IMG/VR virus record: IMGVR_UViG_3300013099_000018
Location: 40,261-104,260 of that record
DNA: 64,000 nucleotides
Strand: one strand, 5' to 3'
Source: a virus
Part shown: one piece after another, positions 1 through 64,000 of the stretch
How the letters are laid out: each line of letters starts with the position of its first letter
Position numbering within the stretch: the stretch's first letter is position 1
Position numbers and translations under genes: made by a program
Notes under the pieces: generated by a model
Told to the model about the DNA's origin: nothing
Databases searched by the model: none
What the model saw: the letters and a program-made list of their open reading frames with translations, nothing else

Positions 1-104
1 TTGAATTCAACATTATTTATAGTAAATTTTGTATAGAGATTAGGTTTAATTACCTTTTAAGTAGTATCGCAAGTCTTATATATGCAATTCTCAGAGTTTT
101 ATAT

Positions 105-317
105 ATGGGTGGTGAAAGTAAGACAGTTGGGGAGAAATTGATTGAGGAAATGGAGAGAATTTCTAGGGCTTTAGAAGGGATACCAACACAAGGTTTCATT
201 AGACAAATGCTTATTCTGTATATCCAAGAAAAAACCAAACTGGGAAAGCAGAAGATAGAAGCAGTATTGGATGCAATCGCACAATTCAGAAAAGAAATGG
301 AAAAAGAACTAAAGTAA
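105..317 (+). CDS. hypothetical protein (mirror of 23424-23636)
   Basis: 70-aa K/E-rich ORF. Confidence 0.65.
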   Translation: MGGESKTVGEKLIEEMERISRALEGIPTQGFIRQMLILYIQEKTKLGKQKIEAVLDAIAQFRKEMEKELK

Positions 318-348
318 TTTTAGATGAAATCATTGGAGTGGTGATACG

Positions 349-768
349 ATGAAACAAGCACGTCTGGTCGATTTCAACACAGATATAGCAATGTACAAAG
401 CAAGTATACCGAATCTTCCAGCAGAGATAAAAGATAGACTAATTGCATCACTTACAGAGTGGCTTAACAAAAACTCTAATTTAATTGATGACAGATGGAA
501 GAAACGCATCTTAAAGGAAATTCGCAAATTTAGAAAAATGAGAGCGACAATCCCTGTTGTGGCGGGATTTGCAATGTGGACACTTTGTATTGTAAACCAA
601 CTTGGTGTTACTTCTGGCATTGGCATAGATGGTTACACGATTTTAGATAGTACATGGGAAAGAGGGTTCGATAAAAGCACTACTGAAAAGTTGTTGCTAT
701 GGGTATCCGAAGCTGTTAAGTTAACACATATTCCAAAAGAAATTGCAGAGCAATTAGGATGGGATTAG
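349..768 (+). CDS. hypothetical protein (mirror of 22973-23392)
   Basis: 139-aa ORF, GGTGAT RBS. Confidence 0.75.
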   Translation: MKQARLVDFNTDIAMYKASIPNLPAEIKDRLIASLTEWLNKNSNLIDDRWKKRILKEIRKFRKMRATIPVVAGFAMWTLCIVNQLGVTSGIGIDGYTILDSTWERGFDKSTTEKLLLWVSEAVKLTHIPKEIAEQLGWD

Positions 769-983
769 CAATGTTCGAAAGAAGAGAGTTAATTAAAATA
801 AATACAATATTACTTTATTTATGTCAAATATTTGGCATTAACCACAGATGTACTAATTGCGAAAAGTTGAGACCATTCTTTGTTTATTGTAGTGAAGCAT
901 GCATAAAAAAAAGCATGGTCGATGTATCTAAAAAAATATGTAGTATGTTTGAGGTTAAAATTACAAAGATAGAAACGAATTAA
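759..983 (+). CDS. small Cys-rich hypothetical protein (mirror)
   Basis: CxxC and CxxxC motifs, operon-like packing. Confidence 0.5.
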   Translation: MGLAMFERRELIKINTILLYLCQIFGINHRCTNCEKLRPFFVYCSEACIKKSMVDVSKKICSMFEVKITKIETN

Positions 984-996
984 GGGTGGTTCTCTG

Positions 997-1206
997 ATGA
1001 TGGTTGACTATACCAAATTAGATGAAGAACGTAAGATTTGCTGTAATTGCAAGCATTTCTATAAATTTAGTTGCTTGAAAGGACTTAAAACAGCATGTGA
1101 TAGTGTTATAGATTGTCAAGATTGTCTTGAACAGTTCTGGTGCTTGTTAAAACCATACTGTGTTCATTTTGAGCCTAAAATTAAATTATTAGGGGGTGGA
1201 AAATGA
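997..1206 (+). CDS. small Cys-rich protein (mirror)
   Basis: CCxCxH and CxxC motifs, GGGTGG RBS. Confidence 0.65.
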   Translation: MMVDYTKLDEERKICCNCKHFYKFSCLKGLKTACDSVIDCQDCLEQFWCLLKPYCVHFEPKIKLLGGGK

Positions 1207-1502
1207 AAGAACTGTTTGAGTTTCTAACAAAGTTAAAGGAGTTGATTAGCATAGCTGTTGATAAAGAGATTGAAGAAGGTGGATGGTACGAATACTCAAT
1301 TTGTTTAGATTGCATGAAATTGGTCAAATATGCTGTTGGATTCAATGCACCAGAGCATGACGATAGGTTAATGGAAAAAATAAAGAGCAAAGTAGAAAAA
1401 GATATAGCTAAGCATAAAGGACACACTTTGATAGTTCTTAGAGAGGAAGCATTCACTGAATGCAATAAACTTTGTGAATACTTGTTAAAAAAGTTTGGAT
1501 AA
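1203..1502 (+). CDS. hypothetical protein, CxxC (mirror)
   Basis: ATGA overlap with upstream gene, RBS. Confidence 0.7.
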   Translation: MKELFEFLTKLKELISIAVDKEIEEGGWYEYSICLDCMKLVKYAVGFNAPEHDDRLMEKIKSKVEKDIAKHKGHTLIVLREEAFTECNKLCEYLLKKFG

Positions 1503-1505
1503 TTA

Positions 1506-1715
1506 TTGTTGAAGAGGGTGATTCTGATGGTTAAACTATATGCAGTAATCATGGAGGATTTGTTCGGACTCATGAAAATTCATTATACTACTCTAAGTAA
1601 AGATGAAGCAATAAAACGTTGTAAACAATACTTAAAAGAGGAGCAGAAGAAACCTCCACTTGAGCGTAGAAGGTTTTTTGTACTAGAGCTTGAGAAGGTT
1701 GATTCTGATGACTAA
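1506..1715 (+). CDS. hypothetical protein (mirror)
   Basis: ORF; GGGTGAT RBS precedes internal ATG 1527. Confidence 0.6.
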   Translation: MLKRVILMVKLYAVIMEDLFGLMKIHYTTLSKDEAIKRCKQYLKEEQKKPPLERRRFFVLELEKVDSDD

Positions 1716-1789
1716 TCGAACATTTATATGTTTATGCGGTTGCGAGTTCGAGATAATAAATACTCTGTTAAATGTGTAGGTGAGACCAA

Positions 1790-2125
1790 ATGAAGGTTGT
1801 TAGCGTTGAAGAATTTTTAGAAATGTGGAATAGCACATCATCAATACTCTTATGTCCTAAACTGAAGGGACAATGGGGGCAATGGTTATATCCTATTCCA
1901 GAAGACCCTTGCTGGGACGGTGATTGCGGGTGGATTCATTGCCACAACTATAAAAGAGGTTTCGAAGAACATGATAAATTAATAGTTCCTGAAAAACCGT
2001 TACCTGATTTGCTAAAAGAACATTTAGAGCGGTGGAAAAAAGAATGTAAAATAGAATACAGACACATTAAGCGTATTGCAAGAGCTAGAGGGATTAAAAC
2101 GATTTTTGATAAATTTAAACTATAG
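1790..2125 (+). CDS. hypothetical protein (mirror)
   Basis: 111 aa, AGGTGA RBS. Confidence 0.7.
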   Translation: MKVVSVEEFLEMWNSTSSILLCPKLKGQWGQWLYPIPEDPCWDGDCGWIHCHNYKRGFEEHDKLIVPEKPLPDLLKEHLERWKKECKIEYRHIKRIARARGIKTIFDKFKL

Positions 2126-2495
2126 TATTTTCCACTTTTTTAATCACGTTTATAGCACTTACTAAAGTTATAACTTTCACTCTGTTTTTATTTGCAATTT
2201 CTTTTAGACCGACATTGACATTGTAAGCTTTTGAAGTTATGTAGTCTTGCACAGCAAAATGCAACCTAATGAACCCATGCGTAATTGGCATTTTAAACCT
2301 TCTACGCTTGACCTTTATTTTACGTGGTTTAGCTAATTTAGACTTAGACTCGTAATATCTTTTCCAGTCTTCCCTCTCTTTTGAAATTAAAATAAAATCA
2401 GTAATGTGTGTTTGTATAAACTTATCTTTCTTTTCTTTGAAATCTATATGGTTAATCCCATGAATCTCTGCCAACTTGTGTATGAAATCTACCAT
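2115..2495 (-). CDS. basic hypothetical protein (mirror)
   Basis: 126 aa, operon with neighbours. Confidence 0.65.
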   Translation of the reverse strand: MVDFIHKLAEIHGINHIDFKEKKDKFIQTHITDFILISKEREDWKRYYESKSKLAKPRKIKVKRRRFKMPITHGFIRLHFAVQDYITSKAYNVNVGLKEIANKNRVKVITLVSAINVIKKVENTIV

Positions 2496-2497
2496 AC

Positions 2498-2890
2498 CTA
2501 CTCTCTATTCTTTATTTTTTTCAAAAGCTCAACCTCATACAAGTATAGTTTAGCATCTTTCGTATTATTAGTTACTTTGTATAACGCTACAATCCATTCT
2601 TCCAAGCTGTTGAAACCGCTAAACTCTACAAAGTTGCTCAGTGAGATGTACTTGTCTTGAACTTTTACTGCCATTCTGCTCAAATAAACTCTACCAACTT
2701 TTGTTACGCTTGCTATCGCTACAACCTTGTTAGTTCTTCCATCAATTACTCTTTTTATCCCTTCTCTTACTGCAAATGGTCTTATTGTATAAACTCTGCC
2801 TTTGTTGAGTAAGCAATCCAACGGTTCTTTGAGTTTAAACGTAATCCTCAAAAAAGGATAAACCAGAACCATGATATCACCTTTGTACAT
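2498..2890 (-). CDS. ASCH/PUA-like domain protein (mirror)
   Basis: GRVYTIR and GFNSLEEW motifs resemble the ASCH family. Confidence 0.55.
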   Translation of the reverse strand: MYKGDIMVLVYPFLRITFKLKEPLDCLLNKGRVYTIRPFAVREGIKRVIDGRTNKVVAIASVTKVGRVYLSRMAVKVQDKYISLSNFVEFSGFNSLEEWIVALYKVTNNTKDAKLYLYEVELLKKIKNRE

Positions 2891-2897
2891 CTATTGT

Positions 2898-3116
2898 TTA
2901 TCTTTCAAAATCATATGCTGATATGTAGATTTCCATACCGCATTTTTCACACTTACATGTTATACCAGTAAATACTAGTTTTCTTGCACCTAATGCCCCA
3001 AAAGCTATGTCATAGTTGACATCACTTAAAATTAGCCTCCCACCGCAACCTTCATGTATAAATACTCTTTCAACTTTACCTTTTTCCCTTTTTACAATTT
3101 GCCTAAATCCTTTCAT
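2898..3116 (-). CDS. small Zn-ribbon protein (mirror)
   Basis: HxxCGG...CEKCG; GAGGTGA RBS. Confidence 0.65.
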   Translation of the reverse strand: MKGFRQIVKREKGKVERVFIHEGCGGRLILSDVNYDIAFGALGARKLVFTGITCKCEKCGMEIYISAYDFER

Positions 3117-3128
3117 ACAATCACCTCT

Positions 3129-3470
3129 TTATCTATAAGAATTACAAACGTAGTTTAGCATTATCAAAAACTTAACAAAGTTCTTACGAATCCATTGTTT
3201 CAGAGATATATCGCATTTTGTTGAAATTTCACCCAAGCTTTTAATGTCTTTTGGAGAAAATATGAACCAAGTCTTATCACCGTTCTTAAGCATTACAAGG
3301 CTTAATCCAAACCTTTCAGCTAATTCGCTTGCCTTTCTTGAATCTATGTATTCTTCTGCAACTTTAACGCTTGCTAAGTCTATTGTAGCTTCGTAGTTTC
3401 TCATCTTTAACACGAAAGGCTTTTCGAACTCTCCTAAAAAAGCCTTTTTTGCATTTTCCACCTTCCACAT
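3129..3470 (-). CDS. hypothetical protein (mirror)
   Basis: 113 aa, TTTATATA about 25 nt upstream (leaderless). Confidence 0.7.
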   Translation of the reverse strand: MWKVENAKKAFLGEFEKPFVLKMRNYEATIDLASVKVAEEYIDSRKASELAERFGLSLVMLKNGDKTWFIFSPKDIKSLGEISTKCDISLKQWIRKNFVKFLIMLNYVCNSYR

Positions 3471-3595
3471 GTTCTTATTTCTGTAAGAACTGTTATATAA
3501 ACTTAACTAAATCTAAGAGGTTATAAATATACAACTTATCTACTTACTATAATATAACCATAAGTCTTATATAGATAAAACACATAACATTACAT

Positions 3596-4444
3596 ATGGT
3601 TGAGTATTTGAGGGGGTTAGAGCCAAGAAGAGGTTGTGGATATAGACATGTAGGGAAACTATACATTAGAGGAGAAGGGATACCAGTACCATGCCACAGA
3701 TTACCATTTCCACTGACAGCATGTCCAGTATGCGGTGAAGGAATCAAGTTTACAAGAGGGTGGGTCAGACTAAACCCAAGAAGACTATTGAGAGAGTGTG
3801 GAGATGAGGTCATAGCATGTCCACAATGTGGAGAACAGATGGAGAAAGCAAATGAATTTGCAGAAAGAAAATTCGTAAATATATGGTTGTGTAAAGATTG
3901 CAGAATTGCTATAAAAAGACACCCAGAGCCATGTTCATGTGATATTCATTGTCCAGTATGCCATCCACCAGAGAAGGCATTTATGCTATGGGTTGGAGAG
4001 AAATTCTATCCAACACCGCATGATTTTGCCATAGAGGCAGAAAAACTTGGAGTGAGTAAAGCAGTACCATCAATACCAAGAGATTTTGAGTTAGGTAAAA
4101 CATTAGTCTATCTTGCTCACAGGAAAGCAGTAGACCTATACATTGAAAACAAAAACACCTTGGTAGGTTATGAAATGAAAAAGCATTCAGGAATCTTTAT
4201 GGCATTTAGACCAACTCATTTCGAAATACTAATCAAAGAGAGTGATTACAAAGCTAAAAAGGAAGAATACGATAAGCTTGAAGAAAGAGGTATCAAGGTA
4301 ATAGTAGTTCCAGACAACTACGATGAAATGGTAGCAAAGGCAGAGGAAGAATATAAATCAAGAAAATCTAAGAGACATAAAAACAAAGCTAAGTTTAAGT
4401 CAAACAGTAATACCCTTGCAAAGCTCATATCAGAAAATGATTAA
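3596..4444 (+). CDS. Cys-rich multi-Zn-finger hypothetical protein (mirror)
   Basis: 282 aa, RGCGYR, several CxxC. Confidence 0.8.
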   Translation: MVEYLRGLEPRRGCGYRHVGKLYIRGEGIPVPCHRLPFPLTACPVCGEGIKFTRGWVRLNPRRLLRECGDEVIACPQCGEQMEKANEFAERKFVNIWLCKDCRIAIKRHPEPCSCDIHCPVCHPPEKAFMLWVGEKFYPTPHDFAIEAEKLGVSKAVPSIPRDFELGKTLVYLAHRKAVDLYIENKNTLVGYEMKKHSGIFMAFRPTHFEILIKESDYKAKKEEYDKLEERGIKVIVVPDNYDEMVAKAEEEYKSRKSKRHKNKAKFKSNSNTLAKLISEND

Positions 4445-4661
4445 ATTTTTTAACATTTCTTATAAATTTTTTATGGATATGATGACCTCTAAAGAGAATG
4501 TTTACGTCTGTATAATTGTAGACGACACTTCAAAGGTTACAAGGGTTAGAGCAGATAACATAATGCAAGCTCTAAACCTCGTAAGAAGAGTGTATAACAA
4601 TTGCAGAGGTAAAAATGTTATAGTTGTTAAAGAGGAATTCATAGAAATCCTAACTCTTTAA
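4416..4661 (+). CDS. hypothetical protein (mirror)
   Basis: ORF; true start probably a downstream ATG. Confidence 0.5.
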   Translation: MQSSYQKMIKFFNISYKFFMDMMTSKENVYVCIIVDDTSKVTRVRADNIMQALNLVRRVYNNCRGKNVIVVKEEFIEILTL

Positions 4662-4721
4662 TTTGCACTAAGCACGAAAGTTATATATTCCTTCTATTTT
4701 TAATAAGATAGTGGTGATAGC

Positions 4722-4955
4722 ATGAAAGAGGATTTAGGTATTAAGTTGGGTAAAAGCAAGGTGAACAAAAAGGGACAGTATTCTTTATCTGTAACAATAC
4801 CTAAGAATGTACTTGACAATTTCAAGATAGAGCTTGGGGATACCTTGGAGTTCTACAGAGTATTACCAGAAGCACTTGAAAGAGACTCTAAAGAACTATA
4901 CGAATTGCTCAAGGATTGCATTGTCATAAGAATTAAGAAGGAAGATGGAGAATGA
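4722..4955 (+). CDS. AbrB/SpoVT-family DNA-binding protein (mirror)
   Basis: KGQYSLSVTIPK...IELGDTLEF swapped-hairpin signature. Confidence 0.8.
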   Translation: MKEDLGIKLGKSKVNKKGQYSLSVTIPKNVLDNFKIELGDTLEFYRVLPEALERDSKELYELLKDCIVIRIKKEDGE

Positions 4956-5320
4956 AGGTCAAATTAAGAAGAAATAAAATTCTGAAACAGAATGTAGAAG
5001 TCTTCATTGGTAAAAAGTTAGTTGGAACTATCAAAAAATCTCAGAATGGCTTAGTCTATGTAACGAGAAGGAGACACTATGACCATTTCTTCAGAAAGTT
5101 CAAAGGTTTCGGAATCTCGAAACGGATTATCAACATTCTTAGGGATATAGGAGTAAAGTCAATCATAATCGTGTATGATACTGGAGAAGGTGAACAACTA
5201 TACATCTCAGCATTGTATAAATGGCTTAAGGATGCTTATGAATACGAGTATATACTTGAAGATGGAACAAAAGACCCTCAGTTAGTTCTGTCAATAGAAC
5301 ACATGACTAAGTTAGATTGA
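4952..5320 (+). CDS. hypothetical protein (mirror)
   Basis: 122 aa, ATGA overlap. Confidence 0.7.
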   Translation: MKVKLRRNKILKQNVEVFIGKKLVGTIKKSQNGLVYVTRRRHYDHFFRKFKGFGISKRIINILRDIGVKSIIIVYDTGEGEQLYISALYKWLKDAYEYEYILEDGTKDPQLVLSIEHMTKLD

Positions 5321-5569
5321 CTTAATATCATGAAAAAGTACAAATGCTTTATTTGTGGAAGAGAATGTCCAGAAGGTGTGTCTGGATGCTATCAACGCAT
5401 CCTTCATCCTTGGGTCTCATCGGATTCGGGATTACATCTCCTTGACCCCGTTCACCGTGCACCCTCACACGGCACATCTCAAACGACATCTAAGACACAG
5501 ACTTATAAAGTTTTCTCAATTACACTTGATAAAGTTTATTAAAAATGCAAACTATACCTATTCTTTAAT

Positions 5570-5827
5570 ATGGTAGTGTACATAATAGATGAATGGGATA
5601 CTTTCTTAGAAGCAGTAGCAACATCAAGGTACAAACTCTACAGAGTTAAGAAATTCGACAACAAAGCAATAGTTCAAGCAAAAGCTGGAAGATTAGGCTT
5701 TGAGAAAACATTTGACCTTACAAACCCTCGGGAAAAAGAGGAGTTCGAAAGAATAATGAACGACATCAAAATATGGGATTTCGTAGAAGTAAAAAAAGTA
5801 GTAAACGATGACGAATTCTTTTATTGA
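5570..5827 (+). CDS. hypothetical protein (mirror)
   Basis: 85 aa, TATA-like box upstream. Confidence 0.7.
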   Translation: MVVYIIDEWDTFLEAVATSRYKLYRVKKFDNKAIVQAKAGRLGFEKTFDLTNPREKEEFERIMNDIKIWDFVEVKKVVNDDEFFY

Positions 5828-5837
5828 ATATTACGTT

Positions 5838-6125
5838 TTAGCTTTTTTTGCTTTTGTTTAAATAATGTACCAATACTTTCATCACTACTACCCCCTTAAT
5901 CAACTTATCCAAATCAATCTCACTTTCATCGAATCCCAACCACCTCAGTAACTTAACGGAAGCTTCAACAAACTTTCCAGTCTTAACTATTTGCTTAAAC
6001 TCCTCTGAATATTGCCTAAACAACTCATCATATTGTTCTTTTGAGATACTGAGTATCTCATAAATCACCTTAGATTTTTTAGCTCTATCCAGTATTTCAT
6101 CAATAATATTCAAACTATACCACAA
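5838..6125 (-). CDS. hypothetical protein (mirror)
   Basis: 95-aa ORF. Confidence 0.6.
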   Translation of the reverse strand: MWYSLNIIDEILDRAKKSKVIYEILSISKEQYDELFRQYSEEFKQIVKTGKFVEASVKLLRWLGFDESEIDLDKLIKGVVVMKVLVHYLNKSKKS

Positions 6126-6333
6126 TATCTATATTAGCTTTACCTCAAATCTCGACAATTAAACGAACCCTATAATTAAACTATTCATCGAATGCAACAA
6201 CATTTCGAATTATCCGAATCAGAGATAAAAAAGAAATCCCAAACCACAATTTTAATTGAGTAACACCATGAAAATTATTTCCCCTAGGATTATTTTATAA
6301 CGGTAGCACTTAATAATACTAAATATAAAAAAA

Positions 6334-7365
6334 TTATGCAATGGGATACCTATACTTGGCATGAGTCTCTGGATGTACCACGTCATAGCAATCCCAGTAG
6401 ACATAGTATACCCAAGGGCTAACGATGCGATTCTCGACATCGAGGTACGTTAGTAATTCATCCAACCTTATTAGAGTTAGAGGATTAATCCAATCGTTAG
6501 GATTGACGAGCATGATTCTTGAATTGTTTATCAAGTCTCTTATTCTTAACATTAATGAGTAATTACGCCTATATCTATTGAACCACTCTGGATTGACGTA
6601 CTTAGCAATGTTGTAAACTGATTCAATTATGCAATATATAGCACTCTTGTAACCAACGCAATCGAACATTCTTATCTCGATGGTATCAACGCTCTTAATT
6701 CTATGCCTTCCCTCTTTACGGTTAGTGTTTATGATTATATCATGATACCTATGACTTAAGTTAGCCTCTTCATCATATATCCAGTAATCTTCGTATTCAT
6801 AGTTGTCATAATGCAACGGTAGAGTTCCGATGTGAGGACTTTCAAGTTGTCTAAGACTTAACACTTCACCGTATCTTTCGCTCTTAAATGGAGCGGACAA
6901 TGTAATTCTTGTAATATCGAGAACAAATGGGTACATTGCTAAAGCATGCTCGACCATTCTGCCAAAGCTCATTTCGGGCTTGTAGCTAACGTGAACATGG
7001 AAACCGCAGAACATTCCTCCTTTGATATACGAAACTGGAGCTATGATACATTCTTTTTCTCTTGCAACTCTCGAAACCTCTTTCATTAGCTCGATTAGCT
7101 CATCAGCAACTTCTTTCCAGTCCTCAGAAGGATTAGTTCTAATCTCAAGCTGGTACTCATAGTAGTCTTTGTAAACCCTTTCATCGAACTCTGAGTAAAT
7201 GTCCTCGATTACGTCTTTCTCATTTAGTAGTTCATATCTATCTTCATAGATGTCGATGAGATAGATTTCCATCTCAGCACCAATTACAACCTCTTTTTCA
7301 AACTTAGCCTCTAAAGCTTCTTCCAACCTCGAAAGGAGCATACCCATCACCTCACTTAAATCCAA
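6334..7365 (-). CDS. glutamate-cysteine ligase (GCS2)-like COOH-NH2 ligase (mirror)
   Basis: GAEME, QLEIRT, CGFHVHVS, TIEIR motifs. Confidence 0.8.
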   Translation of the reverse strand: MDLSEVMGMLLSRLEEALEAKFEKEVVIGAEMEIYLIDIYEDRYELLNEKDVIEDIYSEFDERVYKDYYEYQLEIRTNPSEDWKEVADELIELMKEVSRVAREKECIIAPVSYIKGGMFCGFHVHVSYKPEMSFGRMVEHALAMYPFVLDITRITLSAPFKSERYGEVLSLRQLESPHIGTLPLHYDNYEYEDYWIYDEEANLSHRYHDIIINTNRKEGRHRIKSVDTIEIRMFDCVGYKSAIYCIIESVYNIAKYVNPEWFNRYRRNYSLMLRIRDLINNSRIMLVNPNDWINPLTLIRLDELLTYLDVENRIVSPWVYYVYWDCYDVVHPETHAKYRYPIA

Positions 7366-7368
7366 AAA

Positions 7369-8220
7369 TTAGAGGTAAAATCTCCAATCTCTCCAGATAT
7401 CCCATTCTTCCTCAACATGGCAATCGCAGTTTAGTGATTTCCCTTTAACCTTGAACTCGATGAAGTCATTGTATTCTTCTCCGTCTCTTGAATAAACGAG
7501 GAGTTCACAGTCTCTTAAAGCTTTGATTTTCTTGACCCTGATTTCTTCGAGCATCCATCTTTCTGATGCAAACCATAGCTTGCTGTTTTTGAAACCATAG
7601 AACAATGGTCTTTCAAATCTGAATAAAGCAAGTAGGTCATCTTTCTTTGAATATATCCAGAGTGCCATGTCCCCGAAATATATCAAGTAGCTTAAGGCTC
7701 TTTCGAGAGCCTCGATGAAATCATTGTATTTGTTATACTCTTCTTGAATTGCTACTCCTATTTCGAATGAGTCTGTTTCAGGCAAATCCGTTTCAACTTT
7801 ACCAAGTATTTCATAGGTATCGATGTATTCGTAATCGTAATCGAATTTAGAATTTCCACTCCTTATGTCCTTGAACAATGTATATTCGTAAAGCATGCCA
7901 TTGTGAGCAAATACTATATCCTTAAGCTCGAAAGGATGGTTGTTTTTGTTTTTCAATGGGTCTCCAATGGTTGGCTCTCTGGTGTGCATTAGGAACATGT
8001 TTCTACCTACAACAAGCTCACTGAATGGTCTTATCCTATCAATCATCTCGATGACATCTGAAGCACTGGAAGGGAACTTTATCACGTTTTCACCATTGTA
8101 AAAGCCAAAGGCTTTATCGCCTCTCGATTGCAGATAGATTGCTAGCTCGATGAGTCTCTTGGCATCTCTCTTGTCCAGTCTTACATCACCTAATCCCCAA
8201 ACTCCACCTATACCGCACAT
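7369..8220 (-). CDS. class II (Ntn) glutamine amidotransferase (mirror)
   Basis: MCGIGG N-terminus, RG, HTR, NHPF, HNG, TDS. Confidence 0.9.
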   Translation of the reverse strand: MCGIGGVWGLGDVRLDKRDAKRLIELAIYLQSRGDKAFGFYNGENVIKFPSSASDVIEMIDRIRPFSELVVGRNMFLMHTREPTIGDPLKNKNNHPFELKDIVFAHNGMLYEYTLFKDIRSGNSKFDYDYEYIDTYEILGKVETDLPETDSFEIGVAIQEEYNKYNDFIEALERALSYLIYFGDMALWIYSKKDDLLALFRFERPLFYGFKNSKLWFASERWMLEEIRVKKIKALRDCELLVYSRDGEEYNDFIEFKVKGKSLNCDCHVEEEWDIWRDWRFYL

Positions 8221-8349
8221 ACTACCACCTCTACAATAAAATAGTCGAACAAACGTTATATAAACCTTGCGGTATTAATGAGATAGGGATTTAGATATAA
8301 TGGCTTGAGATTCTTTAGAAACGAATAAGGTGGAAAAACAAAAAAGGAT

Positions 8350-8613
8350 TTAATAGTTTTTATATTCCTGAAGTAGCTGGACTATAGATTCTAATCTCGA
8401 CATTAATAGCCTTATATCTTCACCATATTTATCAAGTAACTCTGTGAATGTCTTTAGTACAGTTTCATCTTTGTATTTCATACTGTGTAAGATTACAGCT
8501 ATATGTCCAACTTCTGTTTTTATCTCTCTAAGGCTACTTAGGACTGCTTCCAGCTTACCATAAGTATACCATACTGTTTTTTCCAATTCAACCCTACCCT
8601 CCATCTCAACCAC
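8350..8613 (-). CDS. small helical hypothetical protein (mirror)
   Basis: own promoter and RBS. Confidence 0.75.
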   Translation of the reverse strand: MVEMEGRVELEKTVWYTYGKLEAVLSSLREIKTEVGHIAVILHSMKYKDETVLKTFTELLDKYGEDIRLLMSRLESIVQLLQEYKNY

Positions 8614-8742
8614 CTCTATACCTAACTATGCCATAATTGTTATATAAATCTTGTGGTATTACACTATAGAGGATTAGCAGATAGAACCAAGCTAAACAAT
8701 TTTAGAATTATTACAAAAAAGGAGAAATAATTAAAGAAATAA

Positions 8743-9117
8743 TTAGATTGAAAGTTTTATGATTGGCTCTAGAATGTTCCTGAGTTTTTCAATACCATAT
8801 GCTCCAGTTGCGAATATTGTTAAGTAGTATTCACCAAAACTGTAAGCACAAATGCATGAACCAGGAATTATGCTTGAAATTTTGGATTCATCTCCTTTTC
8901 TCACGACAATACTCGCCTGCACCTCGTAGATGTTCTCTCCGATTTCTGCGACCTTTATCGCACTGTGTGCAAGGATTTTTGGTTGTACTGGCTTGTGTAT
9001 ATAGACTGTTTGACCATCTACATGAACTTCTGCCCCGAATTTCTTTGCTAACTCTTCTACTATTTTTACCATTTCCAATTCAACCCTATCCACCTTAGCC
9101 TTTGCCATCTCAACCAC
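8743..9117 (-). CDS. hypothetical protein (mirror)
   Basis: own promoter and RBS. Confidence 0.75.
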   Translation of the reverse strand: MVEMAKAKVDRVELEMVKIVEELAKKFGAEVHVDGQTVYIHKPVQPKILAHSAIKVAEIGENIYEVQASIVVRKGDESKISSIIPGSCICAYSFGEYYLTIFATGAYGIEKLRNILEPIIKLSI

Positions 9118-9650
9118 CTCTATCTTATCCTATACCGCAATTGCTATATAAACTTTGCGGTATTAGCTCGACATAACAATTAAAACCTCTCGACATATTT
9201 ATAAAAATGGCTCGATGTAAAGGATATCAAGAATATTCCGACAGATGAATGAAAACGGCTCGACATGAGCCTCTTTCGCCCCCCATTCTGGGATTTTTAT
9301 AATTTGATTTTTATAATTTCGCCCCCATGTTAGTCTCCGCCCCCGCCTCCGCATTCTATTGCGGATTTTTATAATTTGGTTTTTATTGTTTTCACCCTTT
9401 GCTAATGTCCATGCCTACCGTGATTTCCTTTTTGGGGTTTTTATAATGCGATTTTTATAATGACTGCCGTGTCATAATGTCTGATTCCCACATGCTGACA
9501 TTTATCGAGCATTTTTATTGTTTTTGTTTTATTTCTGCGATTTTATTTTTCGCCCATGATTTTAAGTAGCAGTATAGGCATATGTCATCATCATGCTTTG
9601 GACTTCCCCCTATAAACCATTCACCGCAAATTCGACACTTTGGCATGTTT

Positions 9651-11060
9651 TCACCCCCAAGCTTTTATCTGGTTTACAACTTTTCTGTCGATGCCTAAAC
9701 TTTCAAGCTTACTGATGAATTCATTGAAGTTGTTACTACTCCATGCTATTTTTGTTAGGATAGTGTTTAGTTTATCATCAGTTTCGACAAAAATAATTTT
9801 AGTTTGTAGTTGTGTTGTTTTGCTTTTAGTTCTATATTTGGTATTTTGCTTAATTGCAAATTTGCTTAAGTCAAATTCAGAATCTGTGGATTCTTCATAT
9901 TTTGGATATTTAAATCGGTATTCTAGAGCTTTTAGTAAGTTTACCCCTAGTTCTTTGCTAAGTTTTATAAGTGGTTTTCTTATAAACTTAATAAGTAGTT
10001 TAAACTTATTCCTAAGATATAGTTTATCTAATTTGTTTAATTCTTTACCATAATAGTTTATCTTTTCATAGATTTCTTTAGTTTTGTTGAAGTTTGGTTC
10101 ATCGAAAGGAATTTCGTAAGTTTTTAGAGCAATTGCTAATAACGTAGCTGTAAGCAAAACATGGTTATCAACGTCTTTAGGTGAATCTGGGAATCTTATT
10201 TCTACAGCATAATCCTTAAGATGTACACAACAGTATTTGTTTATGAAATGGTTTTTGTAGTTGTCATATTCATCTGGGAATTCCTTATATTCATATCTTT
10301 CGTAAGTATCAGGAAAACAAAACATATAGCTAAGCAAATCGCTAAAGAATAGTATATTTGAGGCAATAATTGTATCATAATCGAGCCATGACTTATTGCC
10401 ATTTTCCCAGGAGATATTAATGTGTCCACCACATTTATCTTCAATGCTTATGTTTTCTTTTCCAATTTCTGAAACAATAGCCTTAATAGCATGCCAATAG
10501 TCTTTTAATGAGCTAAATGGTTTAGTAACAAATTCCATGCCACAAGATTCATCGTAATAGTAGTTATCTAAGTATGGTTCAATCTTTGAAATATCAATGT
10601 CATCTAAGCTATAATAGTCATTATATGGGCAATAATCCCTATTGTAAATGTATTCACAATCACTACACCTATCGCAACAATCACACACCAGTTCTTGCCA
10701 CAAATAGTTTTCTTGACAAACTTCGCAAATATCTCTATCATCATTTTCTTCAAGATATCCATGCCTTATTGCGTAATCCCTTATGTCTTCGGGATTACAT
10801 CTTTCGCAATATAGTTGTTCATTTTGGCAATATTCACAAACTGGGCAATTGTCGCAAATTGCACAATAAGAACAGCTTTCACAGTCATAACCGCTTATTA
10901 CTGTTTCGATTTCTGTTCCTATTTTGTACATGAGTTTTGGTTTTATTGCTATTTGCTGTTTTTCCGATTCTTTTCCTGATTCTTCTATTATTTTGTCAAT
11001 AATCTTATCTAACTCCATGTTTAACATTATGGTGTTATTGTTATATAAACTTTGTGGCAT
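9651..11060 (-). CDS. Cys-rich putative amidoligase (mirror)
   Basis: GTEIE, GMEFVT, CGGHINIS, EIRFP. Confidence 0.75.
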   Translation of the reverse strand: MPQSLYNNNTIMLNMELDKIIDKIIEESGKESEKQQIAIKPKLMYKIGTEIETVISGYDCESCSYCAICDNCPVCEYCQNEQLYCERCNPEDIRDYAIRHGYLEENDDRDICEVCQENYLWQELVCDCCDRCSDCEYIYNRDYCPYNDYYSLDDIDISKIEPYLDNYYYDESCGMEFVTKPFSSLKDYWHAIKAIVSEIGKENISIEDKCGGHINISWENGNKSWLDYDTIIASNILFFSDLLSYMFCFPDTYERYEYKEFPDEYDNYKNHFINKYCCVHLKDYAVEIRFPDSPKDVDNHVLLTATLLAIALKTYEIPFDEPNFNKTKEIYEKINYYGKELNKLDKLYLRNKFKLLIKFIRKPLIKLSKELGVNLLKALEYRFKYPKYEESTDSEFDLSKFAIKQNTKYRTKSKTTQLQTKIIFVETDDKLNTILTKIAWSSNNFNEFISKLESLGIDRKVVNQIKAWG

Positions 11061-11850
11061 TAATCGTAATTACACTTGTGTAAGTACATATATGAAATTT
11101 CATGCATGAATTTTCATATACGAAATTTTGTGTATAAAGTTTCGTATATGAGATTTCATATAGGAATTTTCATATATGAAATTTTGTGTATAAAATTTCA
11201 TGCACAAATTTTCATGCATAAAATTTTGTGAACAAAATTTCATGCACAAAATTTCATGCACAAAAATTCACAAGTCGAATTACATAGCCTATATTACAAT
11301 TCTAAAATACCATTTACTTAATTGCTAATCAAAATTTGCATTTTCATATTTGCAAACCTATAATCTCAAGCACGTATTTCCATGCCTTAAATTCCACAAG
11401 CGTAAGTACACAATTGTAATTAGTTTGACGAAATTCAATAGCTGTAATTTGGCGTTCCCAATTAGCTATGTTTAATTGCACTTTTGAACTTACATATTTG
11501 TAATTACTCTGTGGTACTTGCATAGCTGTAATTTCGTGCCTGAAATTGCGTACCTTCAATTTCACAAGACGTATTACACTAATGCAATTTCAGCATGAAT
11601 CAATGGCTTGTTTTAATATAATCCTAATAATAAAAAGCAATTTATACTTGGTTTGCATACACAAGATTTATTCATCTTAAATTATACAAACGGAGCAATG
11701 CACAAAGACACAGTCGAGCCATGATGATGAGGCAAATTGAAATCCACACAGCACTATAAAAATCGAATTATAAAAAACCGCAAACAAAATGGCACAGACG
11801 GATTCGCACAAAAATATAAAAACCGAATTATAAAAAACCGCTGGCGGAAA

Positions 11851-11890
11851 CCCACATTATATTATTACACGTGTAATAATATAATGTGGG
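11851..11890. other. Palindrome apex, putative covalently closed hairpin terminus
   Basis: CCCACATTATATTATTACAC|GTGTAATAATATAATGTGGG, dyad at 11870/11871. Confidence 0.7.
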
Positions 11891-11899
11891 TTTCCGCCA

Positions 11900-11986
11900 G
11901 CGGTTTTTTATAATTCGGTTTTTATATTTTTGTGCGAATCCGTCTGTGCCATTTTGTTTGCGGTTTTTTATAATTCGATTTTTATA
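11900..11986 (-). repeat. Two 27-bp telomere-proximal direct repeats, 60 bp apart
   Basis: TATAAAAAYCGAATTATAAAAAACCGC at 11755 and 11815 on the left arm; mirrored at 11960-11986 and 11900-11926. Confidence 0.9.
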
Positions 11987-12151
11987 GTGCTGTGTGGATT
12001 TCAATTTGCCTCATCATCATGGCTCGACTGTGTCTTTGTGCATTGCTCCGTTTGTATAATTTAAGATGAATAAATCTTGTGTATGCAAACCAAGTATAAA
12101 TTGCTTTTTATTATTAGGATTATATTAAAACAAGCCATTGATTCATGCTGA

Positions 12152-12673
12152 AATTGCATTAGTGTAATACGTCTTGTGAAATTGAAGGTACGCAATTTCA
12201 GGCACGAAATTACAGCTATGCAAGTACCACAGAGTAATTACAAATATGTAAGTTCAAAAGTGCAATTAAACATAGCTAATTGGGAACGCCAAATTACAGC
12301 TATTGAATTTCGTCAAACTAATTACAATTGTGTACTTACGCTTGTGGAATTTAAGGCATGGAAATACGTGCTTGAGATTATAGGTTTGCAAATATGAAAA
12401 TGCAAATTTTGATTAGCAATTAAGTAAATGGTATTTTAGAATTGTAATATAGGCTATGTAATTCGACTTGTGAATTTTTGTGCATGAAATTTTGTGCATG
12501 AAATTTTGTTCACAAAATTTTATGCATGAAAATTTGTGCATGAAATTTTATACACAAAATTTCATATATGAAAATTCCTATATGAAATCTCATATACGAA
12601 ACTTTATACACAAAATTTCGTATATGAAAATTCATGCATGAAATTTCATATATGTACTTACACAAGTGTAATT
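12152..12673. repeat. Degenerate 14-bp-period array (about 38 units); best conserved at 12480-12647 (12 units, consensus RTRYAYRAAATTTY)
   Basis: AATT-like core recurs every 14 nt from 12152 to 12670 without phase loss; mirror at 11068-11589. Confidence 0.85.
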
Positions 12674-12678
12674 ACGAT

Positions 12679-12699
12679 TAATGCCACAAAGTTTATATA
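12679..12699 (+). promoter_or_regulatory. Conserved viral promoter TAATRCCRCAA-NN-TTTATATA
   Basis: Same motif at 14576, 15080 and 15464; predicts a leaderless start at ATG 12723. Confidence 0.8.
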
Positions 12700-14090
12700 A
12701 CAATAACACCATAATGTTAAACATGGAGTTAGATAAGATTATTGACAAAATAATAGAAGAATCAGGAAAAGAATCGGAAAAACAGCAAATAGCAATAAAA
12801 CCAAAACTCATGTACAAAATAGGAACAGAAATCGAAACAGTAATAAGCGGTTATGACTGTGAAAGCTGTTCTTATTGTGCAATTTGCGACAATTGCCCAG
12901 TTTGTGAATATTGCCAAAATGAACAACTATATTGCGAAAGATGTAATCCCGAAGACATAAGGGATTACGCAATAAGGCATGGATATCTTGAAGAAAATGA
13001 TGATAGAGATATTTGCGAAGTTTGTCAAGAAAACTATTTGTGGCAAGAACTGGTGTGTGATTGTTGCGATAGGTGTAGTGATTGTGAATACATTTACAAT
13101 AGGGATTATTGCCCATATAATGACTATTATAGCTTAGATGACATTGATATTTCAAAGATTGAACCATACTTAGATAACTACTATTACGATGAATCTTGTG
13201 GCATGGAATTTGTTACTAAACCATTTAGCTCATTAAAAGACTATTGGCATGCTATTAAGGCTATTGTTTCAGAAATTGGAAAAGAAAACATAAGCATTGA
13301 AGATAAATGTGGTGGACACATTAATATCTCCTGGGAAAATGGCAATAAGTCATGGCTCGATTATGATACAATTATTGCCTCAAATATACTATTCTTTAGC
13401 GATTTGCTTAGCTATATGTTTTGTTTTCCTGATACTTACGAAAGATATGAATATAAGGAATTCCCAGATGAATATGACAACTACAAAAACCATTTCATAA
13501 ACAAATACTGTTGTGTACATCTTAAGGATTATGCTGTAGAAATAAGATTCCCAGATTCACCTAAAGACGTTGATAACCATGTTTTGCTTACAGCTACGTT
13601 ATTAGCAATTGCTCTAAAAACTTACGAAATTCCTTTCGATGAACCAAACTTCAACAAAACTAAAGAAATCTATGAAAAGATAAACTATTATGGTAAAGAA
13701 TTAAACAAATTAGATAAACTATATCTTAGGAATAAGTTTAAACTACTTATTAAGTTTATAAGAAAACCACTTATAAAACTTAGCAAAGAACTAGGGGTAA
13801 ACTTACTAAAAGCTCTAGAATACCGATTTAAATATCCAAAATATGAAGAATCCACAGATTCTGAATTTGACTTAAGCAAATTTGCAATTAAGCAAAATAC
13901 CAAATATAGAACTAAAAGCAAAACAACACAACTACAAACTAAAATTATTTTTGTCGAAACTGATGATAAACTAAACACTATCCTAACAAAAATAGCATGG
14001 AGTAGTAACAACTTCAATGAATTCATCAGTAAGCTTGAAAGTTTAGGCATCGACAGAAAAGTTGTAAACCAGATAAAAGCTTGGGGGTGA
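12681..14090 (+). CDS. Putative amidoligase (COOH-NH2 ligase fold) with Cys-rich insertion; probable true start 12723
   Basis: GTEIE, GMEFVT, CGGHINIS, EIRFP motifs; many CxxC pairs after the first motif. Confidence 0.75.
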   Translation: MPQSLYNNNTIMLNMELDKIIDKIIEESGKESEKQQIAIKPKLMYKIGTEIETVISGYDCESCSYCAICDNCPVCEYCQNEQLYCERCNPEDIRDYAIRHGYLEENDDRDICEVCQENYLWQELVCDCCDRCSDCEYIYNRDYCPYNDYYSLDDIDISKIEPYLDNYYYDESCGMEFVTKPFSSLKDYWHAIKAIVSEIGKENISIEDKCGGHINISWENGNKSWLDYDTIIASNILFFSDLLSYMFCFPDTYERYEYKEFPDEYDNYKNHFINKYCCVHLKDYAVEIRFPDSPKDVDNHVLLTATLLAIALKTYEIPFDEPNFNKTKEIYEKINYYGKELNKLDKLYLRNKFKLLIKFIRKPLIKLSKELGVNLLKALEYRFKYPKYEESTDSEFDLSKFAIKQNTKYRTKSKTTQLQTKIIFVETDDKLNTILTKIAWSSNNFNEFISKLESLGIDRKVVNQIKAWG

Positions 14091-14193
14091 AAACATGCCA
14101 AAGTGTCGAATTTGCGGTGAATGGTTTATAGGGGGAAGTCCAAAGCATGATGATGACATATGCCTATACTGCTACTTAAAATCATGGGCGAAA

Positions 14194-14450
14194 AATAAAA
14201 TCGCAGAAATAAAACAAAAACAATAAAAATGCTCGATAAATGTCAGCATGTGGGAATCAGACATTATGACACGGCAGTCATTATAAAAATCGCATTATAA
14301 AAACCCCAAAAAGGAAATCACGGTAGGCATGGACATTAGCAAAGGGTGAAAACAATAAAAACCAAATTATAAAAATCCGCAATAGAATGCGGAGGCGGGG
14401 GCGGAGACTAACATGGGGGCGAAATTATAAAAATCAAATTATAAAAATCC
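14194..14450 (+). repeat. Array of (A/T)ATAAAAA half-sites in 14-bp-spaced pairs, pairs 72 bp apart
   Basis: half-sites at 14194/14208/14222, 14282/14296, 14354/14368, 14426/14440; same motif as the telomere repeats. Confidence 0.8.
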
Positions 14451-14575
14451 CAGAATGGGGGGCGAAAGAGGCTCATGTCGAGCCGTTTTCATTCATCTGT
14501 CGGAATATTCTTGATATCCTTTACATCGAGCCATTTTTATAAATATGTCGAGAGGTTTTAATTGTTATGTCGAGC

Positions 14576-14596
14576 TAATACCGCAAAGTTTATATA
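14576..14596 (+). promoter_or_regulatory. Conserved viral promoter
   Basis: TAATACCGCAAAGTTTATATA. Confidence 0.8.
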
Positions 14597-14623
14597 GCAA
14601 TTGCGGTATAGGATAAGATAGAG

Positions 14624-14998
14624 GTGGTTGAGATGGCAAAGGCTAAGGTGGATAGGGTTGAATTGGAAATGGTAAAAATAGTAGAAGAGTTAGCAAAGAA
14701 ATTCGGGGCAGAAGTTCATGTAGATGGTCAAACAGTCTATATACACAAGCCAGTACAACCAAAAATCCTTGCACACAGTGCGATAAAGGTCGCAGAAATC
14801 GGAGAGAACATCTACGAGGTGCAGGCGAGTATTGTCGTGAGAAAAGGAGATGAATCCAAAATTTCAAGCATAATTCCTGGTTCATGCATTTGTGCTTACA
14901 GTTTTGGTGAATACTACTTAACAATATTCGCAACTGGAGCATATGGTATTGAAAAACTCAGGAACATTCTAGAGCCAATCATAAAACTTTCAATCTAA
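14624..14998 (+). CDS. hypothetical protein (probable start ATG 14633)
   Basis: promoter, GAGGTGG RBS, T-rich tract downstream. Confidence 0.8.
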   Translation: MVEMAKAKVDRVELEMVKIVEELAKKFGAEVHVDGQTVYIHKPVQPKILAHSAIKVAEIGENIYEVQASIVVRKGDESKISSIIPGSCICAYSFGEYYLTIFATGAYGIEKLRNILEPIIKLSI

Positions 14999-15079
14999 TT
15001 ATTTCTTTAATTATTTCTCCTTTTTTGTAATAATTCTAAAATTGTTTAGCTTGGTTCTATCTGCTAATCCTCTATAGTG

Positions 15080-15100
15080 TAATACCACAAGATTTATATA
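15080..15100 (+). promoter_or_regulatory. Conserved viral promoter
   Basis: TAATACCACAAGATTTATATA. Confidence 0.8.
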
Positions 15101-15127
15101 ACAATTATGGCATAGTTAGGTATAGAG

Positions 15128-15391
15128 GTGGTTGAGATGGAGGGTAGGGTTGAATTGGAAAAAACAGTATGGTATACTTATGGTAAGCTGGAAGCAGTCC
15201 TAAGTAGCCTTAGAGAGATAAAAACAGAAGTTGGACATATAGCTGTAATCTTACACAGTATGAAATACAAAGATGAAACTGTACTAAAGACATTCACAGA
15301 GTTACTTGATAAATATGGTGAAGATATAAGGCTATTAATGTCGAGATTAGAATCTATAGTCCAGCTACTTCAGGAATATAAAAACTATTAA
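15128..15391 (+). CDS. small helical hypothetical protein (probable start ATG 15137)
   Basis: promoter, RBS, T-run right after the stop. Confidence 0.8.
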   Translation: MVEMEGRVELEKTVWYTYGKLEAVLSSLREIKTEVGHIAVILHSMKYKDETVLKTFTELLDKYGEDIRLLMSRLESIVQLLQEYKNY

Positions 15392-15463
15392 ATCCTTTTT
15401 TGTTTTTCCACCTTATTCGTTTCTAAAGAATCTCAAGCCATTATATCTAAATCCCTATCTCAT

Positions 15464-15484
15464 TAATACCGCAAGGTTTATATA
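15464..15484 (+). promoter_or_regulatory. Conserved viral promoter
   Basis: TAATACCGCAAGGTTTATATA. Confidence 0.8.
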
Positions 15485-15520
15485 ACGTTTGTTCGACTAT
15501 TTTATTGTAGAGGTGGTAGT

Positions 15521-16372
15521 ATGTGCGGTATAGGTGGAGTTTGGGGATTAGGTGATGTAAGACTGGACAAGAGAGATGCCAAGAGACTCATCGAGCTAGC
15601 AATCTATCTGCAATCGAGAGGCGATAAAGCCTTTGGCTTTTACAATGGTGAAAACGTGATAAAGTTCCCTTCCAGTGCTTCAGATGTCATCGAGATGATT
15701 GATAGGATAAGACCATTCAGTGAGCTTGTTGTAGGTAGAAACATGTTCCTAATGCACACCAGAGAGCCAACCATTGGAGACCCATTGAAAAACAAAAACA
15801 ACCATCCTTTCGAGCTTAAGGATATAGTATTTGCTCACAATGGCATGCTTTACGAATATACATTGTTCAAGGACATAAGGAGTGGAAATTCTAAATTCGA
15901 TTACGATTACGAATACATCGATACCTATGAAATACTTGGTAAAGTTGAAACGGATTTGCCTGAAACAGACTCATTCGAAATAGGAGTAGCAATTCAAGAA
16001 GAGTATAACAAATACAATGATTTCATCGAGGCTCTCGAAAGAGCCTTAAGCTACTTGATATATTTCGGGGACATGGCACTCTGGATATATTCAAAGAAAG
16101 ATGACCTACTTGCTTTATTCAGATTTGAAAGACCATTGTTCTATGGTTTCAAAAACAGCAAGCTATGGTTTGCATCAGAAAGATGGATGCTCGAAGAAAT
16201 CAGGGTCAAGAAAATCAAAGCTTTAAGAGACTGTGAACTCCTCGTTTATTCAAGAGACGGAGAAGAATACAATGACTTCATCGAGTTCAAGGTTAAAGGG
16301 AAATCACTAAACTGCGATTGCCATGTTGAGGAAGAATGGGATATCTGGAGAGATTGGAGATTTTACCTCTAA
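15521..16372 (+). CDS. class II (Ntn) glutamine amidotransferase
   Basis: N-terminal Cys nucleophile (MCGIGG), RG, HTR, NHPF, HNG, TDS. Confidence 0.9.
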   Translation: MCGIGGVWGLGDVRLDKRDAKRLIELAIYLQSRGDKAFGFYNGENVIKFPSSASDVIEMIDRIRPFSELVVGRNMFLMHTREPTIGDPLKNKNNHPFELKDIVFAHNGMLYEYTLFKDIRSGNSKFDYDYEYIDTYEILGKVETDLPETDSFEIGVAIQEEYNKYNDFIEALERALSYLIYFGDMALWIYSKKDDLLALFRFERPLFYGFKNSKLWFASERWMLEEIRVKKIKALRDCELLVYSRDGEEYNDFIEFKVKGKSLNCDCHVEEEWDIWRDWRFYL

Positions 16373-16375
16373 TTT

Positions 16376-17407
16376 TTGGATTTAAGTGAGGTGATGGGTA
16401 TGCTCCTTTCGAGGTTGGAAGAAGCTTTAGAGGCTAAGTTTGAAAAAGAGGTTGTAATTGGTGCTGAGATGGAAATCTATCTCATCGACATCTATGAAGA
16501 TAGATATGAACTACTAAATGAGAAAGACGTAATCGAGGACATTTACTCAGAGTTCGATGAAAGGGTTTACAAAGACTACTATGAGTACCAGCTTGAGATT
16601 AGAACTAATCCTTCTGAGGACTGGAAAGAAGTTGCTGATGAGCTAATCGAGCTAATGAAAGAGGTTTCGAGAGTTGCAAGAGAAAAAGAATGTATCATAG
16701 CTCCAGTTTCGTATATCAAAGGAGGAATGTTCTGCGGTTTCCATGTTCACGTTAGCTACAAGCCCGAAATGAGCTTTGGCAGAATGGTCGAGCATGCTTT
16801 AGCAATGTACCCATTTGTTCTCGATATTACAAGAATTACATTGTCCGCTCCATTTAAGAGCGAAAGATACGGTGAAGTGTTAAGTCTTAGACAACTTGAA
16901 AGTCCTCACATCGGAACTCTACCGTTGCATTATGACAACTATGAATACGAAGATTACTGGATATATGATGAAGAGGCTAACTTAAGTCATAGGTATCATG
17001 ATATAATCATAAACACTAACCGTAAAGAGGGAAGGCATAGAATTAAGAGCGTTGATACCATCGAGATAAGAATGTTCGATTGCGTTGGTTACAAGAGTGC
17101 TATATATTGCATAATTGAATCAGTTTACAACATTGCTAAGTACGTCAATCCAGAGTGGTTCAATAGATATAGGCGTAATTACTCATTAATGTTAAGAATA
17201 AGAGACTTGATAAACAATTCAAGAATCATGCTCGTCAATCCTAACGATTGGATTAATCCTCTAACTCTAATAAGGTTGGATGAATTACTAACGTACCTCG
17301 ATGTCGAGAATCGCATCGTTAGCCCTTGGGTATACTATGTCTACTGGGATTGCTATGACGTGGTACATCCAGAGACTCATGCCAAGTATAGGTATCCCAT
17401 TGCATAA
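16376..17407 (+). CDS. glutamate-cysteine ligase (GCS2)-like COOH-NH2 ligase (start probably 16394 or 16400)
   Basis: GAEME, QLEIRT, CGFHVHVS, TIEIRMFD. Confidence 0.8.
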   Translation: MDLSEVMGMLLSRLEEALEAKFEKEVVIGAEMEIYLIDIYEDRYELLNEKDVIEDIYSEFDERVYKDYYEYQLEIRTNPSEDWKEVADELIELMKEVSRVAREKECIIAPVSYIKGGMFCGFHVHVSYKPEMSFGRMVEHALAMYPFVLDITRITLSAPFKSERYGEVLSLRQLESPHIGTLPLHYDNYEYEDYWIYDEEANLSHRYHDIIINTNRKEGRHRIKSVDTIEIRMFDCVGYKSAIYCIIESVYNIAKYVNPEWFNRYRRNYSLMLRIRDLINNSRIMLVNPNDWINPLTLIRLDELLTYLDVENRIVSPWVYYVYWDCYDVVHPETHAKYRYPIA

Positions 17408-17615
17408 TTTTTTTATATTTAGTATTATTAAGTGCTACCGTTATAAAATAATCCTAGGGGAAATAATTTTCATGGTGTTACTCAATTAAAATTGTGGTTT
17501 GGGATTTCTTTTTTATCTCTGATTCGGATAATTCGAAATGTTGTTGCATTCGATGAATAGTTTAATTATAGGGTTCGTTTAATTGTCGAGATTTGAGGTA
17601 AAGCTAATATAGATA

Positions 17616-17903
17616 TTGTGGTATAGTTTGAATATTATTGATGAAATACTGGATAGAGCTAAAAAATCTAAGGTGATTTATGAGATACTCAGTATCTCAA
17701 AAGAACAATATGATGAGTTGTTTAGGCAATATTCAGAGGAGTTTAAGCAAATAGTTAAGACTGGAAAGTTTGTTGAAGCTTCCGTTAAGTTACTGAGGTG
17801 GTTGGGATTCGATGAAAGTGAGATTGATTTGGATAAGTTGATTAAGGGGGTAGTAGTGATGAAAGTATTGGTACATTATTTAAACAAAAGCAAAAAAAGC
17901 TAA
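17616..17903 (+). CDS. hypothetical protein
   Basis: 95-aa ORF. Confidence 0.6.
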   Translation: MWYSLNIIDEILDRAKKSKVIYEILSISKEQYDELFRQYSEEFKQIVKTGKFVEASVKLLRWLGFDESEIDLDKLIKGVVVMKVLVHYLNKSKKS

Positions 17904-17913
17904 AACGTAATAT

Positions 17914-18171
17914 TCAATAAAAGAATTCGTCATCGTTTACTACTTTTTTTACTTCTACGAAATCCCATATTTTGATGTCGTTCATTATTCTTTCGAACTC
18001 CTCTTTTTCCCGAGGGTTTGTAAGGTCAAATGTTTTCTCAAAGCCTAATCTTCCAGCTTTTGCTTGAACTATTGCTTTGTTGTCGAATTTCTTAACTCTG
18101 TAGAGTTTGTACCTTGATGTTGCTACTGCTTCTAAGAAAGTATCCCATTCATCTATTATGTACACTACCAT
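17914..18171 (-). CDS. hypothetical protein
   Basis: 85 aa, upstream TATA-like box. Confidence 0.7.
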   Translation of the reverse strand: MVVYIIDEWDTFLEAVATSRYKLYRVKKFDNKAIVQAKAGRLGFEKTFDLTNPREKEEFERIMNDIKIWDFVEVKKVVNDDEFFY

Positions 18172-18261
18172 ATTAAAGAATAGGTATAGTTTGCATTTTT
18201 AATAAACTTTATCAAGTGTAATTGAGAAAACTTTATAAGTCTGTGTCTTAGATGTCGTTTG

Positions 18262-18410
18262 AGATGTGCCGTGTGAGGGTGCACGGTGAACGGGGTCAAG
18301 GAGATGTAATCCCGAATCCGATGAGACCCAAGGATGAAGGATGCGTTGATAGCATCCAGACACACCTTCTGGACATTCTCTTCCACAAATAAAGCATTTG
18401 TACTTTTTCA
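18262..18410 (+). ncRNA. Candidate structured non-coding RNA (alternatively a 42-aa leaderless ORF from 18264)
   Basis: BRE/TATA GAGAAAACTTTATAAG at 18224-18239, GC-rich island with several stems, T-run at about 18404. Confidence 0.4.
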
Positions 18411-18420
18411 TGATATTAAG

Positions 18421-18789
18421 TCAATCTAACTTAGTCATGTGTTCTATTGACAGAACTAACTGAGGGTCTTTTGTTCCATCTTCAAGTATATACTCGTATT
18501 CATAAGCATCCTTAAGCCATTTATACAATGCTGAGATGTATAGTTGTTCACCTTCTCCAGTATCATACACGATTATGATTGACTTTACTCCTATATCCCT
18601 AAGAATGTTGATAATCCGTTTCGAGATTCCGAAACCTTTGAACTTTCTGAAGAAATGGTCATAGTGTCTCCTTCTCGTTACATAGACTAAGCCATTCTGA
18701 GATTTTTTGATAGTTCCAACTAACTTTTTACCAATGAAGACTTCTACATTCTGTTTCAGAATTTTATTTCTTCTTAATTTGACCTTCAT
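18421..18789 (-). CDS. hypothetical protein
   Basis: 122 aa. Confidence 0.7.
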   Translation of the reverse strand: MKVKLRRNKILKQNVEVFIGKKLVGTIKKSQNGLVYVTRRRHYDHFFRKFKGFGISKRIINILRDIGVKSIIIVYDTGEGEQLYISALYKWLKDAYEYEYILEDGTKDPQLVLSIEHMTKLD

Positions 18790-19019
18790 TCTCCATCTTC
18801 CTTCTTAATTCTTATGACAATGCAATCCTTGAGCAATTCGTATAGTTCTTTAGAGTCTCTTTCAAGTGCTTCTGGTAATACTCTGTAGAACTCCAAGGTA
18901 TCCCCAAGCTCTATCTTGAAATTGTCAAGTACATTCTTAGGTATTGTTACAGATAAAGAATACTGTCCCTTTTTGTTCACCTTGCTTTTACCCAACTTAA
19001 TACCTAAATCCTCTTTCAT
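18786..19019 (-). CDS. AbrB/SpoVT-family DNA-binding protein
   Basis: GQYSLSVTIPK...IELGDTLEF. Confidence 0.8.
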   Translation of the reverse strand: MKEDLGIKLGKSKVNKKGQYSLSVTIPKNVLDNFKIELGDTLEFYRVLPEALERDSKELYELLKDCIVIRIKKEDGE

Positions 19020-19079
19020 GCTATCACCACTATCTTATTAAAAATAGAAGGAATATATAACTTTCGTGCTTAGTGCAAA

Positions 19080-19325
19080 TTAAAGAGTTAGGATTTCTAT
19101 GAATTCCTCTTTAACAACTATAACATTTTTACCTCTGCAATTGTTATACACTCTTCTTACGAGGTTTAGAGCTTGCATTATGTTATCTGCTCTAACCCTT
19201 GTAACCTTTGAAGTGTCGTCTACAATTATACAGACGTAAACATTCTCTTTAGAGGTCATCATATCCATAAAAAATTTATAAGAAATGTTAAAAAATTTAA
19301 TCATTTTCTGATATGAGCTTTGCAA
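19080..19325 (-). CDS. hypothetical protein
   Basis: ORF; start uncertain. Confidence 0.5.
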   Translation of the reverse strand: MQSSYQKMIKFFNISYKFFMDMMTSKENVYVCIIVDDTSKVTRVRADNIMQALNLVRRVYNNCRGKNVIVVKEEFIEILTL

Positions 19326-20145
19326 GGGTATTACTGTTTGACTTAAACTTAGCTTTGTTTTTATGTCTCTTAGATTTTCTTGATTTATATTCTTCCTCTG
19401 CCTTTGCTACCATTTCATCGTAGTTGTCTGGAACTACTATTACCTTGATACCTCTTTCTTCAAGCTTATCGTATTCTTCCTTTTTAGCTTTGTAATCACT
19501 CTCTTTGATTAGTATTTCGAAATGAGTTGGTCTAAATGCCATAAAGATTCCTGAATGCTTTTTCATTTCATAACCTACCAAGGTGTTTTTGTTTTCAATG
19601 TATAGGTCTACTGCTTTCCTGTGAGCAAGATAGACTAATGTTTTACCTAACTCAAAATCTCTTGGTATTGATGGTACTGCTTTACTCACTCCAAGTTTTT
19701 CTGCCTCTATGGCAAAATCATGCGGTGTTGGATAGAATTTCTCTCCAACCCATAGCATAAATGCCTTCTCTGGTGGATGGCATACTGGACAATGAATATC
19801 ACATGAACATGGCTCTGGGTGTCTTTTTATAGCAATTCTGCAATCTTTACACAACCATATATTTACGAATTTTCTTTCTGCAAATTCATTTGCTTTCTCC
19901 ATCTGTTCTCCACATTGTGGACATGCTATGACCTCATCTCCACACTCTCTCAATAGTCTTCTTGGGTTTAGTCTGACCCACCCTCTTGTAAACTTGATTC
20001 CTTCACCGCATACTGGACATGCTGTCAGTGGAAATGGTAATCTGTGGCATGGTACTGGTATCCCTTCTCCTCTAATGTATAGTTTCCCTACATGTCTATA
20101 TCCACAACCTCTTCTTGGCTCTAACCCCCTCAAATACTCAACCAT
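19297..20145 (-). CDS. Cys-rich multi-Zn-finger hypothetical protein
   Basis: 282 aa, CPVC/CPQC/CKDC/CPVC, basic C-terminal tail. Confidence 0.8.
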   Translation of the reverse strand: MVEYLRGLEPRRGCGYRHVGKLYIRGEGIPVPCHRLPFPLTACPVCGEGIKFTRGWVRLNPRRLLRECGDEVIACPQCGEQMEKANEFAERKFVNIWLCKDCRIAIKRHPEPCSCDIHCPVCHPPEKAFMLWVGEKFYPTPHDFAIEAEKLGVSKAVPSIPRDFELGKTLVYLAHRKAVDLYIENKNTLVGYEMKKHSGIFMAFRPTHFEILIKESDYKAKKEEYDKLEERGIKVIVVPDNYDEMVAKAEEEYKSRKSKRHKNKAKFKSNSNTLAKLISEND

Positions 20146-20270
20146 ATGTAATGTTATGTGTTTTATCTATATAAGACTTATGGTTATATTATAGTAAGTA
20201 GATAAGTTGTATATTTATAACCTCTTAGATTTAGTTAAGTTTATATAACAGTTCTTACAGAAATAAGAAC

Positions 20271-20612
20271 ATGTGGAAGGTGGAAAATGCAAAAAAGGCT
20301 TTTTTAGGAGAGTTCGAAAAGCCTTTCGTGTTAAAGATGAGAAACTACGAAGCTACAATAGACTTAGCAAGCGTTAAAGTTGCAGAAGAATACATAGATT
20401 CAAGAAAGGCAAGCGAATTAGCTGAAAGGTTTGGATTAAGCCTTGTAATGCTTAAGAACGGTGATAAGACTTGGTTCATATTTTCTCCAAAAGACATTAA
20501 AAGCTTGGGTGAAATTTCAACAAAATGCGATATATCTCTGAAACAATGGATTCGTAAGAACTTTGTTAAGTTTTTGATAATGCTAAACTACGTTTGTAAT
20601 TCTTATAGATAA
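20271..20612 (+). CDS. hypothetical protein
   Basis: leaderless TATA promoter, divergent from 20145. Confidence 0.7.
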   Translation: MWKVENAKKAFLGEFEKPFVLKMRNYEATIDLASVKVAEEYIDSRKASELAERFGLSLVMLKNGDKTWFIFSPKDIKSLGEISTKCDISLKQWIRKNFVKFLIMLNYVCNSYR

Positions 20613-20624
20613 AGAGGTGATTGT

Positions 20625-20843
20625 ATGAAAGGATTTAGGCAAATTGTAAAAAGGGAAAAAGGTAAAGTTGAAAGAGTATTTATACATGAAGGTTGCGGTG
20701 GGAGGCTAATTTTAAGTGATGTCAACTATGACATAGCTTTTGGGGCATTAGGTGCAAGAAAACTAGTATTTACTGGTATAACATGTAAGTGTGAAAAATG
20801 CGGTATGGAAATCTACATATCAGCATATGATTTTGAAAGATAA
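20625..20843 (+). CDS. small Zn-ribbon protein
   Basis: HEGCGG...CEKCG, RBS. Confidence 0.65.
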   Translation: MKGFRQIVKREKGKVERVFIHEGCGGRLILSDVNYDIAFGALGARKLVFTGITCKCEKCGMEIYISAYDFER

Positions 20844-20850
20844 ACAATAG

Positions 20851-21243
20851 ATGTACAAAGGTGATATCATGGTTCTGGTTTATCCTTTTTTGAGGATTAC
20901 GTTTAAACTCAAAGAACCGTTGGATTGCTTACTCAACAAAGGCAGAGTTTATACAATAAGACCATTTGCAGTAAGAGAAGGGATAAAAAGAGTAATTGAT
21001 GGAAGAACTAACAAGGTTGTAGCGATAGCAAGCGTAACAAAAGTTGGTAGAGTTTATTTGAGCAGAATGGCAGTAAAAGTTCAAGACAAGTACATCTCAC
21101 TGAGCAACTTTGTAGAGTTTAGCGGTTTCAACAGCTTGGAAGAATGGATTGTAGCGTTATACAAAGTAACTAATAATACGAAAGATGCTAAACTATACTT
21201 GTATGAGGTTGAGCTTTTGAAAAAAATAAAGAATAGAGAGTAG
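20851..21243 (+). CDS. ASCH/PUA-like domain protein
   Basis: GRVYTIR, GFNSLEEW. Confidence 0.55.
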   Translation: MYKGDIMVLVYPFLRITFKLKEPLDCLLNKGRVYTIRPFAVREGIKRVIDGRTNKVVAIASVTKVGRVYLSRMAVKVQDKYISLSNFVEFSGFNSLEEWIVALYKVTNNTKDAKLYLYEVELLKKIKNRE

Positions 21244-21245
21244 GT

Positions 21246-21626
21246 ATGGTAGATTTCATACACAAGTTGGCAGAGATTCATGGGATTAACCATATAGATT
21301 TCAAAGAAAAGAAAGATAAGTTTATACAAACACACATTACTGATTTTATTTTAATTTCAAAAGAGAGGGAAGACTGGAAAAGATATTACGAGTCTAAGTC
21401 TAAATTAGCTAAACCACGTAAAATAAAGGTCAAGCGTAGAAGGTTTAAAATGCCAATTACGCATGGGTTCATTAGGTTGCATTTTGCTGTGCAAGACTAC
21501 ATAACTTCAAAAGCTTACAATGTCAATGTCGGTCTAAAAGAAATTGCAAATAAAAACAGAGTGAAAGTTATAACTTTAGTAAGTGCTATAAACGTGATTA
21601 AAAAAGTGGAAAATACTATAGTTTAA
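21246..21626 (+). CDS. basic hypothetical protein
   Basis: 126 aa in operon. Confidence 0.65.
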   Translation: MVDFIHKLAEIHGINHIDFKEKKDKFIQTHITDFILISKEREDWKRYYESKSKLAKPRKIKVKRRRFKMPITHGFIRLHFAVQDYITSKAYNVNVGLKEIANKNRVKVITLVSAINVIKKVENTIV

Positions 21627-21951
21627 ATTTATCAAAAATCGTTTTAATCCCTCTAGCTCTTGCAATACGCTTAATGTGTCTGTATTCTATTTTACATTCT
21701 TTTTTCCACCGCTCTAAATGTTCTTTTAGCAAATCAGGTAACGGTTTTTCAGGAACTATTAATTTATCATGTTCTTCGAAACCTCTTTTATAGTTGTGGC
21801 AATGAATCCACCCGCAATCACCGTCCCAGCAAGGGTCTTCTGGAATAGGATATAACCATTGCCCCCATTGTCCCTTCAGTTTAGGACATAAGAGTATTGA
21901 TGATGTGCTATTCCACATTTCTAAAAATTCTTCAACGCTAACAACCTTCAT
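21616..21951 (-). CDS. hypothetical protein
   Basis: 111 aa with RBS. Confidence 0.7.
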   Translation of the reverse strand: MKVVSVEEFLEMWNSTSSILLCPKLKGQWGQWLYPIPEDPCWDGDCGWIHCHNYKRGFEEHDKLIVPEKPLPDLLKEHLERWKKECKIEYRHIKRIARARGIKTIFDKFKL

Positions 21952-22025
21952 TTGGTCTCACCTACACATTTAACAGAGTATTTATTATCTCGAACTCGCA
22001 ACCGCATAAACATATAAATGTTCGA

Positions 22026-22235
22026 TTAGTCATCAGAATCAACCTTCTCAAGCTCTAGTACAAAAAACCTTCTACGCTCAAGTGGAGGTTTCTTCTGCTC
22101 CTCTTTTAAGTATTGTTTACAACGTTTTATTGCTTCATCTTTACTTAGAGTAGTATAATGAATTTTCATGAGTCCGAACAAATCCTCCATGATTACTGCA
22201 TATAGTTTAACCATCAGAATCACCCTCTTCAACAA
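22026..22235 (-). CDS. hypothetical protein
   Basis: ORF in minus-strand operon. Confidence 0.6.
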   Translation of the reverse strand: MLKRVILMVKLYAVIMEDLFGLMKIHYTTLSKDEAIKRCKQYLKEEQKKPPLERRRFFVLELEKVDSDD

Positions 22236-22238
22236 TAA

Positions 22239-22538
22239 TTATCCAAACTTTTTTAACAAGTATTCACAAAGTTTATTGCATTCAGTGAATGCTTCCTCTC
22301 TAAGAACTATCAAAGTGTGTCCTTTATGCTTAGCTATATCTTTTTCTACTTTGCTCTTTATTTTTTCCATTAACCTATCGTCATGCTCTGGTGCATTGAA
22401 TCCAACAGCATATTTGACCAATTTCATGCAATCTAAACAAATTGAGTATTCGTACCATCCACCTTCTTCAATCTCTTTATCAACAGCTATGCTAATCAAC
22501 TCCTTTAACTTTGTTAGAAACTCAAACAGTTCTTTCAT
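22239..22538 (-). CDS. hypothetical protein, CxxC
   Basis: ORF in operon. Confidence 0.7.
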   Translation of the reverse strand: MKELFEFLTKLKELISIAVDKEIEEGGWYEYSICLDCMKLVKYAVGFNAPEHDDRLMEKIKSKVEKDIAKHKGHTLIVLREEAFTECNKLCEYLLKKFG

Positions 22539-22744
22539 TTTCCACCCCCTAATAATTTAATTTTAGGCTCAAAATGAACACAGTATGGTTTTAACAAGCA
22601 CCAGAACTGTTCAAGACAATCTTGACAATCTATAACACTATCACATGCTGTTTTAAGTCCTTTCAAGCAACTAAATTTATAGAAATGCTTGCAATTACAG
22701 CAAATCTTACGTTCTTCATCTAATTTGGTATAGTCAACCATCAT
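22535..22744 (-). CDS. small Cys-rich protein
   Basis: 9 Cys in 69 aa. Confidence 0.65.
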   Translation of the reverse strand: MMVDYTKLDEERKICCNCKHFYKFSCLKGLKTACDSVIDCQDCLEQFWCLLKPYCVHFEPKIKLLGGGK

Positions 22745-22757
22745 CAGAGAACCACCC

Positions 22758-22982
22758 TTAATTCGTTTCTATCTTTGTAATTTTAACCTCAAACATACTA
22801 CATATTTTTTTAGATACATCGACCATGCTTTTTTTTATGCATGCTTCACTACAATAAACAAAGAATGGTCTCAACTTTTCGCAATTAGTACATCTGTGGT
22901 TAATGCCAAATATTTGACATAAATAAAGTAATATTGTATTTATTTTAATTAACTCTCTTCTTTCGAACATTGCTAATCCCAT
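22758..22982 (-). CDS. small Cys-rich protein
   Basis: CxxC, CxxxC. Confidence 0.5.
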   Translation of the reverse strand: MGLAMFERRELIKINTILLYLCQIFGINHRCTNCEKLRPFFVYCSEACIKKSMVDVSKKICSMFEVKITKIETN

Positions 22983-23392
22983 CCTAATTGCTCTGCAATT
23001 TCTTTTGGAATATGTGTTAACTTAACAGCTTCGGATACCCATAGCAACAACTTTTCAGTAGTGCTTTTATCGAACCCTCTTTCCCATGTACTATCTAAAA
23101 TCGTGTAACCATCTATGCCAATGCCAGAAGTAACACCAAGTTGGTTTACAATACAAAGTGTCCACATTGCAAATCCCGCCACAACAGGGATTGTCGCTCT
23201 CATTTTTCTAAATTTGCGAATTTCCTTTAAGATGCGTTTCTTCCATCTGTCATCAATTAAATTAGAGTTTTTGTTAAGCCACTCTGTAAGTGATGCAATT
23301 AGTCTATCTTTTATCTCTGCTGGAAGATTCGGTATACTTGCTTTGTACATTGCTATATCTGTGTTGAAATCGACCAGACGTGCTTGTTTCAT
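22973..23392 (-). CDS. hypothetical protein
   Basis: 139 aa, RBS. Confidence 0.75.
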   Translation of the reverse strand: MKQARLVDFNTDIAMYKASIPNLPAEIKDRLIASLTEWLNKNSNLIDDRWKKRILKEIRKFRKMRATIPVVAGFAMWTLCIVNQLGVTSGIGIDGYTILDSTWERGFDKSTTEKLLLWVSEAVKLTHIPKEIAEQLGWD

Positions 23393-23423
23393 CGTATCAC
23401 CACTCCAATGATTTCATCTAAAA

Positions 23424-23636
23424 TTACTTTAGTTCTTTTTCCATTTCTTTTCTGAATTGTGCGATTGCATCCAATACTGCTTCTATCTTCTGCTTTCCCA
23501 GTTTGGTTTTTTCTTGGATATACAGAATAAGCATTTGTCTAATGAAACCTTGTGTTGGTATCCCTTCTAAAGCCCTAGAAATTCTCTCCATTTCCTCAAT
23601 CAATTTCTCCCCAACTGTCTTACTTTCACCACCCAT
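23424..23636 (-). CDS. hypothetical protein
   Basis: K/E-rich 70-aa ORF; the longer start at 23753 adds an atypical N-terminus. Confidence 0.65.
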   Translation of the reverse strand: MGGESKTVGEKLIEEMERISRALEGIPTQGFIRQMLILYIQEKTKLGKQKIEAVLDAIAQFRKEMEKELK

Positions 23637-23804
23637 ATATAAAACTCTGAGAATTGCATATATAAGACTTGCGATACTACTTAAAAGGTAATTAAACCTA
23701 ATCTCTATACAAAATTTACTATAAATAATGTTGAATTCAAAAGCATCGAACATAGTATCCTCTAACCAGAATTGCTTTTTGTTATTATTTGGCTAATTTT
23801 ATAA

Positions 23805-24650
23805 CTATATCACTATCCGTTTAGGTCGTTGCGGTAACACTGGAGTTGCATTCAGTAACACTAATTCTTTATAAGTAAGAACTTTGCTATTATTGTTGTT
23901 GTTACTATAGTTGTTGTTACTATAGTTGTTGCTATTAGATGTATTATATATACTATAATTGCATTTATTATTAGCACATTCTTTAGAGTTCTTATTATAG
24001 TTAATTTTAGCAAAGAGTTTCTTAAAGCCTTTATATAATTTATCGCCTATGTTTTTGAAGAACTCTACCAATTCTGCTAAGTAACCCCATGGTTCTTTAC
24101 CTGTCTTTTCTATTGTAGCTTCTTCGATTCTTTTGCCTCTTTTGGTGTACCACCTTCCTAGTATTTTGAATATGTAAGATGTTATTAACTTTAGAGATAG
24201 CTTTCCAGCATGGAATATTAGGAACAATATATCACCAAGCCTCTTTGACTTTGCAATGCCCTTTATCTTATCTGCTAATGTGATTATTACACGTTTGGCT
24301 ATGTTGTATCCTCTATAGGCTTTAGGTTTTGGTATCTCATTGTCTATAATCCTTTTAATAGTTTTCATATCCCAATTGGCGTAGAATTCTGCGAGGTGTA
24401 TGCAAGCAATTTCTGTAAAGTTGAGTCTACCACCATCAAAGCCATCTGGTATGAGTATTCTGAATCCGATATCATTAGCAATATAGAATTCTGATATATC
24501 GACATTGTAACCTAATTGTCTATCGGCGAAATCTTTAATATCCTTGAGTAAGTACCCTATTAGGGAGTCGGGGGTCATGGTGTTAAGGTCTTTGTGGTTT
24601 GGTTTGTTTTCTTGTTCCTTCTCTTGTTCCTTATTCATAAACTTATTCAT
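23805..24650 (-). CDS. hypothetical protein with Asn-rich low-complexity C-terminus
   Basis: 281 aa; (SNNNY)n microrepeat. Confidence 0.75.
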   Translation of the reverse strand: MNKFMNKEQEKEQENKPNHKDLNTMTPDSLIGYLLKDIKDFADRQLGYNVDISEFYIANDIGFRILIPDGFDGGRLNFTEIACIHLAEFYANWDMKTIKRIIDNEIPKPKAYRGYNIAKRVIITLADKIKGIAKSKRLGDILFLIFHAGKLSLKLITSYIFKILGRWYTKRGKRIEEATIEKTGKEPWGYLAELVEFFKNIGDKLYKGFKKLFAKINYNKNSKECANNKCNYSIYNTSNSNNYSNNNYSNNNNNSKVLTYKELVLLNATPVLPQRPKRIVI

Positions 24651-24708
24651 AAAACCACAATAACCTCTCTTAATAAATTATTTATGCTACAATTTATGTA
24701 TTTTTATC

Positions 24709-24984
24709 ATGGTTTTCAAATGCTTCATATGTGAAAAAAATGGTATCGACAGAGTTTTCAAGGATTTTGGTGCTTTGAAGTATCATTTCACTCATGTACA
24801 TTGTAAAAATGGTGTTTGTCCAATCTGTGGTGCTAAAGTAAAGAGAATTGGTACTCACTTATACCTTATGGCTAAAAAAGACTTCGAACATGCTATGGCT
24901 TATGGTTTGTATAAAAAAGTGAATAAAAGCAAATTAAAAGATAGGTGTATTGAGTTAGCGTATATATTTTCTGAGGTGCTTTAA
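24709..24984 (+). CDS. C2H2 zinc-finger protein
   Basis: CFIC...HFTHVH, CPIC...H; similar to 30475. Confidence 0.8.
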   Translation: MVFKCFICEKNGIDRVFKDFGALKYHFTHVHCKNGVCPICGAKVKRIGTHLYLMAKKDFEHAMAYGLYKKVNKSKLKDRCIELAYIFSEVL

Positions 24985-25110
24985 ACTCGAAAAGAACCAG
25001 TAGAAGTATGCAATACTCGTAAGACATAGCAATAGCATGCTGAAAATCAATATCGCATAGAGTTCATACGTTACTTCTCGAATCCAAAGCATAAATTCAG
25101 TCTGATTCAT
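24955..25110 (-). CDS. small membrane protein (51 aa, not in ORF track)
   Basis: MNQTEFMLW...hydrophobic stretch...KYIR; GAGGTTGG RBS. Confidence 0.5.
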   Translation of the reverse strand: MNQTEFMLWIREVTYELYAILIFSMLLLCLTSIAYFYWFFSSLKHLRKYIR

Positions 25111-25453
25111 CCAAACCAACCTCTTCTTCTATCTTTTTCAACTCTTCGTAAGTCTCTGTCAAATCCTTCAAGAATTCCTGAGGATTAAGTACAGCATCTA
25201 TGAAATCATATAATGCATTTAACGTAGTTTTAAAACCGTATTTTTTAACCATCTCTTTTGTTAGCATTAGGTAATATGTTGAAAGTAGTGCTTCAATGAT
25301 ATAGTCTTTGTTGGGTATCCCTTTTTCAACTAAAATTTTCTTAATCTCTGTTGCAAAATCTAATACCTCTTTGAATTTCTCCGAAGCTTTGTTTTAGTAT
25401 TTTTCAATGTCTTCTTTACAATAAACTAACCCTTCTAATACAAATCTTAGCAT
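25097..25453 (-). pseudogene. 118-codon ORF interrupted by one in-frame TAA (25394-25396)
   Basis: MLRFVLEG...EKY*NKASEKFKEV...GLDESD reads in one frame. Confidence 0.6.
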
Positions 25454-25543
25454 AACTTAAAATCTGAGTTACTTAATAAAAACCTTTCGCTTACATAAGT
25501 AAGATAGAAAGGTTTATAAATGTAAGTAGATATAGTATCTACC

Positions 25544-25966
25544 ATGAGCAAGGATAAAGTTTTCGTTAAATTCGATGACTGGAACGCTTTAGACAAAAGA
25601 GATTTGGTAAAAATAATATCTTTGAACTTTCTCGGAGAAATAGGACAAAAGCTATTAGTCATAGCAAACATAAACGACAGACTTCTTGAAGAACTGGACA
25701 GACTTTCCAAAAACGTAAACCTAAAATTCCACAAAAACGTGTTTGAAAAAGCCTCTTTGATATATTGTATTTTAAAGCAATTCATAGGATTCGAAAAGAC
25801 AGAACCAACATCAACCGACAGATATGCTGTAATCATTGCTTTGATAAAATTACTCATAGAGTATGCAAGAGACTATGGTAACTTTATAATTGAATTCTCT
25901 GTTGAAGAGATGCAGAAATTAGGAGGAATAGCTAAAAGAGAAGGTGAGAAAAACAATGACTCTTGA
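25544..25966 (+). CDS. hypothetical protein
   Basis: BRE/TATA upstream, leaderless. Confidence 0.8.
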   Translation: MSKDKVFVKFDDWNALDKRDLVKIISLNFLGEIGQKLLVIANINDRLLEELDRLSKNVNLKFHKNVFEKASLIYCILKQFIGFEKTEPTSTDRYAVIIALIKLLIEYARDYGNFIIEFSVEEMQKLGGIAKREGEKNNDS

Positions 25967-26279
25967 AGACATAGTTCAAGCCTTTACTGGTAACAAACTA
26001 CCAGAACCATTTAAAGTTAAATTAAAACTCAAGGACAAACACTACTACGCTTATGTCTCTCTTGGAGAGATAAGAATATACAAACCAGTAAATAACGTAA
26101 ACGTAAAAGAGCTTGAAGAGAAATACAAAGCAAGCATAACTTTAGGTTCTGGAATTGTAATCATACAACCTAAGTTGGATTTACCTTATCTGTGCAACAT
26201 TGACGAAGAATGTGTCAACAAGCTTAAGGAATGGCTTAAGGATTATGGATTACCTTTAATTAAGGAACTTCTTAAATAA
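25944..26279 (+). CDS. hypothetical protein
   Basis: AGGTGA RBS, operon. Confidence 0.75.
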   Translation: MRKTMTLEDIVQAFTGNKLPEPFKVKLKLKDKHYYAYVSLGEIRIYKPVNNVNVKELEEKYKASITLGSGIVIIQPKLDLPYLCNIDEECVNKLKEWLKDYGLPLIKELLK

Positions 26280-26280
26280 G

Positions 26281-26922
26281 GTGATAAGTATGTTAATTAA
26301 AAACGATGCACCTAATTTTATTTTTAAGAACAAGTTAGGAGAAGACTACTATGAAGTTCTATGGTATATTTTAGAAAACGGCGAAATATATGTTAGTGAA
26401 AGAGAGCAACCTTATTTGGAAGCAGAGCCAATAACGATTACAGTCATAGAGCCAGTCATGGACAAGCCTTCAAAAGTTCTTCCTCAATACATAGTTCAAC
26501 GATGGGGTGAACAATTTATCTTTGATTACGCTACAAGAGTGGCTTGGTGTATAAAAGAGCCTGGTATGTGGTCTTACTCATACGGAGAACGTTTAGCATA
26601 TAAAAACCAAATTGAAAACATAATCAAGAAACTCAAAAACAATCCCGACACAAGACAAGCTACAGCAGTTCTATACAGACCAGAAGATACATCTAATCCA
26701 GAACCACCATGTTGGTGTATCATAGATTTCAAAATACGAAATGGAAAACTAAGAACGTTTGCATGGCTTAGAAGCAACGACATGGAAAATGGATATCCAC
26801 CAGACTACTTTGCTATTCTAATGTTGAGCTACAGAGTTTCAGAAGAATTAGGAGTTGAAATAGGTAGAATTACTACACGTTCCGAGTCAGCACATATCTA
26901 TATTCGTAACTTAAAGAATTGA
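26281..26922 (+). CDS. thyA: thymidylate synthase (ThyA)-family protein, possibly dCMP (hydroxy)methylase
   Basis: YSYGERL, TRQA, PPC (catalytic Cys144), RSND, SAHIY; Asp175 at the pyrimidine-specificity position. Confidence 0.85.
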   Translation: MISMLIKNDAPNFIFKNKLGEDYYEVLWYILENGEIYVSEREQPYLEAEPITITVIEPVMDKPSKVLPQYIVQRWGEQFIFDYATRVAWCIKEPGMWSYSYGERLAYKNQIENIIKKLKNNPDTRQATAVLYRPEDTSNPEPPCWCIIDFKIRNGKLRTFAWLRSNDMENGYPPDYFAILMLSYRVSEELGVEIGRITTRSESAHIYIRNLKN

Positions 26923-26955
26923 TTTCTGTTTAACTCTAACCAACTTTTTTAATTA

Positions 26956-27854
26956 TTGCAAAAGTAAAACCTAAAAGCTTATATAGGTAAGGAGTTATAA
27001 TATACTATAGAGGTGATGCTATGATAAGGGGTTTAGGTGGAAAGGCTATAAAGAGGTTGTTTAAGCAATTATTCAACAAGAAGGAGATTTATAGAGTTTG
27101 CAGAGAACAAGACCTATGGCTATGGGAAAAGTTCAAAGGGTATAAAGTTAGTGAAAGTGTCTGGAAGAGAGTACCACTATGTATAGCTCCTACATACATC
27201 TACACAGACCCCTATTTCCACGACAAATCACTAAAGTCATTACCATCACTCAACATAACTAATTTCTTCGTTGTAGAGTTAGATGTTGATGAACTAATAT
27301 CATCTGACGGTCATCTATACCCATGCTACTATTATGCCTTTGATGTCAATGAGCTTAGAAATGTCGTTGTTCGAAAATATGTCCACATTGAACATATAGT
27401 TCTAATGCATGAGTTTGAGGTTTTCACTCTACAAGACTTGAACATCGAAAACATAAAAACGGTATACACAAGCAATATCTTTGTAAAAGAGTTCTTCGAA
27501 AAGCATGGTATTAAAGTAAAGGATTGTGATAAAATCGACAAAGAGCTTTTCAGAGAAGCTTTTAAGACTACAATATTGCTTAGGAAGGTTTACACTAATG
27601 TCGTTGAGGGTAAAATGCCTAATGATTATCGCAAGGTCTTAGTTAGAACTTGCAATATATATAACAACTTACTTAATGATTTGCTTGATAAGTTAGATGT
27701 CTCAAGAGTTCAATTAGAAGAAGCTATACACATACCAAGTATGTGGAATGTTGTAGAAATCTTAGACAAAAGAGCCGTGTTGTATTGTTAACATCTTTTT
27801 TAGCTTTTTTATTTTCGTCTTGCAAAAGTAAAACCTAAAAGCTTATATAGGTAA
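26956..27854 (+). promoter_or_regulatory. Exact 35-bp direct repeat containing a TATA box (26956-26990 and 27820-27854)
   Basis: TTGCAAAAGTAAAACCTAAAAGCTTATATAGGTAA upstream of two consecutive genes. Confidence 0.85.
27021..27791 (+). CDS. hypothetical protein
   Basis: 256 aa, promoter and GAGGTGAT RBS. Confidence 0.8.
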   Translation: MIRGLGGKAIKRLFKQLFNKKEIYRVCREQDLWLWEKFKGYKVSESVWKRVPLCIAPTYIYTDPYFHDKSLKSLPSLNITNFFVVELDVDELISSDGHLYPCYYYAFDVNELRNVVVRKYVHIEHIVLMHEFEVFTLQDLNIENIKTVYTSNIFVKEFFEKHGIKVKDCDKIDKELFREAFKTTILLRKVYTNVVEGKMPNDYRKVLVRTCNIYNNLLNDLLDKLDVSRVQLEEAIHIPSMWNVVEILDKRAVLYC

Positions 27855-27880
27855 TACCTCAAATATTATATGGTGATAGT

Positions 27881-28246
27881 ATGAAGGTTAAGGGGTTTAT
27901 AAAGTATGTATTGTTTGCTCCTATAGTAGGTATAGACGTTCCAGAACGCCTCAAAACAACTGCAATGTTCTACAGAATTGCAGAAGTTGAGGAATGCTTC
28001 AAAAACAGAATGGCTACAGAGTTTGAAGCATTGATAGCCATATTTTCAGCATCTAAATTAGCACCATTAGACGAAACATGGTTTAGAATATACGTTTACC
28101 TCTTTAGAAAATTCTTTCCAGCACATGCTGAAAAACTCAAGTTACCAAAGATAACTTTAAATGAATATGAACTCCACAAGCTTAAAGAGCTTAGAAAAGA
28201 TATATTCAAAAAACAGATTGAAGCTTTAAGGAACAATGGAAGGTGA
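27881..28246 (+). CDS. hypothetical protein
   Basis: 121 aa, promoter and RBS. Confidence 0.8.
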   Translation: MKVKGFIKYVLFAPIVGIDVPERLKTTAMFYRIAEVEECFKNRMATEFEALIAIFSASKLAPLDETWFRIYVYLFRKFFPAHAEKLKLPKITLNEYELHKLKELRKDIFKKQIEALRNNGR

Positions 28247-28252
28247 TATTCT

Positions 28253-28390
28253 ATGCCAATTTGCTATGTTTGCGGTGTAAACGAAGGTACTATCGAACTC
28301 AGAACACCAGTTGGAAAATACAAGTTCTACATCTGTCCAGATTGCAGAAAAAAGAGATTAGAAATGCTTGAGCAATATCCAATTGATTAG
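28253..28390 (+). CDS. small Zn-finger protein (45 aa, not in ORF track)
   Basis: MPICYVCG...ICPDCRK; AGGTGAT RBS. Confidence 0.7.
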   Translation: MPICYVCGVNEGTIELRTPVGKYKFYICPDCRKKRLEMLEQYPID

Positions 28391-28462
28391 TTTCTTTTAT
28401 TTTTTATAATTTTTAAACAACACCACTATTTTAAAATACCTTTAATCAATACTACTAATTGT

Positions 28463-28654
28463 ATGCCATGTCCAAATATTGAGTTCTGTCCAGCTAAAGT
28501 GGATTATAAGCACTACACAGAGTACTGTTTAAGCGATGACAACTGGAAAGCATGTAGGTACTATGTCAAATACGAAATGACACCATCGCAATGGAAGAAA
28601 TACGTTGGTGAATCTCCAACAAAAACTGAAAGTAGCGGTTTTAGACTCCTCTGA
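28463..28654 (+). CDS. small Cys-containing protein
   Basis: 63 aa, 4 Cys. Confidence 0.6.
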   Translation: MPCPNIEFCPAKVDYKHYTEYCLSDDNWKACRYYVKYEMTPSQWKKYVGESPTKTESSGFRLL

Positions 28655-28708
28655 GTTTACACTAATACTACCACAAATATTATATAGTTCTTACACCTAT
28701 CTTATATC

Positions 28709-28960
28709 ATGGGGAAGTTGGTGAAGTTGCATGTGGAAATACCAGTAGAGGACTACATTAACATGGTACTTCTAGTCGCTAAAGAGGAATATCCAAATCT
28801 AAGGCAGATAGTTCTGGAAGGAGTACGAAAAGTCTTTGAAAAATACGGAGAAGACTATTTCAAGGAGCTAAGAGAGGAAAACAGAGAAATCGTAGAGAAC
28901 ATTCTGAAGAAGGCAAAGATTGTAGAAAGAAAAAGGGTTAGAAAGTGGATTGTTAAGTAG
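28709..28960 (+). CDS. ribbon-helix-helix (CopG/Arc-like) DNA-binding protein
   Basis: KLHVEIP strand then helices YPNLRQIVLEGVR. Confidence 0.6.
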   Translation: MGKLVKLHVEIPVEDYINMVLLVAKEEYPNLRQIVLEGVRKVFEKYGEDYFKELREENREIVENILKKAKIVERKRVRKWIVK

Positions 28961-28974
28961 CGAGGTGATTTGAC

Positions 28975-29211
28975 ATGAAATCATTTGAAGATTGGCTGGA
29001 GTATATTGAGGAAGAGATAGAAAAGGCAAACATAACTGAACCATGCAGATGTTCTCTTTTAGTTAGGCTCTATGCTCTCAAAATAAATAGAACCTTATCT
29101 GACTTAAAGAACCTCATGAGATGGCTACACCACTATAAACTACCACACTTGTGTCCAACATTGGATGAAATCGATAACTGGATTCAGCAAGGAGTTATAA
29201 GAACTCTATAG
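28975..29211 (+). CDS. hypothetical protein
   Basis: GAGGTGAT RBS. Confidence 0.7.
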   Translation: MKSFEDWLEYIEEEIEKANITEPCRCSLLVRLYALKINRTLSDLKNLMRWLHHYKLPHLCPTLDEIDNWIQQGVIRTL

Positions 29212-29258
29212 CTTTAGATTTCTGTTATTTTTTAAAATAATCTTTGTAGGTGTTTTAA

Positions 29259-29834
29259 ATGCAATACGTAGAAGATATTAAGCTTCTGGTAGATGAAGAT
29301 TCACAAATCTACGACAAAGCAAAGAAATCAATAACTGAGATTAAACCATGTCAGCAATGTGGTTGGTGTTGCAACAATAGAAGGATTTTGGTAACAATCC
29401 CAGAAATGATTAGAATTCTAAAACACACCAAAAAGAAATTCTCAGAAGTGTTCGTAATCGAGAAAAATAGACTATCAGTCTCCATCAAAACGAAGAAAGT
29501 CAATAATAAACACTACTGTATATTTTATGACAACGGTAAATGTTCAATCCACGACATCAAACCATTTCAATGTTTCACGTATCCAGTGATATTTCATCCA
29601 GCAGTCTTCGAAATACATCCACCAAAACCAATGTATAGTGAGTTCTACGTTTTCACTTGTCAATCTCCTTACAAAGACAAAGCAAAATTTGCAATTGAAA
29701 TAGATGACTTTGAATTAATAACAACTAAAAGACTACTCTATCTAACGAAGAACTATAACATTCAAAAGAAGCTAATTAGTAAAAACAAATTGGTAGAAAT
29801 AGTTGAAGAGGTGGCTAAAATTGAAAGAACTTGA
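29259..29834 (+). CDS. YkgJ/CxxCxxCC-family Zn- or Fe-chelating protein
   Basis: CQQCGWCC...CIFY...CSIH.IKP.QC.TYP. Confidence 0.85.
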   Translation: MQYVEDIKLLVDEDSQIYDKAKKSITEIKPCQQCGWCCNNRRILVTIPEMIRILKHTKKKFSEVFVIEKNRLSVSIKTKKVNNKHYCIFYDNGKCSIHDIKPFQCFTYPVIFHPAVFEIHPPKPMYSEFYVFTCQSPYKDKAKFAIEIDDFELITTKRLLYLTKNYNIQKKLISKNKLVEIVEEVAKIERT

Positions 29835-30456
29835 AGATTTAATAAGGCAAGCAATTCTTGAATCAGTAAAAGAGTATCAAATAAACAAAAGAGACACTAT
29901 CCATATAACCGATTTAACGACATGCCTTAGAAAGAGCTACTACACTAAAAAATACGGATTTCCTATGGATGAAAAAACAGCATTTAGAATATTATTTGGA
30001 GTTATAGTTCATGAGCTATTAACGCCAGTAATAGCAGAATACCTAAATGGCAAAAGAGAGGTACGAACAACTTACAAATATCAAGGAATTGAAATCCAAG
30101 CCACACCAGATGTCTTAGCTAACGATGTAGTTGTAGAGCTAAAAACATGCAATAAACTACCATATTCACCTTACAAAACACATCTTGAACAATTAAACGC
30201 ATACTTACACATATTTAACGTTCCCAAGGGTTTAATCGTTTATATCTCAAGAACCCAACTTGGAGTTAGAATATTCGATTATTACGGTAATGCGGATTTG
30301 TTTTACCATACGATGGAGAAAGCCAAGATTCTGAAATACGCTTTAGATAAAGATGTTCCACCACCATGTAACATATCAATCTCGGCAAGAAAAACATATT
30401 GTAAAGATTGCCCGTTCAAAAACATATGTGTTAGTGATTCGGAACTATCTGTTTAG
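29803..30456 (+). CDS. cas4: Cas4-like PD-(D/E)XK exonuclease (probable start TTG 29821)
   Basis: CLRK, G..H, PD, ELKT, QLNAY, C-terminal CxxC...C cluster. Confidence 0.88.
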   Translation: MKRWLKLKELEDLIRQAILESVKEYQINKRDTIHITDLTTCLRKSYYTKKYGFPMDEKTAFRILFGVIVHELLTPVIAEYLNGKREVRTTYKYQGIEIQATPDVLANDVVVELKTCNKLPYSPYKTHLEQLNAYLHIFNVPKGLIVYISRTQLGVRIFDYYGNADLFYHTMEKAKILKYALDKDVPPPCNISISARKTYCKDCPFKNICVSDSELSV

Positions 30457-30474
30457 AAGGTATAGGGTGATATT

Positions 30475-30972
30475 ATGAAGATTGAAATTCTGGATGAAGA
30501 AATTTTCGTATGTCCAGTTTGCAAAAAGTATTTCACGACTTTCTATGGTTTGGTAACTCACTTTCGAATGTCTGCACATAGCTATTGTCCTATTTGCAAA
30601 AAAACGTACAAAAACGTAATTGGTCATTTCTACCAAAAGAGCTTTTCAAGTATTGAACATGCAATCCTTTTTGGTTTATCTCCAACAAAACAAGGTAAAA
30701 CGGGAGATAGCAAGAAGAAATACAGACAATACAAAGAGATATGCAAGAATTTAGCCTATGAGAAATGCAAACGCAAGAGAGTACAATTAGTGTTGGATGG
30801 TAAACGATATGATATTCTTGAAGCTATAATTCAAAACGGGAAAATAGTTTTGCATTGCTACAAACGCCATGCCTATGAACATCTTAGCCATCTCTATTTT
30901 GAGATTGAGCCATCTAATGAAATCCTTGATGAGTTAAAGAAAGCTGGAGTGGATGTATATGTCGACATCTAA
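30475..30972 (+). CDS. C2H2 zinc-finger protein
   Basis: CPVC...HFRMSAH, CPIC...H. Confidence 0.8.
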   Translation: MKIEILDEEIFVCPVCKKYFTTFYGLVTHFRMSAHSYCPICKKTYKNVIGHFYQKSFSSIEHAILFGLSPTKQGKTGDSKKKYRQYKEICKNLAYEKCKRKRVQLVLDGKRYDILEAIIQNGKIVLHCYKRHAYEHLSHLYFEIEPSNEILDELKKAGVDVYVDI

Positions 30973-31017
30973 GGATTATAACGCAAACTTTATATATTGT
31001 TTACACTAATTCCAAGT

Positions 31018-31170
31018 ATGCTCAAGCGGTTACCCCATATGTACTACAAGGTGTTTAGAAAATATCACAGAATCCACCGTAATTCAGAGATAACTTGTAG
31101 AGCATTGAGAGTATTTCAACGCAATAATGTAAATGTATGCATTGTCGAATCTAATGAAGCTCAAGGATGA
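31018..31170 (+). CDS. small basic protein (50 aa, not in ORF track)
   Basis: CGCAAACTTTATATA promoter upstream of a leaderless ATG. Confidence 0.4.
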   Translation: MLKRLPHMYYKVFRKYHRIHRNSEITCRALRVFQRNNVNVCIVESNEAQG

Positions 31171-31235
31171 TAGACATGTTGGTGGCATCTCTTATACCAT
31201 AAACTTTATATATCTTTTACACCTATCTTGTGTAG

Positions 31236-31595
31236 GTGATATATATGGGCGATGGTAAGAGGTATATATTAAGTGCATCGGTAATGCCATGTTCGGCAGA
31301 TGAGTTTACTATAAGCAGTAAAAGGATTAGCCTTGAAGAGGCTAAGGAATGGGTCAAAAAGGGAGACTTTATTAGTGCTGTAGGACACGAAAGCACGGCA
31401 AAATTGCTAAGCGAACTATTAGGCGTTGAGATAAAGCCAAACAGAATAGTAGTTGATATGGGTGTAGGAGACGAAGCATTAGCCACACAGTTCTTAATAA
31501 GAATACAGGAAGGCAAAGTATTAAATGAGAAAGAGTTAAAGGAGTTATACGATAATGGTAAAATCGTTTTTAGACTAATCAAAAGAATTGCTTAA
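31236..31595 (+). CDS. acrIII-1: AcrIII-1 / DUF1874 (STIV B116-like) viral ring nuclease, anti-type III CRISPR
   Basis: FISAVGHESTA (catalytic His), NR, R.xEGKVL..xE motifs. Confidence 0.9.
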   Translation: MIYMGDGKRYILSASVMPCSADEFTISSKRISLEEAKEWVKKGDFISAVGHESTAKLLSELLGVEIKPNRIVVDMGVGDEALATQFLIRIQEGKVLNEKELKELYDNGKIVFRLIKRIA

Positions 31596-31972
31596 TTCTT
31601 AACTTTTTTATTCTTTAATTTAGCTTTTTTAGCTAAATACTCATCTGGAGTTACTAACACTGTAATCCATCTACCCTTAAACCTATACCTTAATCCTAAC
31701 AGAACCTTAACATTGTACTCTTTCTCAAGTTTCTTAAGCATTTCAAGCTCCTTTCTACTAATCTTAGGTAACTGATTTGGCTTTGTAGTTTTCTTGCATT
31801 GGATACATAGAGGCTTATTATCAAGCATATTCTTATTTGGAATGGCTATTAAATCGCAAAGTCTATGTGAGCCAGCACTTCTTATAACATAAAACCCTCG
31901 CTTTTCTAATTCTTTCATTATGTCTGTTTCCAAAACATATCCTCTTCTGTAGTAATACGTAACCATTGACAA
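31592..31972 (-). CDS. hjc: archaeal-type Holliday junction resolvase
   Basis: RRG...E...L..RGFYVIRSAGS...DLIA...IQCK. Confidence 0.88.
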   Translation of the reverse strand: MSMVTYYYRRGYVLETDIMKELEKRGFYVIRSAGSHRLCDLIAIPNKNMLDNKPLCIQCKKTTKPNQLPKISRKELEMLKKLEKEYNVKVLLGLRYRFKGRWITVLVTPDEYLAKKAKLKNKKVKN

Positions 31973-32005
31973 AGGTTAAGTAAACCTCTTAATAAAACTA
32001 AGCTC

Positions 32006-32227
32006 ATGAAAGTAGAAATTTACGATGACAAATTTAGCATTGGACATACTCTATTAGGCATATTAGCTTATTTCCACATTTCCTTTTTCATAATCTTTCT
32101 ATTCTATGAACTCATAGAGTTCTGCTACAAGTATGGAAGAAAAGAAGAAACTCCAGCCCATTTTGTCGGAGATTTATGCGAATTCTTTATAGGGTATTCT
32201 TTCGTTTCGTTATTATTACACAACTAA
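32006..32227 (+). CDS. small membrane protein
   Basis: hydrophobic helices, H..LG, YE..E, GD..EF. Confidence 0.7.
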   Translation: MKVEIYDDKFSIGHTLLGILAYFHISFFIIFLFYELIEFCYKYGRKEETPAHFVGDLCEFFIGYSFVSLLLHN

Positions 32228-32471
32228 TTTTCTGAACTTGCTCCGTGCAAGTTCTTACTAAATAATACTATTGACAATAACGATATTAAGGATGTCAACA
32301 AGAATTGGTTTTAGTCTTATAGCATTCTTAACATATTGTGATTTAGTGTTAATATTTCTGAACTGGTCTCGGAGTCAGTTAACACCCTAATTTTTAAACC
32401 TACTACGTAGTAGTATTTCGAAAACTTTATATACCATTAATGCCACAAATATTGTATAGAGGTGGTGTAAG

Positions 32472-32909
32472 ATGGTGTTCAAGACTGTAGGTGTTAAAGA
32501 AGATGTAAAGCAAATAATAGATGAAATAGCAAGAAGAAGAGGTTGGAAAAAGTACAAAGTAGTCGAATTAGCAATAAGGCAATTTGCAAAGGAGCAAAAA
32601 TATGGTCAGAAAGAAAAGAAGTACCATTGGGGATACGACATAGATAGAAACATCTGGTATGCATTCAAATTGGTAAACTCAATAGCTTCTTTAAAAACAA
32701 TTGTTGATGAATTCGATGATGAAGGTAAAATAAGGGAATACATGAACATGACAATGAGAACAATTGACCAGATAGAGGAGAGGTTAGGAATTGACATGGG
32801 GAATGTAAAGAAAGCACTAGAGAAATTCATAGAGAATCCAACAGGAAAAAACAAAGCAAACTTAAACGATGAAACAAAGTTTGCAATGGTTAAAATTCTA
32901 TTTCCTTAA
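32472..32909 (+). CDS. N-terminal RHH-type DNA-binding protein
   Basis: KTVGVKEDVKQIIDEIARRRG...VVELAIRQF; promoter and RBS. Confidence 0.65.
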   Translation: MVFKTVGVKEDVKQIIDEIARRRGWKKYKVVELAIRQFAKEQKYGQKEKKYHWGYDIDRNIWYAFKLVNSIASLKTIVDEFDDEGKIREYMNMTMRTIDQIEERLGIDMGNVKKALEKFIENPTGKNKANLNDETKFAMVKILFP

Positions 32910-32920
32910 TATTTTTAAAG

Positions 32921-33136
32921 GTGGTGAAAATGGCAATCTGGATTAAATGTAGGATTTGTGGAACAATTGAGTACATCCCTCACATTAATCTTAAAGGAGA
33001 CCCAAACAGCAAGCATAATAAAAGAAAGTTATTTGATTATGGATTCTGGGAGTGTTGCGATTTCGCAAGAAAGCAACATTACTTGGTTGGCTCAGGAAAA
33101 AGAATCAAGCTTGAATTCGATGTTTATAAAGATTGA
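32921..33136 (+). CDS. small Zn-binding protein
   Basis: CRICG...ECC; RBS. Confidence 0.65.
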   Translation: MVKMAIWIKCRICGTIEYIPHINLKGDPNSKHNKRKLFDYGFWECCDFARKQHYLVGSGKRIKLEFDVYKD

Positions 33137-33148
33137 AGAGGTGGCATA

Positions 33149-33334
33149 GTGGTGATACCCTTAGACTTAGATTTACTATTAAGAGGCTTAACAGTAATGG
33201 CTGGAACTTACGCCATCTTTACTCTATTATCAGCAATGATAGCATTTACAGCTTTAGTATATACTGGAATAATGGTTGGTATTGTAAAGCTGTATGAAGT
33301 CATTAAACATGTCTTCCATAAAAGAAATTCTTGA
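33149..33334 (+). CDS. small membrane protein
   Basis: long hydrophobic stretch; RBS. Confidence 0.6.
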   Translation: MVIPLDLDLLLRGLTVMAGTYAIFTLLSAMIAFTALVYTGIMVGIVKLYEVIKHVFHKRNS

Positions 33335-33488
33335 CAGAGTAATAAATAAGGGAAAACCAGACAGAAGGTGCATGGTTTGCAAATACTGGAAACCAGTAAC
33401 CGAGTGTACTGGTTTATGCACCTATTCAGATAGACCATTCTACAAACATCCAAACTATGTTTGTTCTAAGTTTGAACCCTACAAGTAA
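33294..33488 (+). CDS. small Cys-rich protein
   Basis: CMVCKYW...GLC...CSKFE. Confidence 0.65.
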   Translation: MKSLNMSSIKEILDRVINKGKPDRRCMVCKYWKPVTECTGLCTYSDRPFYKHPNYVCSKFEPYK

Positions 33489-33520
33489 CTTTTTTATTTT
33501 TAATTCTTTATTGTTAACCC

Positions 33521-33841
33521 TTAGTAATATACTTTAACATGCAACTCTAATGGGTATCTATTATCTACAACTTCAATTTCAAGTCTATAGTTCTTAAGAT
33601 AGCCTTGAACATATTTCTTCGTTCTGTGTAAAATGTTTATAGCGTATGCCTTACGGCTTTCTGCTTGTGCTAAGTCTGTTAAGAGGTTTTTTACGACTTT
33701 TTCAAGTTCTTCTTGCGAAAGGTGTGGTAATTCTTCTTTTATTTTTCTTTTTATTTTGTCTTCAATTGTTTCTTGCTCTTTAATTTCTTCAATTTCTTCA
33801 GATACCTTAATGTAAGTAAGGTCTTCTTTACTCAATCTCAT
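33521..33841 (-). CDS. hypothetical protein
   Basis: 106 aa, RBS. Confidence 0.7.
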   Translation of the reverse strand: MRLSKEDLTYIKVSEEIEEIKEQETIEDKIKRKIKEELPHLSQEELEKVVKNLLTDLAQAESRKAYAINILHRTKKYVQGYLKNYRLEIEVVDNRYPLELHVKVYY

Positions 33842-33992
33842 ATACCTACCTATGTCTTACTAAGATATAAATACTTACACCTTACAAAGTTATAGGTTAG
33901 TATCTGAAAAATTCTATAATTTCAACGAAAGATTTATATTTCTGAGTTTTTTAACAATATATACGAGGAGAGGTGAGGAGGTGAGTTGAGGT

Positions 33993-34361
33993 ATGCCATA
34001 TAGGGACTTTACGGACAGGGTAGAGAACTATAACCTTGCAGTTATACCAGACGTAGTCAAGACCAAGTTCGAGACTAGAAAGAACAAGATGGTTCAGTTG
34101 CAACAGAGAGGACAGGCAACACTAACCGACATGGAAAAGAAGGTCAGAGACATCCTTGACGAGAACGGAATCTTCGGAAACTTCAGAATTCCTTACTTGA
34201 ACTTGGCAAGAGCCTTATTCAGAGCAAAGGGACACCAGAGTGGTCTTGCTCTACAGAAGATTGCCAATGGTTGGAAGCAGAAGGCAGTTGCTGAAGGCTT
34301 AGACCCAGACATTGTTGACAAGATTATCGAAGTAGTCATTGGTGCAACAGCATACAGCTAA
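33993..34361 (+). CDS. major capsid protein, SIRV2-type (Adnaviria) helical fold
   Basis: VRDILDENGIFGNFRIPYLNLARAL...GLDPDIVDKII matches the rudivirus MCP pattern as recalled; 122 aa; own BRE/TATA and tandem RBS; adjacent glycosyltransferase. Confidence 0.8.
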   Translation: MPYRDFTDRVENYNLAVIPDVVKTKFETRKNKMVQLQQRGQATLTDMEKKVRDILDENGIFGNFRIPYLNLARALFRAKGHQSGLALQKIANGWKQKAVAEGLDPDIVDKIIEVVIGATAYS

Positions 34362-34468
34362 AGTCTAAATAATTCCACTTAATTACTCAAGATTTAATTT
34401 CTTTATTTTTTTAATTAAGCAATTTCTTTTAATCATAATAACGCTTATTTATCTGTTTCAACATATGG

Positions 34469-35587
34469 TTGTTAATGGTGGGTAGGGTAGTATATATCTC
34501 ACCTTTGCAAGCAGAATCAATGTTAAACCAAGCTAACTTATTCAAAAAGCTATTGCAAGAATGCGGTTATGATGCAGTATTCAAATCTACTATTACAGTT
34601 GAAGATTTGAACAACGATGATATTGCTGGAGCTATATGGTTTCAATTAGCTACTATCAATTTCATAGGTGATGCTATAGTCCCATACATACTTGGCAAAA
34701 AACCTAAAGTACTATACGTTACAATCGAGGGAGTACCTACAAGGGGAAATGTAGCACATTCAAATCTAAAAAGATGCGAATTCGTAGCTGTAAGCAACTT
34801 TGTTAAAGAATGCTTACAATCAGTAGGGTTGAAAGTTAGAAATGTAGTTCATCATGCCATCGACTGGAAACTCTGTGGTGAAATCCACAAGAAGAACATA
34901 ATCCAAAGAAGGCAAATCCAACAATACGCAAAAGACAGAGTTAAGTTCATAGTAGTTGCGAGAGATGACCCTCGCAAAAACCTTAAAGGGTTAGCAGAAG
35001 CTATGAGAATTCTAAATAAGAAGGGTTACGAAAAGGACTATGTAGTATTTTTAATCACCGAAGACTCTGCCAAACAGAAGTTTGAAGGTATAAATAATGC
35101 TGTGTTTATAAAAGGTTTTGGCGGTTCAGCACATGAATTCATTTTAGGCTATATGGCTTGCTGTGATTTCCTCATTCATCCTGCATTCAGTGAAGGTTTT
35201 GGACTTCCAGTCCTTGAGGCAAATGCTGTGAGTAAACCAGTAATACACGTAGATGCTCCCCCAATGAATGAATTTACCTCACCAGATTTCAATTTCATGT
35301 TCAATTACATCGATAAGCAAGCAGTAAAATGTAACATGTATCAATATTGGATATTTCATATCTTCACTCCAGACATGCTCGCCGAAATGATTGCTTACGC
35401 AATTGACATTTACAAAAACCACAAAGACGAATATCAAGAATATTGTACAAAGGCAAGAGAGTGGACAAAGAACTGGGATTATCATGTTAAATATGCCGAA
35501 CTAATGAGAGAACTTAAGTTGGCAATTCCAAGAGATTTAATAGATTATGTAAAGCATGGTTTGGATTGGATAATCGAAATAAAGTGA
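34469..35587 (+). CDS. GT-B (GT4-like) glycosyltransferase
   Basis: AVS, PRKN, EGFGLPVLEA. Confidence 0.92.
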   Translation: MLMVGRVVYISPLQAESMLNQANLFKKLLQECGYDAVFKSTITVEDLNNDDIAGAIWFQLATINFIGDAIVPYILGKKPKVLYVTIEGVPTRGNVAHSNLKRCEFVAVSNFVKECLQSVGLKVRNVVHHAIDWKLCGEIHKKNIIQRRQIQQYAKDRVKFIVVARDDPRKNLKGLAEAMRILNKKGYEKDYVVFLITEDSAKQKFEGINNAVFIKGFGGSAHEFILGYMACCDFLIHPAFSEGFGLPVLEANAVSKPVIHVDAPPMNEFTSPDFNFMFNYIDKQAVKCNMYQYWIFHIFTPDMLAEMIAYAIDIYKNHKDEYQEYCTKAREWTKNWDYHVKYAELMRELKLAIPRDLIDYVKHGLDWIIEIK

Positions 35588-35593
35588 TTTAAT

Positions 35594-36880
35594 ATGATTA
35601 GGAAAGACCCTTTTGAAAGCATAATTGACCGTAAAGAGAAATACATTGATTTTACAACAAGCTTAGACTGGATAAGCTTAAACATGCTTAGATGGGAATT
35701 TAGACTACCGAAAATAGACTTATCTATTGGTTTCAACCTCAGTTTTAATTTCTTGCTTGATTTTTACTTAGCGGTAGATTTACATTTCCCTCTTGATGCT
35801 TTTGACTATCTCAAGTTAGATTTGGATTTAGCAATCGAGTTTAACCTTCCTAAATTTGAGATTGATTTAGCTATGCCTGATTTTTTAGTTGATTGGCAAC
35901 CAATACCCAAAGCTTACTATGGTAAAACGAAATACAATCAAGGAGTTTATGACCCTCCAGAAATACTCTGGAAAGACCTTGCAAGGTTTATTTGGAACAT
36001 GAGATATCAAACTACTGAGAAGAGCATTCCCGCTTATAAGAAAGTAAGCCAAGCACTAAAAAACTACTTAGAGGCTCACAAGGAAATTCTGTCAAAGAAA
36101 GGTGTAAGTAGTGGTTACATTGATGCAATGCTTGAAACACTAATGAAAGTAGAAGGTAAAATATTGAATTGTTCTTATGTTGGATTCACAGTAGTAGGAG
36201 TTGCCAAAGTCATGAAACCAATCAAAAGAAGACGTTACAAGATGGCTTTAGGTAAAATGAGATATATAGATGACTTCAAGACAGAAAGAACAATCTACAC
36301 CAAATTCCCTTATGAAACCCAAGTAAACTACGCAAGAGTGAATTATGCCAGAGTAATACCTAAAGAGAAGGAGTACAAGGAGAAGCATCTGAGACCTCTA
36401 TCCAAAACACTCGCTTGGAAAGTTAAATTCTTCAAGCAACGTTCATCAAAGACCCCAATTACAAAAGGTTTAGACGTAGAAGTAAGACCAGAGATAAGAG
36501 AAATTACGAAACACATTCCACCACCAAAGCATACACTATACCAAAGAGTCTTCTTCTTGCAGAAGAGAGATAAGATGAAATGGGAAGGTGGCAAACATCA
36601 AGCAAGGTTACAGAATATTATTGAGCATGTTAAACCTATCCTCAACAAATATGGTGTTCATGGTAATTTCAGATTAGGGTATATAGCATTTGCAAAGGAA
36701 TACGTTTATATGCATTATAAGCCTCATAAAAAACACAAACAATGGAAAAGACTTCTAACGGATGACGATTTAATTCTAAAATACAAAAGAATGGGTTGTG
36801 ATGAACAAATACTCAGAGAAATAATATCTACTGTAAATAAATTCAAGACAGTAGTAGATATTGAAGCATCTCAAAAGTAA
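35594..36880 (+). CDS. putative minor virion protein with C-terminal MCP-like domain
   Basis: C-terminal VKPILNKYGVHGNFRLGYIAFAKE...GCDEQILREI aligns with the MCP. Confidence 0.65.
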   Translation: MIRKDPFESIIDRKEKYIDFTTSLDWISLNMLRWEFRLPKIDLSIGFNLSFNFLLDFYLAVDLHFPLDAFDYLKLDLDLAIEFNLPKFEIDLAMPDFLVDWQPIPKAYYGKTKYNQGVYDPPEILWKDLARFIWNMRYQTTEKSIPAYKKVSQALKNYLEAHKEILSKKGVSSGYIDAMLETLMKVEGKILNCSYVGFTVVGVAKVMKPIKRRRYKMALGKMRYIDDFKTERTIYTKFPYETQVNYARVNYARVIPKEKEYKEKHLRPLSKTLAWKVKFFKQRSSKTPITKGLDVEVRPEIREITKHIPPPKHTLYQRVFFLQKRDKMKWEGGKHQARLQNIIEHVKPILNKYGVHGNFRLGYIAFAKEYVYMHYKPHKKHKQWKRLLTDDDLILKYKRMGCDEQILREIISTVNKFKTVVDIEASQK

Positions 36881-36918
36881 GAACAACGTTTTTATAGCAT
36901 TTGCATATATTGTAAAAC

Positions 36919-37215
36919 ATGGCAGAGGCTAAAGATGTTGTGGCTAAGGAGGCATCGGATATGGGTGTAGGTGGCGACATGACAACTCCTCAAGCAAGTG
37001 TACCACCGCAAGTTTCAGAAGAATTCCTAAAACTACAATCAGACCTTATAAACATAAACGCTAAGTTAGTGTTTGCAGTGGCGACATGTGAATGTGAAAA
37101 AAGAGATGAATGTGAAATATTCCAGCATGCAAGAGAAGTAGCAAAAATCCTCAAAAAGATGCAAGATGTAGTTACTTCAACTTCTAAGAAGGTAGGTAAA
37201 AGAGGTAGAAGGTGA
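36919..37215 (+). CDS. hypothetical protein
   Basis: 98 aa, CxCxxxxxC. Confidence 0.75.
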   Translation: MAEAKDVVAKEASDMGVGGDMTTPQASVPPQVSEEFLKLQSDLININAKLVFAVATCECEKRDECEIFQHAREVAKILKKMQDVVTSTSKKVGKRGRR

Positions 37216-37398
37216 GGAATAACTATCTTATATTTTTAACACTATTTATTGGACATGGTATCGAAGGGTTTTAAGATAAGTGAGGGCGAATTCACTCTTG
37301 AAGTTACAAACATTGAAAACATAACAAACGATATACAATGTGTAGAATACGTAGTCAAAAGAGGGGATTCTGAGCTTACAGATGGATTTGTTTACCTA

Positions 37399-38742
37399 GT
37401 CAGCTACCCCGCCCTAAAGGGCGGAGCTTGCTCGACCTCTCCTAACGGAGAGGGAGCATCGGGACGGCTGACAAACGCCCCGTTTTGAAGAGATTTCAAA
37501 ACCCTTAACATAATATTTTTAGCACCGACAATATCTGCATGTTCTTTGAATCCACAATTCTTACATTCGAATTCTTTACCATTTCTATTTTCTTTAGCAG
37601 TGTAACCGCATACTGGACAACTTATTGATGTGCATTGCGGATTCACATAAACTACCTTACTTCCGTAGAGCTTAGCTTTGTACTCGATTAGGGTTTGAAG
37701 CTCTCTGAAACACCACTGGCTAAACAACCTTCTTTTCTCTCCCTTGAACTTAGCGTTGTTTTCTCTGAATTCTCTAATGCCTTCTAAGTCCTCCAAACCG
37801 AAAACACAAGGTGAGTTCTCTACTACAATCTTCTTAGCAACGACATGGAGGAAATTTCTAACCAGCCGTTTCTCGACTCCGCTAAGAGACAACAAACGCC
37901 TCTTAGCGGAGCGAGTGCCTTTAGCCTGAAGCTGTGAGCGTAACTTCTGATAATGGGATTTCAATCTCAAAACTTGTTGAGAGAATTCGATAAGCTTAGA
38001 TTTGCCTAAACTATCATGCAAAGCTACAAAACTATTGGAAGGTTCGTTTATATCAACTCCGACAACCTTCTTAGGCTTGAGTTCCTTATCAGGAACATCT
38101 ACAGATACAATAAGATACCAGAGCTTGTTACTCCTCTCGTAATAAAGAATGGCATCTCCGTAACCGTATTTCTCAATATATTCGTAGTGTTTGTTCCAAC
38201 CATAGTAAGGTATTTTCTTCAATCTTTCACCGATAACCGAGATTGAACAAACTCTTGGATTTAGCTTTAAATCATAGCTCCTTCTTTTAACGAGCTTAAC
38301 AATCAGTTTTTTCCTTCTAATTGGTTTTCCAATCTCTTTATAGAATAGTTCGATTAACTTCTTACGATTTCTCTTCGAGATATTAAATTTCTCAGCTAAC
38401 TGGTTAAAGACAGAATCGTAATGTTGAGCAACCTCTCTGATAACTGAAATAGCAATCTGAGACTGAAAACCATACTTCTCTTTGAGTTTGTAGTATAAAG
38501 CCTTATGCAAACTAATATGGTCAAAAACACGATTGTTAAAAGCGTATTCGCTAATTTCGTTAAATGCATCTCTATACTTTTTGGCTAAATCCAAAATCTT
38601 CTGCTTTTGCTCCTTCGTAAGTTCAAGCTTAAATTTCACAGATATTGTAACCATTCATTGAGTTGTGAAAAATTTAGATATTTAAGTGTTGCGGTACTCC
38701 TCTCCGCTTTGAAAAGCGAAATTTCCGCACCGCTATTATTTT
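37399..38742 (-). mobile_element. IS200/IS605-family TnpB-only (IS1341-like) element, 1344 bp
   Basis: right end CAAGCTCCGCCCTTTAGGGCGGGGTAGCTGAC hairpin; left-end subterminal hairpin; TTCAT immediately 5' of the left end; no TSD; no tnpA. Confidence 0.85.
37404..38654 (-). CDS. tnpB: RNA-guided endonuclease TnpB
   Basis: RuvC D-E-D in GVDIN / LEDL / HADIVGA, CPVC-CKNC Zn finger. Confidence 0.93.
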   Translation of the reverse strand: MVTISVKFKLELTKEQKQKILDLAKKYRDAFNEISEYAFNNRVFDHISLHKALYYKLKEKYGFQSQIAISVIREVAQHYDSVFNQLAEKFNISKRNRKKLIELFYKEIGKPIRRKKLIVKLVKRRSYDLKLNPRVCSISVIGERLKKIPYYGWNKHYEYIEKYGYGDAILYYERSNKLWYLIVSVDVPDKELKPKKVVGVDINEPSNSFVALHDSLGKSKLIEFSQQVLRLKSHYQKLRSQLQAKGTRSAKRRLLSLSGVEKRLVRNFLHVVAKKIVVENSPCVFGLEDLEGIREFRENNAKFKGEKRRLFSQWCFRELQTLIEYKAKLYGSKVVYVNPQCTSISCPVCGYTAKENRNGKEFECKNCGFKEHADIVGAKNIMLRVLKSLQNGAFVSRPDAPSPLGEVEQAPPFRAG

Positions 38743-38868
38743 ATGAAGAATCAAGACCATGCATCAGTTCTTAAAAAAGTGCTAACCAAAATAGTTACAG
38801 TAGTAAAAAAGGTTTCTTAACTCTTTCACCAACACAATTCTTTTATTTTTTTATGTTTAATTGAATAT

Positions 38869-39252
38869 ATGGTTAAGATTAAGGGTGGAGATGAGCTTTA
38901 TTTAGATGTTTACTATGTGAAAGAATACCAACTCAAAGAAGTAGTTGGTAAAGATGGTATAGTAAACAAATACTACTCGGTAGATGCAAAGTTACTTCTT
39001 AACCCAGATAAAAAATACCTAAACAGAGAAAATGTCGAAGTAGTCTCGCACAAGGTTATAAAAGTGCAAATAATGGAAGTAAACAGAGTAGGTGGAGAAG
39101 TTATTGAACCTAGTTATCTTATAGGCTTACGCTTTGTAGAAGGTAATAAAGCTACTCCAGTATTCCATATCATGGTTAAAAACGATGAAGAATTCAAACA
39201 GAGAATAGTCCAAGAGTTAAGATATTATTTTAAAGCGACAAGTATATCATAA
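38869..39252 (+). CDS. hypothetical protein
   Basis: 127 aa. Confidence 0.75.
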   Translation: MVKIKGGDELYLDVYYVKEYQLKEVVGKDGIVNKYYSVDAKLLLNPDKKYLNRENVEVVSHKVIKVQIMEVNRVGGEVIEPSYLIGLRFVEGNKATPVFHIMVKNDEEFKQRIVQELRYYFKATSIS

Positions 39253-39271
39253 ATACTAGAGGTGATAGTTA

Positions 39272-42200
39272 ATGGCAACTGAGGTTGAGGAATTTAACAT
39301 CAATCCACAAATAATCATTCAAGCATTCGATATTGAAAAAACTTTAGAAGAGTTTAGCCTAAGCGATATCGAAGAGTTTTACATTGAATACGGTGGTGTA
39401 ACCGACCCATTAGGACAACTAGCATCGACAGTGCTAAATGCTATTGATAGGGGGTTGTCATCTGTAAAGAATGCTATATTGGGTAAAATCTCTGATGTAT
39501 ATAATACAGTCAGTAAACTACCTGGTAGAATAAGTGATGTTCTTTCAAAATTGGGTAATATAGGAGATGTTATTAATGATATATTAAATACAGTTAAAGG
39601 AATTCCAGGCAGAATAAGCGATGTTTTAAATAAAATTGGTAGTGTTGGTAGTGTTGTAAATTCTATTTTTGAAAGGGTTAAAGAACTTCCAGGCAAGGTG
39701 GGTGAAATATTAAGTAAATTAGGTAATATAGGTTCTACGGTTAAAGACATATTTGATAAGATTAAGGGTATTTATCAAAAAATAGCTGATGGATTTAAGA
39801 ATGCATTAGACAAAATACGAGATATTTACGATAAGATTAAAGAAATACCTCAAAAAATAGCTGATGGGTTTAAAGATGTCTTGAAGAATTTAGGCACTAT
39901 TGTAGACAAAGTCAAAGAAATTCCACAAAAGATAGCTAAAGGGTTTGAAGATGTTGGAAAATCTCTTAACAACATATTCGAGAAGGTAAAAGAGCTACCA
40001 GAGAAAGTCTCTCAAGGATTTGAAGAGGTTTTAAAGAACTTAGGACTTATTGTAGACAAAGTCAAAGATTTACCTCAAAAGATATCCGATGGATTTAGAA
40101 ACATATTAGATAAGGTTCGTGAAATCTTCGACAAAGTCAAAGAGTTACCACAGAAAATATCAGATGGTTTCAAAAACGTTATCGAGAATTTAAGAGGGAT
40201 AATGGATAAAGTCAAGGAGTTACCACAGAAAATAGCTGAAGGTTTTGAAAATGTAGGTAAATCCCTTAGCGGAATAATCGAGGAAGTCAAAAAGATTCCA
40301 GAAAAGATTTCAAGTTTATTTGAAGAAATTAGGAAAAAGTTTGAAGATTTTGGAAAAACTATTGGAGATATTTTCGAAGAGGTTAGAAAAATCCCTGAAA
40401 AGATAGCAAAGGGATTTGAAAATGCCAGTAAAACAATAAATAAGGTAATCGAGGAAGTCAAAAAGATTCCAGAGAAGATAAGTGAAGGATTTGGAGATAT
40501 AATTGAAAAACTTAAAATATTACCAGAATTGCCACAAAAAGTATGGCAATTCATACAACAAAACATCGTTCAACCCCTTGAAGAACATGTCGTAAAGCCT
40601 ATAAAAGCCTTCTTTGAAGACTTATGGGATAAACACATTAAACCATTCTTTGACAAATTAAGGGATATACCAACAAAAATGGCGGAAATCAGCAAAGCAT
40701 TTCAGGGATTCGTCAACCCATTAGTAGGTATAGCACAATTCTTTGACCAAATTAGGCAGAAATTCATCGATTTCATAACTAATATTCCAAATTACATTAA
40801 GTCGATAGCAGATTTCTTTGGCAATATAGCTAAAGACCCGTTGGGTTGGTTCAACGATAATGTAGTAAAGCCTTTAGCAGATGCTTTCAGTGCAATAGGT
40901 AAGTGGATATGGGAACACTTACCAGATTGGCTCAAGAATGCAATAACCACAGTACAAGATTGGTTCTCTGGAGCTAAGGATTGGATAACAAAAGGATGGA
41001 GAGACTTTGTCGATTGGGTTAGTAAGATACCAGAGCATATCCAAAACTTAGGAAACTATATCTATGATAACGCAATTAAACCATTGCAAAATTGGTTAGA
41101 TGAACAAATAATATCGCCATTTAGCGAATATATTGTTAAACCTCTTGGAGATATAGGAGCTAAAGTTTGGCAAACTCTTAGCTCAGCATTTGATAGAATT
41201 AGAAATGCTATAAGTGAATTCTTAAAAGACCCAATAGGTTTCATCGGTGGGATATTTAATTTCTTGATTAGTGGATTAAAGAAAATTGGAGAAGCTATAT
41301 GGGGCGGAATTACATCTGCTGGAGAGTGGTTCGCAAGTAAAGCTACTGAAGCATTCAACGCAATCTTTTCAAAAGTTATCAAACCTATATATGATAGTTT
41401 TGAAAACATAGGTAAATCTATAGTTAGTTTCATAAACAAACCATTCATATCTTTGGTTGGAGCAGTTAAAGGTTTAGCAGATAAAATTGCTAAAGCTACA
41501 GATGAACCTATAACCAAGCTTATTTATGACCTTTTCACACCACTGGTTAGCAATGTTGCAAAAACTATGGAAAATCATGTTATGAAATTAGTTAATAAGC
41601 TTAGTAAAGGTCAATCTGCGGGTGAGGTTATAGAATCACTACAGCTTACTGGATTGCTTTATGGTTCGATAGTTCTCAATCAGTATTTGTTTAGAGCAAT
41701 ATCGTTAGGGTTACATGCTTTAGCTTCAGCTTTTGACAAATACAATTGGGAAATGTTTATTGGATGGAGAGTAAAGGTAAAGGGAGAGCATGGATTCAGA
41801 TTCGTTCCAGCAGGTGTTGGTGTTAGGCAAGCTATAGGAGATTCTACGTTAGTTCAACAAGCAATTCCAATTTACGTTGGATTAAACTTAGGTGGAACTT
41901 TGAGACACATTGCAAAAGAAATGAAAAACTATGCAGATGAGTGGGGTAGAGCAGTTCTATATGGTTATGCAATTTGGCTATCACAACCCATGATGCGTTT
42001 GGCAAGTTCAATGTTTAGAAATATGTTACCTATTGAACTACCGTCATTATCCGAGCTTAGAACTATAACAAGGAGACACATGCCAATCAAAGAGAAATTC
42101 GAACAACACCTAGAAACTATGAGAAGGTATCTTGCGTTATATGGTTACAACGATGAAGTCGTGGCATGGTTGACAACTCCAATAACAGAGAAAGGTTGGT

Positions 42201-45200
42201 TTGTTACAATTGTAGATAGGTTTGGCAAGGAAAGAAAAGTCCCGATAAGCTTACTGTATGAGCTACCGACACCTTCAGATATAGCAAGAATGATGATTCA
42301 TGACCTATTTACACTTCCAGAACAAGAAGAGGTTGCGTTTGAGAGCTTTAAGAAATTGATGGCTATGAAAGGATACAACGAAGACATCGCTAAGCTCTAT
42401 TACTTGCTACACTACAAATATCCAAGCATGAGCGATTTATGGGAATTCACTTGTAGAGTGGTAGCAAAACAAACATGGGTTGAGTATGTTCCTGAACCAG
42501 AGATGGACTTAGGTGCGCCAAATCCGAAATCTCCTGTGCAATTACAAAGCACATATGGGTTAACTAAGTTTACGAGTGAAGAAGTGTGGAATAAATTAAA
42601 GAGTGCAACAGAAAACATTTTGAGACACTATGCAAAGTGGCATGATTATGCTCCATTCACATGGATTAAAGATTGGACAGCAGATAACTTAATTTACATA
42701 GACTTAATGGCTGACATACCACAGAGAATCGATGCAAGATGGATGTATAAGTGGCAAGTCCCTGTTCCCAAAGCGATTTACGATATTACCAATAATGAAT
42801 ACTTTGATGAGAAAGCACTCTTCTTAATTGTAACTTCAAGAGGAATGCATCCCAAATGGATAGAATCTATAGTAATTGCTGAGTGCATGAACGCATTAGC
42901 AGAAGAGAGAACATATGCAAGAACGGGTGTCATCAACGCATTCAAGGAAGGATTTATGCCATTGGATGGATTGACAAAGACACTATCAAACCTCACAACG
43001 ATAAAGATTCTTGATAGAGATGTCCCTGTTAGATTCTTAGAAGGAGAAGTTAAGCTACTTGCATTAAGAGCCAAATATGACAGAGCATTGGACATTCTAA
43101 GGGATTATTTCAAAGATTTACTTAGAGGAGTAACCGAGAACATAATCCCATTCGATGGAATGACTAAAAGCTTAAAAGACGAAATAAATGCAGTAGCTAA
43201 ATCGTTAGGATTAACAAATCTTGCATTAGATGAAGACTATTACAAACTATATCAACCAGTAGCAGACTCTCTCAGAAAGGTAAGAACAATTGAGAGGATA
43301 AGATATTGGTACAGATACATGCTTTACAGAATTCTATATAGATTCTCAGAAGGATTCATGAGTAAAGACGAATTCAACAAAACAATAAACGACATTGTAA
43401 ACAACGCAAAGCTAACTGATGAAGAAAAGAAGGTCTTTGTCGAGATTGCACAACTAATGTATGATGGTTTCTACAAGAAGACTAAAGCAGATGGAATTCT
43501 TAGAAAATTAGCAAGAGGTGTAATAACACATGAACAAGCAAAACAAGAACTAATTAAATTAGGGTTAACTGAGGATTTAGCAGATGCTCTCATAGAGAAG
43601 CATGCCAAAACTTACACATTATCAATCTCGACTCTACTAAGCTATGCTGATGAAGTTTACATTCCAGAGGAGTTACTAATGAAGAAACTTGAGATTCTTG
43701 GAGTTCCACAAGATGAGCGAGAAATTGTCTTACAAGTGTTTAAGATAAGACCAATCAAGGACGAAAGAGCAAAAGCAATCAGAATACAGATTGAGAAATT
43801 TATCGAAGGATACATAGATGAAAACACACTTAGACAAGAGTTAAGTAAACTTGGTAAATTTAAAGAGGAAATTGACCTAATTGTTCAATATGCTAAGGTA
43901 GAAAAAGAAATGGAAATCTACAAACTAAGAATTGATGCTATTCTTAATAAGATAAGAAGAGGAGTATTAACTATCGAAGAGGCTAGGAATGTCCTTAGCA
44001 AATATATAACAGACAAAGATATAGTCGAAGCTCTAATTGAAAAAGCAGTCAGAGTTTATACCTTATCAGTGGCTCAACTATTGAGCTACGCAGAATACGT
44101 AGACATTCCAGAAGAACTGTTAAAGAGGAAATTAGAAATATTAGGTGTTCCAAAAGATGAAATACCCATTATCTTGCAAGTTTTCAGAATAAGACCTCTA
44201 AGAGACGAATATGCTAAGCAAATTTCAGAAACACTTAAGCAATTCGAGGAAGGATACATTGATGAGGAGAAACTTAAGTCCACTCTAAAAGAATTAGGTA
44301 AAAGCGATAAGGAGATTCAAATTCTTGTAACTTTTGCAAAGGCTCGTAGGTGGAGACACAAGGTTGAATACTTTGTGGATGCAATCTTGAACCAGCTAAG
44401 GAGAGGAGCAATTACCATCGACAAGGCTAAAGAAGAGTTGTCGAAATACATCGTGGATGAGAGTCTAATAGATGCGATGATAGAAAAGACTGTAAGAGTT
44501 TACACATTGTCAATACCACAATTACTTAGCTATGCAGAATACGTAGATATTCCAGAGGAATTCATTAAAAAGAAGCTTGAGATTCTCGGAGTTCCAGAGG
44601 ATGAAGTTCCAATTATCTTGCAAGTGTTTAGAATAAGACCACTAAAGGATGAAAGAGCTAAGATGATTAGGAGTGTCATAGATGCATATATCAATGGTTA
44701 TATCTCAAAAGACTTGCTCCAGCAAAACTTAAAGAACTTAGGAAAATCACCAAGGGAAATTCAAATTCTAACAGAATTTGCAGATTTTGAGAAATCCCAA
44801 GCTGAAGCAAAGTTAGCCATAGATGCAATTCTAAACAGATTAAGAAGAGGAGCAATAACACTTGAAGAGGCTAAGAAGGAGCTATCGAAATACATTGTGG
44901 ACAAAGCTCTTATAGATGCTATCATTGAAAAATATGTTAGAACTTCTGTTTGGACACCAGACAAATTGGTTAGCATGGCAGAATATGTACCTATAGATAT
45001 TCAAAAGCTTGTAGATAAAGCAAAGATGTTCGGATATCCAGAGGAAGAAGTAAAATTATATCCAGCATACCTCATAGCAAGAAATCTCAATGAAGAAATT
45101 GGAAGAATAATAACAGAGCTTGTATACCTCTATGTTTACGACATCATTGACGAAGAAACATTGAGAAAAGAGATTGATAAGGTTAGAACTCTAAATGGTG

Positions 45201-45310
45201 AAGTTAAAAAGCTTGGCGTAGATTGGATTGTTATTGATGACATGGAGAAAGAGTTAATCATACAAAGAGCTAAATTAAGAAAGATGAGAGAGCAAAGAAA
45301 ATCAACATAG
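39272..45310 (+). CDS. giant helical/coiled-coil repeat protein, probable virion terminal-structure component
   Basis: 2012 aa; about 22-aa amphipathic repeats (KxKELPxKIxxGF) N-terminally; four 148-aa repeats C-terminally. Confidence 0.75.
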   Translation: MATEVEEFNINPQIIIQAFDIEKTLEEFSLSDIEEFYIEYGGVTDPLGQLASTVLNAIDRGLSSVKNAILGKISDVYNTVSKLPGRISDVLSKLGNIGDVINDILNTVKGIPGRISDVLNKIGSVGSVVNSIFERVKELPGKVGEILSKLGNIGSTVKDIFDKIKGIYQKIADGFKNALDKIRDIYDKIKEIPQKIADGFKDVLKNLGTIVDKVKEIPQKIAKGFEDVGKSLNNIFEKVKELPEKVSQGFEEVLKNLGLIVDKVKDLPQKISDGFRNILDKVREIFDKVKELPQKISDGFKNVIENLRGIMDKVKELPQKIAEGFENVGKSLSGIIEEVKKIPEKISSLFEEIRKKFEDFGKTIGDIFEEVRKIPEKIAKGFENASKTINKVIEEVKKIPEKISEGFGDIIEKLKILPELPQKVWQFIQQNIVQPLEEHVVKPIKAFFEDLWDKHIKPFFDKLRDIPTKMAEISKAFQGFVNPLVGIAQFFDQIRQKFIDFITNIPNYIKSIADFFGNIAKDPLGWFNDNVVKPLADAFSAIGKWIWEHLPDWLKNAITTVQDWFSGAKDWITKGWRDFVDWVSKIPEHIQNLGNYIYDNAIKPLQNWLDEQIISPFSEYIVKPLGDIGAKVWQTLSSAFDRIRNAISEFLKDPIGFIGGIFNFLISGLKKIGEAIWGGITSAGEWFASKATEAFNAIFSKVIKPIYDSFENIGKSIVSFINKPFISLVGAVKGLADKIAKATDEPITKLIYDLFTPLVSNVAKTMENHVMKLVNKLSKGQSAGEVIESLQLTGLLYGSIVLNQYLFRAISLGLHALASAFDKYNWEMFIGWRVKVKGEHGFRFVPAGVGVRQAIGDSTLVQQAIPIYVGLNLGGTLRHIAKEMKNYADEWGRAVLYGYAIWLSQPMMRLASSMFRNMLPIELPSLSELRTITRRHMPIKEKFEQHLETMRRYLALYGYNDEVVAWLTTPITEKGWFVTIVDRFGKERKVPISLLYELPTPSDIARMMIHDLFTLPEQEEVAFESFKKLMAMKGYNEDIAKLYYLLHYKYPSMSDLWEFTCRVVAKQTWVEYVPEPEMDLGAPNPKSPVQLQSTYGLTKFTSEEVWNKLKSATENILRHYAKWHDYAPFTWIKDWTADNLIYIDLMADIPQRIDARWMYKWQVPVPKAIYDITNNEYFDEKALFLIVTSRGMHPKWIESIVIAECMNALAEERTYARTGVINAFKEGFMPLDGLTKTLSNLTTIKILDRDVPVRFLEGEVKLLALRAKYDRALDILRDYFKDLLRGVTENIIPFDGMTKSLKDEINAVAKSLGLTNLALDEDYYKLYQPVADSLRKVRTIERIRYWYRYMLYRILYRFSEGFMSKDEFNKTINDIVNNAKLTDEEKKVFVEIAQLMYDGFYKKTKADGILRKLARGVITHEQAKQELIKLGLTEDLADALIEKHAKTYTLSISTLLSYADEVYIPEELLMKKLEILGVPQDEREIVLQVFKIRPIKDERAKAIRIQIEKFIEGYIDENTLRQELSKLGKFKEEIDLIVQYAKVEKEMEIYKLRIDAILNKIRRGVLTIEEARNVLSKYITDKDIVEALIEKAVRVYTLSVAQLLSYAEYVDIPEELLKRKLEILGVPKDEIPIILQVFRIRPLRDEYAKQISETLKQFEEGYIDEEKLKSTLKELGKSDKEIQILVTFAKARRWRHKVEYFVDAILNQLRRGAITIDKAKEELSKYIVDESLIDAMIEKTVRVYTLSIPQLLSYAEYVDIPEEFIKKKLEILGVPEDEVPIILQVFRIRPLKDERAKMIRSVIDAYINGYISKDLLQQNLKNLGKSPREIQILTEFADFEKSQAEAKLAIDAILNRLRRGAITLEEAKKELSKYIVDKALIDAIIEKYVRTSVWTPDKLVSMAEYVPIDIQKLVDKAKMFGYPEEEVKLYPAYLIARNLNEEIGRIITELVYLYVYDIIDEETLRKEIDKVRTLNGEVKKLGVDWIVIDDMEKELIIQRAKLRKMREQRKST

Positions 45311-45316
45311 GGGTGA

Positions 45317-46207
45317 ATGGCTATGCCGTATCTTGATGAGTTGAGAGAGAGTTTGAAGTTGGAAGCTGGAGACGTAATAATGGAAGATTGGTATGAAGAT
45401 TTAGTAAACTATCTTGAAAAAATAGAGAAAGAAGGTGCTGTAGATTACGTAGGTTACATCCATTCACATTTAATTCCCGATAAAGATGCCTTATACAACG
45501 TTGGAGTACACAACTCCAAACTTAAGCAAGTTCACTCCGTTTACGGATATTTCTCCAACGTTAAAGCAGATACAATGAATGCAACTAATGTACAATCTGA
45601 CGATATAACTACTAACGAGATAAACGCAAATAAAGGCAATTTCACAGAAGACTTGAGGTTACAAGGTAAAAGAGTTCTGAAAGACGAAGACCCAATACAC
45701 ATAGCTTCATTCTATGAGTATGCTAAGTCTCAAGTTGAGCAAGCTATTAAGGATGCACTTCTGAACTTAAGCATTCCAACAAAGATTGAAGAAAAGAAGG
45801 TTGTTGATGTTTATTCATTCTATGACTATGCTAAGAATCAAATAGAGCAAACAATCAAAGATGTACTTCTGAACTTAGGAATACCACCTAGACCTCATCT
45901 ACTTGGTTATCAAGTAGATTACTATGCACCAGCAATGGCAGATATATTCCCGCAAGATTTGAACGTTCAATTCGATGGTAGAGTTAGAATTAAGGTTGTT
46001 GGAAATGTGGATTTCTACGCTTACATGAAGTTCAAGCCAAATGTAGCTCCGATTGAAATAGTAGCATGGCTTAACGATGGTAAACCAATCAAAGCCAATA
46101 CATGGAAAGAAATGGATTTCACCGTAAACAAAGACGATAAGGTGAATGTAAAAGTAGTCCCAACTACGAAGATAACAATCTTGATTTACAACATACCTCA
46201 AGCTTGA
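45317..46207 (+). CDS. putative structural protein with internal duplication
   Basis: SFYEYAKSQVEQAIKDALLNL / SFYDYAKNQIEQTIKDVLLNL. Confidence 0.7.
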   Translation: MAMPYLDELRESLKLEAGDVIMEDWYEDLVNYLEKIEKEGAVDYVGYIHSHLIPDKDALYNVGVHNSKLKQVHSVYGYFSNVKADTMNATNVQSDDITTNEINANKGNFTEDLRLQGKRVLKDEDPIHIASFYEYAKSQVEQAIKDALLNLSIPTKIEEKKVVDVYSFYDYAKNQIEQTIKDVLLNLGIPPRPHLLGYQVDYYAPAMADIFPQDLNVQFDGRVRIKVVGNVDFYAYMKFKPNVAPIEIVAWLNDGKPIKANTWKEMDFTVNKDDKVNVKVVPTTKITILIYNIPQA

Positions 46208-46247
46208 TGCTTAACTTTTTAATATACATTTGATTTGAAATAAGAAT

Positions 46248-49200
46248 ATGAAAACAATCTATTACTTATATCCAATACGCAACAAGGTTAGCTTTACCTT
46301 TATATCTAAGCAACACATTAGGTATCTAAAGCAAAAGTTAAAGAACAATGTAAAAATAATAGAAACAGATGTAGACACTTTTGACCCTTCTGCATGGGGG
46401 TTTAACCGTAAACTTATACTCCATCCACTCTTTTATCCATTCTTCGAAGGAGTAAGTAAAGAAGCTAATGCCAAAATAAGTAAACTTAACCAATGCCTCA
46501 ACAAAGGTTTCAAGATTATAGCTTTCGATACGGCAGATTCTGACAGAATTTCCGAAAAAGCAGTAGATTTAGCTAATAAAGTTGAAGCAATAATAGTTCC
46601 ATCTAACTTTGCCAAGAAAGCATTTGTAGATAGTGGCGTATATAAACCAGTTCACGTAGTACCTCATGGAATTCCAGATGAGTTTATGGTTAATGGTAAA
46701 ACAATAACTCATCCAGATTTGGCTAAGCTCAAAGAATTCAAGGAGAAAAACAAATTCATACTTGTTCATTTCAATGTTACACATTGCTATGATGAAGAAA
46801 CGAGAATCCTCACTAAGGAAGGTTTCAAAAAATGGAATGAGATATCCAAAGATGACGAAATTGCCACTTTCAACCTAAAGACTGGTGAATTAGAGTATCA
46901 GAAACCAGAAGAGATATTTATATACGAATATAAAGGTAAGATGATTCATTTCAAAGGACAACACTATGACCTCTTAGTTACTCCAAACCACAGAATGGTA
47001 GTTAGAAAGTCAAGACGGTATGTAGCTCCACAAAACAGAAATAAGGTTAGAGAATGGAAAATTAAAGAAGCATTCGAATTACTAATCAATCGCAATTGGG
47101 TTAAATATGAAATTCCAAGAGTGGTTAAATGGAAAGGTGTTCACAAAGAATATTTCGAGATTGATAAGAAATTGAACGAGAAACTACATTGCAATGTTAG
47201 ATATAAGCATGATAAATTGCCTATAAAACCATTTCTAAGGTTCTTGGGATGGTTCATATCGGAAGGACAAGCAAGATACAATGAACATAACCATGAAGTT
47301 TTTATAGCGATTTGGAACAACAAGGGTGAATACTTGAAAGAAATAGCAGAAACTATAAAGGAGTTGGGCTATCATCCAGTTATAGATTACAATAAGAAAT
47401 GCGTAATAGTTAGTTCAGTTCAACTATACGAAATCATCAAAGCACTTAGATTACCAGTTCACCCAGAGGTTAAAGGTAAGAAAGCTCATCTAAAGTTTGT
47501 TCCAGATTTCATAAAGGAACTTTCTCCAGAGCTTATAAAAGAGTTTCTTATGGCACTATGGAAAGGAGATGGAACTTTCTATAAAACAAAGGATGGAAAA
47601 ACCATACCATTGAAATATTCTACAACAAGTAAAAAGCTTGCAGAGGATATAGCTGAACTATGCTTGAAATGTGGATATGCTGTGAGTATAAATGTTGATG
47701 ATTGTGTAAAAAGACTTAATAAAGGGCATCATCCACTATATAATGTCGTAGTTTCGGTTAGATATGCTAATCCAAGTATGAATAACAAACCAGAAGTCAT
47801 AGATTACGAAGGAATAGTTTGGTGTGTCAAAGTTCCAAATGGGGCGGTTATAGTTGAGAGAAATGGCAAAATCGTAGTTTCTGGAAACTCAGGATTCCGT
47901 AAGGGTTGCGATTTATTCGCAAAAGCTATGTCTATCGTTCAAAAGGAGAATCCAAATATCATAATTTTGGCAAAGAGGCTTGAAGGATTAGACCCATACT
48001 TACCTCTATTAAGACAATTGAAATGCGTAGAGGTTGGCGGTTATCTTGAATTGGATGCTTATAGGCGACTTTATGACTTGACTGACATTACAGTTCTTGC
48101 ATCACGAGGGGGAGGGTTTGAGTGCGTTCCACCAGATACAAAGATAATATGCTACGATGGAGTCAAGCCAATCTCAGAAGTGAAAGAGGGAGATTTAGTT
48201 CTAACACATAAGGGAAGGTTTAGAAAGGTTACAAGAGTGTTTAAGAGACATTACAAAGGTAAGATTATAGAGATAATACCTTATGGTTTCTCTAAAGTTA
48301 GCATCAAATTAACACCAGAGCATCCAGTTTTAGCTATAATTAGGAAAGGCAATGCAAGGAACTCAATTAACTCTAACTTAGAATGGGTAGAAGCTAAGGA
48401 GTTGAAAAAAGGAGATTTTGTCGTATTTCCAATACCATCAAACAATTGTGAGAATATAGTCTATGATTTAGCAGAATTCTCTAATGATGGTAGTTTAGTA
48501 GTTGAGGATGAGTGGATATACTACAATAGGACAGGTTCTCCGAGATTTACAGAAATCAGCTACAAAGATATAGAAAAGCTAACTAATGAAACAAAGAAAA
48601 TAGTTTGTAAAGCTGTTAAAGCTTACAAAGGTGAATTGAATACGAATTCTGATAGGGTAAAGAAAGTTGTAGAGTTTCTAAGAAAGATAAACTATGAACC
48701 TCAATATGTAAAAATAAAGAGATTCGTTAAATTTGATAAATACTTGGCAAAGGTTATAGGATATTACTTAGCAGAAGGGAGTATTTCAGCAAAAGGACGT
48801 GCAGTGGAGTTCAGTTTTGGTGAAGAACCAGAACTTGTATTAGATTTAGTAAATGCAATAATACATGCTTTCAATTATATACCATCGGTAAAGCAATACT
48901 CTGATAGCAAAGTAACAAAAGTAATCATTTCAAATAAAGTTATTGCCAAATTCTTGGAAACATTATGTGGCAAAAAAGCTCATGGTAAAAGAATTCCATT
49001 AGATTGTTACAGGTTGGATTTAGACACAATATCATGGCTAGTATGGTCAATGATACTTGGAGATGGATGCGTTAAAGATAATCTCATAAGATATGCTACG
49101 GTTTGCGATAATCTTGCTTTTGGAATCTACACATTGTTAGTTAAACTTGGATATAAACCAAGAATCGAATGTCTTGTCCAAAGAACATATATTAGACCAA

Positions 49201-49796
49201 GCCATAAATTCGCTGAGAGTAAAATATGGGAAATTGAAGTAACATTACCTAACAAAACCAATGGTAAAAACCCATCTAATAATCCATTAATACCAAGAAA
49301 AGAGGATTACATTTTACATAGCAATAAGAGGTATCTTGATTTCAAGAGGGGGTTTATGATTTCAATAATCAGAGATATGAAAATCGTAGATTACGATGGC
49401 TATGTTTATAACCTTGAAGTCGAAGAAGACAATAGCTATGTTGCTAATTTAGTAACAGTTCACAATTGTAACGCATTAGAATCATTGGCGAGAGGAGTAC
49501 CAACAATAGTTCCAAAAGCTGGTTGTTTCTTAGATTACATTAAATACGCTATACCAGTCAAAGTTACGAAAAACAAACCAATAGTTCTACCAGATAACCC
49601 TATCCACGTAGGAAAGGGGTGGGAAATCGATGTTGATGAGCTTGCAAAGACAATTCTTAAAGTTGCAGATAACTTGAGCAAATACAAAAGAACTGCAAAA
49701 AGGAACATGAAAAAGATTTGGAAAGAATACAGTTGGAGAAGAATTGTAGATAAAATTATCAAAATATTAGTTGAATACGATTTCATTAAAGTTTAG
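46248..49796 (+). CDS. GT-B glycosyltransferase with two inteins (spliced product about 366 aa)
   Basis: VPS, VPHG, RKG, SRGGGFE|C..LE extein motifs. Confidence 0.9.
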   Translation: MKTIYYLYPIRNKVSFTFISKQHIRYLKQKLKNNVKIIETDVDTFDPSAWGFNRKLILHPLFYPFFEGVSKEANAKISKLNQCLNKGFKIIAFDTADSDRISEKAVDLANKVEAIIVPSNFAKKAFVDSGVYKPVHVVPHGIPDEFMVNGKTITHPDLAKLKEFKEKNKFILVHFNVTHCYDEETRILTKEGFKKWNEISKDDEIATFNLKTGELEYQKPEEIFIYEYKGKMIHFKGQHYDLLVTPNHRMVVRKSRRYVAPQNRNKVREWKIKEAFELLINRNWVKYEIPRVVKWKGVHKEYFEIDKKLNEKLHCNVRYKHDKLPIKPFLRFLGWFISEGQARYNEHNHEVFIAIWNNKGEYLKEIAETIKELGYHPVIDYNKKCVIVSSVQLYEIIKALRLPVHPEVKGKKAHLKFVPDFIKELSPELIKEFLMALWKGDGTFYKTKDGKTIPLKYSTTSKKLAEDIAELCLKCGYAVSINVDDCVKRLNKGHHPLYNVVVSVRYANPSMNNKPEVIDYEGIVWCVKVPNGAVIVERNGKIVVSGNSGFRKGCDLFAKAMSIVQKENPNIIILAKRLEGLDPYLPLLRQLKCVEVGGYLELDAYRRLYDLTDITVLASRGGGFECVPPDTKIICYDGVKPISEVKEGDLVLTHKGRFRKVTRVFKRHYKGKIIEIIPYGFSKVSIKLTPEHPVLAIIRKGNARNSINSNLEWVEAKELKKGDFVVFPIPSNNCENIVYDLAEFSNDGSLVVEDEWIYYNRTGSPRFTEISYKDIEKLTNETKKIVCKAVKAYKGELNTNSDRVKKVVEFLRKINYEPQYVKIKRFVKFDKYLAKVIGYYLAEGSISAKGRAVEFSFGEEPELVLDLVNAIIHAFNYIPSVKQYSDSKVTKVIISNKVIAKFLETLCGKKAHGKRIPLDCYRLDLDTISWLVWSMILGDGCVKDNLIRYATVCDNLAFGIYTLLVKLGYKPRIECLVQRTYIRPSHKFAESKIWEIEVTLPNKTNGKNPSNNPLIPRKEDYILHSNKRYLDFKRGFMISIIRDMKIVDYDGYVYNLEVEEDNSYVANLVTVHNCNALESLARGVPTIVPKAGCFLDYIKYAIPVKVTKNKPIVLPDNPIHVGKGWEIDVDELAKTILKVADNLSKYKRTAKRNMKKIWKEYSWRRIVDKIIKILVEYDFIKV
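46785..47888 (+). mobile_element. Intein 1 (368 aa) with LAGLIDADG endonuclease
   Basis: H|CYDEETRILT ... TPNH ... LGWFISEG ... GDG ... VVSGN|S. Confidence 0.92.
48123..49466 (+). mobile_element. Intein 2 (448 aa) with LAGLIDADG endonuclease
   Basis: E|CVPPDT ... TPEHP ... GYYLAEG ... GDG ... VYNLEV ... TVHN|C. Confidence 0.93.
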
Positions 49797-49801
49797 TAGA
49801 G

Positions 49802-50704
49802 GTGTTGGTTATGGGTGAGATTGTCGAACATCTTGATTTGAAATATTATGTCGATGAAAACTATCCAGCATCAAGAGAGCCTATTAGAGAAAATGAGTCA
49901 CATGTTCTTGGATTCTGTATAATAATAGCAGATAGAAATAAAGTATTCGTAGATGTAGGAGCTTGTACTGGTAAATACTCCATACCCATGAGCAAACACT
50001 ATGGTATGGTTATAGCAATAGAACCCAACCCTAAAAACATCGAATTCTTAAGGAAAAACATAGAACTTAACAAATGTGATAATATTGTAATAATAGATAA
50101 AGCAGTATCAAACACTAAAGGTAAAACTAAATTAGCTTTAAAAGGTTCTCAAAGCTTTATAGAAGCTTACAATGTGAAAGATTCAATAGAAGTTGAAACA
50201 GATACCTTAGACAACTTAATCGAAAAAGCAGATGTGATAAAGATTGATGTTGAAGGTGCTGAACTAAAAGTCATAGAAGGTTCTGAAAGGATAATTGACG
50301 AGCATAAACCTATCTTTGTAGTAGAGCATAACGAATACTGGAGCGGTGATAAACCCAAAACCCATCTGGACATAATGAAAAAGCTCATAGCTAAAGGCTA
50401 TTATCCATTCAACTACAACTATGTTCATTGGATTTATGTTCCGAAAGAAAAAATATCCAACTTTGCAGGACAACTTTCTGAATACGCTCAGGGAAGGTTG
50501 TTATCCCATCATATCTTCTACGAAATTATTATTAAGAATATCAAAGAAGGTAAACCTTGGTATTACGGGTTGCCTAACACATGGTGGCATGGTGTGAGTA
50601 TTTTAGAATTTGTCTCGGTGTTAGTTCATAAAGCTCCTTATGAAAAGGAGTGGTTAGACCTTTACAAGAAGACAATATTTAACAACTATGGTTTTAAAAT
50701 TTGA
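49802..50704 (+). CDS. FkbM-family SAM-dependent methyltransferase
   Basis: VDVGACTG, IEPNP, KIDVEGAE. Confidence 0.9.
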   Translation: MLVMGEIVEHLDLKYYVDENYPASREPIRENESHVLGFCIIIADRNKVFVDVGACTGKYSIPMSKHYGMVIAIEPNPKNIEFLRKNIELNKCDNIVIIDKAVSNTKGKTKLALKGSQSFIEAYNVKDSIEVETDTLDNLIEKADVIKIDVEGAELKVIEGSERIIDEHKPIFVVEHNEYWSGDKPKTHLDIMKKLIAKGYYPFNYNYVHWIYVPKEKISNFAGQLSEYAQGRLLSHHIFYEIIIKNIKEGKPWYYGLPNTWWHGVSILEFVSVLVHKAPYEKEWLDLYKKTIFNNYGFKI

Positions 50705-50719
50705 TACAGAGGTGGTATC

Positions 50720-51553
50720 GTGATAGTCGGTATAATAAACGGATATTATAGGAGTGGTACAACATTCATGCAACGATTATGCTCTAAAAGCAATCCTAAT
50801 TTCATAGTCTTAAGTGAGCCAACACAGCATGAAATCATTGACCACATAATGGCTAACGGTTGCAACAACACGAACCTACTACACGGATGGGAAATCTTCA
50901 AAGACTACTGTAAATTACCACGTAAAGTTAGGCATGAATTCATAAGAAGACATTTTACAGTATTCGATGAAAACGAAAACCAGTGGGGTATTATGACATC
51001 AGAAGGAGCTATAAGGTATCTACTTCAACCTCTACACGATTATAACCAACCAGTAGTAATCAAATCAACACAACTACACTTACACCTAGAGAAAGTAAAG
51101 AAATGGTATGATTGTTGGGTGCTACACTTAGATAGATGTATAGAAAACATTATTGCAGACCATTTCACTTATTATGCTTTAGTAAACTCTACTAAAGCTA
51201 AAGAACTTCTCACAAGCAACAATAAACCATTGCCTTTCTATGCTGATTTAGTATTCAAGAACCTTGTAGAATACTATGGTTTAGACGAAAGCATAGCAAG
51301 GAACAACCTTGACAAACTTGTATTCAACATACTTACCGTTAAAAAAGCAATAGAACGACAGAAAGGTATAACTGTAATAGACTTTGACAAATTCATTTCA
51401 AATCCAAAACAGTATTTAAACAAGCTACCTTTCAAGATAAATGAAAGTCTGTTAAAGCTTATAGATTCGTCAAAGAAGAATCCAGTTCCAGATTGGCTTA
51501 AAAGTATGATAAAAGATTCTATAAACTATTTAAATAATGTTTTGAGGTGGTAA
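50720..51553 (+). CDS. sulfotransferase-family protein
   Basis: N-terminal GYYRSGTT PAPS-binding loop followed by SEP. Confidence 0.7.
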   Translation: MIVGIINGYYRSGTTFMQRLCSKSNPNFIVLSEPTQHEIIDHIMANGCNNTNLLHGWEIFKDYCKLPRKVRHEFIRRHFTVFDENENQWGIMTSEGAIRYLLQPLHDYNQPVVIKSTQLHLHLEKVKKWYDCWVLHLDRCIENIIADHFTYYALVNSTKAKELLTSNNKPLPFYADLVFKNLVEYYGLDESIARNNLDKLVFNILTVKKAIERQKGITVIDFDKFISNPKQYLNKLPFKINESLLKLIDSSKKNPVPDWLKSMIKDSINYLNNVLRW

Positions 51554-51554
51554 C

Positions 51555-51758
51555 ATGGATTACACCTTAACACTCTCAATAGAAATATTAGGGTTAGGTA
51601 TAGCAATAGCTTCAGCAACTCTAAAATTTTATACAACTACTTTAAAGAAATTACAGAACCACGATGATAGGCTTGGTTTCATAGAGTTTAGATTAGATAG
51701 GATTGAGAGAAAGCTCGATGAGTTAAACGGTAGAATGCGAGTTAATAAACCATCGTAA
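51555..51758 (+). CDS. small N-anchored membrane protein with coiled coil
   Basis: hydrophobic N-terminus, RLDRIERKLDEL. Confidence 0.65.
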   Translation: MDYTLTLSIEILGLGIAIASATLKFYTTTLKKLQNHDDRLGFIEFRLDRIERKLDELNGRMRVNKPS

Positions 51759-51764
51759 AATATC

Positions 51765-53111
51765 ATGGTCTTTGACGTATTTCCTACAGTATTACCAGTA
51801 ATAACAGCACCAGTAAAACCAACAGAGTTAACATCATCAGATTGGGCGAAAGGTGTTGAGAAAGCAATATCAATCGAGTTTACACCGACATTCGATGAAG
51901 CTGTAGGTATTGACTTAGCATTCATAACACCTTATGGATTTGATTTAGCAAGTGTCATTGAGACATCATCACTAAACGTTTTAGCAAAAGATTCGGCGAC
52001 ACTAATCGAAATCTTAGGTTCGAGAGGTTTCATAGCTTATGAATATGGTAATCTGATAGATATAGCATCATCTATTGGTTTTTCATCATACGATTCGGCA
52101 ACTGGTATAGGCTTAGCATATTTCACTCCTAAAGCAATCGATTTCGGACAGCTAACCGAAATATATGCAGTTCCAAATGTATTAGCTCATGATAGTGCTG
52201 TCGGTGTAGAACTTTACAGAAGGTTCTTAGAAGCAATTGACAGAGCATTTGGTGTTGAAAAGCTTGGAGATAGAACTTTCTCATCAATAGACATCTCAAC
52301 TACAATTGAAAGAGCTATAAAATTGTTCTCAGTTTCAGATTACGCTCAAGCGATAGACTTTGGACAACTAATGTTAATAGCCACAGACTTTGCAACATCG
52401 TTAGAACAAATCCCAATGCGAGAGTTCATCCTTGTAGATTTAGCAACTGGATTTGATAGGTTAATAGAGAGATACTTTGAAGTCATAGATGCTCGCATAG
52501 GTATCGACAGAGTTATCGTAGAATTCGAAGAGAGTTGCATTAAAGTACTCTACTTCGCATTTGGAACATACGGTTTCATTCACATCTATAGCATAGACAA
52601 CTTCACTCCACCATTCGTTGTCGAAGCTAAGTTTTCACCGAGAACTGCAAAAGGTCATGATGCAAGGTTGGATTTGTATTACCCAGACAAACTTGGTTAT
52701 CATCCAGCGGATGCCTACGGTTCTTATTTGCATGCATGGGGAAGTGGAGACTCAGATGGAGACCCATTCAAAGGCTTATTTGCATGGGGATTCAGAACTG
52801 ATACCGAATCTCTACTAAACCAATCTATGGATAAGGAATTCTACGCTAATAGATGGTACATCTTTAGAATAATCCAACAAACTGATAACACGAAATTCCA
52901 AGTTTATGGCGAGAAAAGAGACTTATTGGCAGAAGCTGAACATACGAGTGGTCATAATGTAGATTTGAAAGTTGTAATCGGTGCTTGTAACGAAGATAAT
53001 CAAGGATTTGTTCAAGAAGTCTGGTATGATTGGGTTTTCGTTAGAAAATACATCGAACCAGAACCTTCAATATCTATAGGTTCTGAAGAAACAAGTCCCG
53101 TTGAGTGGTAA
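51765..53111 (+). CDS. putative virion fibre/adhesin: D-x-A-x-G-x-D repeats plus C-terminal beta-sandwich
   Basis: repeats; ends YDWVFVRKYIEPEP, typical of DUF2341-associated proteins. Confidence 0.6.
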   Translation: MVFDVFPTVLPVITAPVKPTELTSSDWAKGVEKAISIEFTPTFDEAVGIDLAFITPYGFDLASVIETSSLNVLAKDSATLIEILGSRGFIAYEYGNLIDIASSIGFSSYDSATGIGLAYFTPKAIDFGQLTEIYAVPNVLAHDSAVGVELYRRFLEAIDRAFGVEKLGDRTFSSIDISTTIERAIKLFSVSDYAQAIDFGQLMLIATDFATSLEQIPMREFILVDLATGFDRLIERYFEVIDARIGIDRVIVEFEESCIKVLYFAFGTYGFIHIYSIDNFTPPFVVEAKFSPRTAKGHDARLDLYYPDKLGYHPADAYGSYLHAWGSGDSDGDPFKGLFAWGFRTDTESLLNQSMDKEFYANRWYIFRIIQQTDNTKFQVYGEKRDLLAEAEHTSGHNVDLKVVIGACNEDNQGFVQEVWYDWVFVRKYIEPEPSISIGSEETSPVEW

Positions 53112-53149
53112 GGAAATCTTTTATTAAGATTTAAGGTATAAATATCTAC

Positions 53150-53851
53150 ATGGTTAAAGATAAGTTGGTTATTAGAAGAGAGGAAGTAAACTTAGAAAGA
53201 GATACAACTACAGAAAAATTGGACTCTGGAGCTAATTTAGACCTCTTCTATGAACTTGAAGTAAGGGATAAGAACGGAAAATTAATATCGAAGAGAACTG
53301 GTAGAAGCAAGTCTCTTGTGAGGAATTTCGCATTGATGCTAAGAGGATTAATGGCTGGAAACATAGCAGGTGTCGTTTCTGGCTCTACTTGGAACACTAA
53401 AGTAACGGTAACCGCTACGGATGGCACGACATTTGATTATCCAAACTTACCGAGCTACTCAGAGGCTGAAAACGCTCCATCAGCAATGGAAGCATCAGCA
53501 CTTGAAAGGGTGGATGAATATGGTGTTGTAGTCGGAACAGGCTCAACAGCAGTAACGAGAGACGATTACAAGTTAGAATCACAAGTTCCAGACGGATTCG
53601 CAGATGGTCAAATGGTTTACGGTAAAACTACAGTTGAAGACGTGAACGGAGACCCACCAAGCTCGGTCTTCAGAATAATAAGAACATTCACCAACGAAGG
53701 CTCTTCGACAATATCGATTTACGAAATAGGTTTAATCGTAAAAGCTCAAGACAAATACGTATTGATAGCAAGAGATGTTTTAGACACAGCACAAGATGTC
53801 CCAGCAGGAGCAACCCTAACAGTAAGATATATCTTCAAAGTAACAGCATAA
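53150..53851 (+). CDS. putative structural (tail/terminal) protein
   Basis: VVGTGSTA, RTFTN, EIGL, ARDVL, LTVRY pattern resembling viral tail-fibre N-terminal modules. Confidence 0.55.
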   Translation: MVKDKLVIRREEVNLERDTTTEKLDSGANLDLFYELEVRDKNGKLISKRTGRSKSLVRNFALMLRGLMAGNIAGVVSGSTWNTKVTVTATDGTTFDYPNLPSYSEAENAPSAMEASALERVDEYGVVVGTGSTAVTRDDYKLESQVPDGFADGQMVYGKTTVEDVNGDPPSSVFRIIRTFTNEGSSTISIYEIGLIVKAQDKYVLIARDVLDTAQDVPAGATLTVRYIFKVTA

Positions 53852-53869
53852 TGTCTTCTTTAATTTCTC

Positions 53870-56038
53870 ATGCCTATAACTGCAGAAATTCAAAGTTATG
53901 ATGTAGCTACTTTACTTGATAGAGCTACTGATAGAGGTATTCATCTAAAAGACCAAGCCAAAGGAACAGATAGGTTAATAGAAAGACATCTTGAAAATGT
54001 AGAAAATGTCATCAATATTCTAATACAGAGGACAAAAGAGTTTAGATACGTAGGTTTTGGCGATTTTGTAAGAGTTAAAGACCAAAACCTTATTGTAGAT
54101 ACTCTTAAACTTCTTGATACTGTTTTACAAGTTTATTATCCTTGTTCTAAATACTCTGAAATTGTACGCAAAATCAGATATGTAACTAAAGATGACTTTA
54201 TCTTACCAGATGACCATAATTTAGTTGTAGATGCGATTAAAAGCGTAAGAGATTGCTTAGCACAAGTAGTACCACAATGGGACTTAGTATCATTAGACAT
54301 GTATATAGGAATGTTAAATTACGTCAAAGAAGAAGACCCTGTCTTATCTTTTCAATACAATGCGAAAATAGATGCACTTAAGAATATTCTAAAGTTCATA
54401 TTCAAATACGTATTTGTAACTACAGAACAAATAGTAGAACTATTTACAGAATATGGTATATCTCTGAGAGTATTAAATATAGAAATTGAACCTTTTATAG
54501 AATTCTCAACGACAACTGAAATCTTAGAATCACTAATCGAAGCTACAATTTCTTATAACTTAACTACGATTTCACTGGATTTATCAAGTATAATAGATAG
54601 TTTAGGCGAAGCAACAACTAAAACCATTGATAGTTTAGACTTGGTAGAAAGCATTGGAGAATTAACCACAGCAATAACCGAAGGATTGGCAGAAATACAA
54701 GGAATTGGTGAAGTTACCATTGAAGTTGTTGAAGGTTTAGCTCCGATAGAATCATCATATGATTTTCCAGAGATAATAGATTTCTTACCAGAAATAATAG
54801 CATCATACGATTTCCCATCAATCATTACTAAGCAATTATCAATCTTAACAGAATACGATTTTCCACCTATCACCACAGAACAACTACAAATGCTAACAGA
54901 ATACGATTTCCCTTCTTACATCACCGAGCAACTACAACCTCAAACCGAATACAGCTACACAATAGAATTCATTGAGAAAGAGATTCATCCAGAGGCTATA
55001 TGTGAAATAGTATATCCCATTATTATCGAAAAAAGTATAGAGCTATTTTCTGAACATGCAGAAACAATAGAAACGGTAGATAAGGAACTTGAGATTGTAA
55101 TTCCATTTGACCTACCACCAACGATAAGCGGTTACACCGAACTATTACTATCATACGATTTCCCATCTTACATTACTGAACAACTCCAAATGCTAACAGA
55201 ATATGACTTTCCTTCGATTTACGATTCAACCGCATTATTAGCTACAACATACGATTTTCCATCTGTTTACGATTTGGAACAACCCATAACAGCAATTGAA
55301 GAACTGACAACGACAACATACGATTTAACCATTCAAGCCTTGCTTGAAATATACTCAACGCTAGAGAGCTACGATTTAGAAACGGTTACACAACTTCTGA
55401 TAGACAAAACCTTAGATAGCTATGACTTGAAAACTATAACTCAACTAATCCTCGACAAATACCTCGAATCGTTAGACTTGGAGATTCTCGGTGCTGAAAC
55501 AGTCATCGAGAAAACCTTAGAAAGCTACGATAAACCACTCGACTTATCATTGTCGATAGATAGAACTACCAAATCTCTCGATGAAACATCGACAGTTCAA
55601 ACCTCTTACGAGTTTGAAATGATATATTGGTTACGTGGTTACAAATACCGTAGAGCTATAACCATAACCAACAACGCTCAAGAAGTAAACGATTACCAAG
55701 TCTTAATAGTTCTAACTCCACAAAACTTCGACTATTCTAAAGCAAAACCAGACGGGAGTGATATTAGGTTCACAAAAGACGATGGCATAACGAAGCTTCC
55801 ATATTGGATTGAGCTTTGGAATCCAAACGGTGAAAGCTGGATTTGGGTTAAGATTGATAACCTTCCATTAGGGGATACTACAATCTACATGTATTATGGC
55901 AATCCCGAAGCTGAAAGCGAAGAGAACCCAGAACAAGTGTTTGATTTCTTTGACCACTTCGATAAGGATACATTAGATAAGAAATGGAAGCTCAAGAAAG
56001 GTCAAGGTGCTGTTATGGCGAGAGTTATAGAGCAATAG
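53870..56038 (+). CDS. acidic repeat protein with C-terminal DUF2341 domain, putative fibre/adhesin
   Basis: YDFP / ESYDL repeats; YRRAITI...DGSDIRF...YWIE...WVK...YMYYGNP. Confidence 0.75.
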   Translation: MPITAEIQSYDVATLLDRATDRGIHLKDQAKGTDRLIERHLENVENVINILIQRTKEFRYVGFGDFVRVKDQNLIVDTLKLLDTVLQVYYPCSKYSEIVRKIRYVTKDDFILPDDHNLVVDAIKSVRDCLAQVVPQWDLVSLDMYIGMLNYVKEEDPVLSFQYNAKIDALKNILKFIFKYVFVTTEQIVELFTEYGISLRVLNIEIEPFIEFSTTTEILESLIEATISYNLTTISLDLSSIIDSLGEATTKTIDSLDLVESIGELTTAITEGLAEIQGIGEVTIEVVEGLAPIESSYDFPEIIDFLPEIIASYDFPSIITKQLSILTEYDFPPITTEQLQMLTEYDFPSYITEQLQPQTEYSYTIEFIEKEIHPEAICEIVYPIIIEKSIELFSEHAETIETVDKELEIVIPFDLPPTISGYTELLLSYDFPSYITEQLQMLTEYDFPSIYDSTALLATTYDFPSVYDLEQPITAIEELTTTTYDLTIQALLEIYSTLESYDLETVTQLLIDKTLDSYDLKTITQLILDKYLESLDLEILGAETVIEKTLESYDKPLDLSLSIDRTTKSLDETSTVQTSYEFEMIYWLRGYKYRRAITITNNAQEVNDYQVLIVLTPQNFDYSKAKPDGSDIRFTKDDGITKLPYWIELWNPNGESWIWVKIDNLPLGDTTIYMYYGNPEAESEENPEQVFDFFDHFDKDTLDKKWKLKKGQGAVMARVIEQ

Positions 56039-56338
56039 TATTAACCTATTTAAACGTACTACTACTATGTTGAATATTCTTCAACTTTAACCATAGTTTT
56101 TTGAAGAAAATTTAGACGGACATATACAGCTTTTTTAAAGATTATTCAACGAAATAATTTACCAGAACAAAGATTTTATTTTTATTAGTAACACTCATGA
56201 AAATAAACTCTCTAGGGTTTACCTATATAACACATATTATAAATATGATTTAGTGTTAAAAGTAACTGTAATTTTGTTACTGACCTTTGAACAACTAGTT
56301 ACCATTCATTTTTTATAATCCTATGCATAATTGAATAT

Positions 56339-57916
56339 ATGAACGAGAAGGGGAAGGTTAAGTCCACCTTCATCATAACGAAATTCAAAGACCCTGAAGG
56401 TTTGGTAGAGAGATTCGCAAGGATTGGTAAGCCTTTAGATGTCTTAAAACGAATGTTCGCCAAGTATTTCATTGAAGAGAAAGTCATACATGGTAACATT
56501 TTCCTCAACGAAGGAATAAACCTTATCTGGACAGCAGTCTGTGGTGGTAGTTATACACCATTTGACCATGACCATGCTCACATTGGTGTAGGAGATGGAA
56601 CTCAACCAGCAGATGCAACACAAACGGGGTTACAAGGAACTAACAAATACTACAAAGGTATGGATGAAGGTTATCCACAATATGGAACTGACCAGAAAGC
56701 CGTATTTCGTGCCACTTTTGGTGGAACGGAGGCTAACTTCTGCTACACACCTGACCATGAGGTTCTAACAATCGAAGGATGGAAACCGATTGCAGATGTT
56801 AATATAGGAGACTTAGTAGCAGTCATAAAGCCAAACGGAGCGATAACATATCTACCAGTTGTAGATAAGACAATCTTCCACCACAGAGGTTATATCTACG
56901 AGATAGAGAACGAGAGAGTTAGCTTAGCGGTTTCACCAGAACACAAGGTTTACGTTAGAAACGATTGGTGGAGAAGAAGAGGAGAAGGATTTGACCTCAT
57001 AGAGATAGAAAGGCTTGAGAAGGGAACATGGGAAATGAAAAAAGACGGATTATGGTCTGGATTGAAACCAAGAGAGTTCGTAATAGAAGGAATCCACAGC
57101 AAGTTCCATCCTTGGCTTGAAGATGCTATATATTTACCAGTAGAACCATTCGTAAAGCTCTTAGGATACATATTGAGCGAAGGCTACGTAATGCAAAATT
57201 CAGTAGTAATTTGCCAGAATAAGGACAAGCATCCTGAAATCTACAATGACATCATCGAGACAATCAAGGAGTGTGGATTTACTCCAAAAGTGTATAATGG
57301 TATAATGATATATATAAACGATAAAAGACTCGCTCAATTCATCAAGAAATATTGCTACGTAGATGGAACAAGAGCATACAACAAGAAGATACCAGATTTC
57401 GTCAAGTGGCTAACGCCTGAGCTTATAGAAACATTCATTGATGCTTTCATAAAAGGAGATGGACATTTAAAGGATGGTGTTACACCGATAATCTACACGA
57501 CATCACCATACATTAGAGACGGAATACAAGAATTAGCATTGAAGATAGGTCTATGTGCTGATTGGAAAGCGATTAACAACACAAAGAGCTTCAGCAACAG
57601 AACCAAGTATGTCATTTCAATCGTTAGAAGATACAAGACACCATATGTTGTCGTTAAAAGAGATGACAAAAGGAGAAGAGAGCTAAAGAAGATACCATAC
57701 GATGGGCTATTAGTTGGTATAGCAGTCCCAGAATATCATACTCTCTACGTGAGGAGACACGGAAAGGCAGTCTGGAGTGGAAATTCGTGGAATGAATGGA
57801 CAGTGGCTAATGGTGCTTCAGATGATGCAATAAATCTTAATCGTAAGGTTGAGAGCTTAGGAACGAAAGCAGAAGGAACAACATGGATATTCACTGTTGA
57901 GTTGAGTTTAAGCTGA
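56339..57916 (+). CDS. putative structural protein (177-aa extein) containing an intein
   Basis: HIGVGDGT...ATFGGTEANF|SWNEW...LNRKVESLGTK. Confidence 0.75.
   Translation: MNEKGKVKSTFIITKFKDPEGLVERFARIGKPLDVLKRMFAKYFIEEKVIHGNIFLNEGINLIWTAVCGGSYTPFDHDHAHIGVGDGTQPADATQTGLQGTNKYYKGMDEGYPQYGTDQKAVFRATFGGTEANFCYTPDHEVLTIEGWKPIADVNIGDLVAVIKPNGAITYLPVVDKTIFHHRGYIYEIENERVSLAVSPEHKVYVRNDWWRRRGEGFDLIEIERLEKGTWEMKKDGLWSGLKPREFVIEGIHSKFHPWLEDAIYLPVEPFVKLLGYILSEGYVMQNSVVICQNKDKHPEIYNDIIETIKECGFTPKVYNGIMIYINDKRLAQFIKKYCYVDGTRAYNKKIPDFVKWLTPELIETFIDAFIKGDGHLKDGVTPIIYTTSPYIRDGIQELALKIGLCADWKAINNTKSFSNRTKYVISIVRRYKTPYVVVKRDDKRRRELKKIPYDGLLVGIAVPEYHTLYVRRHGKAVWSGNSWNEWTVANGASDDAINLNRKVESLGTKAEGTTWIFTVELSLS
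56741..57784 (+). mobile_element. Intein 3 (348 aa) with LAGLIDADG endonuclease
   Basis: F|CYTPDHEVLT ... SPEH ... LGYILSEG ... GDG ... VWSGN|S. Confidence 0.9.
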
Positions 57917-57930
57917 TGAGGTAGATTTAA

Positions 57931-58077
57931 ATGATTCGTAAGCTTCACCTTAAATGTCCATATTGTGGTAAAGAATATGAAATATATAGAAGAGTCGACA
58001 GTAGTTACGCCATGCTAATGTGTTTAGAATGTGGGCATATCGCTCCATTGTATAAGTGGTTAAAGAAAGATTTATAA
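57931..58077 (+). CDS. small Zn-ribbon protein (48 aa, not in ORF track)
   Basis: CPYCG...CLECG; GAGGT RBS. Confidence 0.7.
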   Translation: MIRKLHLKCPYCGKEYEIYRRVDSSYAMLMCLECGHIAPLYKWLKKDL

Positions 58078-58127
58078 GTTAAACACTGTTGGATTAAGCT
58101 TAAGTTGGTAGTTAGAGGTGCTAAACT

Positions 58128-58286
58128 ATGTTGTGTCCTAGATGTGGTGTAGAAATGGTTTATTTAGGGAAAAGCCACGTAAGACCAGATGAGGATGAAT
58201 ACTACCATTGTCTTAAGTGTAGGCATTCTTACAGACATGAATACAAAATAGGCAAGCTCGTAGATTTGGGTAGAGAAGCAATCTGA
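58128..58286 (+). CDS. small Zn-ribbon protein (52 aa, not in ORF track)
   Basis: CPRCG...CLKC; GAGGTG RBS. Confidence 0.7.
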   Translation: MLCPRCGVEMVYLGKSHVRPDEDEYYHCLKCRHSYRHEYKIGKLVDLGREAI

Positions 58287-58301
58287 ATAAAGGTGTTGTA
58301 A

Positions 58302-60593
58302 ATGAAAATCGCATACTATTCAGTAGCACCATTCGTAAGCTCTGGTTTCGGAGTTTGCACTCGCTACTTAGCATATCATCTCGCAAAGAAACACGAAGTG
58401 GACATCTATTCTTACTTTGGTTACGAAGGTGCAGAAATCCCGTTTATGATTGAAGATAGGCAAGTTAAAATCATAGGTGGAAATGGAACATTAGTTCATC
58501 CTGTATTCTTCGAAAGATACAACGAATACGATGTTCAAATATTACACTTTGACGGATGGGTAATCTCAAGGCAAATAGCAAAACTTCAAGATGCCAACAT
58601 CATACATTGGTGTGTTGAAGGTGATACGGAAGTCATAACTCCAAATGGCATCAAAAAGATTAGGGATTTAACTATAGAGGATAGAGTTTTGGGATTTGAT
58701 TTTGAGGTTGGCAAAGTAGTTTGGACAAAAGTCTTAGCAATTCATATTATACCAACGGATGAAGATTTAGTGGTTATAGAGTTTGAAGATGGTTCTAAAT
58801 TGAAATGCACGGAAGACCATGAAATCTATACGATTGATGGTTGGAAGCAAGCCTCAGATTTGAGAGTAGGTGATAGAGTTGTTGGGTTACATATTTATAG
58901 ACCATCGACCAAAATAACTATTGATGAAGAGGAGATGGACAGAGCAAGAAGTGGAATTCTTAAAGAGAAATTATACGAAAATGACTGTAGAGCAAATAGC
59001 AAAAGCATTGAACAGGTCGGAGAAAGCAGTAATCCGCAAAGCAACAAGATTGGGTTTAGTAAAGAGCATGTCGGATTTAATTACAACCAAAGGAACGAAA
59101 ATAGAGCAATCTATTGCGAAAATGGAGAAAGTAATTCAGAATTTAGAAGAGTGGCAAAAGGGTTATCTTGCGGGATTTCTGGATGGAGAGGGGACAATAA
59201 CTATAACTGTGGTGAAACATTACAACAAGCAAAGGAAACCGAGATACTTATTGAATCCTCACATAGCATTTGTGAACACGCACAAAGAAACCATAGAGAC
59301 AATTGCCAAATGGTTGGATGTGAAACATTGGAAAGGACAACGGGAAGGGACAAAAGCGAAGAGACCAATATACAGAATTCAAATTCATGGATACAAAGTT
59401 TACCCAATTCTGAAAGAGTTACGCAAGTATCTAATCACAAAGAGAAAACGTGCAGAGTTGGTGTTGAAATTCTTGGAATCGAGAATGAAACAAAAATACA
59501 AAGATGCATACACGGAAGAGGAATTGAGAATTTGGGAAGAGGTAAAGAAATTACAAACTGCAAGAAGGTCATCAAAATATATCGTGAGAAAAACATCGAA
59601 GGGATTGTATATGATATTACCACAACAACAGGAAACTATTTCGCAAACAAAGTCTTGATTCATAATTGCATCTTAGACCATGACCCTGTCCAAAGGAGTT
59701 ACATACCGATGATGCGTTCCGAAGGTGTAAAACTCCTCGTTCCGATGACCAATTGGGGTAAAAAGATACTTGAACAAAGTAGAGATGTTCCAAAGCACAA
59801 GATTACAGAACCAATACCTCACGGTGCTGACCCAAACATCTACTATCCAGAGAAAGACCCTCAAGTGGATTTCATACCAGATGATATAGATTTCTTTGTC
59901 GTAGCAGTTGTAGATAACAATGGGATAAGAGAGAATGTTCCAGAAATCATAGAGGCTTTCGCTCTCTTCCTAAGAGATGTTGAGCCAAATGCATTTCTCT
60001 ACATTAACACAGAACCGATAAAATACGGTGGATATAACCTCTATGAAATCATAGATGCGATTGAAGATAAATACAACATAAAGGTAAGGGATAAGGTCAT
60101 GTTCAAGGTTACGAATGGTTATCTACCGTCTGAAATAATGAGAAAGCTCTATTGCAAGGCTAATTGCTTAGTAAACACTGTAAAAGGAGGCTCATTTGAG
60201 ATTGTGTTGGTAGAGAGTGGCTTATGCGAAACTCCAGCAATAGCTACGGATTGGGGAGCAACGGGAGAATTGCTTGGCGAAGAAGTCTACGAGATTACAG
60301 CAAATGTAATCTACAAGGAAAGAGGCTTAGGAATCAAACCAGTAGCGTTCATGTGGATGAATAGGACATCCTCAAGACAAGCTGTGCTTAACGTAGAAGA
60401 TATAGCCTTTGCACTCTGGTATTACTACTCGTATCCAGAAAGAGCCAAGAAGCACGGGAGAAACATGAGAAAATGGGTTCTCGAAAACGCAACATGGGAC
60501 ATCGTAGGAGAGAAATGGCTTAAGCTCTTAGACGACATCGAAGAGAATGGCTTTCCAGAGCAAAAAGATATTGAAGTTGTAAGTAATATCTAA
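58302..60593 (+). CDS. GT-B glycosyltransferase with one intein (spliced product about 411 aa)
   Basis: SGFG, PHG, REN, GSFEIVLVES, TPAIAT. Confidence 0.88.
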   Translation: MKIAYYSVAPFVSSGFGVCTRYLAYHLAKKHEVDIYSYFGYEGAEIPFMIEDRQVKIIGGNGTLVHPVFFERYNEYDVQILHFDGWVISRQIAKLQDANIIHWCVEGDTEVITPNGIKKIRDLTIEDRVLGFDFEVGKVVWTKVLAIHIIPTDEDLVVIEFEDGSKLKCTEDHEIYTIDGWKQASDLRVGDRVVGLHIYRPSTKITIDEEEMDRARSGILKEKLYENDCRANSKSIEQVGESSNPQSNKIGFSKEHVGFNYNQRNENRAIYCENGESNSEFRRVAKGLSCGISGWRGDNNYNCGETLQQAKETEILIESSHSICEHAQRNHRDNCQMVGCETLERTTGRDKSEETNIQNSNSWIQSLPNSERVTQVSNHKEKTCRVGVEILGIENETKIQRCIHGRGIENLGRGKEITNCKKVIKIYREKNIEGIVYDITTTTGNYFANKVLIHNCILDHDPVQRSYIPMMRSEGVKLLVPMTNWGKKILEQSRDVPKHKITEPIPHGADPNIYYPEKDPQVDFIPDDIDFFVVAVVDNNGIRENVPEIIEAFALFLRDVEPNAFLYINTEPIKYGGYNLYEIIDAIEDKYNIKVRDKVMFKVTNGYLPSEIMRKLYCKANCLVNTVKGGSFEIVLVESGLCETPAIATDWGATGELLGEEVYEITANVIYKERGLGIKPVAFMWMNRTSSRQAVLNVEDIAFALWYYYSYPERAKKHGRNMRKWVLENATWDIVGEKWLKLLDDIEENGFPEQKDIEVVSNI
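58611..59666 (+). mobile_element. Intein 4 (352 aa): Hint splicing blocks with a non-endonuclease in-frame linker
   Basis: W|CVEGDT ... CTEDH ... VYDITT..GNYFAN.VLIHN|C. Confidence 0.9.
58921..59658 (+). CDS. LAGLIDADG homing endonuclease with N-terminal HTH, nested in the +1 frame of intein 4 (probable start ATG 58924)
   Basis: WTEQEVEFL...IAKALNRS..AV HTH; GYLAGFLDGEGTI; TTTATA box about 25 nt upstream. Confidence 0.88.
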   Translation: MMKRRWTEQEVEFLKRNYTKMTVEQIAKALNRSEKAVIRKATRLGLVKSMSDLITTKGTKIEQSIAKMEKVIQNLEEWQKGYLAGFLDGEGTITITVVKHYNKQRKPRYLLNPHIAFVNTHKETIETIAKWLDVKHWKGQREGTKAKRPIYRIQIHGYKVYPILKELRKYLITKRKRAELVLKFLESRMKQKYKDAYTEEELRIWEEVKKLQTARRSSKYIVRKTSKGLYMILPQQQETISQTKS

Positions 60594-60600
60594 TGTAGAT

Positions 60601-60969
60601 ATGACAGTAGTAATAAAAAGCAAAGACATATTAGCTGGAACGGCAACTCCGACAGCATTAGGAGACCCAGTAGCAGTCGTTGATATACCAGACCAACCAG
60701 ACGAATACATCATGGAAGGATACATCGACCTCTCACAGATGCTAACAGGAGATGAAGTAGTCATAGAAGAGTTAATAGCTGTCGATGGAGCAAGCCAAAG
60801 GACATTCATAAGCGTAACGTTCTCTGATACGCAAGATGAACCAATCGTAAGATTCCACTCAAAAACTATCAAACGAGATGCTAAATACAAGGTTCAGCTA
60901 ACTCAAACGAAAGGAACTTTAAGGAAATATCCCTACTATTTTGTGAAATTGAACTTTGGAGTGGTGTGA
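60601..60969 (+). CDS. hypothetical (beta-rich, probably structural) protein
   Basis: 122 aa in late operon. Confidence 0.7.
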   Translation: MTVVIKSKDILAGTATPTALGDPVAVVDIPDQPDEYIMEGYIDLSQMLTGDEVVIEELIAVDGASQRTFISVTFSDTQDEPIVRFHSKTIKRDAKYKVQLTQTKGTLRKYPYYFVKLNFGVV

Positions 60970-60980
60970 GGTGAAAAGCC

Positions 60981-62243
60981 ATGACTGAAATCGTGATGGA
61001 AGCTCATAGAAGAAAAATTCCGATAGACCATCCAGACCGAAGCATAACAAGAGAGAAACTCGAATACCCTACTGAGAATGTCTTTCTGACTTATTTGTCA
61101 GCAATCTCTAAGATTGAACATCACAAAGGTAATGCTGGAAGACCAAGTGCTTATGGTGTTAGAACGGTTGATAGCTTTGCGGACAAAGCTGTTTATAGCT
61201 CTGTTAGAGCTTATGCAGACCAAGGATTATGGGGAAGGTATGTAGATGCCAATAATTGGTATGAGTCTTTCATCAAACAAGCGGAAACTACAAAAGACCA
61301 TAAGATACAGAAAATAGTTGATGGTTCTGGAACAGTTCTTGCTTATGAATCTGTGGACTTGTCAAACTACACTCATCAACTAAAACTAACAATATCTGGA
61401 AGCACTATAAAAAGCACAAGAGACGATGCCTCCAGTCCTCAAATAAGTGCTACCGATACAACATTCACTTCAGGCGGTTTTGGCGGTTTCTCTGCGACCT
61501 CTGAAAAAAATGATATCTTTGGATTCCTTGATATAAGACTCTTACCACCAAGCTCAAAACTACCTTTTGCAAAAGTGATATTGGAAATGGAAATGATAGA
61601 AAATAATGGCATATTTACACCATCTTTTAAACAAGAGCTTGTTGAAATTTCCAAGCTCAAAGGATTACCACCTTTCATGTATAAAGAAGCTAAGAAATAT
61701 GAAATTCTACGGAAGAAAGGCTTTACGGATGAGGAAATTATGATACTGTTTGATTACATTCCTCAACATCAAGTAGATTTAGCTTCAATCACATGGGGAG
61801 CTTTTGAACATAGTAAAGAGTATCCTATTGCCATTATTACAGTGGTAGGAGACAATCCTTACAAGCAAGGAGCAATCCAGAAGCAAATAGCACATGCTAA
61901 GGCTAAAGGCTTGAGAGTTCTAAAACCACCAAAGGATTATAGAGAAGCAATAGAGCAATATCGTAGGTTAAAAGCAGACTTTCCACATTGGGTTGTTGGA
62001 AAGGACAATTGGGCATATCAAACGCTTGGACACGAAATCTTTGACCTATTCCAAGTTGCAGATACATACCATGGTAATATTGTCGAAGGTTACAAGCCAA
62101 ACGCATACAAGAAAGTTCCAGATTGGGAAATGAGAAAAACACTCGCAATGTGGAAAGAAAGGCTAAAGAGGGTTTCAACATTAGTAGAAGAGAGAGACAA
62201 GCACATGAAAAAACTCGAAGAGGTTGAGAAAAAAGGATGGTGA
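60981..62243 (+). CDS. hypothetical protein with central beta-sandwich-like segment
   Basis: 420 aa; ISATDTTFTSGGFG. Confidence 0.7.
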   Translation: MTEIVMEAHRRKIPIDHPDRSITREKLEYPTENVFLTYLSAISKIEHHKGNAGRPSAYGVRTVDSFADKAVYSSVRAYADQGLWGRYVDANNWYESFIKQAETTKDHKIQKIVDGSGTVLAYESVDLSNYTHQLKLTISGSTIKSTRDDASSPQISATDTTFTSGGFGGFSATSEKNDIFGFLDIRLLPPSSKLPFAKVILEMEMIENNGIFTPSFKQELVEISKLKGLPPFMYKEAKKYEILRKKGFTDEEIMILFDYIPQHQVDLASITWGAFEHSKEYPIAIITVVGDNPYKQGAIQKQIAHAKAKGLRVLKPPKDYREAIEQYRRLKADFPHWVVGKDNWAYQTLGHEIFDLFQVADTYHGNIVEGYKPNAYKKVPDWEMRKTLAMWKERLKRVSTLVEERDKHMKKLEEVEKKGW

Positions 62244-62904
62244 ACTTATGCCTCGCCTCGAAATCGGAGAAAGGTCGGAGCGTTGGAGCTTGTCGATGCT
62301 CGATGGAATCCTATTCCCCAAGCTCAGAGCCAAGCATAAGAAGATGTCTCAACTAATCAAAAAGCACTACGATGCTTTTGACACTCTCTACGAACAAGTA
62401 GCCAAAGTTCTCGACGAAAACGGGGTTCACGGTGCAATCAGACCTATCTATAGAGCTTATGCTGAAAGACTCTACAAAGCCAAGCAAATCTACTCTGACA
62501 GAGTTCTTGAGGTTGTAGCTTTCGCTCTCACGGTAGCGTTTACTATATATGGTTGCGATTGGGATGTATTAGTAGAGGTGGCACGTAAGATGAACATCCC
62601 TGTAGGTGGAATGCTAACTTTCACAACTCCGAAATTCAATGTTAAAACGGTTACCCAAGACTATGAAGCTGATGATAGGGATTGCATTCTTGCAGATGCA
62701 TCAGAACAAGAAATAAGGATAACGCTACCTGAAGCTTCCAACGGAGCGGAAATCTATGTGAAAAAGATAGACTCTTCAGATAATGTAGTATGGATTTTGC
62801 CAAGAGACCCAAGCCATGTGGAAGACCAAGTTTACCTCGCTCTTACCGAACAATATGAGAGTGTTCACTTGATGTCTGATGGTAAAAATTGGTTTAAGGT
62901 GTAA
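62224..62904 (+). CDS. MCP-fold paralogue fused to a C-terminal beta domain (probable start 62248)
   Basis: VAKVLDENGVHGAIRPIYRAYAERL...GCDWDVL; C-terminal ITLP...VKKID...LMSDGKNW. Confidence 0.75.
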   Translation: MRKKDGELMPRLEIGERSERWSLSMLDGILFPKLRAKHKKMSQLIKKHYDAFDTLYEQVAKVLDENGVHGAIRPIYRAYAERLYKAKQIYSDRVLEVVAFALTVAFTIYGCDWDVLVEVARKMNIPVGGMLTFTTPKFNVKTVTQDYEADDRDCILADASEQEIRITLPEASNGAEIYVKKIDSSDNVVWILPRDPSHVEDQVYLALTEQYESVHLMSDGKNWFKV

Positions 62905-63490
62905 TACTATGCCAAGAAAACAAGTAGGTGAACATTCTCAAAATTGGGAACTTGCAACAAGGGATGAAATACTATTCCCCAAACTCTCAAGAAAGCACAA
63001 GAAAATGGCTAAACTCATCGCAAGAGCTTATGATAGCTTAGACAGTTTATATGAACATGTCGCCAAAATCCTCGATGAGAATGGTATCTTTGGCTCATAC
63101 AGATTGGCTTACAAAGCCTATGCACAAGAACTATGGAGAATTTGTCAAACTTACTCTGGAAAGGCAAGAGAACTGGAAGCTGAAGCTGTGGCAGTTAAAT
63201 ACTGGTTATATGGTTGCGATGATAAAATCTTATACGATATTGGAAAATTATTCGGATTAGAGGTGTTCAAAATGTTAGTTGAGAAATTTAAAGAAGCGTT
63301 AGAGGAAGCTAAAACGCTTAAAGCTCCAGAAATTTATCAAGACCCTCTAAAATTCGAATTCGAATACGATGAATCTGGAAATATCGTTAAGATAATCGTA
63401 ACAGATAAGATAACTGGTGATGTAAAGACAATTAACTTAAGTTACGATGAGAAGGGTAACTTAATATCAGTAGATGAGGTGAGAGTGTGA
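62879..63490 (+). CDS. MCP-fold paralogue fused to a C-terminal YD-like hairpin domain (probable start 62909)
   Basis: VAKILDENGIFGSYRLAYKAYAQEL...GCDDKIL; YDESGN / YDEKGN. Confidence 0.75.
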   Translation: MVKIGLRCNTMPRKQVGEHSQNWELATRDEILFPKLSRKHKKMAKLIARAYDSLDSLYEHVAKILDENGIFGSYRLAYKAYAQELWRICQTYSGKARELEAEAVAVKYWLYGCDDKILYDIGKLFGLEVFKMLVEKFKEALEEAKTLKAPEIYQDPLKFEFEYDESGNIVKIIVTDKITGDVKTINLSYDEKGNLISVDEVRV

Positions 63491-63762
63491 AGGTTAAGAT
63501 TCCGTTTAATCGGATTCACGTAAATCAAAGCGTAGAAGGGTTAGAGGTAATCTTCGATTACAATGGAGAGTGGTATCAACTCGATTGGAATCGAGTTCCA
63601 GAGAAATTCAAGATATTATACGTTGCGATGCTTAAACTACAAGGTTTAGAGATTCCAGAACATCTGGAAAAATACGAGAGAGATACAATCGATATCTCGG
63701 ATATAAACATCGAGATAGAACTCGATGAATGTGAAAAAATACCAGAAACATATCCACTGTAG
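63487..63762 (+). CDS. acidic hypothetical protein
   Basis: GTGA overlap, RBS. Confidence 0.7.
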   Translation: MKVKIPFNRIHVNQSVEGLEVIFDYNGEWYQLDWNRVPEKFKILYVAMLKLQGLEIPEHLEKYERDTIDISDINIEIELDECEKIPETYPL

Positions 63763-63772
63763 GTGATTCGCT

Positions 63773-64000
63773 ATGCCAATCACGTATAATCCAGATACTA
63801 ACACGATTACGATTGTCGGAACAAAAGACGGTCAACCGTATACGTTTGAAGATATTTATCAAGCAGATGTCAATAACGGATGGAATAAGTTTACTAAGCT
63901 TAGCGAAGGTGTTTACAAAACTACTGCTAAGCTATGTTTTGGCGATGGTAGCACTGAAACGCTATTCGAAGAGAAGGGAACAACGCTAATAGTAGAAAAC
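63773..64000 (+). CDS. partial ORF running off the window end
   Basis: AGGTGAT RBS then MPITYNPDTNTITIVG..., open to 64000. Confidence 0.7.
   Translation, partial: MPITYNPDTNTITIVGTKDGQPYTFEDIYQADVNNGWNKFTKLSEGVYKTTAKLCFGDGSTETLFEEKGTTLIVEN

Follow-up and report, generated by a model that had tools for sequence, protein, structure and literature searches.

Modification of cytosine at the nucleotide level, before replication, by relatives of thymidylate synthase (ThyA) is a classic anti-restriction device of tailed phages. Aspartate at the position of E. coli Asn-177 goes together with dCMP or CMP as substrate in these enzymes, the natural examples being T4 gp42, MilA, RB69 gp48 and DLP3 gp80, and the N177D and N229D replacements turn thymidylate synthase into a dCMP enzyme according to the earlier work summarized in the same paper (PMC13326640, its refs 46, 58, 60, 61). 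In addition, asparagine at position 169 is the mark of the flavin-dependent 5-hydroxy-dCMP synthases, and an acidic residue at position 143 is said to accompany non-methyl products (PMC13326640). The aspartate rule derives, however, from bacterial, phage and Streptomyces enzymes and not from the short archaeal subfamily, the chemistry of which is poorly characterized (PMC9931769). Our literature search returned no report of nucleotide-level cytosine modification, including that by a dCMP hydroxymethylase, in archaeal viruses.

We analyzed a stretch of 64,000 nucleotides from an IMG/VR virus record, referred to below as the window, which carries a ThyA-family ORF containing PEPPCWC and RSNDMENGYPPDY as read from its translation. 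The TATA-like box at 25513, the overlapping or abutting ORFs, the GGTGAT motif followed by an ATG at 26290 and the T-tract after the stop codon together suggest a three-gene operon in which the ThyA gene is the last:

25513..25520, + strand: TATA-box-like TTTATAAA, ~24 nt 5' of the ATG at 25544, read from the sequence; putative promoter element
25544..25966, + strand: operon gene 1, 140 aa, all-helical; conserved upstream of ThyA in loci L008, L009 and L011
25944..26279, + strand: operon gene 2, 111 aa, with its stop 1 nt before the ThyA ORF; conserved with ThyA in L008, L009 and L011
26280..26292, + strand: Shine-Dalgarno-like GGTGAT (26280-26285), then ATG at 26290; probable true ThyA start
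26281..26922, + strand: ThyA-family ORF, Asp-type, short methanogen-type; 213 aa from GTG, 210 aa from ATG
26944..26950, + strand: T-tract 3' of the ThyA stop; probably the transcript end
26978: TATA-like box, with a Shine-Dalgarno (SD) motif, before the next gene at 27021

The element TTTATAAA is the probable promoter of this operon. Because GGTGAT lies just 5' of the ATG at 26290 and the closest homologue (P0001) begins at the equivalent methionine, this ATG appears a likelier start than the GTG of the ORF; residue numbers depend on the choice, and Asp-175, counted from the GTG as throughout this text, becomes Asp-172 when counted from the ATG. No Pfam, PHROG or Atlas match was obtained for operon genes 1 and 2 or for the ORFs downstream of ThyA, and the AlphaFold2 model of the 140-aa operon protein is poor (pLDDT 51). 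The idea that this protein might be a MazG-like dCTPase was dropped for lack of support, PF03819 giving no match. Directly 3' of the ThyA gene, with the TATA-like box and SD motif listed above as its own, is a 256-aa ORF (27021-27791) that has no family match and is missing from the otherwise syntenic loci L008 and L009; it looks like a recent insertion.

The window protein scores 56.9 bits on PF00303 (Thymidylat_synt; cut-off 24.3, E 2.3e-15) and also matches the PHROG thymidylate synthase families (PHROG 160, E 2.5e-22). Its best NCBIfam model, TIGR03283, describes the methanogen-type thymidylate synthase and is spanned end to end (window residues 13-212 on model positions 2-199 of 201), with a score of 117.5 bits that lies below the equivalog cut-off of 174.55. 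This is unlike ORF59 of Methanobacterium virus PhiF1 (MK994522), which ranks first among the named matches in the phage collection, at 29.5% identity, and scores 187.1 in the same run. The window protein stops 6 residues past H205-I-Y207 and is without the ~55-residue C-terminal part of bacterial ThyA; since the 201-position methanogen-type model is covered from end to end, we take this absence to be the normal architecture of the subfamily and not a truncation. Methanogen-type enzymes such as PhiF1 ORF59 have the same architecture of ~200-215 residues ending just past H-x-Y, and PhiF1 ORF59 has in common with the window protein the catalytic Cys, R166, S167, D169, H207 and Y209 (E. coli numbering), an acidic residue at the position of L143 and a hydrophobic one at that of H147. 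The window protein departs from this type at the base-reading position, which has Asp in place of Asn, and beside the catalytic Cys, where it has Trp.

The AlphaFold2 model of the protein, built with 14 homologues, has a pLDDT of 92.7 and a pTM of 0.90, and compares with ThyA-family structures at VIA Z 17.6-20.8 (18-21) over ~190 residues and at Foldseek E ~1e-14. The top structural match is the dCMP hydroxylase AfhB of phage HY126 (9iqu, Z 20.8; 9iqc, Z 20.5), which has 24% identity and a similar length, while the CMP hydroxymethylase MilA gives Z 19.7 and ordinary thymidylate synthases give Z ~18. The predicted fold is therefore closest, by a small margin, to the dCMP/CMP-modifying ThyA relatives, a ranking that we treat as non-decisive because the best Z is only ~2 above those of ordinary thymidylate synthases. 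The solved complex of the N229D mutant with dCMP (1njc) is among the best sequence matches found with HMMER.

Residues were mapped by phmmer/HMMER to solved thymidylate synthases, by MAFFT/hmmalign with E. coli ThyA and the reference enzymes, and by hhalign (probability 99.7%). In all three independent alignments RSNDMENGYPPD lies without a gap on E. coli RSxDvflGxPfN, lRSNDMENGYPPD of the window protein pairing with qRSxDvflGxPfN. The original prediction had placed Asp-175 at the position of Asn-177 and noted PPCW in place of PPCH, and both readings are right, with Trp-145 falling on His-147. The active-site segments are as follows:

26701..26715, + strand: E141-P-P-C144-W145, with Glu at the E. 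coli L143 position, the catalytic Cys equivalent to C146, and Trp at the H147 position
26770..26805, + strand: R164-S165-N-D167-M-E-N-G171-Y-P-P174-D175, equivalent to E. coli R166, S167, D169 (kept, folate-type) and G173, with Asp at the N177 position
26803..26805, + strand: GAC codon of D175, equivalent to E. coli N177, the specificity position
26893..26901, + strand: H205-I-Y207, equivalent to E. coli H207 and Y209, ligands of the deoxyribose 3'-OH

Moreover, Tyr-101 and Arg-125 correspond to E. coli Tyr-94 and Arg-126, and Gln-126 occupies the position of Arg-127, where Gln is found across the whole clade, Asn-type members included. The equivalents of E. coli Glu-58 and Trp-80 could not be placed in the window protein by sequence or profile alignment. 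In the same alignment the residues at positions 143, 169 and 177 are Asp, Asp and Asp in T4 gp42, which agrees with what had been said of the T4 enzyme, Glu, Asn and Asp in RB69 gp48, Asp, Asp and Asn in an SPO1-type dUMP hydroxymethylase (Goe10 gp29), and Glu, Asp and Asn in PhiF1 ORF59. The reference enzymes thus reproduce the published signatures (PMC13326640), and by the same signatures the window enzyme is of predicted cytosine type at position 177 and of folate/pterin type at position 169. Position 143 does not discriminate in this way. Among the 150 closest cluster representatives, drawn from a library of 1.8 billion proteins, this position is nearly always occupied by E, D, N, H or S, whatever the residue at 177. 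We therefore rejected acidic-143 as a discriminator of hydroxymethyl products, E/D/N/H being normal in nearly the whole short archaeal subfamily, including its Asn-type members and PhiF1 ORF59; with Glu at 143 normal for the subfamily, Glu-141 does not separate a methyl from a hydroxymethyl product.

Our main reading is that the gene encodes an active, dimeric, short archaeal-type pyrimidine C5 one-carbon transferase of the ThyA fold, the preference of which has probably been switched from dUMP to dCMP by the Asn-to-Asp change; we put its probability at roughly 0.55. The evidence of position 169 bears directly on another possibility, namely that the protein belongs with RB69 gp48 and phage HY126 AfhB among the flavin-dependent 5-hydroxy-dCMP synthases. 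These two enzymes and DLP3 gp80 (PMC13326640) include the closest solved structures, resemble the window protein in length and share with it the combination of Asp177 and Glu143. The window enzyme, however, retains Asp-167 and so is without the diagnostic D169N change, which RB69 gp48 does show in the same alignment, and this disfavors a flavin hydroxylase. The small Z margin over ordinary thymidylate synthases argues in the same direction, as does the tree described below, which puts the gene in the archaeal short clade and not with RB69. In addition, a flavin hydroxylase would need O2, a poor fit if the setting is, as suspected, an anaerobic vent, and no arabinose or other sugar-nucleotide pathway adjoins the gene. 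We consider this reading highly improbable.

A phylogeny with ThyA and dCMP hydroxymethylases, the check proposed alongside the original prediction, locates the origin of the aspartate. Asn occupies the base-reading position in 151 of the 164 short-type rows and Asp in the other 13, and there are 13 close homologues of the window protein (57-96% identity), all of them from metagenomes. In the maximum-likelihood tree the Asp clade (the window protein, P0001-3 and P0005) lies inside a 19-row, otherwise Asn-type archaeal clade with support of 100/98, its nearest neighbor (P0004) being Asn-type, and P0017 represents a second, independent Asn-to-Asp change. T4 gp42 joins E. coli ThyA on long branches and does not group with the window enzyme. 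The two therefore belong to separate lineages, and the window protein is the shorter, although they are alike in having the ThyA fold, Asp at N177, an acidic residue at L143 and D169 kept, and in being virus-encoded enzymes acting before replication. The Asp form is a young clade nested in Asn-type viral relatives.

The codons support a simple history. The metagenome scan gave 14 loci, of which five are Asp-type, eight are Asn-type and one (L020) ends before the site. GAC is the codon in all five Asp-type loci, so that the window makes six Asp-type contigs, and AAC is found in the nearest Asn-type loci, with AAT in the rest; this pattern corresponds to one transition, AAC to GAC. The presence of the identical codon in five further contigs means that the aspartate is not a sequencing error, and the ThyA-fold gene with Asp at its base-reading position is confirmed as real. 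Between Asp-type genes dS is 0.65-1.2 and dN/dS is 0.09-0.15. A dN/dS of ~0.1 over a dS of ~1 implies that the aspartate has been held by selection over substantial divergence and that the gene is not decaying. These values also bear on the view that a viral thymidylate synthase survives here only as a decaying or non-catalytic remnant, to which the replacement of one phosphate-binding Arg by Gln (R127Q) and the missing C-terminal part of bacterial ThyA might seem to point. Both features are, however, common to the whole subfamily, Asn-type members included, the catalytic Cys and the other ligands are intact, and the gene has its own SD motif inside the operon, so that we find a remnant hardly credible.

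Only a few columns split the six core Asp-type proteins from the Asn type, and these are concentrated around the pyrimidine pocket, namely W145 (versus L/M), P174 (versus S/A/N/G/I), D175 itself, I179 (versus L/M) and A129. P0005, although Asp-type, retains L145, S174 and C129, and looks intermediate between the Asp-type core and the Asn type by its sequence. Trp at position 147 is present in 5 of 13 Asp-type rows, among them the distant and independent Asp-type lineage P0061, versus 1 of 151 Asn-type rows; because these counts are not phylogenetically independent, the association of Trp147 with Asp is suggestive only. Phylogeny, purifying selection and the pocket substitutions all strengthen the proposal that the specificity has moved from dUMP to dCMP, which nevertheless stays a prediction from sequence.

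Asn-type relatives at other loci give some indication of the ancestral role. In L014 (6998-12283) an Asn-type member is flanked by the anaerobic ribonucleotide reductase NrdD (E 7e-173) on one side and by an NrdG-like activase of the radical SAM type on the other, in what looks like an ordinary dNTP-supply module, and this setting suggests that the family originally served dTMP synthesis, from which the Asp form has departed. The same locus has two TnpB-like genes further downstream. The loci L010 (Asp) and L012 (Asn) are syntenic, with a flanking DUF2284 gene that is 93% identical, and here the Asn and Asp versions differ by as little as ~15%. Both carry tandem ThyA-family genes (L010:5215-9057; L012:848-5348), of which copy 1 has Asp in L010 and Asn in L012, and copy 2, a divergent ThyA paralogue, keeps the Cys in L012 and has Ser in L010. 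Their flanks encode DUF2284, two or three radical SAM/SPASM enzymes, an XPD-like helicase and HMG-CoA synthase, and these loci could be a base-hypermodification cluster or a cellular island. No intact Asn-type enzyme is left in either of the Asp-type genomes examined, those of the window virus and L010.

The 104,260-bp IMG/VR record is a perfect palindrome, matching its reverse complement without a single mismatch, with its center at 11870/11871 of the window (dyad ...ATTACAC|GTGTAAT...) and the mirrored part at window positions 1-23741. Every gene, ThyA included, is consequently present twice in the record. The unique genome, which we take to be complete, is window 11871-64000 (52,130 bp, ~34% GC), and the palindrome would stem from a head-to-head replicative dimer, from reading through a hairpin end that is covalently closed, or from an artefact of assembly. 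Capsid genes of the Sulfolobus rod-shaped/filamentous-virus type (PF12193, together with a weak SFV1 VP4-like match) place the virus among the filamentous archaeal viruses of Adnaviria. A contig scan of 185,579 species genomes gave no close relative.

The original prediction described the modification pathway as incomplete in the window, and the same is true of the 52-kb genome as a whole. Pfam scans, run on every sizeable ORF, and six-frame family searches, which could miss divergent unannotated ORFs, revealed no recognizable dUTPase, MazG-type dCTPase, dNMP/thymidylate kinase, dCMP deaminase, ThyX, second ThyA or DNA polymerase. Six-frame translation of the entire record gave no match to PF00692, PF03819 or PF02223, and none of the ORFs of the genome matched a nucleotide-kinase family; Walker-A-like strings occur only in a TnpB-like protein, a 2012-aa structural protein and an unannotated 233-aa ORF. 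This is a difference from T4, which has the gp56 dCTPase and the gp1 dNMP kinase. As no viral partner enzymes were recognized in the genome, incorporation of a modified nucleotide would rely wholly on host enzymes, and without a viral dCTPase the replacement of cytosine would probably be partial.

It had also been suggested that the modified base might be glycosylated further by one of the viral GT-B enzymes, and this link does not hold for the glycosyltransferase at 34469-35587, which adjoins the capsid genes. It is the glycosyltransferase of isolated rod-shaped Sulfolobales viruses, with tblastn matches in 44 of their records, and none of these viruses is among the 30 best matches listed for the window ThyA protein. 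We rejected DNA glycosylation by this enzyme, a core conserved rudivirus-type glycosyltransferase that gives no support for a DNA glycosyltransferase such as might act alongside a T4-like enzyme. The other glycosyltransferases are intein-bearing and GT4-like and lie in the structural half of the genome, where large genes at 46248-49796, 56339-57916 and 58302-60593 carry intein/Hint modules, one with LAGLIDADG and two splitting GT4-type glycosyltransferases. The region 49802-51553 encodes an FkbM-family methyltransferase and, after it, an ORF with weak similarity to sulfotransferases, both probably acting in virion glycan or protein modification. A TnpB/Cas12f-like (OrfB_IS605) gene occupies the opposite strand at 37404-38654 (-). 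The terminal module at 12681-17407 (mirror 6334-11060) encodes a class-II glutamine amidotransferase (PF13522), includes a 469-aa ORF that matched nothing, and gives a weak, below-cut-off match to the phiEco32-type COOH-NH2 ligase (PF14395); a role for this module in elaborating a modified base is pure speculation.

A genome of this composition brings into play the explanation that the enzyme is still a dUMP-methylating thymidylate synthase serving dTTP supply, in which the aspartate is tolerated, for example in a protonated state, so that the replacement has almost no effect on fitness. Outside the small Asp clade every close relative is Asn-type, one of them in the NrdD/NrdG module, and the NCBIfam model that fits best, the methanogen-type thymidylate synthase, is matched along its entire length. 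Moreover, the virus has neither another thymidylate synthase nor accessory enzymes of a cytosine pathway, and its AT-rich genome implies a high demand for dTTP. Against this explanation, the N177D and N229D mutants lose the preference for dUMP and gain dCMP activity according to the references summarized in PMC13326640, and every experimentally characterized natural Asp enzyme that we aligned, or that is described in that paper, acts on a cytosine nucleotide. The aspartate is, in addition, fixed under purifying selection with accompanying changes in the pocket, and the TIGR03283 score falls short of the equivalog cut-off. We regard an ordinary thymidylate synthase that tolerates Asp as unlikely, yet as the main rival of the dCMP enzyme.

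It is improbable, in our view, that the enzyme acts on a cytosine nucleotide not bound for DNA, such as CMP in the case of MilA, or that it mainly drains the host dCMP pool. MilA is among the top structural matches, and the genome offers no viral kinase or dCTPase that would channel the product into DNA, both of which are consistent with such a role. The ligands of the deoxyribose 3'-OH, His-205 and Tyr-207, are nevertheless retained, in line with dNMP enzymes, the surroundings of the ThyA gene show no natural-product cluster, and the relatives are found in DNA-precursor contexts.

We therefore return to the enzyme switched from dUMP to dCMP, for which the most likely function is that of a dCMP C5 methylase or hydroxymethylase and which hints at modified cytosine in the viral DNA. 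The most economical interpretation of the residues and the tree would be a natural replay of the N177D/N229D experiment, in which a viral short archaeal thymidylate synthase was retuned to dCMP and then kept. Among dCMP methylases, of which the dCMP methyltransferase activity of phage Xp12 is another example, the L. casei N229D and E. coli N177D mutants reach dCMP by the single Asn-to-Asp change that the tree shows to have occurred naturally here; the mutants, unlike the short window enzyme, have a long bacterial scaffold with Leu at position 143. In the proposed mechanism Cys-144 would attack C6 of dCMP, Asp-175 would hydrogen-bond and protonate N3 and the 4-amino group, as in T4 gp42 and the N177D/N229D mutants, and a reduced pterin (folate or an archaeal analogue) would give a methylene group to C5. 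Reduction of the resulting intermediate would then yield 5-methyl-dCMP, or its hydration 5-hydroxymethyl-dCMP. Parsimony from the Asn-type relatives (one of them in a dNTP-supply context), the product of which is itself a predicted one, favors the methyl product, and hydration would be permitted by the acidic residue at 143 together with an active site that is open and has no tail. For the modified nucleotide to reach viral DNA, kinases and a polymerase of the host would have to accept it, and protection from host nucleases would be the likely benefit. An argument against this reading is that cytosines substituted at C5 are prone to deamination, a price that would seem high should the host be a hyperthermophile.

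A joint reading of these observations, which we offer as tentative and would not support at even odds, is that an Adnaviria virus exchanges some or all of its cytosine for 5-methyl- or 5-hydroxymethylcytosine by means of one viral enzyme together with host kinases and the host polymerase, and that near-identical viruses toggle the gene between an Asn form (thymidylate) and an Asp form (cytosine) in an arms race with host nucleases. In its boldest version the product would be elaborated further by the viral amidoligase/glutamine-amidotransferase, methyltransferase, sulfotransferase-like or glycosyltransferase genes. If the joint reading were true, this virus would be, as far as our literature search shows, the first among archaeal viruses with a pathway for base modification at the nucleotide level. 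What is new is the adnavirus setting, the very recent Asn-to-Asp change with syntenic Asn/Asp pairs, and the fact that no accessory enzyme was found; the switch residue appears on a poorly studied short archaeal scaffold, in a virus without recognizable replication or nucleotide-salvage genes. The pair formed by L012 and L010 is a natural experiment on how few changes retune pyrimidine specificity, and the system would test whether host enzymes alone carry modified dCMP into DNA. Confirmation would affect the sequencing and cutting of metagenomic archaeal virus DNA and the way in which archaeal defense systems are read.

Gordonia phage Sixama gp179 (L007:271-1119) is annotated as a thymidylate synthase, yet shows the D143/D169/D177 signature of a 5-hydroxymethyl-dCMP synthase and adjoins a thymidylate kinase gene. 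This signature and the neighboring kinase suggest that Sixama probably modifies cytosine.

Follow-up and report, generated by a model that had tools for sequence, protein, structure and literature searches.

Capsid-fold genes in the genome

Known adnaviruses use one major capsid protein (MCP) or two, as the initial annotation stated in agreement with the ICTV 2025 profile. In the genome of the uncultivated filamentous archaeal virus described here, four proteins have the capsid fold of rod viruses. The window analyzed here is a stretch of 64,000 nucleotides from a 104,260 bp metagenomic record, which is a perfect palindrome in which the same ~52-kb genome has been assembled twice, such that every gene is present twice. 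The unit genome corresponds to window coordinates 11871-64000 and contains one copy of each capsid-fold gene. The window is best explained as a single linear genome, at least 52 kb long, of an uncultivated adnavirus known mainly from metagenomes; classified adnaviruses have genomes of 17.6-41.5 kb (ICTV 2025 profile), so this virus exceeds their upper bound. The fold-back assembly of the record would fit hairpin ends such as those of the Rudiviridae.

A SIRV2-type (Adnaviria) capsid domain is present in exactly four open reading frames (ORFs) of the unit genome, starting at 33993, 35594, 62248, and 62909, and it occupies all of the 122-aa P0001, the C-terminal part of the 428-aa P0002, and the N-termini of P0003 and P0004. 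These are the four ORFs for which a shared motif had been noted previously, and an HMM of the four domains searched against all six-frame window ORFs recovers them and no others (E 1e-44 to 1e-63); no fifth capsid-domain ORF was found by this search, the next best match having E>1. All four contain the core of the motif, V..(I/V)L...G(I/V).G..R..Y...A, and their four-way alignment shows 11 invariant columns, although the dots originally drawn between the 'A' and 'G.D' are schematic and the real spacing is ~30 residues. The proposed ATG starts of the tandem genes at 62248 and 62909 also hold, as relatives begin at MPR.... When P0001 is used as a tblastn query against the record, the other three are recovered with E-values of 2e-11, 3e-9, and 1.6e-4.

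Because the record is an assembly palindrome in which each gene is seen twice, the shared motif could in principle be an artefact of duplication, or else a chance similarity. We reject both as vanishingly improbable: the four domains lie within one palindrome arm and share only 24-47% mutual identity, the E-values run from 1e-4 to 1e-63, and each protein has its own orthologue family in independent metagenomes. The four-domain profile also matches the solved MCPs of SFV1, SSRV1, AFV1, and SIRV2 in the PDB (6d5f, E 1.9e-9; 6wq0, 1.4e-4; 5w7g and 3fbz, 6e-4; 3j9x, 6e-3), and a profile of the tandem-gene class alone (class 3, below) matches 6d5f (0.0019) and 6wq0 (0.0051). Individually, P0001 scores above the Pfam cut-off for PF12193 Sulf_coat_C (E 2e-8; 34.9 bits against a cut-off of 25.2), and the remaining matches fall below cut-off: P0002 to PF25647 SFV1_VP4 (2.5e-4), and P0003 (5e-4) and P0004 (0.01) to PF12193. 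These data support an adnaviral MCP fold in all four proteins, as predicted by a structural model for P0002 and by homology for P0001, P0003, and P0004.

Three classes of capsid-fold proteins

A profile built from the four window proteins was searched against 1.8 billion proteins, and 416 clusters match it at E<=1e-3, a census that is biased toward relatives of these four. Among the scored top hits together with the window's own four proteins, 53 are plain, 50 have the fold as an N-terminal anchor, 45 carry it at the C-terminus, and two are tandem fusions. In a poorly resolved domain tree of 128 columns the C-terminal-fold proteins (class 2, including P0002) form a clade with SH-aLRT support of 99, and P0003 and P0004 (class 3) fall in a six-row clade supported at 98, whose other members include one protein bearing a beta-propeller and one lacking cargo. 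Class 3 includes P0010, a cargo-less protein of MCP size (133 aa), and P0006, in which two class-3 domains with 67% mutual identity are naturally fused into one chain. The SIRV2-type fold falls into three old, architecture-specific paralogue classes, recurrent rather than one-off, and the initial proposal that the fold is reused as a module is sustained insofar as a conserved module is joined to varied other domains.

Our preferred interpretation, held with moderate confidence, is that P0001 builds the capsid, P0002 sits at the filament ends, and P0003 and P0004 display exchangeable cargo. Counting against it are the cargo-less P0010; the retention of the YD-type cargo on distant anchors (below); the lack of a sequence or BFVD link between the P0002 family and SIRV2 ORF488 or any rudiviral minor protein; and the report that the second MCP paralogue of some rudiviruses is absent from virions (bioRxiv 10.1101/2023.08.24.554615). 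The last of these also favors a different explanation, namely that the extra paralogues are intracellular and not virion parts, acting as assembly regulators, as cappers or decoys on DNA, or as competitors of other viruses, and an AOA preprint suggests that some copies may be inactive. Nonetheless, the three classes are conserved, with fold signatures intact, over hundreds of clusters made at 50% identity, the class-2 counterpart is called a minor structural protein in the Asgard paper, and the cargo types found on class-3 anchors (YD hairpins, beta-helix, beta-propeller, and DUF2341) are typical of extracellular binding proteins. Moreover, P0003 and P0004 are encoded in a same-strand ORF run ending in an ORF that, judged by eye, resembles beta-helix proteins at its predicted N-terminus. 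An intracellular role outside the virion seems improbable.

The plain capsid protein and its neighbors

P0001, the plain 122-aa MCP and class-1 member (33993 to 34361, forward strand; Pfam Sulf_coat_C), is followed on the same strand by a GT4 glycosyltransferase (GT) gene (34469 to 35587; Pfam Glycos_transf_1, E 1.1e-14; PHROG glycosyltransferase, E 1.5e-25) and then by P0002, giving the order 33993 MCP, 34469 GT, 35594 P0002. The three genes probably form a conserved MCP-GT-X module. Of the 18 loci whose flank on the relevant side reaches 2 kb or more, 17 have an MCP-domain ORF ~1.5-3 kb away from the homologue of the 428-aa protein, usually in the same orientation. In the single exception (L035) the sole nearby MCP-domain ORF encodes a 216-aa class-3 protein with cargo, and in another locus (L033) a 363-aa ORF lies in the gap between the MCP-domain ORF and the 428-aa homologue.

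Expression signals of the P0001 gene include a BRE/TATA-like box of its own and a long GGAGGTGA-type ribosome-binding stretch, whereas the P0003 and P0004 genes are inside an operon and have weak SDs. P0001 is also 54-64% identical in relatives in which P0002 and the class-3 anchors are only 34-41% identical. Both the expression signals and the stronger conservation suggest that P0001 is the major protein. It would be the real capsid builder, most likely wrapping DNA as a homodimer in the manner of rudiviruses, and the neighboring GT4 enzyme probably glycosylates it.

Among the Rudiviridae, SIRV2 has an MCP homodimer (ORF134), a glycosyltransferase (ORF335), and the minor structural proteins ORF488, ORF564, and ORF1070. 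An HMM of P0001 metagenomic relatives matches ORF134 across positions 3-118 (E 4.7e-20), and in both genomes the MCP gene is followed by a GT gene. SIRV2 differs in that MCP-domain HMMs find no further MCP-domain ORF among its products.

The 428-aa protein, P0002

P0002 (class 2; 35594 to 36880, forward strand) consists of a basic N-terminal region of ~265 aa with a net charge of +17, followed by an MCP-like module at approximately residues 266-428 (nucleotides 36389-36877, forward strand). The C-terminal domain aligns with the plain-MCP alignment at an hhalign probability of 99.5% (E 2.9e-22), and a second MCP-like half is weakly indicated (probability 43%). [quoted passage not shown] When this model was compared with 48,161 PDB representatives the seven best chains were all adnaviral MCPs (3fbz, Z score 10.1; 6wq0, 9.0; 5w7g, 8.9; 6wq2, 8.8; 3f2e, 8.7; 3fbl, 8.3; 6d5f, 6.4). 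The initial annotation had offered resemblance to the SIRV2 helical bundle as the test of a common fold, and the P0002 model is in accord with it.

There are 37 full-length homologues of P0002, with 32-91% identity, and its position downstream of the MCP and GT genes together with its MCP-related domain matches the description of an MCP-like minor structural protein. Such proteins have been assigned to rudi-, ahmun-, and baiyanviruses, with Swiss-Prot Q8QL30 cited as the rudiviral one (PMC13700489). P0002 is probably the counterpart of those reported beside the MCP and GT genes in ahmunviruses and baiyanviruses. No relationship to the rudiviral proteins was detected: a P0002-family HMM matches none of the SIRV2 ORFs, ORF488 included (best E 0.04-0.17), hhalign of the family against ORF488 gives a probability of 0.2%, and a BFVD structure search with P0002 returned only MCPs and no rudiviral minor protein. 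As the large basic region precedes the MCP module it would face the DNA side, and P0002 thus probably docks only where the helix ends, where it may serve as an end-cap, a nucleation factor, or an adaptor.

The tandem anchor genes

P0003 (218 aa, class 3; 62248 to 62904, forward strand; HMM E 3e-62) and P0004 (193 aa, class 3; 62909 to 63490, forward strand; E 1.4e-63) both match the HMM over positions 1-127/129. A gap of 4 nt separates the stop of the P0003 gene from the start of the P0004 gene, which lacks a promoter-like box of its own. In P0003 the MCP anchor spans residues 1-122 (nucleotides 62248-62613) and is followed by a 96-aa acidic cargo domain (62614-62901), and in P0004 the anchor (62909-63274) is followed by a linker helix and two YD-type hairpins (63275-63487). 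The anchors are 47% identical and the cargo domains are unrelated. The previous description of YD-like hairpins in P0004 is supported by two YDxxGN motifs (FEYDESGN and LSYDEKGN) and by matches to Rhs/YD proteins, including 8h8b (E 2.7e-5) and Tse15 (E 6.5e-5), although these PDB matches (E 2.7e-5 to 7e-5) are summed from weak repeats only and the Pfam RHS_repeat match (E 0.033) is below cut-off. Two hairpins cannot form an RHS shell, and the likeness is therefore at the level of the motif. The 'beta domain' ascribed to P0003 did not find similar support, as its C-terminus has no Pfam or PDB sequence match.

Adnaviral MCPs consist of a DNA-wrapping arm and a C-terminal bundle (PMC7189273), and P0003 and P0004 appear to keep a complete basic arm and four-helix bundle, with ten K+R residues in the 45-residue N-arms compared to eight in P0001. 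Their acidic C-terminal domains (net charge -9 and -6) would lie outside the filament. We infer that the two proteins enter the nucleoprotein lattice in small numbers and display binding modules, with P0003:P0004 plausibly forming a heterodimeric capsomer. Indirect support for this role, and for the co-assembly, capping or display, and heterodimer suggested in the initial annotation, comes from the intact basic arms, the acidic cargo, the 4-nt gap between the genes, and the fused class-3 domains of P0006.

A contrasting view is that P0003 and/or P0004 is a stoichiometric second MCP, either because P0001 pairs with a class-3 protein in each capsomer or because P0003:P0004 builds the shaft, and that small display domains cover the filament along its entire length, as with MCP1/MCP2 in lipothrixviruses. 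Most adnaviruses do use heterodimers (ICTV 2025 profile), the MCP-plus-beta protein of PBV300 is counted as a second MCP in the ANME-1 paper, and the full-length basic arms, the cargo-less class-3 members of MCP size, and the class-3 protein encoded by the only MCP-domain ORF found beside the 428-aa homologue in L035 are all compatible with such a role; by our own geometric estimate, each capsomer would have room for domains of 70-96 aa. However, there are two different class-3 genes, both far from the MCP gene and in an operon lacking the strong expression signals of P0001, and their anchors evolve much faster than P0001. Cargo turnover is also extreme and includes beta-helix domains of 650 aa, and no class-3 gene is seen in three loci (L030, L034, and L024) that span a 20-23 kb contig wholly or largely. 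We regard a second-MCP role as unlikely and favor the display of cargo on a minority of subunits.

Cargo exchange

At least 26 unrelated cargo clusters are present among 55 proteins with N-terminal anchors. P0211 couples an unrelated cargo to an anchor that shares 95% identity with that of P0004, and P0192 and P0193 similarly combine anchors of 84% and 80% identity with unrelated cargo; the reverse is seen in P0209, in which the anchor is 66% and the cargo 96% identical. This combination of near-identical anchors with unrelated cargo and divergent anchors with near-identical cargo points to cassette exchange between viruses, and the modules are presumably moved by recombination as in phage receptor-binding proteins, suggesting that the cargo most likely mediates attachment, either to structures on the host surface or to other parts of the virion. 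The YD-type cargo of P0004 is also found on anchors only 37-41% identical (L033 and L035), and its retention across such distant anchors is more easily reconciled with a fixed structural contact than with a receptor binder under rapid evolution.

The resemblance to phage receptor-binding proteins extends to the beta-helix and beta-propeller cargos, but the comparison with tail fibers and spikes is a functional analogy, since the anchor here is a capsid fold in a helical nucleoprotein filament with no homology to phage fiber anchors.

Relationship to other adnaviruses

Reuse of the MCP fold is itself already published: papers of 2025-26 reported MCP-like minor structural proteins and MCP-plus-beta proteins from PBV300, Chiyouviridae, and Baiyanviruses. 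The present analysis adds its scale, the division into three classes, and evidence that cassettes are exchanged. PBV300 (Ahmunviridae) encodes a plain MCP (UYL64989.1), an MCP extended at its C-terminus by an eight-strand beta domain (UYL64970.1), and a 'two-MCP fusion' (UYL64987.1) that adjoins a glycosyltransferase (bioRxiv 10.1101/2025.08.23.671958; PMC9894754). It therefore resembles this genome in all three architecture types, namely the plain MCP, the MCP-fold protein of greater size adjacent to the GT, and, at some distance, a gene for an N-terminal MCP domain with beta cargo, but by its published description it has one cargo-bearing copy rather than two in tandem with unrelated cargos.

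Baiyanviruses have an MCP-like minor structural protein (MSP), and BaiyanV2 encodes an N-terminal MCP-like plus DUF6385 jelly-roll protein (Microbiome 2026, PMC13700489), an architecture also reported in Chiyouviridae and Ahmunviridae (PMC13700489). [quoted passage not shown] The cargo differs, being DUF6385 there and YD hairpins plus an unassigned domain here; no DUF6385 match was found in P0003 or P0004 (E<=0.1) or in the 55 N-anchor relatives (E<=0.001). The Baiyanvirus paper (PMC13700489) gives no account of cargo diversity or exchange.

Host recognition and end construction are poorly known in archaeal filamentous viruses; high-resolution structures are limited to the MCP shaft, and published accounts treat the terminal structures as genus-specific minor proteins. 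A tentative extension of our interpretation is that the capsid fold could be a universal plug that builds binding domains into the A-DNA helix, with P0003:P0004-type capsomers and exchanged cassettes that change host range. The same tentative reading would place capsid-protein-based receptor binding, distinct from rudiviral terminal fibers, in a large and mostly unclassified branch of Adnaviria. If so, anchors with exchangeable binding modules would offer a straightforward explanation for the movement of adnaviruses between hosts as diverse as Sulfolobales, ANME-1, Bathyarchaeia, and Asgard archaea, and anchor plus cargo would be small expressible targets for studying assembly and binding without host culture.

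The cargo type of P0003 is shared among representatives only with P0007 and P0046. As a lead only, it shows language-model likeness to small Caudoviricetes proteins, and in one cluster of these 13% are annotated as Phage_depo_C.

Four MCP-domain proteins encoded in one genome

The open reading frames beginning at 33993, 35594, 62248 and 62909 translate cleanly and can be aligned with one another over ~120 residues, with 11 invariant columns among which is the motif that first drew attention to them. They encode, respectively, P0001, a plain 122-aa major capsid protein (MCP); P0002, a 428-aa protein whose MCP domain is C-terminal; and P0003 (218 aa) and P0004 (193 aa), each with an N-terminal MCP anchor followed by cargo. 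A tblastn search of the genome with P0001 finds the other three at E values of 2e-11, 3e-9 and 1.6e-4, and a hidden Markov model (HMM) of the four domains, run on every six-frame ORF of the window, picks out these four, with E>1 for the best of the rest. There are thus exactly four MCP-domain ORFs, each single-copy in the unit genome. Relatives of P0003 and P0004 begin at MPR..., confirming the gene starts at 62248 and 62909. The observation in the initial annotation that four MCP-fold ORFs share a common motif is therefore real and robust, being borne out by alignment, tblastn and HMM.

P0001 matches the Pfam family Sulf_coat_C above the cut-off, and an HMM of its plain relatives matches the SIRV2 MCP ORF134 (E 4.7e-20). 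The four-domain profile matches the solved MCPs of SFV1, SSRV1, AFV1 and SIRV2, and a profile of class 3 by itself (the N-terminal-anchor group that includes P0003 and P0004) still ranks four adnaviral MCPs first. A structure model was tested for P0002, and the fold of P0001, P0003 and P0004 rests on sequence homology. Built from 60 homologues, the P0002 model has a pLDDT of 87.6 and a pTM of 0.86 (pLDDT 42.5 when built without an alignment). When it was compared with 48,161 PDB representatives the best seven chains were all adnaviral MCPs (Z 10.1 to 6.4), with matches spanning residues about 266/303 to 420-427. The condition that would have refuted the initial annotation, a predicted structure that does not share the SIRV2 helical bundle, thus did not hold for this protein. 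Foldseek places AFV1 ORF140 at the top with a probability of 1.00, and the high-probability matches in BFVD are MCPs alone. A second MCP-like half of P0002, of the sort claimed for the 'two-MCP fusion' of PBV300, is weakly indicated at residues 149-188 (hhalign probability 43%). PHROGs holds no family for the P0002 clade, an Atlas search with the P0002 N-terminal region returned nothing, and tblastn of P0001 and P0002 against a phage collection gave a weak match to the SBFV2 MCP (4e-3) and otherwise noise. No specific rudiviral counterpart of P0002 was confirmed among the SIRV2 ORFs by HMM and hhalign, or in BFVD.

Record structure and genome size

The window corresponds to positions 1-64000, read on the minus strand, of a 104,260-bp IMG/VR virus record. 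Its arms 1-11870 and 11871-23740 are 100% complementary with no spacer, the centre lying at 11870/11871, and every tblastn match in the record is mirrored about the exact record middle; one genome has therefore been assembled twice, head to head. Because the record forms a perfect palindrome around its exact midpoint, the 'inverted terminal repeats' assigned by IMG/VR are an artefact; the unit genome corresponds to window 11871-64000 (52,130 bp). Such a fold-back would be the expected product of reads across a covalently closed hairpin end, or of a head-to-head replicative dimer. Degenerate repeat arrays lie either side of the palindrome centre, at 11066-11283 and 12458-12675.

The last ORF (63773-64000) is open at the end of both window and record, the right genome end being absent, and the genome is thus somewhat longer than 52,130 bp. 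A contig of 54,350 bp encodes a protein identical to P0004, and this points to a true genome size near 54 kb; if so, this genome is larger than that of any classified adnavirus (maximum 41.5 kb). Samediviridae, with genomes of 12-22 kb, were rejected as a match for this genome. The GC content in the window is 30-39%, and no tRNA genes were found there.

A three-group family

When 1.84 billion representatives were searched with the profile, 416 clusters matched at E<=1e-3. Domains were scored in the top matches together with the four window proteins, a sample that the query profile biases towards relatives of those four. Of this set, 53 are plain MCPs; 50 have the MCP domain at the N-terminus and are extended at the C-terminus (full length 155-782 aa); in 45 the MCP domain is C-terminal and follows some 250-340 additional residues; and the remaining two are fusions of MCP domains in tandem. 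A tree of 152 domains, based on 128 columns and with many open forks, shows three groups. The plain MCPs (class 1) include P0001; a 45-row clade with SH-aLRT 99 (class 2) contains P0002, and 43 of its rows are C-terminal-fold proteins; and a 59-row group (class 3) contains P0003 and P0004, with N-terminal anchors in 44 rows. P0003 and P0004 fall together in a six-row clade with support 98. The 1442-aa P0121 was rejected as a family member, having six weak stretches and appearing unrelated.

According to the ICTV 2025 profile, adnaviruses possess either a single MCP or two, and their genomes measure 17.6-41.5 kb. An AOA-virome preprint reports three such proteins in PBV300, of which one is a plain MCP, another an MCP extended by eight beta strands, and the third, encoded beside a glycosyltransferase, is termed a 'fusion of two MCP subunits' (bioRxiv 10.1101/2025.08.23.671958). 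A 2026 Asgard-virome paper describes both an MCP-like minor structural protein common to rudi-, ahmun- and baiyanviruses and a protein with N-terminal MCP-like and DUF6385 jelly-roll domains in BaiyanV2, Chiyouviridae and Ahmunviridae (PMC13700489). Reuse of the MCP fold is therefore already known in kind. Four points are without description in the literature searched: the division into three clades, the wide range of cargo types, the exchange of cassettes, and the presence of a tandem pair in one genome.

Modularity of the cargo

Between P0003 and P0004 the anchors share 47% identity, whereas the C-terminal domains are unrelated; anchor passes into cargo at about 62613 in the first gene and 63274 in the second. 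Cargo is also unrelated to that of P0004 in P0211, P0192 and P0193, whose anchors are 95%, 84% and 80% identical to the P0004 anchor, respectively; for P0209 the anchor is 66% and the cargo 96% identical. Beyond its orthologues, the closest relative of the P0003 anchor is that of P0009, which bears a beta-propeller. Across 55 N-anchor proteins the cargo falls into at least 26 clusters unrelated to one another, with types including right-handed beta-helix, DUF2341 and beta-propellers.

The P0004 cargo, which consists of YD hairpins, recurs on anchors 37-41% identical (loci L033 and L035) and may therefore be the ancestral or structurally fixed version. P0003 may then be a lineage-specific duplicate with a new cargo; this cargo has no sequence match in the PDB. 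A 722-aa protein (53870-56038) has a C-terminal DUF2341 domain (E 1e-24), and in the relatives P0026 and P0133 DUF2341 is fused straight to an MCP anchor, so cargo domains also exist here as separate proteins.

The MCP-glycosyltransferase-P0002 module

P0002 homologues are encoded at thirty metagenome loci, 18 of which have at least 2 kb of flank on the relevant side. In 17 of these 18, an ORF of about 122 aa with an MCP domain is found at a distance of roughly 1.5-3 kb, in most cases on the strand of the homologue itself. At the remaining locus, L035, a class-3 protein of 216 aa, with cargo, is the sole MCP-domain ORF found in the vicinity; both L033 and L035 carry a class-3 gene as well. The gap between P0001 and P0002 in the window is occupied by a GT4 glycosyltransferase, and L033 has a 363-aa ORF at this position; the assignment as a glycosyltransferase was made for the window ORF. 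Ahmunviruses and baiyanviruses have the same MCP-GT-'MCP-like MSP' order. A TnpB/Cas12f-like gene (37404-38654, minus strand; OrfB_IS605 and TNB domains, E 1e-21) is inserted on the opposite strand directly downstream of the module.

An IMG/VR search for related loci with the query sets A1 and A3 returned no relatives and a search of GTDB genomes with A4 found nothing; A3 recovered from GTDB two short MAG contigs and no more. One, L041 (JAEOSG010000253.1), is a ~3-kb fragment with 83% identity to the P0002 C-terminus, and its binning in a Candidatus Baldrarchaeota MAG is a weak hint of the host. The other, L040 (DQTF01000125.1), is a related-virus fragment in a MAG labelled Crocinitomicaceae, where it is probably mis-binned.

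Proposed roles in the virion

P0001 is the probable capsid builder. Its gene is preceded by a BRE/TATA-like box of its own and by a long Shine-Dalgarno stretch; the genes of P0003 and P0004 lie 4 nt apart inside an operon, with weak ribosome-binding sites. P0001 is 54-64% identical in relatives where P0002 and class-3 homologues are 34-41% identical. In class 3 the anchors have kept the whole basic arm, with 10 K+R among residues 1-45, and carry acidic cargos; the P0002 N-terminal region is strongly basic (+17).

In the SIRV2 structure the MCP bundle is on the outside, and a C-terminal cargo would then be exposed. Within the MCP, the arm that wraps the DNA precedes the bundle (PMC7189273). The 265-aa N-terminal addition of P0002 would presumably be accommodated only at the helix end. 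P0006 (258 aa) and P0154 (252 aa), both metagenomic, are single chains of two tandem MCP domains, similar to the 'single-gene capsomer' that has been reported in Demeterviridae and PBV300. The halves of P0006 are 67% identical to each other and both are class-3 domains, and this natural fusion suggests that class-3 domains may pair with each other, lending indirect support to a putative P0003:P0004 dimer. A reading of these proteins as anchor plus cargo is plausible and indirectly supported, and we infer that they could act by capping or display, as initially proposed, with P0003 and P0004 as a possible heterodimer.

Other genes

Inteins with LAGLIDADG or Hint signatures interrupt several genes of the structural module, GT4 glycosyltransferases included (46248-49796, 56339-57916 and 58302-60593), and a 1182-aa ORF appears to contain two. 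Positions 15521-17407 and 26281-26922 encode a class-II glutamine amidotransferase, a phiEco32-type COOH-NH2 ligase and a thymidylate-synthase homologue, which possibly constitute a DNA base-modification module; such a module is not known from characterised adnaviruses. In the 2012-aa protein encoded at 39272-45310, a long coiled coil occupies about residues 50-520 of the N-terminal part; this protein may be a counterpart of ORF1070, the terminal-fibre protein of rudiviruses.

Follow-up and report, generated by a model that had tools for sequence, protein, structure and literature searches.

How can an intein keep a homing endonuclease when its own reading frame encodes none? This question is raised by a glycosyltransferase gene in a 64,000-nucleotide stretch of viral DNA, hereafter the window (positions 40,261 to 104,260 of IMG/VR virus record IMGVR_UViG_3300013099_000018). 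A reading of the window made from its letters only (hereafter the sequence-only reading) had placed the endonuclease of this intein in the +1 frame of the same DNA, with a promoter of its own. Our analyses confirmed the observation and partly supported its interpretation; we are highly confident that the architecture is real and that selection acts on it. Its features are collected in Table 1. The host virus was assigned to the archaeal filamentous viruses according to its Sulfolobus-virus-type coat protein.

The intein and its host-frame linker

The precursor carries the sequence features of a class-1 intein, namely Cys1 (C104), a block B T-x-x-H motif (T170-E-D-H173), a terminal His-Asn (H454-N455) and a +1 Cys (C456), and these form a precise in-frame insertion that is missing from orthologues. 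Pfam Intein_splicing matched precursor residues 115-455 with a central gap (6.8e-15, exceeding the curated cut-off), and Hint matched the same intein at 2e-7. The boundaries first read at 58611-59666, with normal splicing blocks, hold under these matches and under comparison with 16 empty alleles. The overlap of blocks F and G with the nuclease is confined to its non-conserved tail (residues ~213-244). Intact motifs and purifying selection on the splicing blocks suggest that the protein splices, which would leave a mature glycosyltransferase of 411 aa. A degenerate DNA pattern search for intein block G found no match, and a word-based search with the whole precursor returned its own cluster and one weak RNR-intein match, nothing else.

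The linker between the splicing blocks is hydrophilic (GRAVY -1.04; 24% hydrophobic, 70% polar or charged residues) and has no Pfam match, which agrees with the earlier statement that the in-frame middle lacks an endonuclease motif. In an AF2 model of the host-frame intein (overall pLDDT 35, shallow alignment of 7 rows), residues 122-340 were unstructured, which offers only a weak contrast with the model of the +1-frame protein. Stop codons across the intein number 0 in frame 0, 12 in the +1 frame (all outside 58921-59655) and 45 in the +2 frame. When the codons of the nuclease frame were permuted synonymously, the host frame acquired a mean of 9.5 stops, and 0 of 20,000 permutations left it stop-free as observed. 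Both frames are open, as had been read, and the openness of frame 0 is selected, far above chance. The element thus has the layout of an out-of-frame endonuclease intein, with a nested ORF between the splicing blocks, an open host frame and a middle without a domain. An open host frame costs the nuclease nothing, because every host-frame stop (T/AA, T/AG, T/GA) is removable by a silent wobble change; unavoidable host-frame stops number 0 in this phase versus 4 in the other sense phase. This provides a codon-level reason for the +1 phase.

Table 1. Features of the glycosyltransferase gene, its intein and the nested reading frame (positions in the window)
Feature	Position	Strand	Basis or remark
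Glycosyltransferase precursor, host gene	58302..60593	+	ORF, 763 aa; weak GT1 Pfam matches in C-extein
Left flank of putative homing site	58597..58610	+	With first C-extein bases (from 59667), forms 22-bp pseudo-palindrome in empty alleles
Class-1 intein, 352 codons (C1 ... TEDH ... HN, then +1 Cys)	58611..59666	+	Pfam Intein_splicing, Hint
N-terminal splicing domain, blocks A and B (T170-x-x-H173)	58611..58901	+	Read in host frame only
TTTATA, candidate archaeal TATA box for leaderless nuclease mRNA	58894..58899	+	Within host codons for LHIYR
Host-frame linker, ~220 codons, hydrophilic filler	58902..59561	+	No Pfam match; stop-free
HTH and single-motif LAGLIDADG homing endonuclease, nested +1 frame, 244 aa from ATG	58924..59658	+	Pfam, profile, model
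Three-helix N-terminal HTH of nuclease (GcrA/IF2_N/Myb-like)	58924..59073	+	Several Pfam HTH models, residues 4-54
LAGLIDADG motif GYLAGFLDGEG	59161..59193	+	Host frame reads 'shadow' GISGWRGD
C-terminal splicing blocks F and G (...EGIVYDITTTTGNYFANKVLIHN)	59562..59666	+	Host-frame residues conserved between alleles

The nested nuclease and its candidate promoter

The nested ORF begins with TTG at 58921, has its ATG at 58924 and ends with a stop codon at 59656-59658, 8 nt before the end of the intein. Pfam, profile and model agree with the original description of an HTH plus single-motif LAGLIDADG protein. Pfam LAGLIDADG_1 matched at 1.1e-6 (29.9 bits against a cut-off of 23.1), the family profile scored 235.8 bits (E 1.9e-71), and a PDB profile search recovered I-MsoI and I-CreI at about 1e-13. 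Among 37 family members, D87 and G90 do not vary and Y81 and A83 hardly vary, and every family-invariant residue is intact in this nuclease. The AF2 model (pLDDT 89, pTM 0.83; tail pLDDT 61-70) places the HTH helices at residues 7-16, 22-29 and 33-42. It also contains the alpha-beta-beta-alpha-beta-beta-alpha core of the LAGLIDADG fold (H76-88, E91-100, E106-118, H121-130, E137-140, E149-155, H156-169), with the conserved acidic residue ending the helix. The top Foldseek matches of the model were I-CvuI, I-MsoI and I-CreI (TMt about 0.7), which have the fold and the single LAGLIDADG motif in common with it. However, these enzymes are encoded in group I introns, lack an N-terminal HTH and are only 16-22% identical to it in sequence.

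The nuclease has 6499 relatives, and the full-length matches are proteins of 240-290 aa. Its similarity to free-standing proteins starts at residue 2-4, the majority of family members stop near query residue 212, and the relatives carry the same HTH repeat one to many times. The proposal that a free-standing endonuclease gene invaded a mini-intein fits, in that the best relatives are free-standing-sized. No free-standing paralogue of the nuclease was found in this virus, and single-protein searches of viral contigs with the nuclease and with the C-extein returned no matches.

We propose that the glycosyltransferase mRNA would be translated through in frame 0, with the HINT halves (58611-58901 and 59562-59666) bridged by a filler of ~220 residues. 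HINT would then excise via Cys1, T-x-x-H, His-Asn and the +1 Cys, and the 411-aa enzyme would be ligated. What accounts for the filler is that this DNA, read in the +1 frame, forms an intact I-CreI-type LAGLIDADG gene with an N-terminal HTH. Within the overlap, selection bears on the nuclease frame, and the host frame needs only to be free of stops. The nuclease would be produced apart from the host protein, most likely from a leaderless transcript starting downstream of TTTATA.

The geometry of TTTATA was said to resemble that of the leaderless genes of this virus, and it does. The hexamer starts 30 nt before ATG 58924, no SD-like motif is present within 20 nt upstream of this ATG, and of 45 genes of the virus, 5 have TTTAWA between -27 and -31 (background 0.0017 per position). 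The probability of such a match by chance is about 0.8%. An internal promoter driving a leaderless nuclease transcript is therefore plausible on the letters of this region, and our opinion of it is evenly balanced. If true, a hidden archaeal TATA box would uncouple nuclease timing from the host gene. The competing view that the nuclease is translated by internal initiation on the host mRNA, with TTTATA a by-product of the LHIYR codons, draws on the position of the hexamer within conserved host codons and on a relative (L024) that has GGTG, a Shine-Dalgarno-like motif, and not a TATA box in front of its nested start; GGTG SD motifs are used by many of the virus's genes. We consider internal initiation rather unlikely, since ATG 58924 has no such motif upstream and a TATA box at -30 without one is characteristic of the virus's leaderless class, to a degree that chance would seldom produce. 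Conserved host codons account for part of the hexamer, and a chance match is conceivable.

Selection on the two frames and recurrence in other viruses

The checks proposed in the sequence-only reading included selection in each frame, alternate-frame endonucleases in other inteins and compensating frameshifts. Per-frame selection was assessed with one divergent allele, P0013, which is known solely as a host-frame protein. It is of equal length, has no indels and is 90% identical. Host-frame divergence from P0013 reaches 16.7% in the overlap compared with 2.1% in the N-terminal splicing domain. Of 38 single-base changes inferred in the overlap, 33 are silent in the nuclease frame while altering a host residue (expected nuclease-silent share 25-37%; binomial p about 1e-11). 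The same proportion, 33 of 38, falls at the first position of host codons, where the nuclease codons have their wobble base. The nuclease dN obtained in this way is a lower bound, because the P0013 protein cannot reveal host-silent changes, each of which replaces a nuclease residue. Variants among contigs follow the same pattern, with those at 59280 and 59325 nuclease-silent and replacing a host residue, and those at 58628 and 58667, both within the N-terminal splicing domain, host-silent. Within the overlap, purifying selection acts on the nuclease frame. Selection thus switches from host frame to nuclease frame and back to host frame within one element, and the data provide clean population-level evidence for a recently described and sparsely documented intein design.

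The search for alternate-frame endonucleases elsewhere identified four further IMG/VR viruses that share the layout and the nuclease family, the phase being +1 in each. The four additional host genes, two of GT1 and two of DUF2201 metallopeptidase type, have Hint or intein matches, and in all of them (L024, L028, L031 and L037) the openness of the host frame is selected too, with P(0) at most 4e-4. On the nuclease phylogeny, which bears on one capture versus several, 2-3 changes are needed, but grouping in a single clade is not rejected by an AU test (p 0.47). Antisense open frames over nuclease relatives at 19 IMG/VR loci were set aside as probable shadow ORFs, about the length of the nuclease ORFs. 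One short extra sense-strand frame over a nuclease relative (L065) was also set aside as a probable shadow ORF.

Could the nuclease gene instead be a dead or dying relic, the element being a mini-intein with a long junk linker whose +1 ORF is still open from recent inactivation? Alleles with the intein are rare in three of the four runs; in X3, X5 and X9 the summed contig depth over the intein amounts to only 1-5% of the extein depth, which makes the element a minority there. The most parsimonious reconstruction of P0013 contains a stop at nuclease codon 8, which is avoided if Ile215 is ATT or ATC, and one contig variant, 59318 A>G, alters the nuclease (D132G, n=1). A 2025 preprint (10.1101/2025.01.02.630785) also expects secondary ORFs to decay quickly after homing ends. 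Against decay stand the preponderance of nuclease-silent changes between alleles that are 90% identical, the intact family-invariant residues and confident model, and the intact ORFs in the same layout in four distant lineages. These make a relic improbable, and we retain the reading of a maintained nuclease.

The textbook architecture, with the nuclease as a canonical in-frame intein domain, would be regained if ribosomes shifted to the +1 frame and returned, and both frames are open at the required shift points. Nevertheless, an untranslated frame 0 would have no reason to be stop-free (9.5 stops expected, none observed), the nuclease starts at an ATG of its own with similarity to free-standing proteins from residue 2-4, and its frame overlaps blocks F and G, so the return shift would have to occur inside the ORF; we regard such shifting as highly improbable. 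An assembly or sequencing artefact, in which two compensating indels displaced an in-frame endonuclease, might be suspected given that the record is oddly assembled (a 104-kb perfect fold-back), but is refuted by independent contigs from four studies without an indel across 58584-59687, the equal length of P0013, the ~9.5 stops expected in an untranslated frame 0 and the same layout at four unrelated loci. In the proposed check for compensating frameshifts, Logan contigs from four runs of four studies showed 0 gaps and no indel in 58611-59666. One of them (X3 record 2) spans 58584-59687 with 7 mismatches. Divergent contigs cover 59288-59502 in X5 and 59392-59540 in X9. The stretch is present in 20 runs of 20 studies.

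Occupied and empty alleles, putative homing and related designs

Among 21 metagenome loci of the host gene, none has an intein at this site. Where the gene is complete, it codes for 411 aa (404 aa in L017), and at two loci (L020 and L021) another intein occupies a different position in it. Sixteen intein-less vent-metagenome alleles lack exactly the 1056 nt, with IIHW joined directly to CILD. Occupied and empty alleles (80-98% nucleotide identity) co-occur in the same runs, a patchy presence that points to continued mobility, and joints skipping 1056-1086 nt were found in the same runs. Occupied, empty and possibly immune alleles coexist in the same hydrothermal-vent samples.

The empty site contains a dyad 2 nt upstream of the insertion point, with 7-9 of 11 positions symmetric in 14 of the 16 empty alleles. 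The best dyad within +/-15 nt lies exactly at -2, and scores as high as these occur at 0.08-1% of gene positions. The pseudo-palindrome is present in L003, L004 and L016, whereas L015, a Met allele, has lost the symmetry and would be expected to resist cleavage. Single-motif LAGLIDADG enzymes homodimerise. By comparison with the I-CreI, I-MsoI and I-CvuI homodimers, a 22-bp pseudo-palindromic target is what would be expected of a homodimer. The nuclease is probably a homodimer. When viruses co-infect, it may cleave the intein-less partner at this pseudo-palindromic empty site of 22 bp, after which repair would copy the intein and the nuclease together. The putative cleavage site, dimerisation and homing are predicted from sequence features, which provide a concrete 22-bp candidate target.

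Several known systems separate an endonuclease from the frame that surrounds it. The 'fractured genes' of Dassa et al. 2009 are said to be split inteins in which a free-standing gene for an endonuclease lies between the two parts. Both they and the present locus place a separately expressed (here predicted) endonuclease gene between intein halves; in fractured genes, however, the host is divided into two ORFs and joined by trans-splicing, whereas here the host frame is open, the intein contiguous and cis splicing predicted. The ShiLan domain is an HNH endonuclease read out of frame within a phage methylase gene (PMC11855218). As here, an out-of-frame endonuclease ORF lies inside a stop-free host ORF, but ShiLan has no splicing domain and its insert is retained in the protein, whereas the present intein is complete and predicted to be removed.

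Closest in design are the actinophage inteins with an endonuclease in a separate frame (10.1101/2025.01.02.630785), for which invasion by a free-standing endonuclease was proposed and continued transfer reported. An intact splicing domain, a structureless host-frame middle and an overlying out-of-frame endonuclease ORF are common to both. In those bacteriophage inteins, the out-of-frame nuclease is endonuclease VII-like and in 'frame 3', and the LAGLIDADG cases are antisense; here, by contrast, the virus is archaeal and filamentous, and an HTH and single-motif LAGLIDADG protein lies on the sense strand in the +1 phase. The main text of that preprint does not use the terms promoter, Shine-Dalgarno or ribosome binding. 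A further preprint is entitled 'The Cyanobacterial dnaX Intein Encodes an Out-of-Frame Homing Endonuclease' (10.64898/2026.09.14.751524), and its text uses the term LAGLIDADG and mentions neither HNH nor GIY-YIG. At the level of title and terms, the endonuclease is out of frame in both systems, and dnaX is a cellular cyanobacterial replication gene.

The supposition that this architecture was undescribed does not stand, as the actinophage preprint and, by its title, the dnaX preprint report out-of-frame intein endonucleases. The design is already known, and the present case is perhaps its first example in viruses of archaea. With it, the design reaches an archaeal filamentous virus and an I-CreI-like HTH-LAGLIDADG family, in the +1 phase and in at least five viral genes. 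Only tentatively, and with somewhat less than even confidence, do we advance the fuller claim of a first overprinted archaeal-virus intein endonuclease that is expressed leaderless from a hidden TATA box and whose family repeatedly rides inteins in a no-cost phase. For annotation, 'mini' or 'decaying' inteins may conceal intact nuclease genes suppressed by gene callers. All five overprinted inteins share a shadow motif, ISGW..RRRG, in their host frame.

An intein with a nuclease gene in its +1 frame

The glycosyltransferase precursor retains the residues expected of a splicing intein, namely Cys1, block B (T170-E-D-H173), a C-terminal His454-Asn455 and a +1 Cys. Pfam Intein_splicing matched the precursor (6.8e-15) at the two intein ends only, leaving the middle without a match. 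The nested ORF in the +1 frame matched several helix-turn-helix (HTH) families at residues 4-54 and LAGLIDADG_1 at residues 82-175. The sequence-only reading had described an intein with an out-of-frame homing endonuclease preceded by a TTTATA hexamer, and all of its coordinates were correct.

Coordinates of the intein locus and related features in the window
Feature	Position	Strand	Description
Host glycosyltransferase ORF	58302-60593	+	763-aa protein
Intein	58611-59666	+	residues 104-455 of the 763-aa precursor
Nested nuclease ORF	TTG 58921 or ATG 58924 to stop 59656-59658	+, +1 frame	244 aa
TTTATA hexamer	58894-58899		starts at -30 from the nested ATG
Two other inteins	46248-49796		in a GT4-like gene
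One other intein	56339-57916		
Leaderless-type ORFs (examples)	20271, 25544, 29259, 56339		
Leaderless-type ORF (example)	33841	-	

An exhaustive HMMER search returned 6499 relatives of the nuclease, 928 of them below 1e-10. Full-length relatives (query residues 2-224) are 240-290 aa long and combine a LAGLIDADG domain with one or two HTH repeats, while the long proteins among the relatives matched via HTH repeats only. Across 37 aligned family members, D87 and G90 do not vary and Y81, A83, L163, L170, K173 and R187 hardly do, and the nuclease keeps all of them. The family profile scored 235.8 bits against the window and matched I-MsoI, I-CreI and I-CvuI in the PDB at ~1e-13; the same three enzymes were matched by Foldseek (TMt ~0.7) with the AlphaFold model (pLDDT 89, pTM 0.83). 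According to the alignment, profile, model and Foldseek matches, the nuclease is a single-motif LAGLIDADG enzyme with an added N-terminal HTH, presumably acting as a homodimer. Unlike this element, the three other inteins of the window all carry ordinary in-frame double-motif LAGLIDADG domains. With four inteins in ~14 kb, their density is high for such a virus genome size.

Stop codons across the intein number 0 in frame 0, 45 in frame +2 and 12 in frame +1, where none falls within the nested ORF. When the nuclease protein was held fixed and its synonymous codons were permuted, a mean of 9.5 host-frame stops appeared, and none of 20,000 permutations was stop-free. Had two indel errors displaced an in-frame domain, frame 0 would be untranslated there and would carry those ~9.5 stops, and it carries none. 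Furthermore, the 1056-nt stretch was present in 20 runs of 20 studies (2017-2025), for the most part metagenomes of hydrothermal vents and sediments. Contigs of four of these runs span the intein without any indel within it (e.g., record 2 of run X3, covering 58584-59687 with 7 mismatches and 0 gaps), and P0013, a 90%-identical allele known as a host-frame protein, has exactly the same length. The check for compensating frameshifts thus found none.

Constraint on the two frames and recurrence of the nesting

We compared P0013 with the window's allele P0001 in the host frame. Differing residues made up 2.9% of the N-extein, 2.1% of the N-terminal splicing domain, 16.7% of the overlap with the nuclease ORF and 9.1% of the C-extein. 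Nucleotide changes were minimally reconstructed from the two proteins, and 38 of the 41 differences in the overlap are explained by one base change each. Of these, 33 fall at host codon position 1, the wobble position of the nuclease, and are silent in its frame, against an expected silent share of 25-37% of host-visible, non-stop single-base changes (binomial p ~1e-11); as proteins were compared, host-silent changes escape detection and the nuclease dN is a minimum estimate. The contig variants follow the two frames as well: those in the splicing domain (58628 and 58667) leave the host protein unchanged, those in the overlap (59280 and 59325) replace a host residue and are silent in the nuclease, and one at 59318 replaces a nuclease residue (D132G). 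On the most parsimonious path, codon 8 of the P0013 nuclease becomes a stop. This stop is absent if Ile215 is encoded by ATT or ATC, which would give W-T-(K/R)-(L/S)-E, matching the W-T-x-x-E pattern of the family. Judged from these substitutions, constraint changes frame along the element, from the host frame in the splicing domain to the nuclease frame in the overlap.

The N-terminal splicing domain stops immediately before the nuclease ATG and the conserved core of the nuclease family stops near residue 212 (~nt 59560), so that nearly every stretch is constrained in one frame only. The last 32 nuclease residues, which overlie intein blocks F and G, are non-conserved (pLDDT 61-70). The host-frame linker (residues 201-425) is hydrophilic (GRAVY -1.04, 24% hydrophobic residues) compared with the remaining precursor regions (GRAVY -0.27 to 0.01, 40-50%).

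IMG/VR was scanned with the family alignment, and the best 80 loci were checked for another frame that stays open across the entire match. In four, a far longer open frame runs along the same strand, so the scan for alternate-frame endonucleases yielded four further loci with the same layout, all in the +1 phase of the window. Two hosts (L024 and L031) are GT1 glycosyltransferases with Pfam Intein_splicing matches. The other two are DUF2201 metallopeptidase/VWA proteins: in L028 the insertion lies between two DUF2201 domains and ends HN|C, with no Pfam Hint match, and L037 has a weak Vint (Hint) match. In all four, an HTH-LAGLIDADG ORF of 222-234 aa overlies the middle of the intein, at GC contents from 34% to 59%, and the shuffle test gave 6-13 expected stops against 0 observed (P <= 4e-4 each). 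A long second frame on the same strand was absent from the remaining loci of the best 80, whose own ORFs, where listed, mostly measure 450-700 nt, pointing to small genes that stand alone.

The phase preference can be explained simply. In the +1 phase, the nuclease wobble base is the first base of the host codon, and a silent NNT-to-NNC change suffices to remove any host stop; with the window's nuclease in the alternative sense phase, four TGA codons would be unavoidable, each where Met is followed by an A-initial codon. The five nested genes may go back to one capture or to several: the tree needs 2-3 changes, but a single clade is not rejected by the AU test (p 0.47). The sole motif common to the linker and the other overprinted inteins, ISGW..RRRG, occurs in the host-frame filler of all five and is a shadow of the LAGLIDADG motif DNA read in the shifted frame (59175-59200 in the window). 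Searches for concealed out-of-frame LAGLIDADG genes could make use of it.

Intein-less alleles and the homing site

A metagenome scan recovered 21 loci with the same gene, none carrying this intein. In nucleotide alignments of these loci, gene position ~309 is joined to 1366, and all 16 alleles readable through the site join at ...NIIHW|CILD.... Of the complete alleles among these, L017 encodes 404 aa and L020, which bears a different intein, 803 aa; the others encode 411 aa. At position -1, Trp is replaced by Tyr in L003 and L010. Runs holding the intein also hold contigs skipping 1056-1086 nt, indicating that occupied and empty alleles coexist in the same samples. In runs X3, X5 and X9, contig depth over the intein was a few percent of extein depth, a rough figure as depths were summed over strains.

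The empty site is a 22-bp pseudo-palindrome around the insertion point, with 7-9 of 11 symmetric positions in 14 of the 16 empty alleles. The best dyad within +/-15 nt of the insertion point is exactly 2 nt upstream of it, and only 0.08-1% of positions in the gene reach such symmetry. This is what a homodimeric LAGLIDADG enzyme cutting across the central four base pairs would need, and it is the candidate cleavage site. In L015 (684-701), ATG (Met) replaces the +1 Cys codon and symmetry drops to 3/11. It may be a homing-immune allele, and with Met at +1 the intein would be unable to splice there. Furthermore, at another site (GG|C...HN|S, corresponding to about 60190-60219 of the window), L020 (1976-3181) and L021 (754-1959) carry a different intein of ~1.2 kb, whose double-motif LAGLIDADG domain is of the ordinary in-frame kind. 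Inteins have thus targeted the glycosyltransferase gene repeatedly.

Expression, earlier descriptions and virus record

Upstream regions of 45 ORFs (window 11871-64000) showed two start geometries. In the first, the TATA box is at -40 to -46 and a GGTG SD-like motif follows, ~5-10 nt ahead of the ATG; the second, leaderless, has its TATA box at -27 to -31 and lacks an SD. The latter was found in 5 of 45 genes against ~0.4 expected by chance, bearing out the proposed likeness between the TTTATA spacing and that of other leaderless genes of the virus. No SD lies within 20 nt upstream of the nested ATG, and the chance probability of its TTTATA geometry is ~0.8%; the hexamer also lies in conserved host codons. 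This geometry fits a leaderless transcript starting at ~58922-58925, and internal initiation on the host mRNA seems less likely than an internal route through this candidate promoter. In L024 (2460-2500), a low-GC relative, AGGTGAT, the kind of SD that these viruses use, stands before the nested start in place of a TATA box, and the expression mode may differ between elements.

The archaeal promoter pattern, a Sulfolobus-virus coat protein domain (PF12193, 2e-8) and a weak SFV1 VP4 match together indicate an archaeal filamentous virus. The sequence-only reading knew of no description of this architecture, but such inteins are described in 2025 and 2026 preprints. The former (bioRxiv 10.1101/2025.01.02.630785) reports out-of-frame intein endonucleases, endonuclease VII-like in frame 3 and LAGLIDADG and Vsr-like in antisense, and proposes that inteins were invaded by free-standing endonuclease genes; the latter (bioRxiv 10.64898/2026.09.14.751524) is titled 'The Cyanobacterial dnaX Intein Encodes an Out-of-Frame Homing Endonuclease'. 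An out-of-frame HNH gene is also known inside a phage methylase insert without splicing domain (PMC11855218). New here are the archaeal-virus setting, this nuclease family and its repeated nesting in the +1 phase, a candidate archaeal promoter inside the intein, the signal of frame-switching selection, and defined empty, occupied and possibly immune alleles.

The IMG/VR record (104,260 nt) is one large perfect fold-back, with the intein locus on both arms (L001 and L002) at 100% identity and window 1-23740 self-mirroring (dyad near 11870), which puts the real genome at ~52 kb. Hairpin-telomere or replicative-dimer read-through, or an assembly artefact, may account for the fold-back. A TnpB/Cas12f-like ORF (PF07282, 9.8e-22; OrfB_IS605, 3e-6) lies at 37404-38654 on the minus strand of the window.
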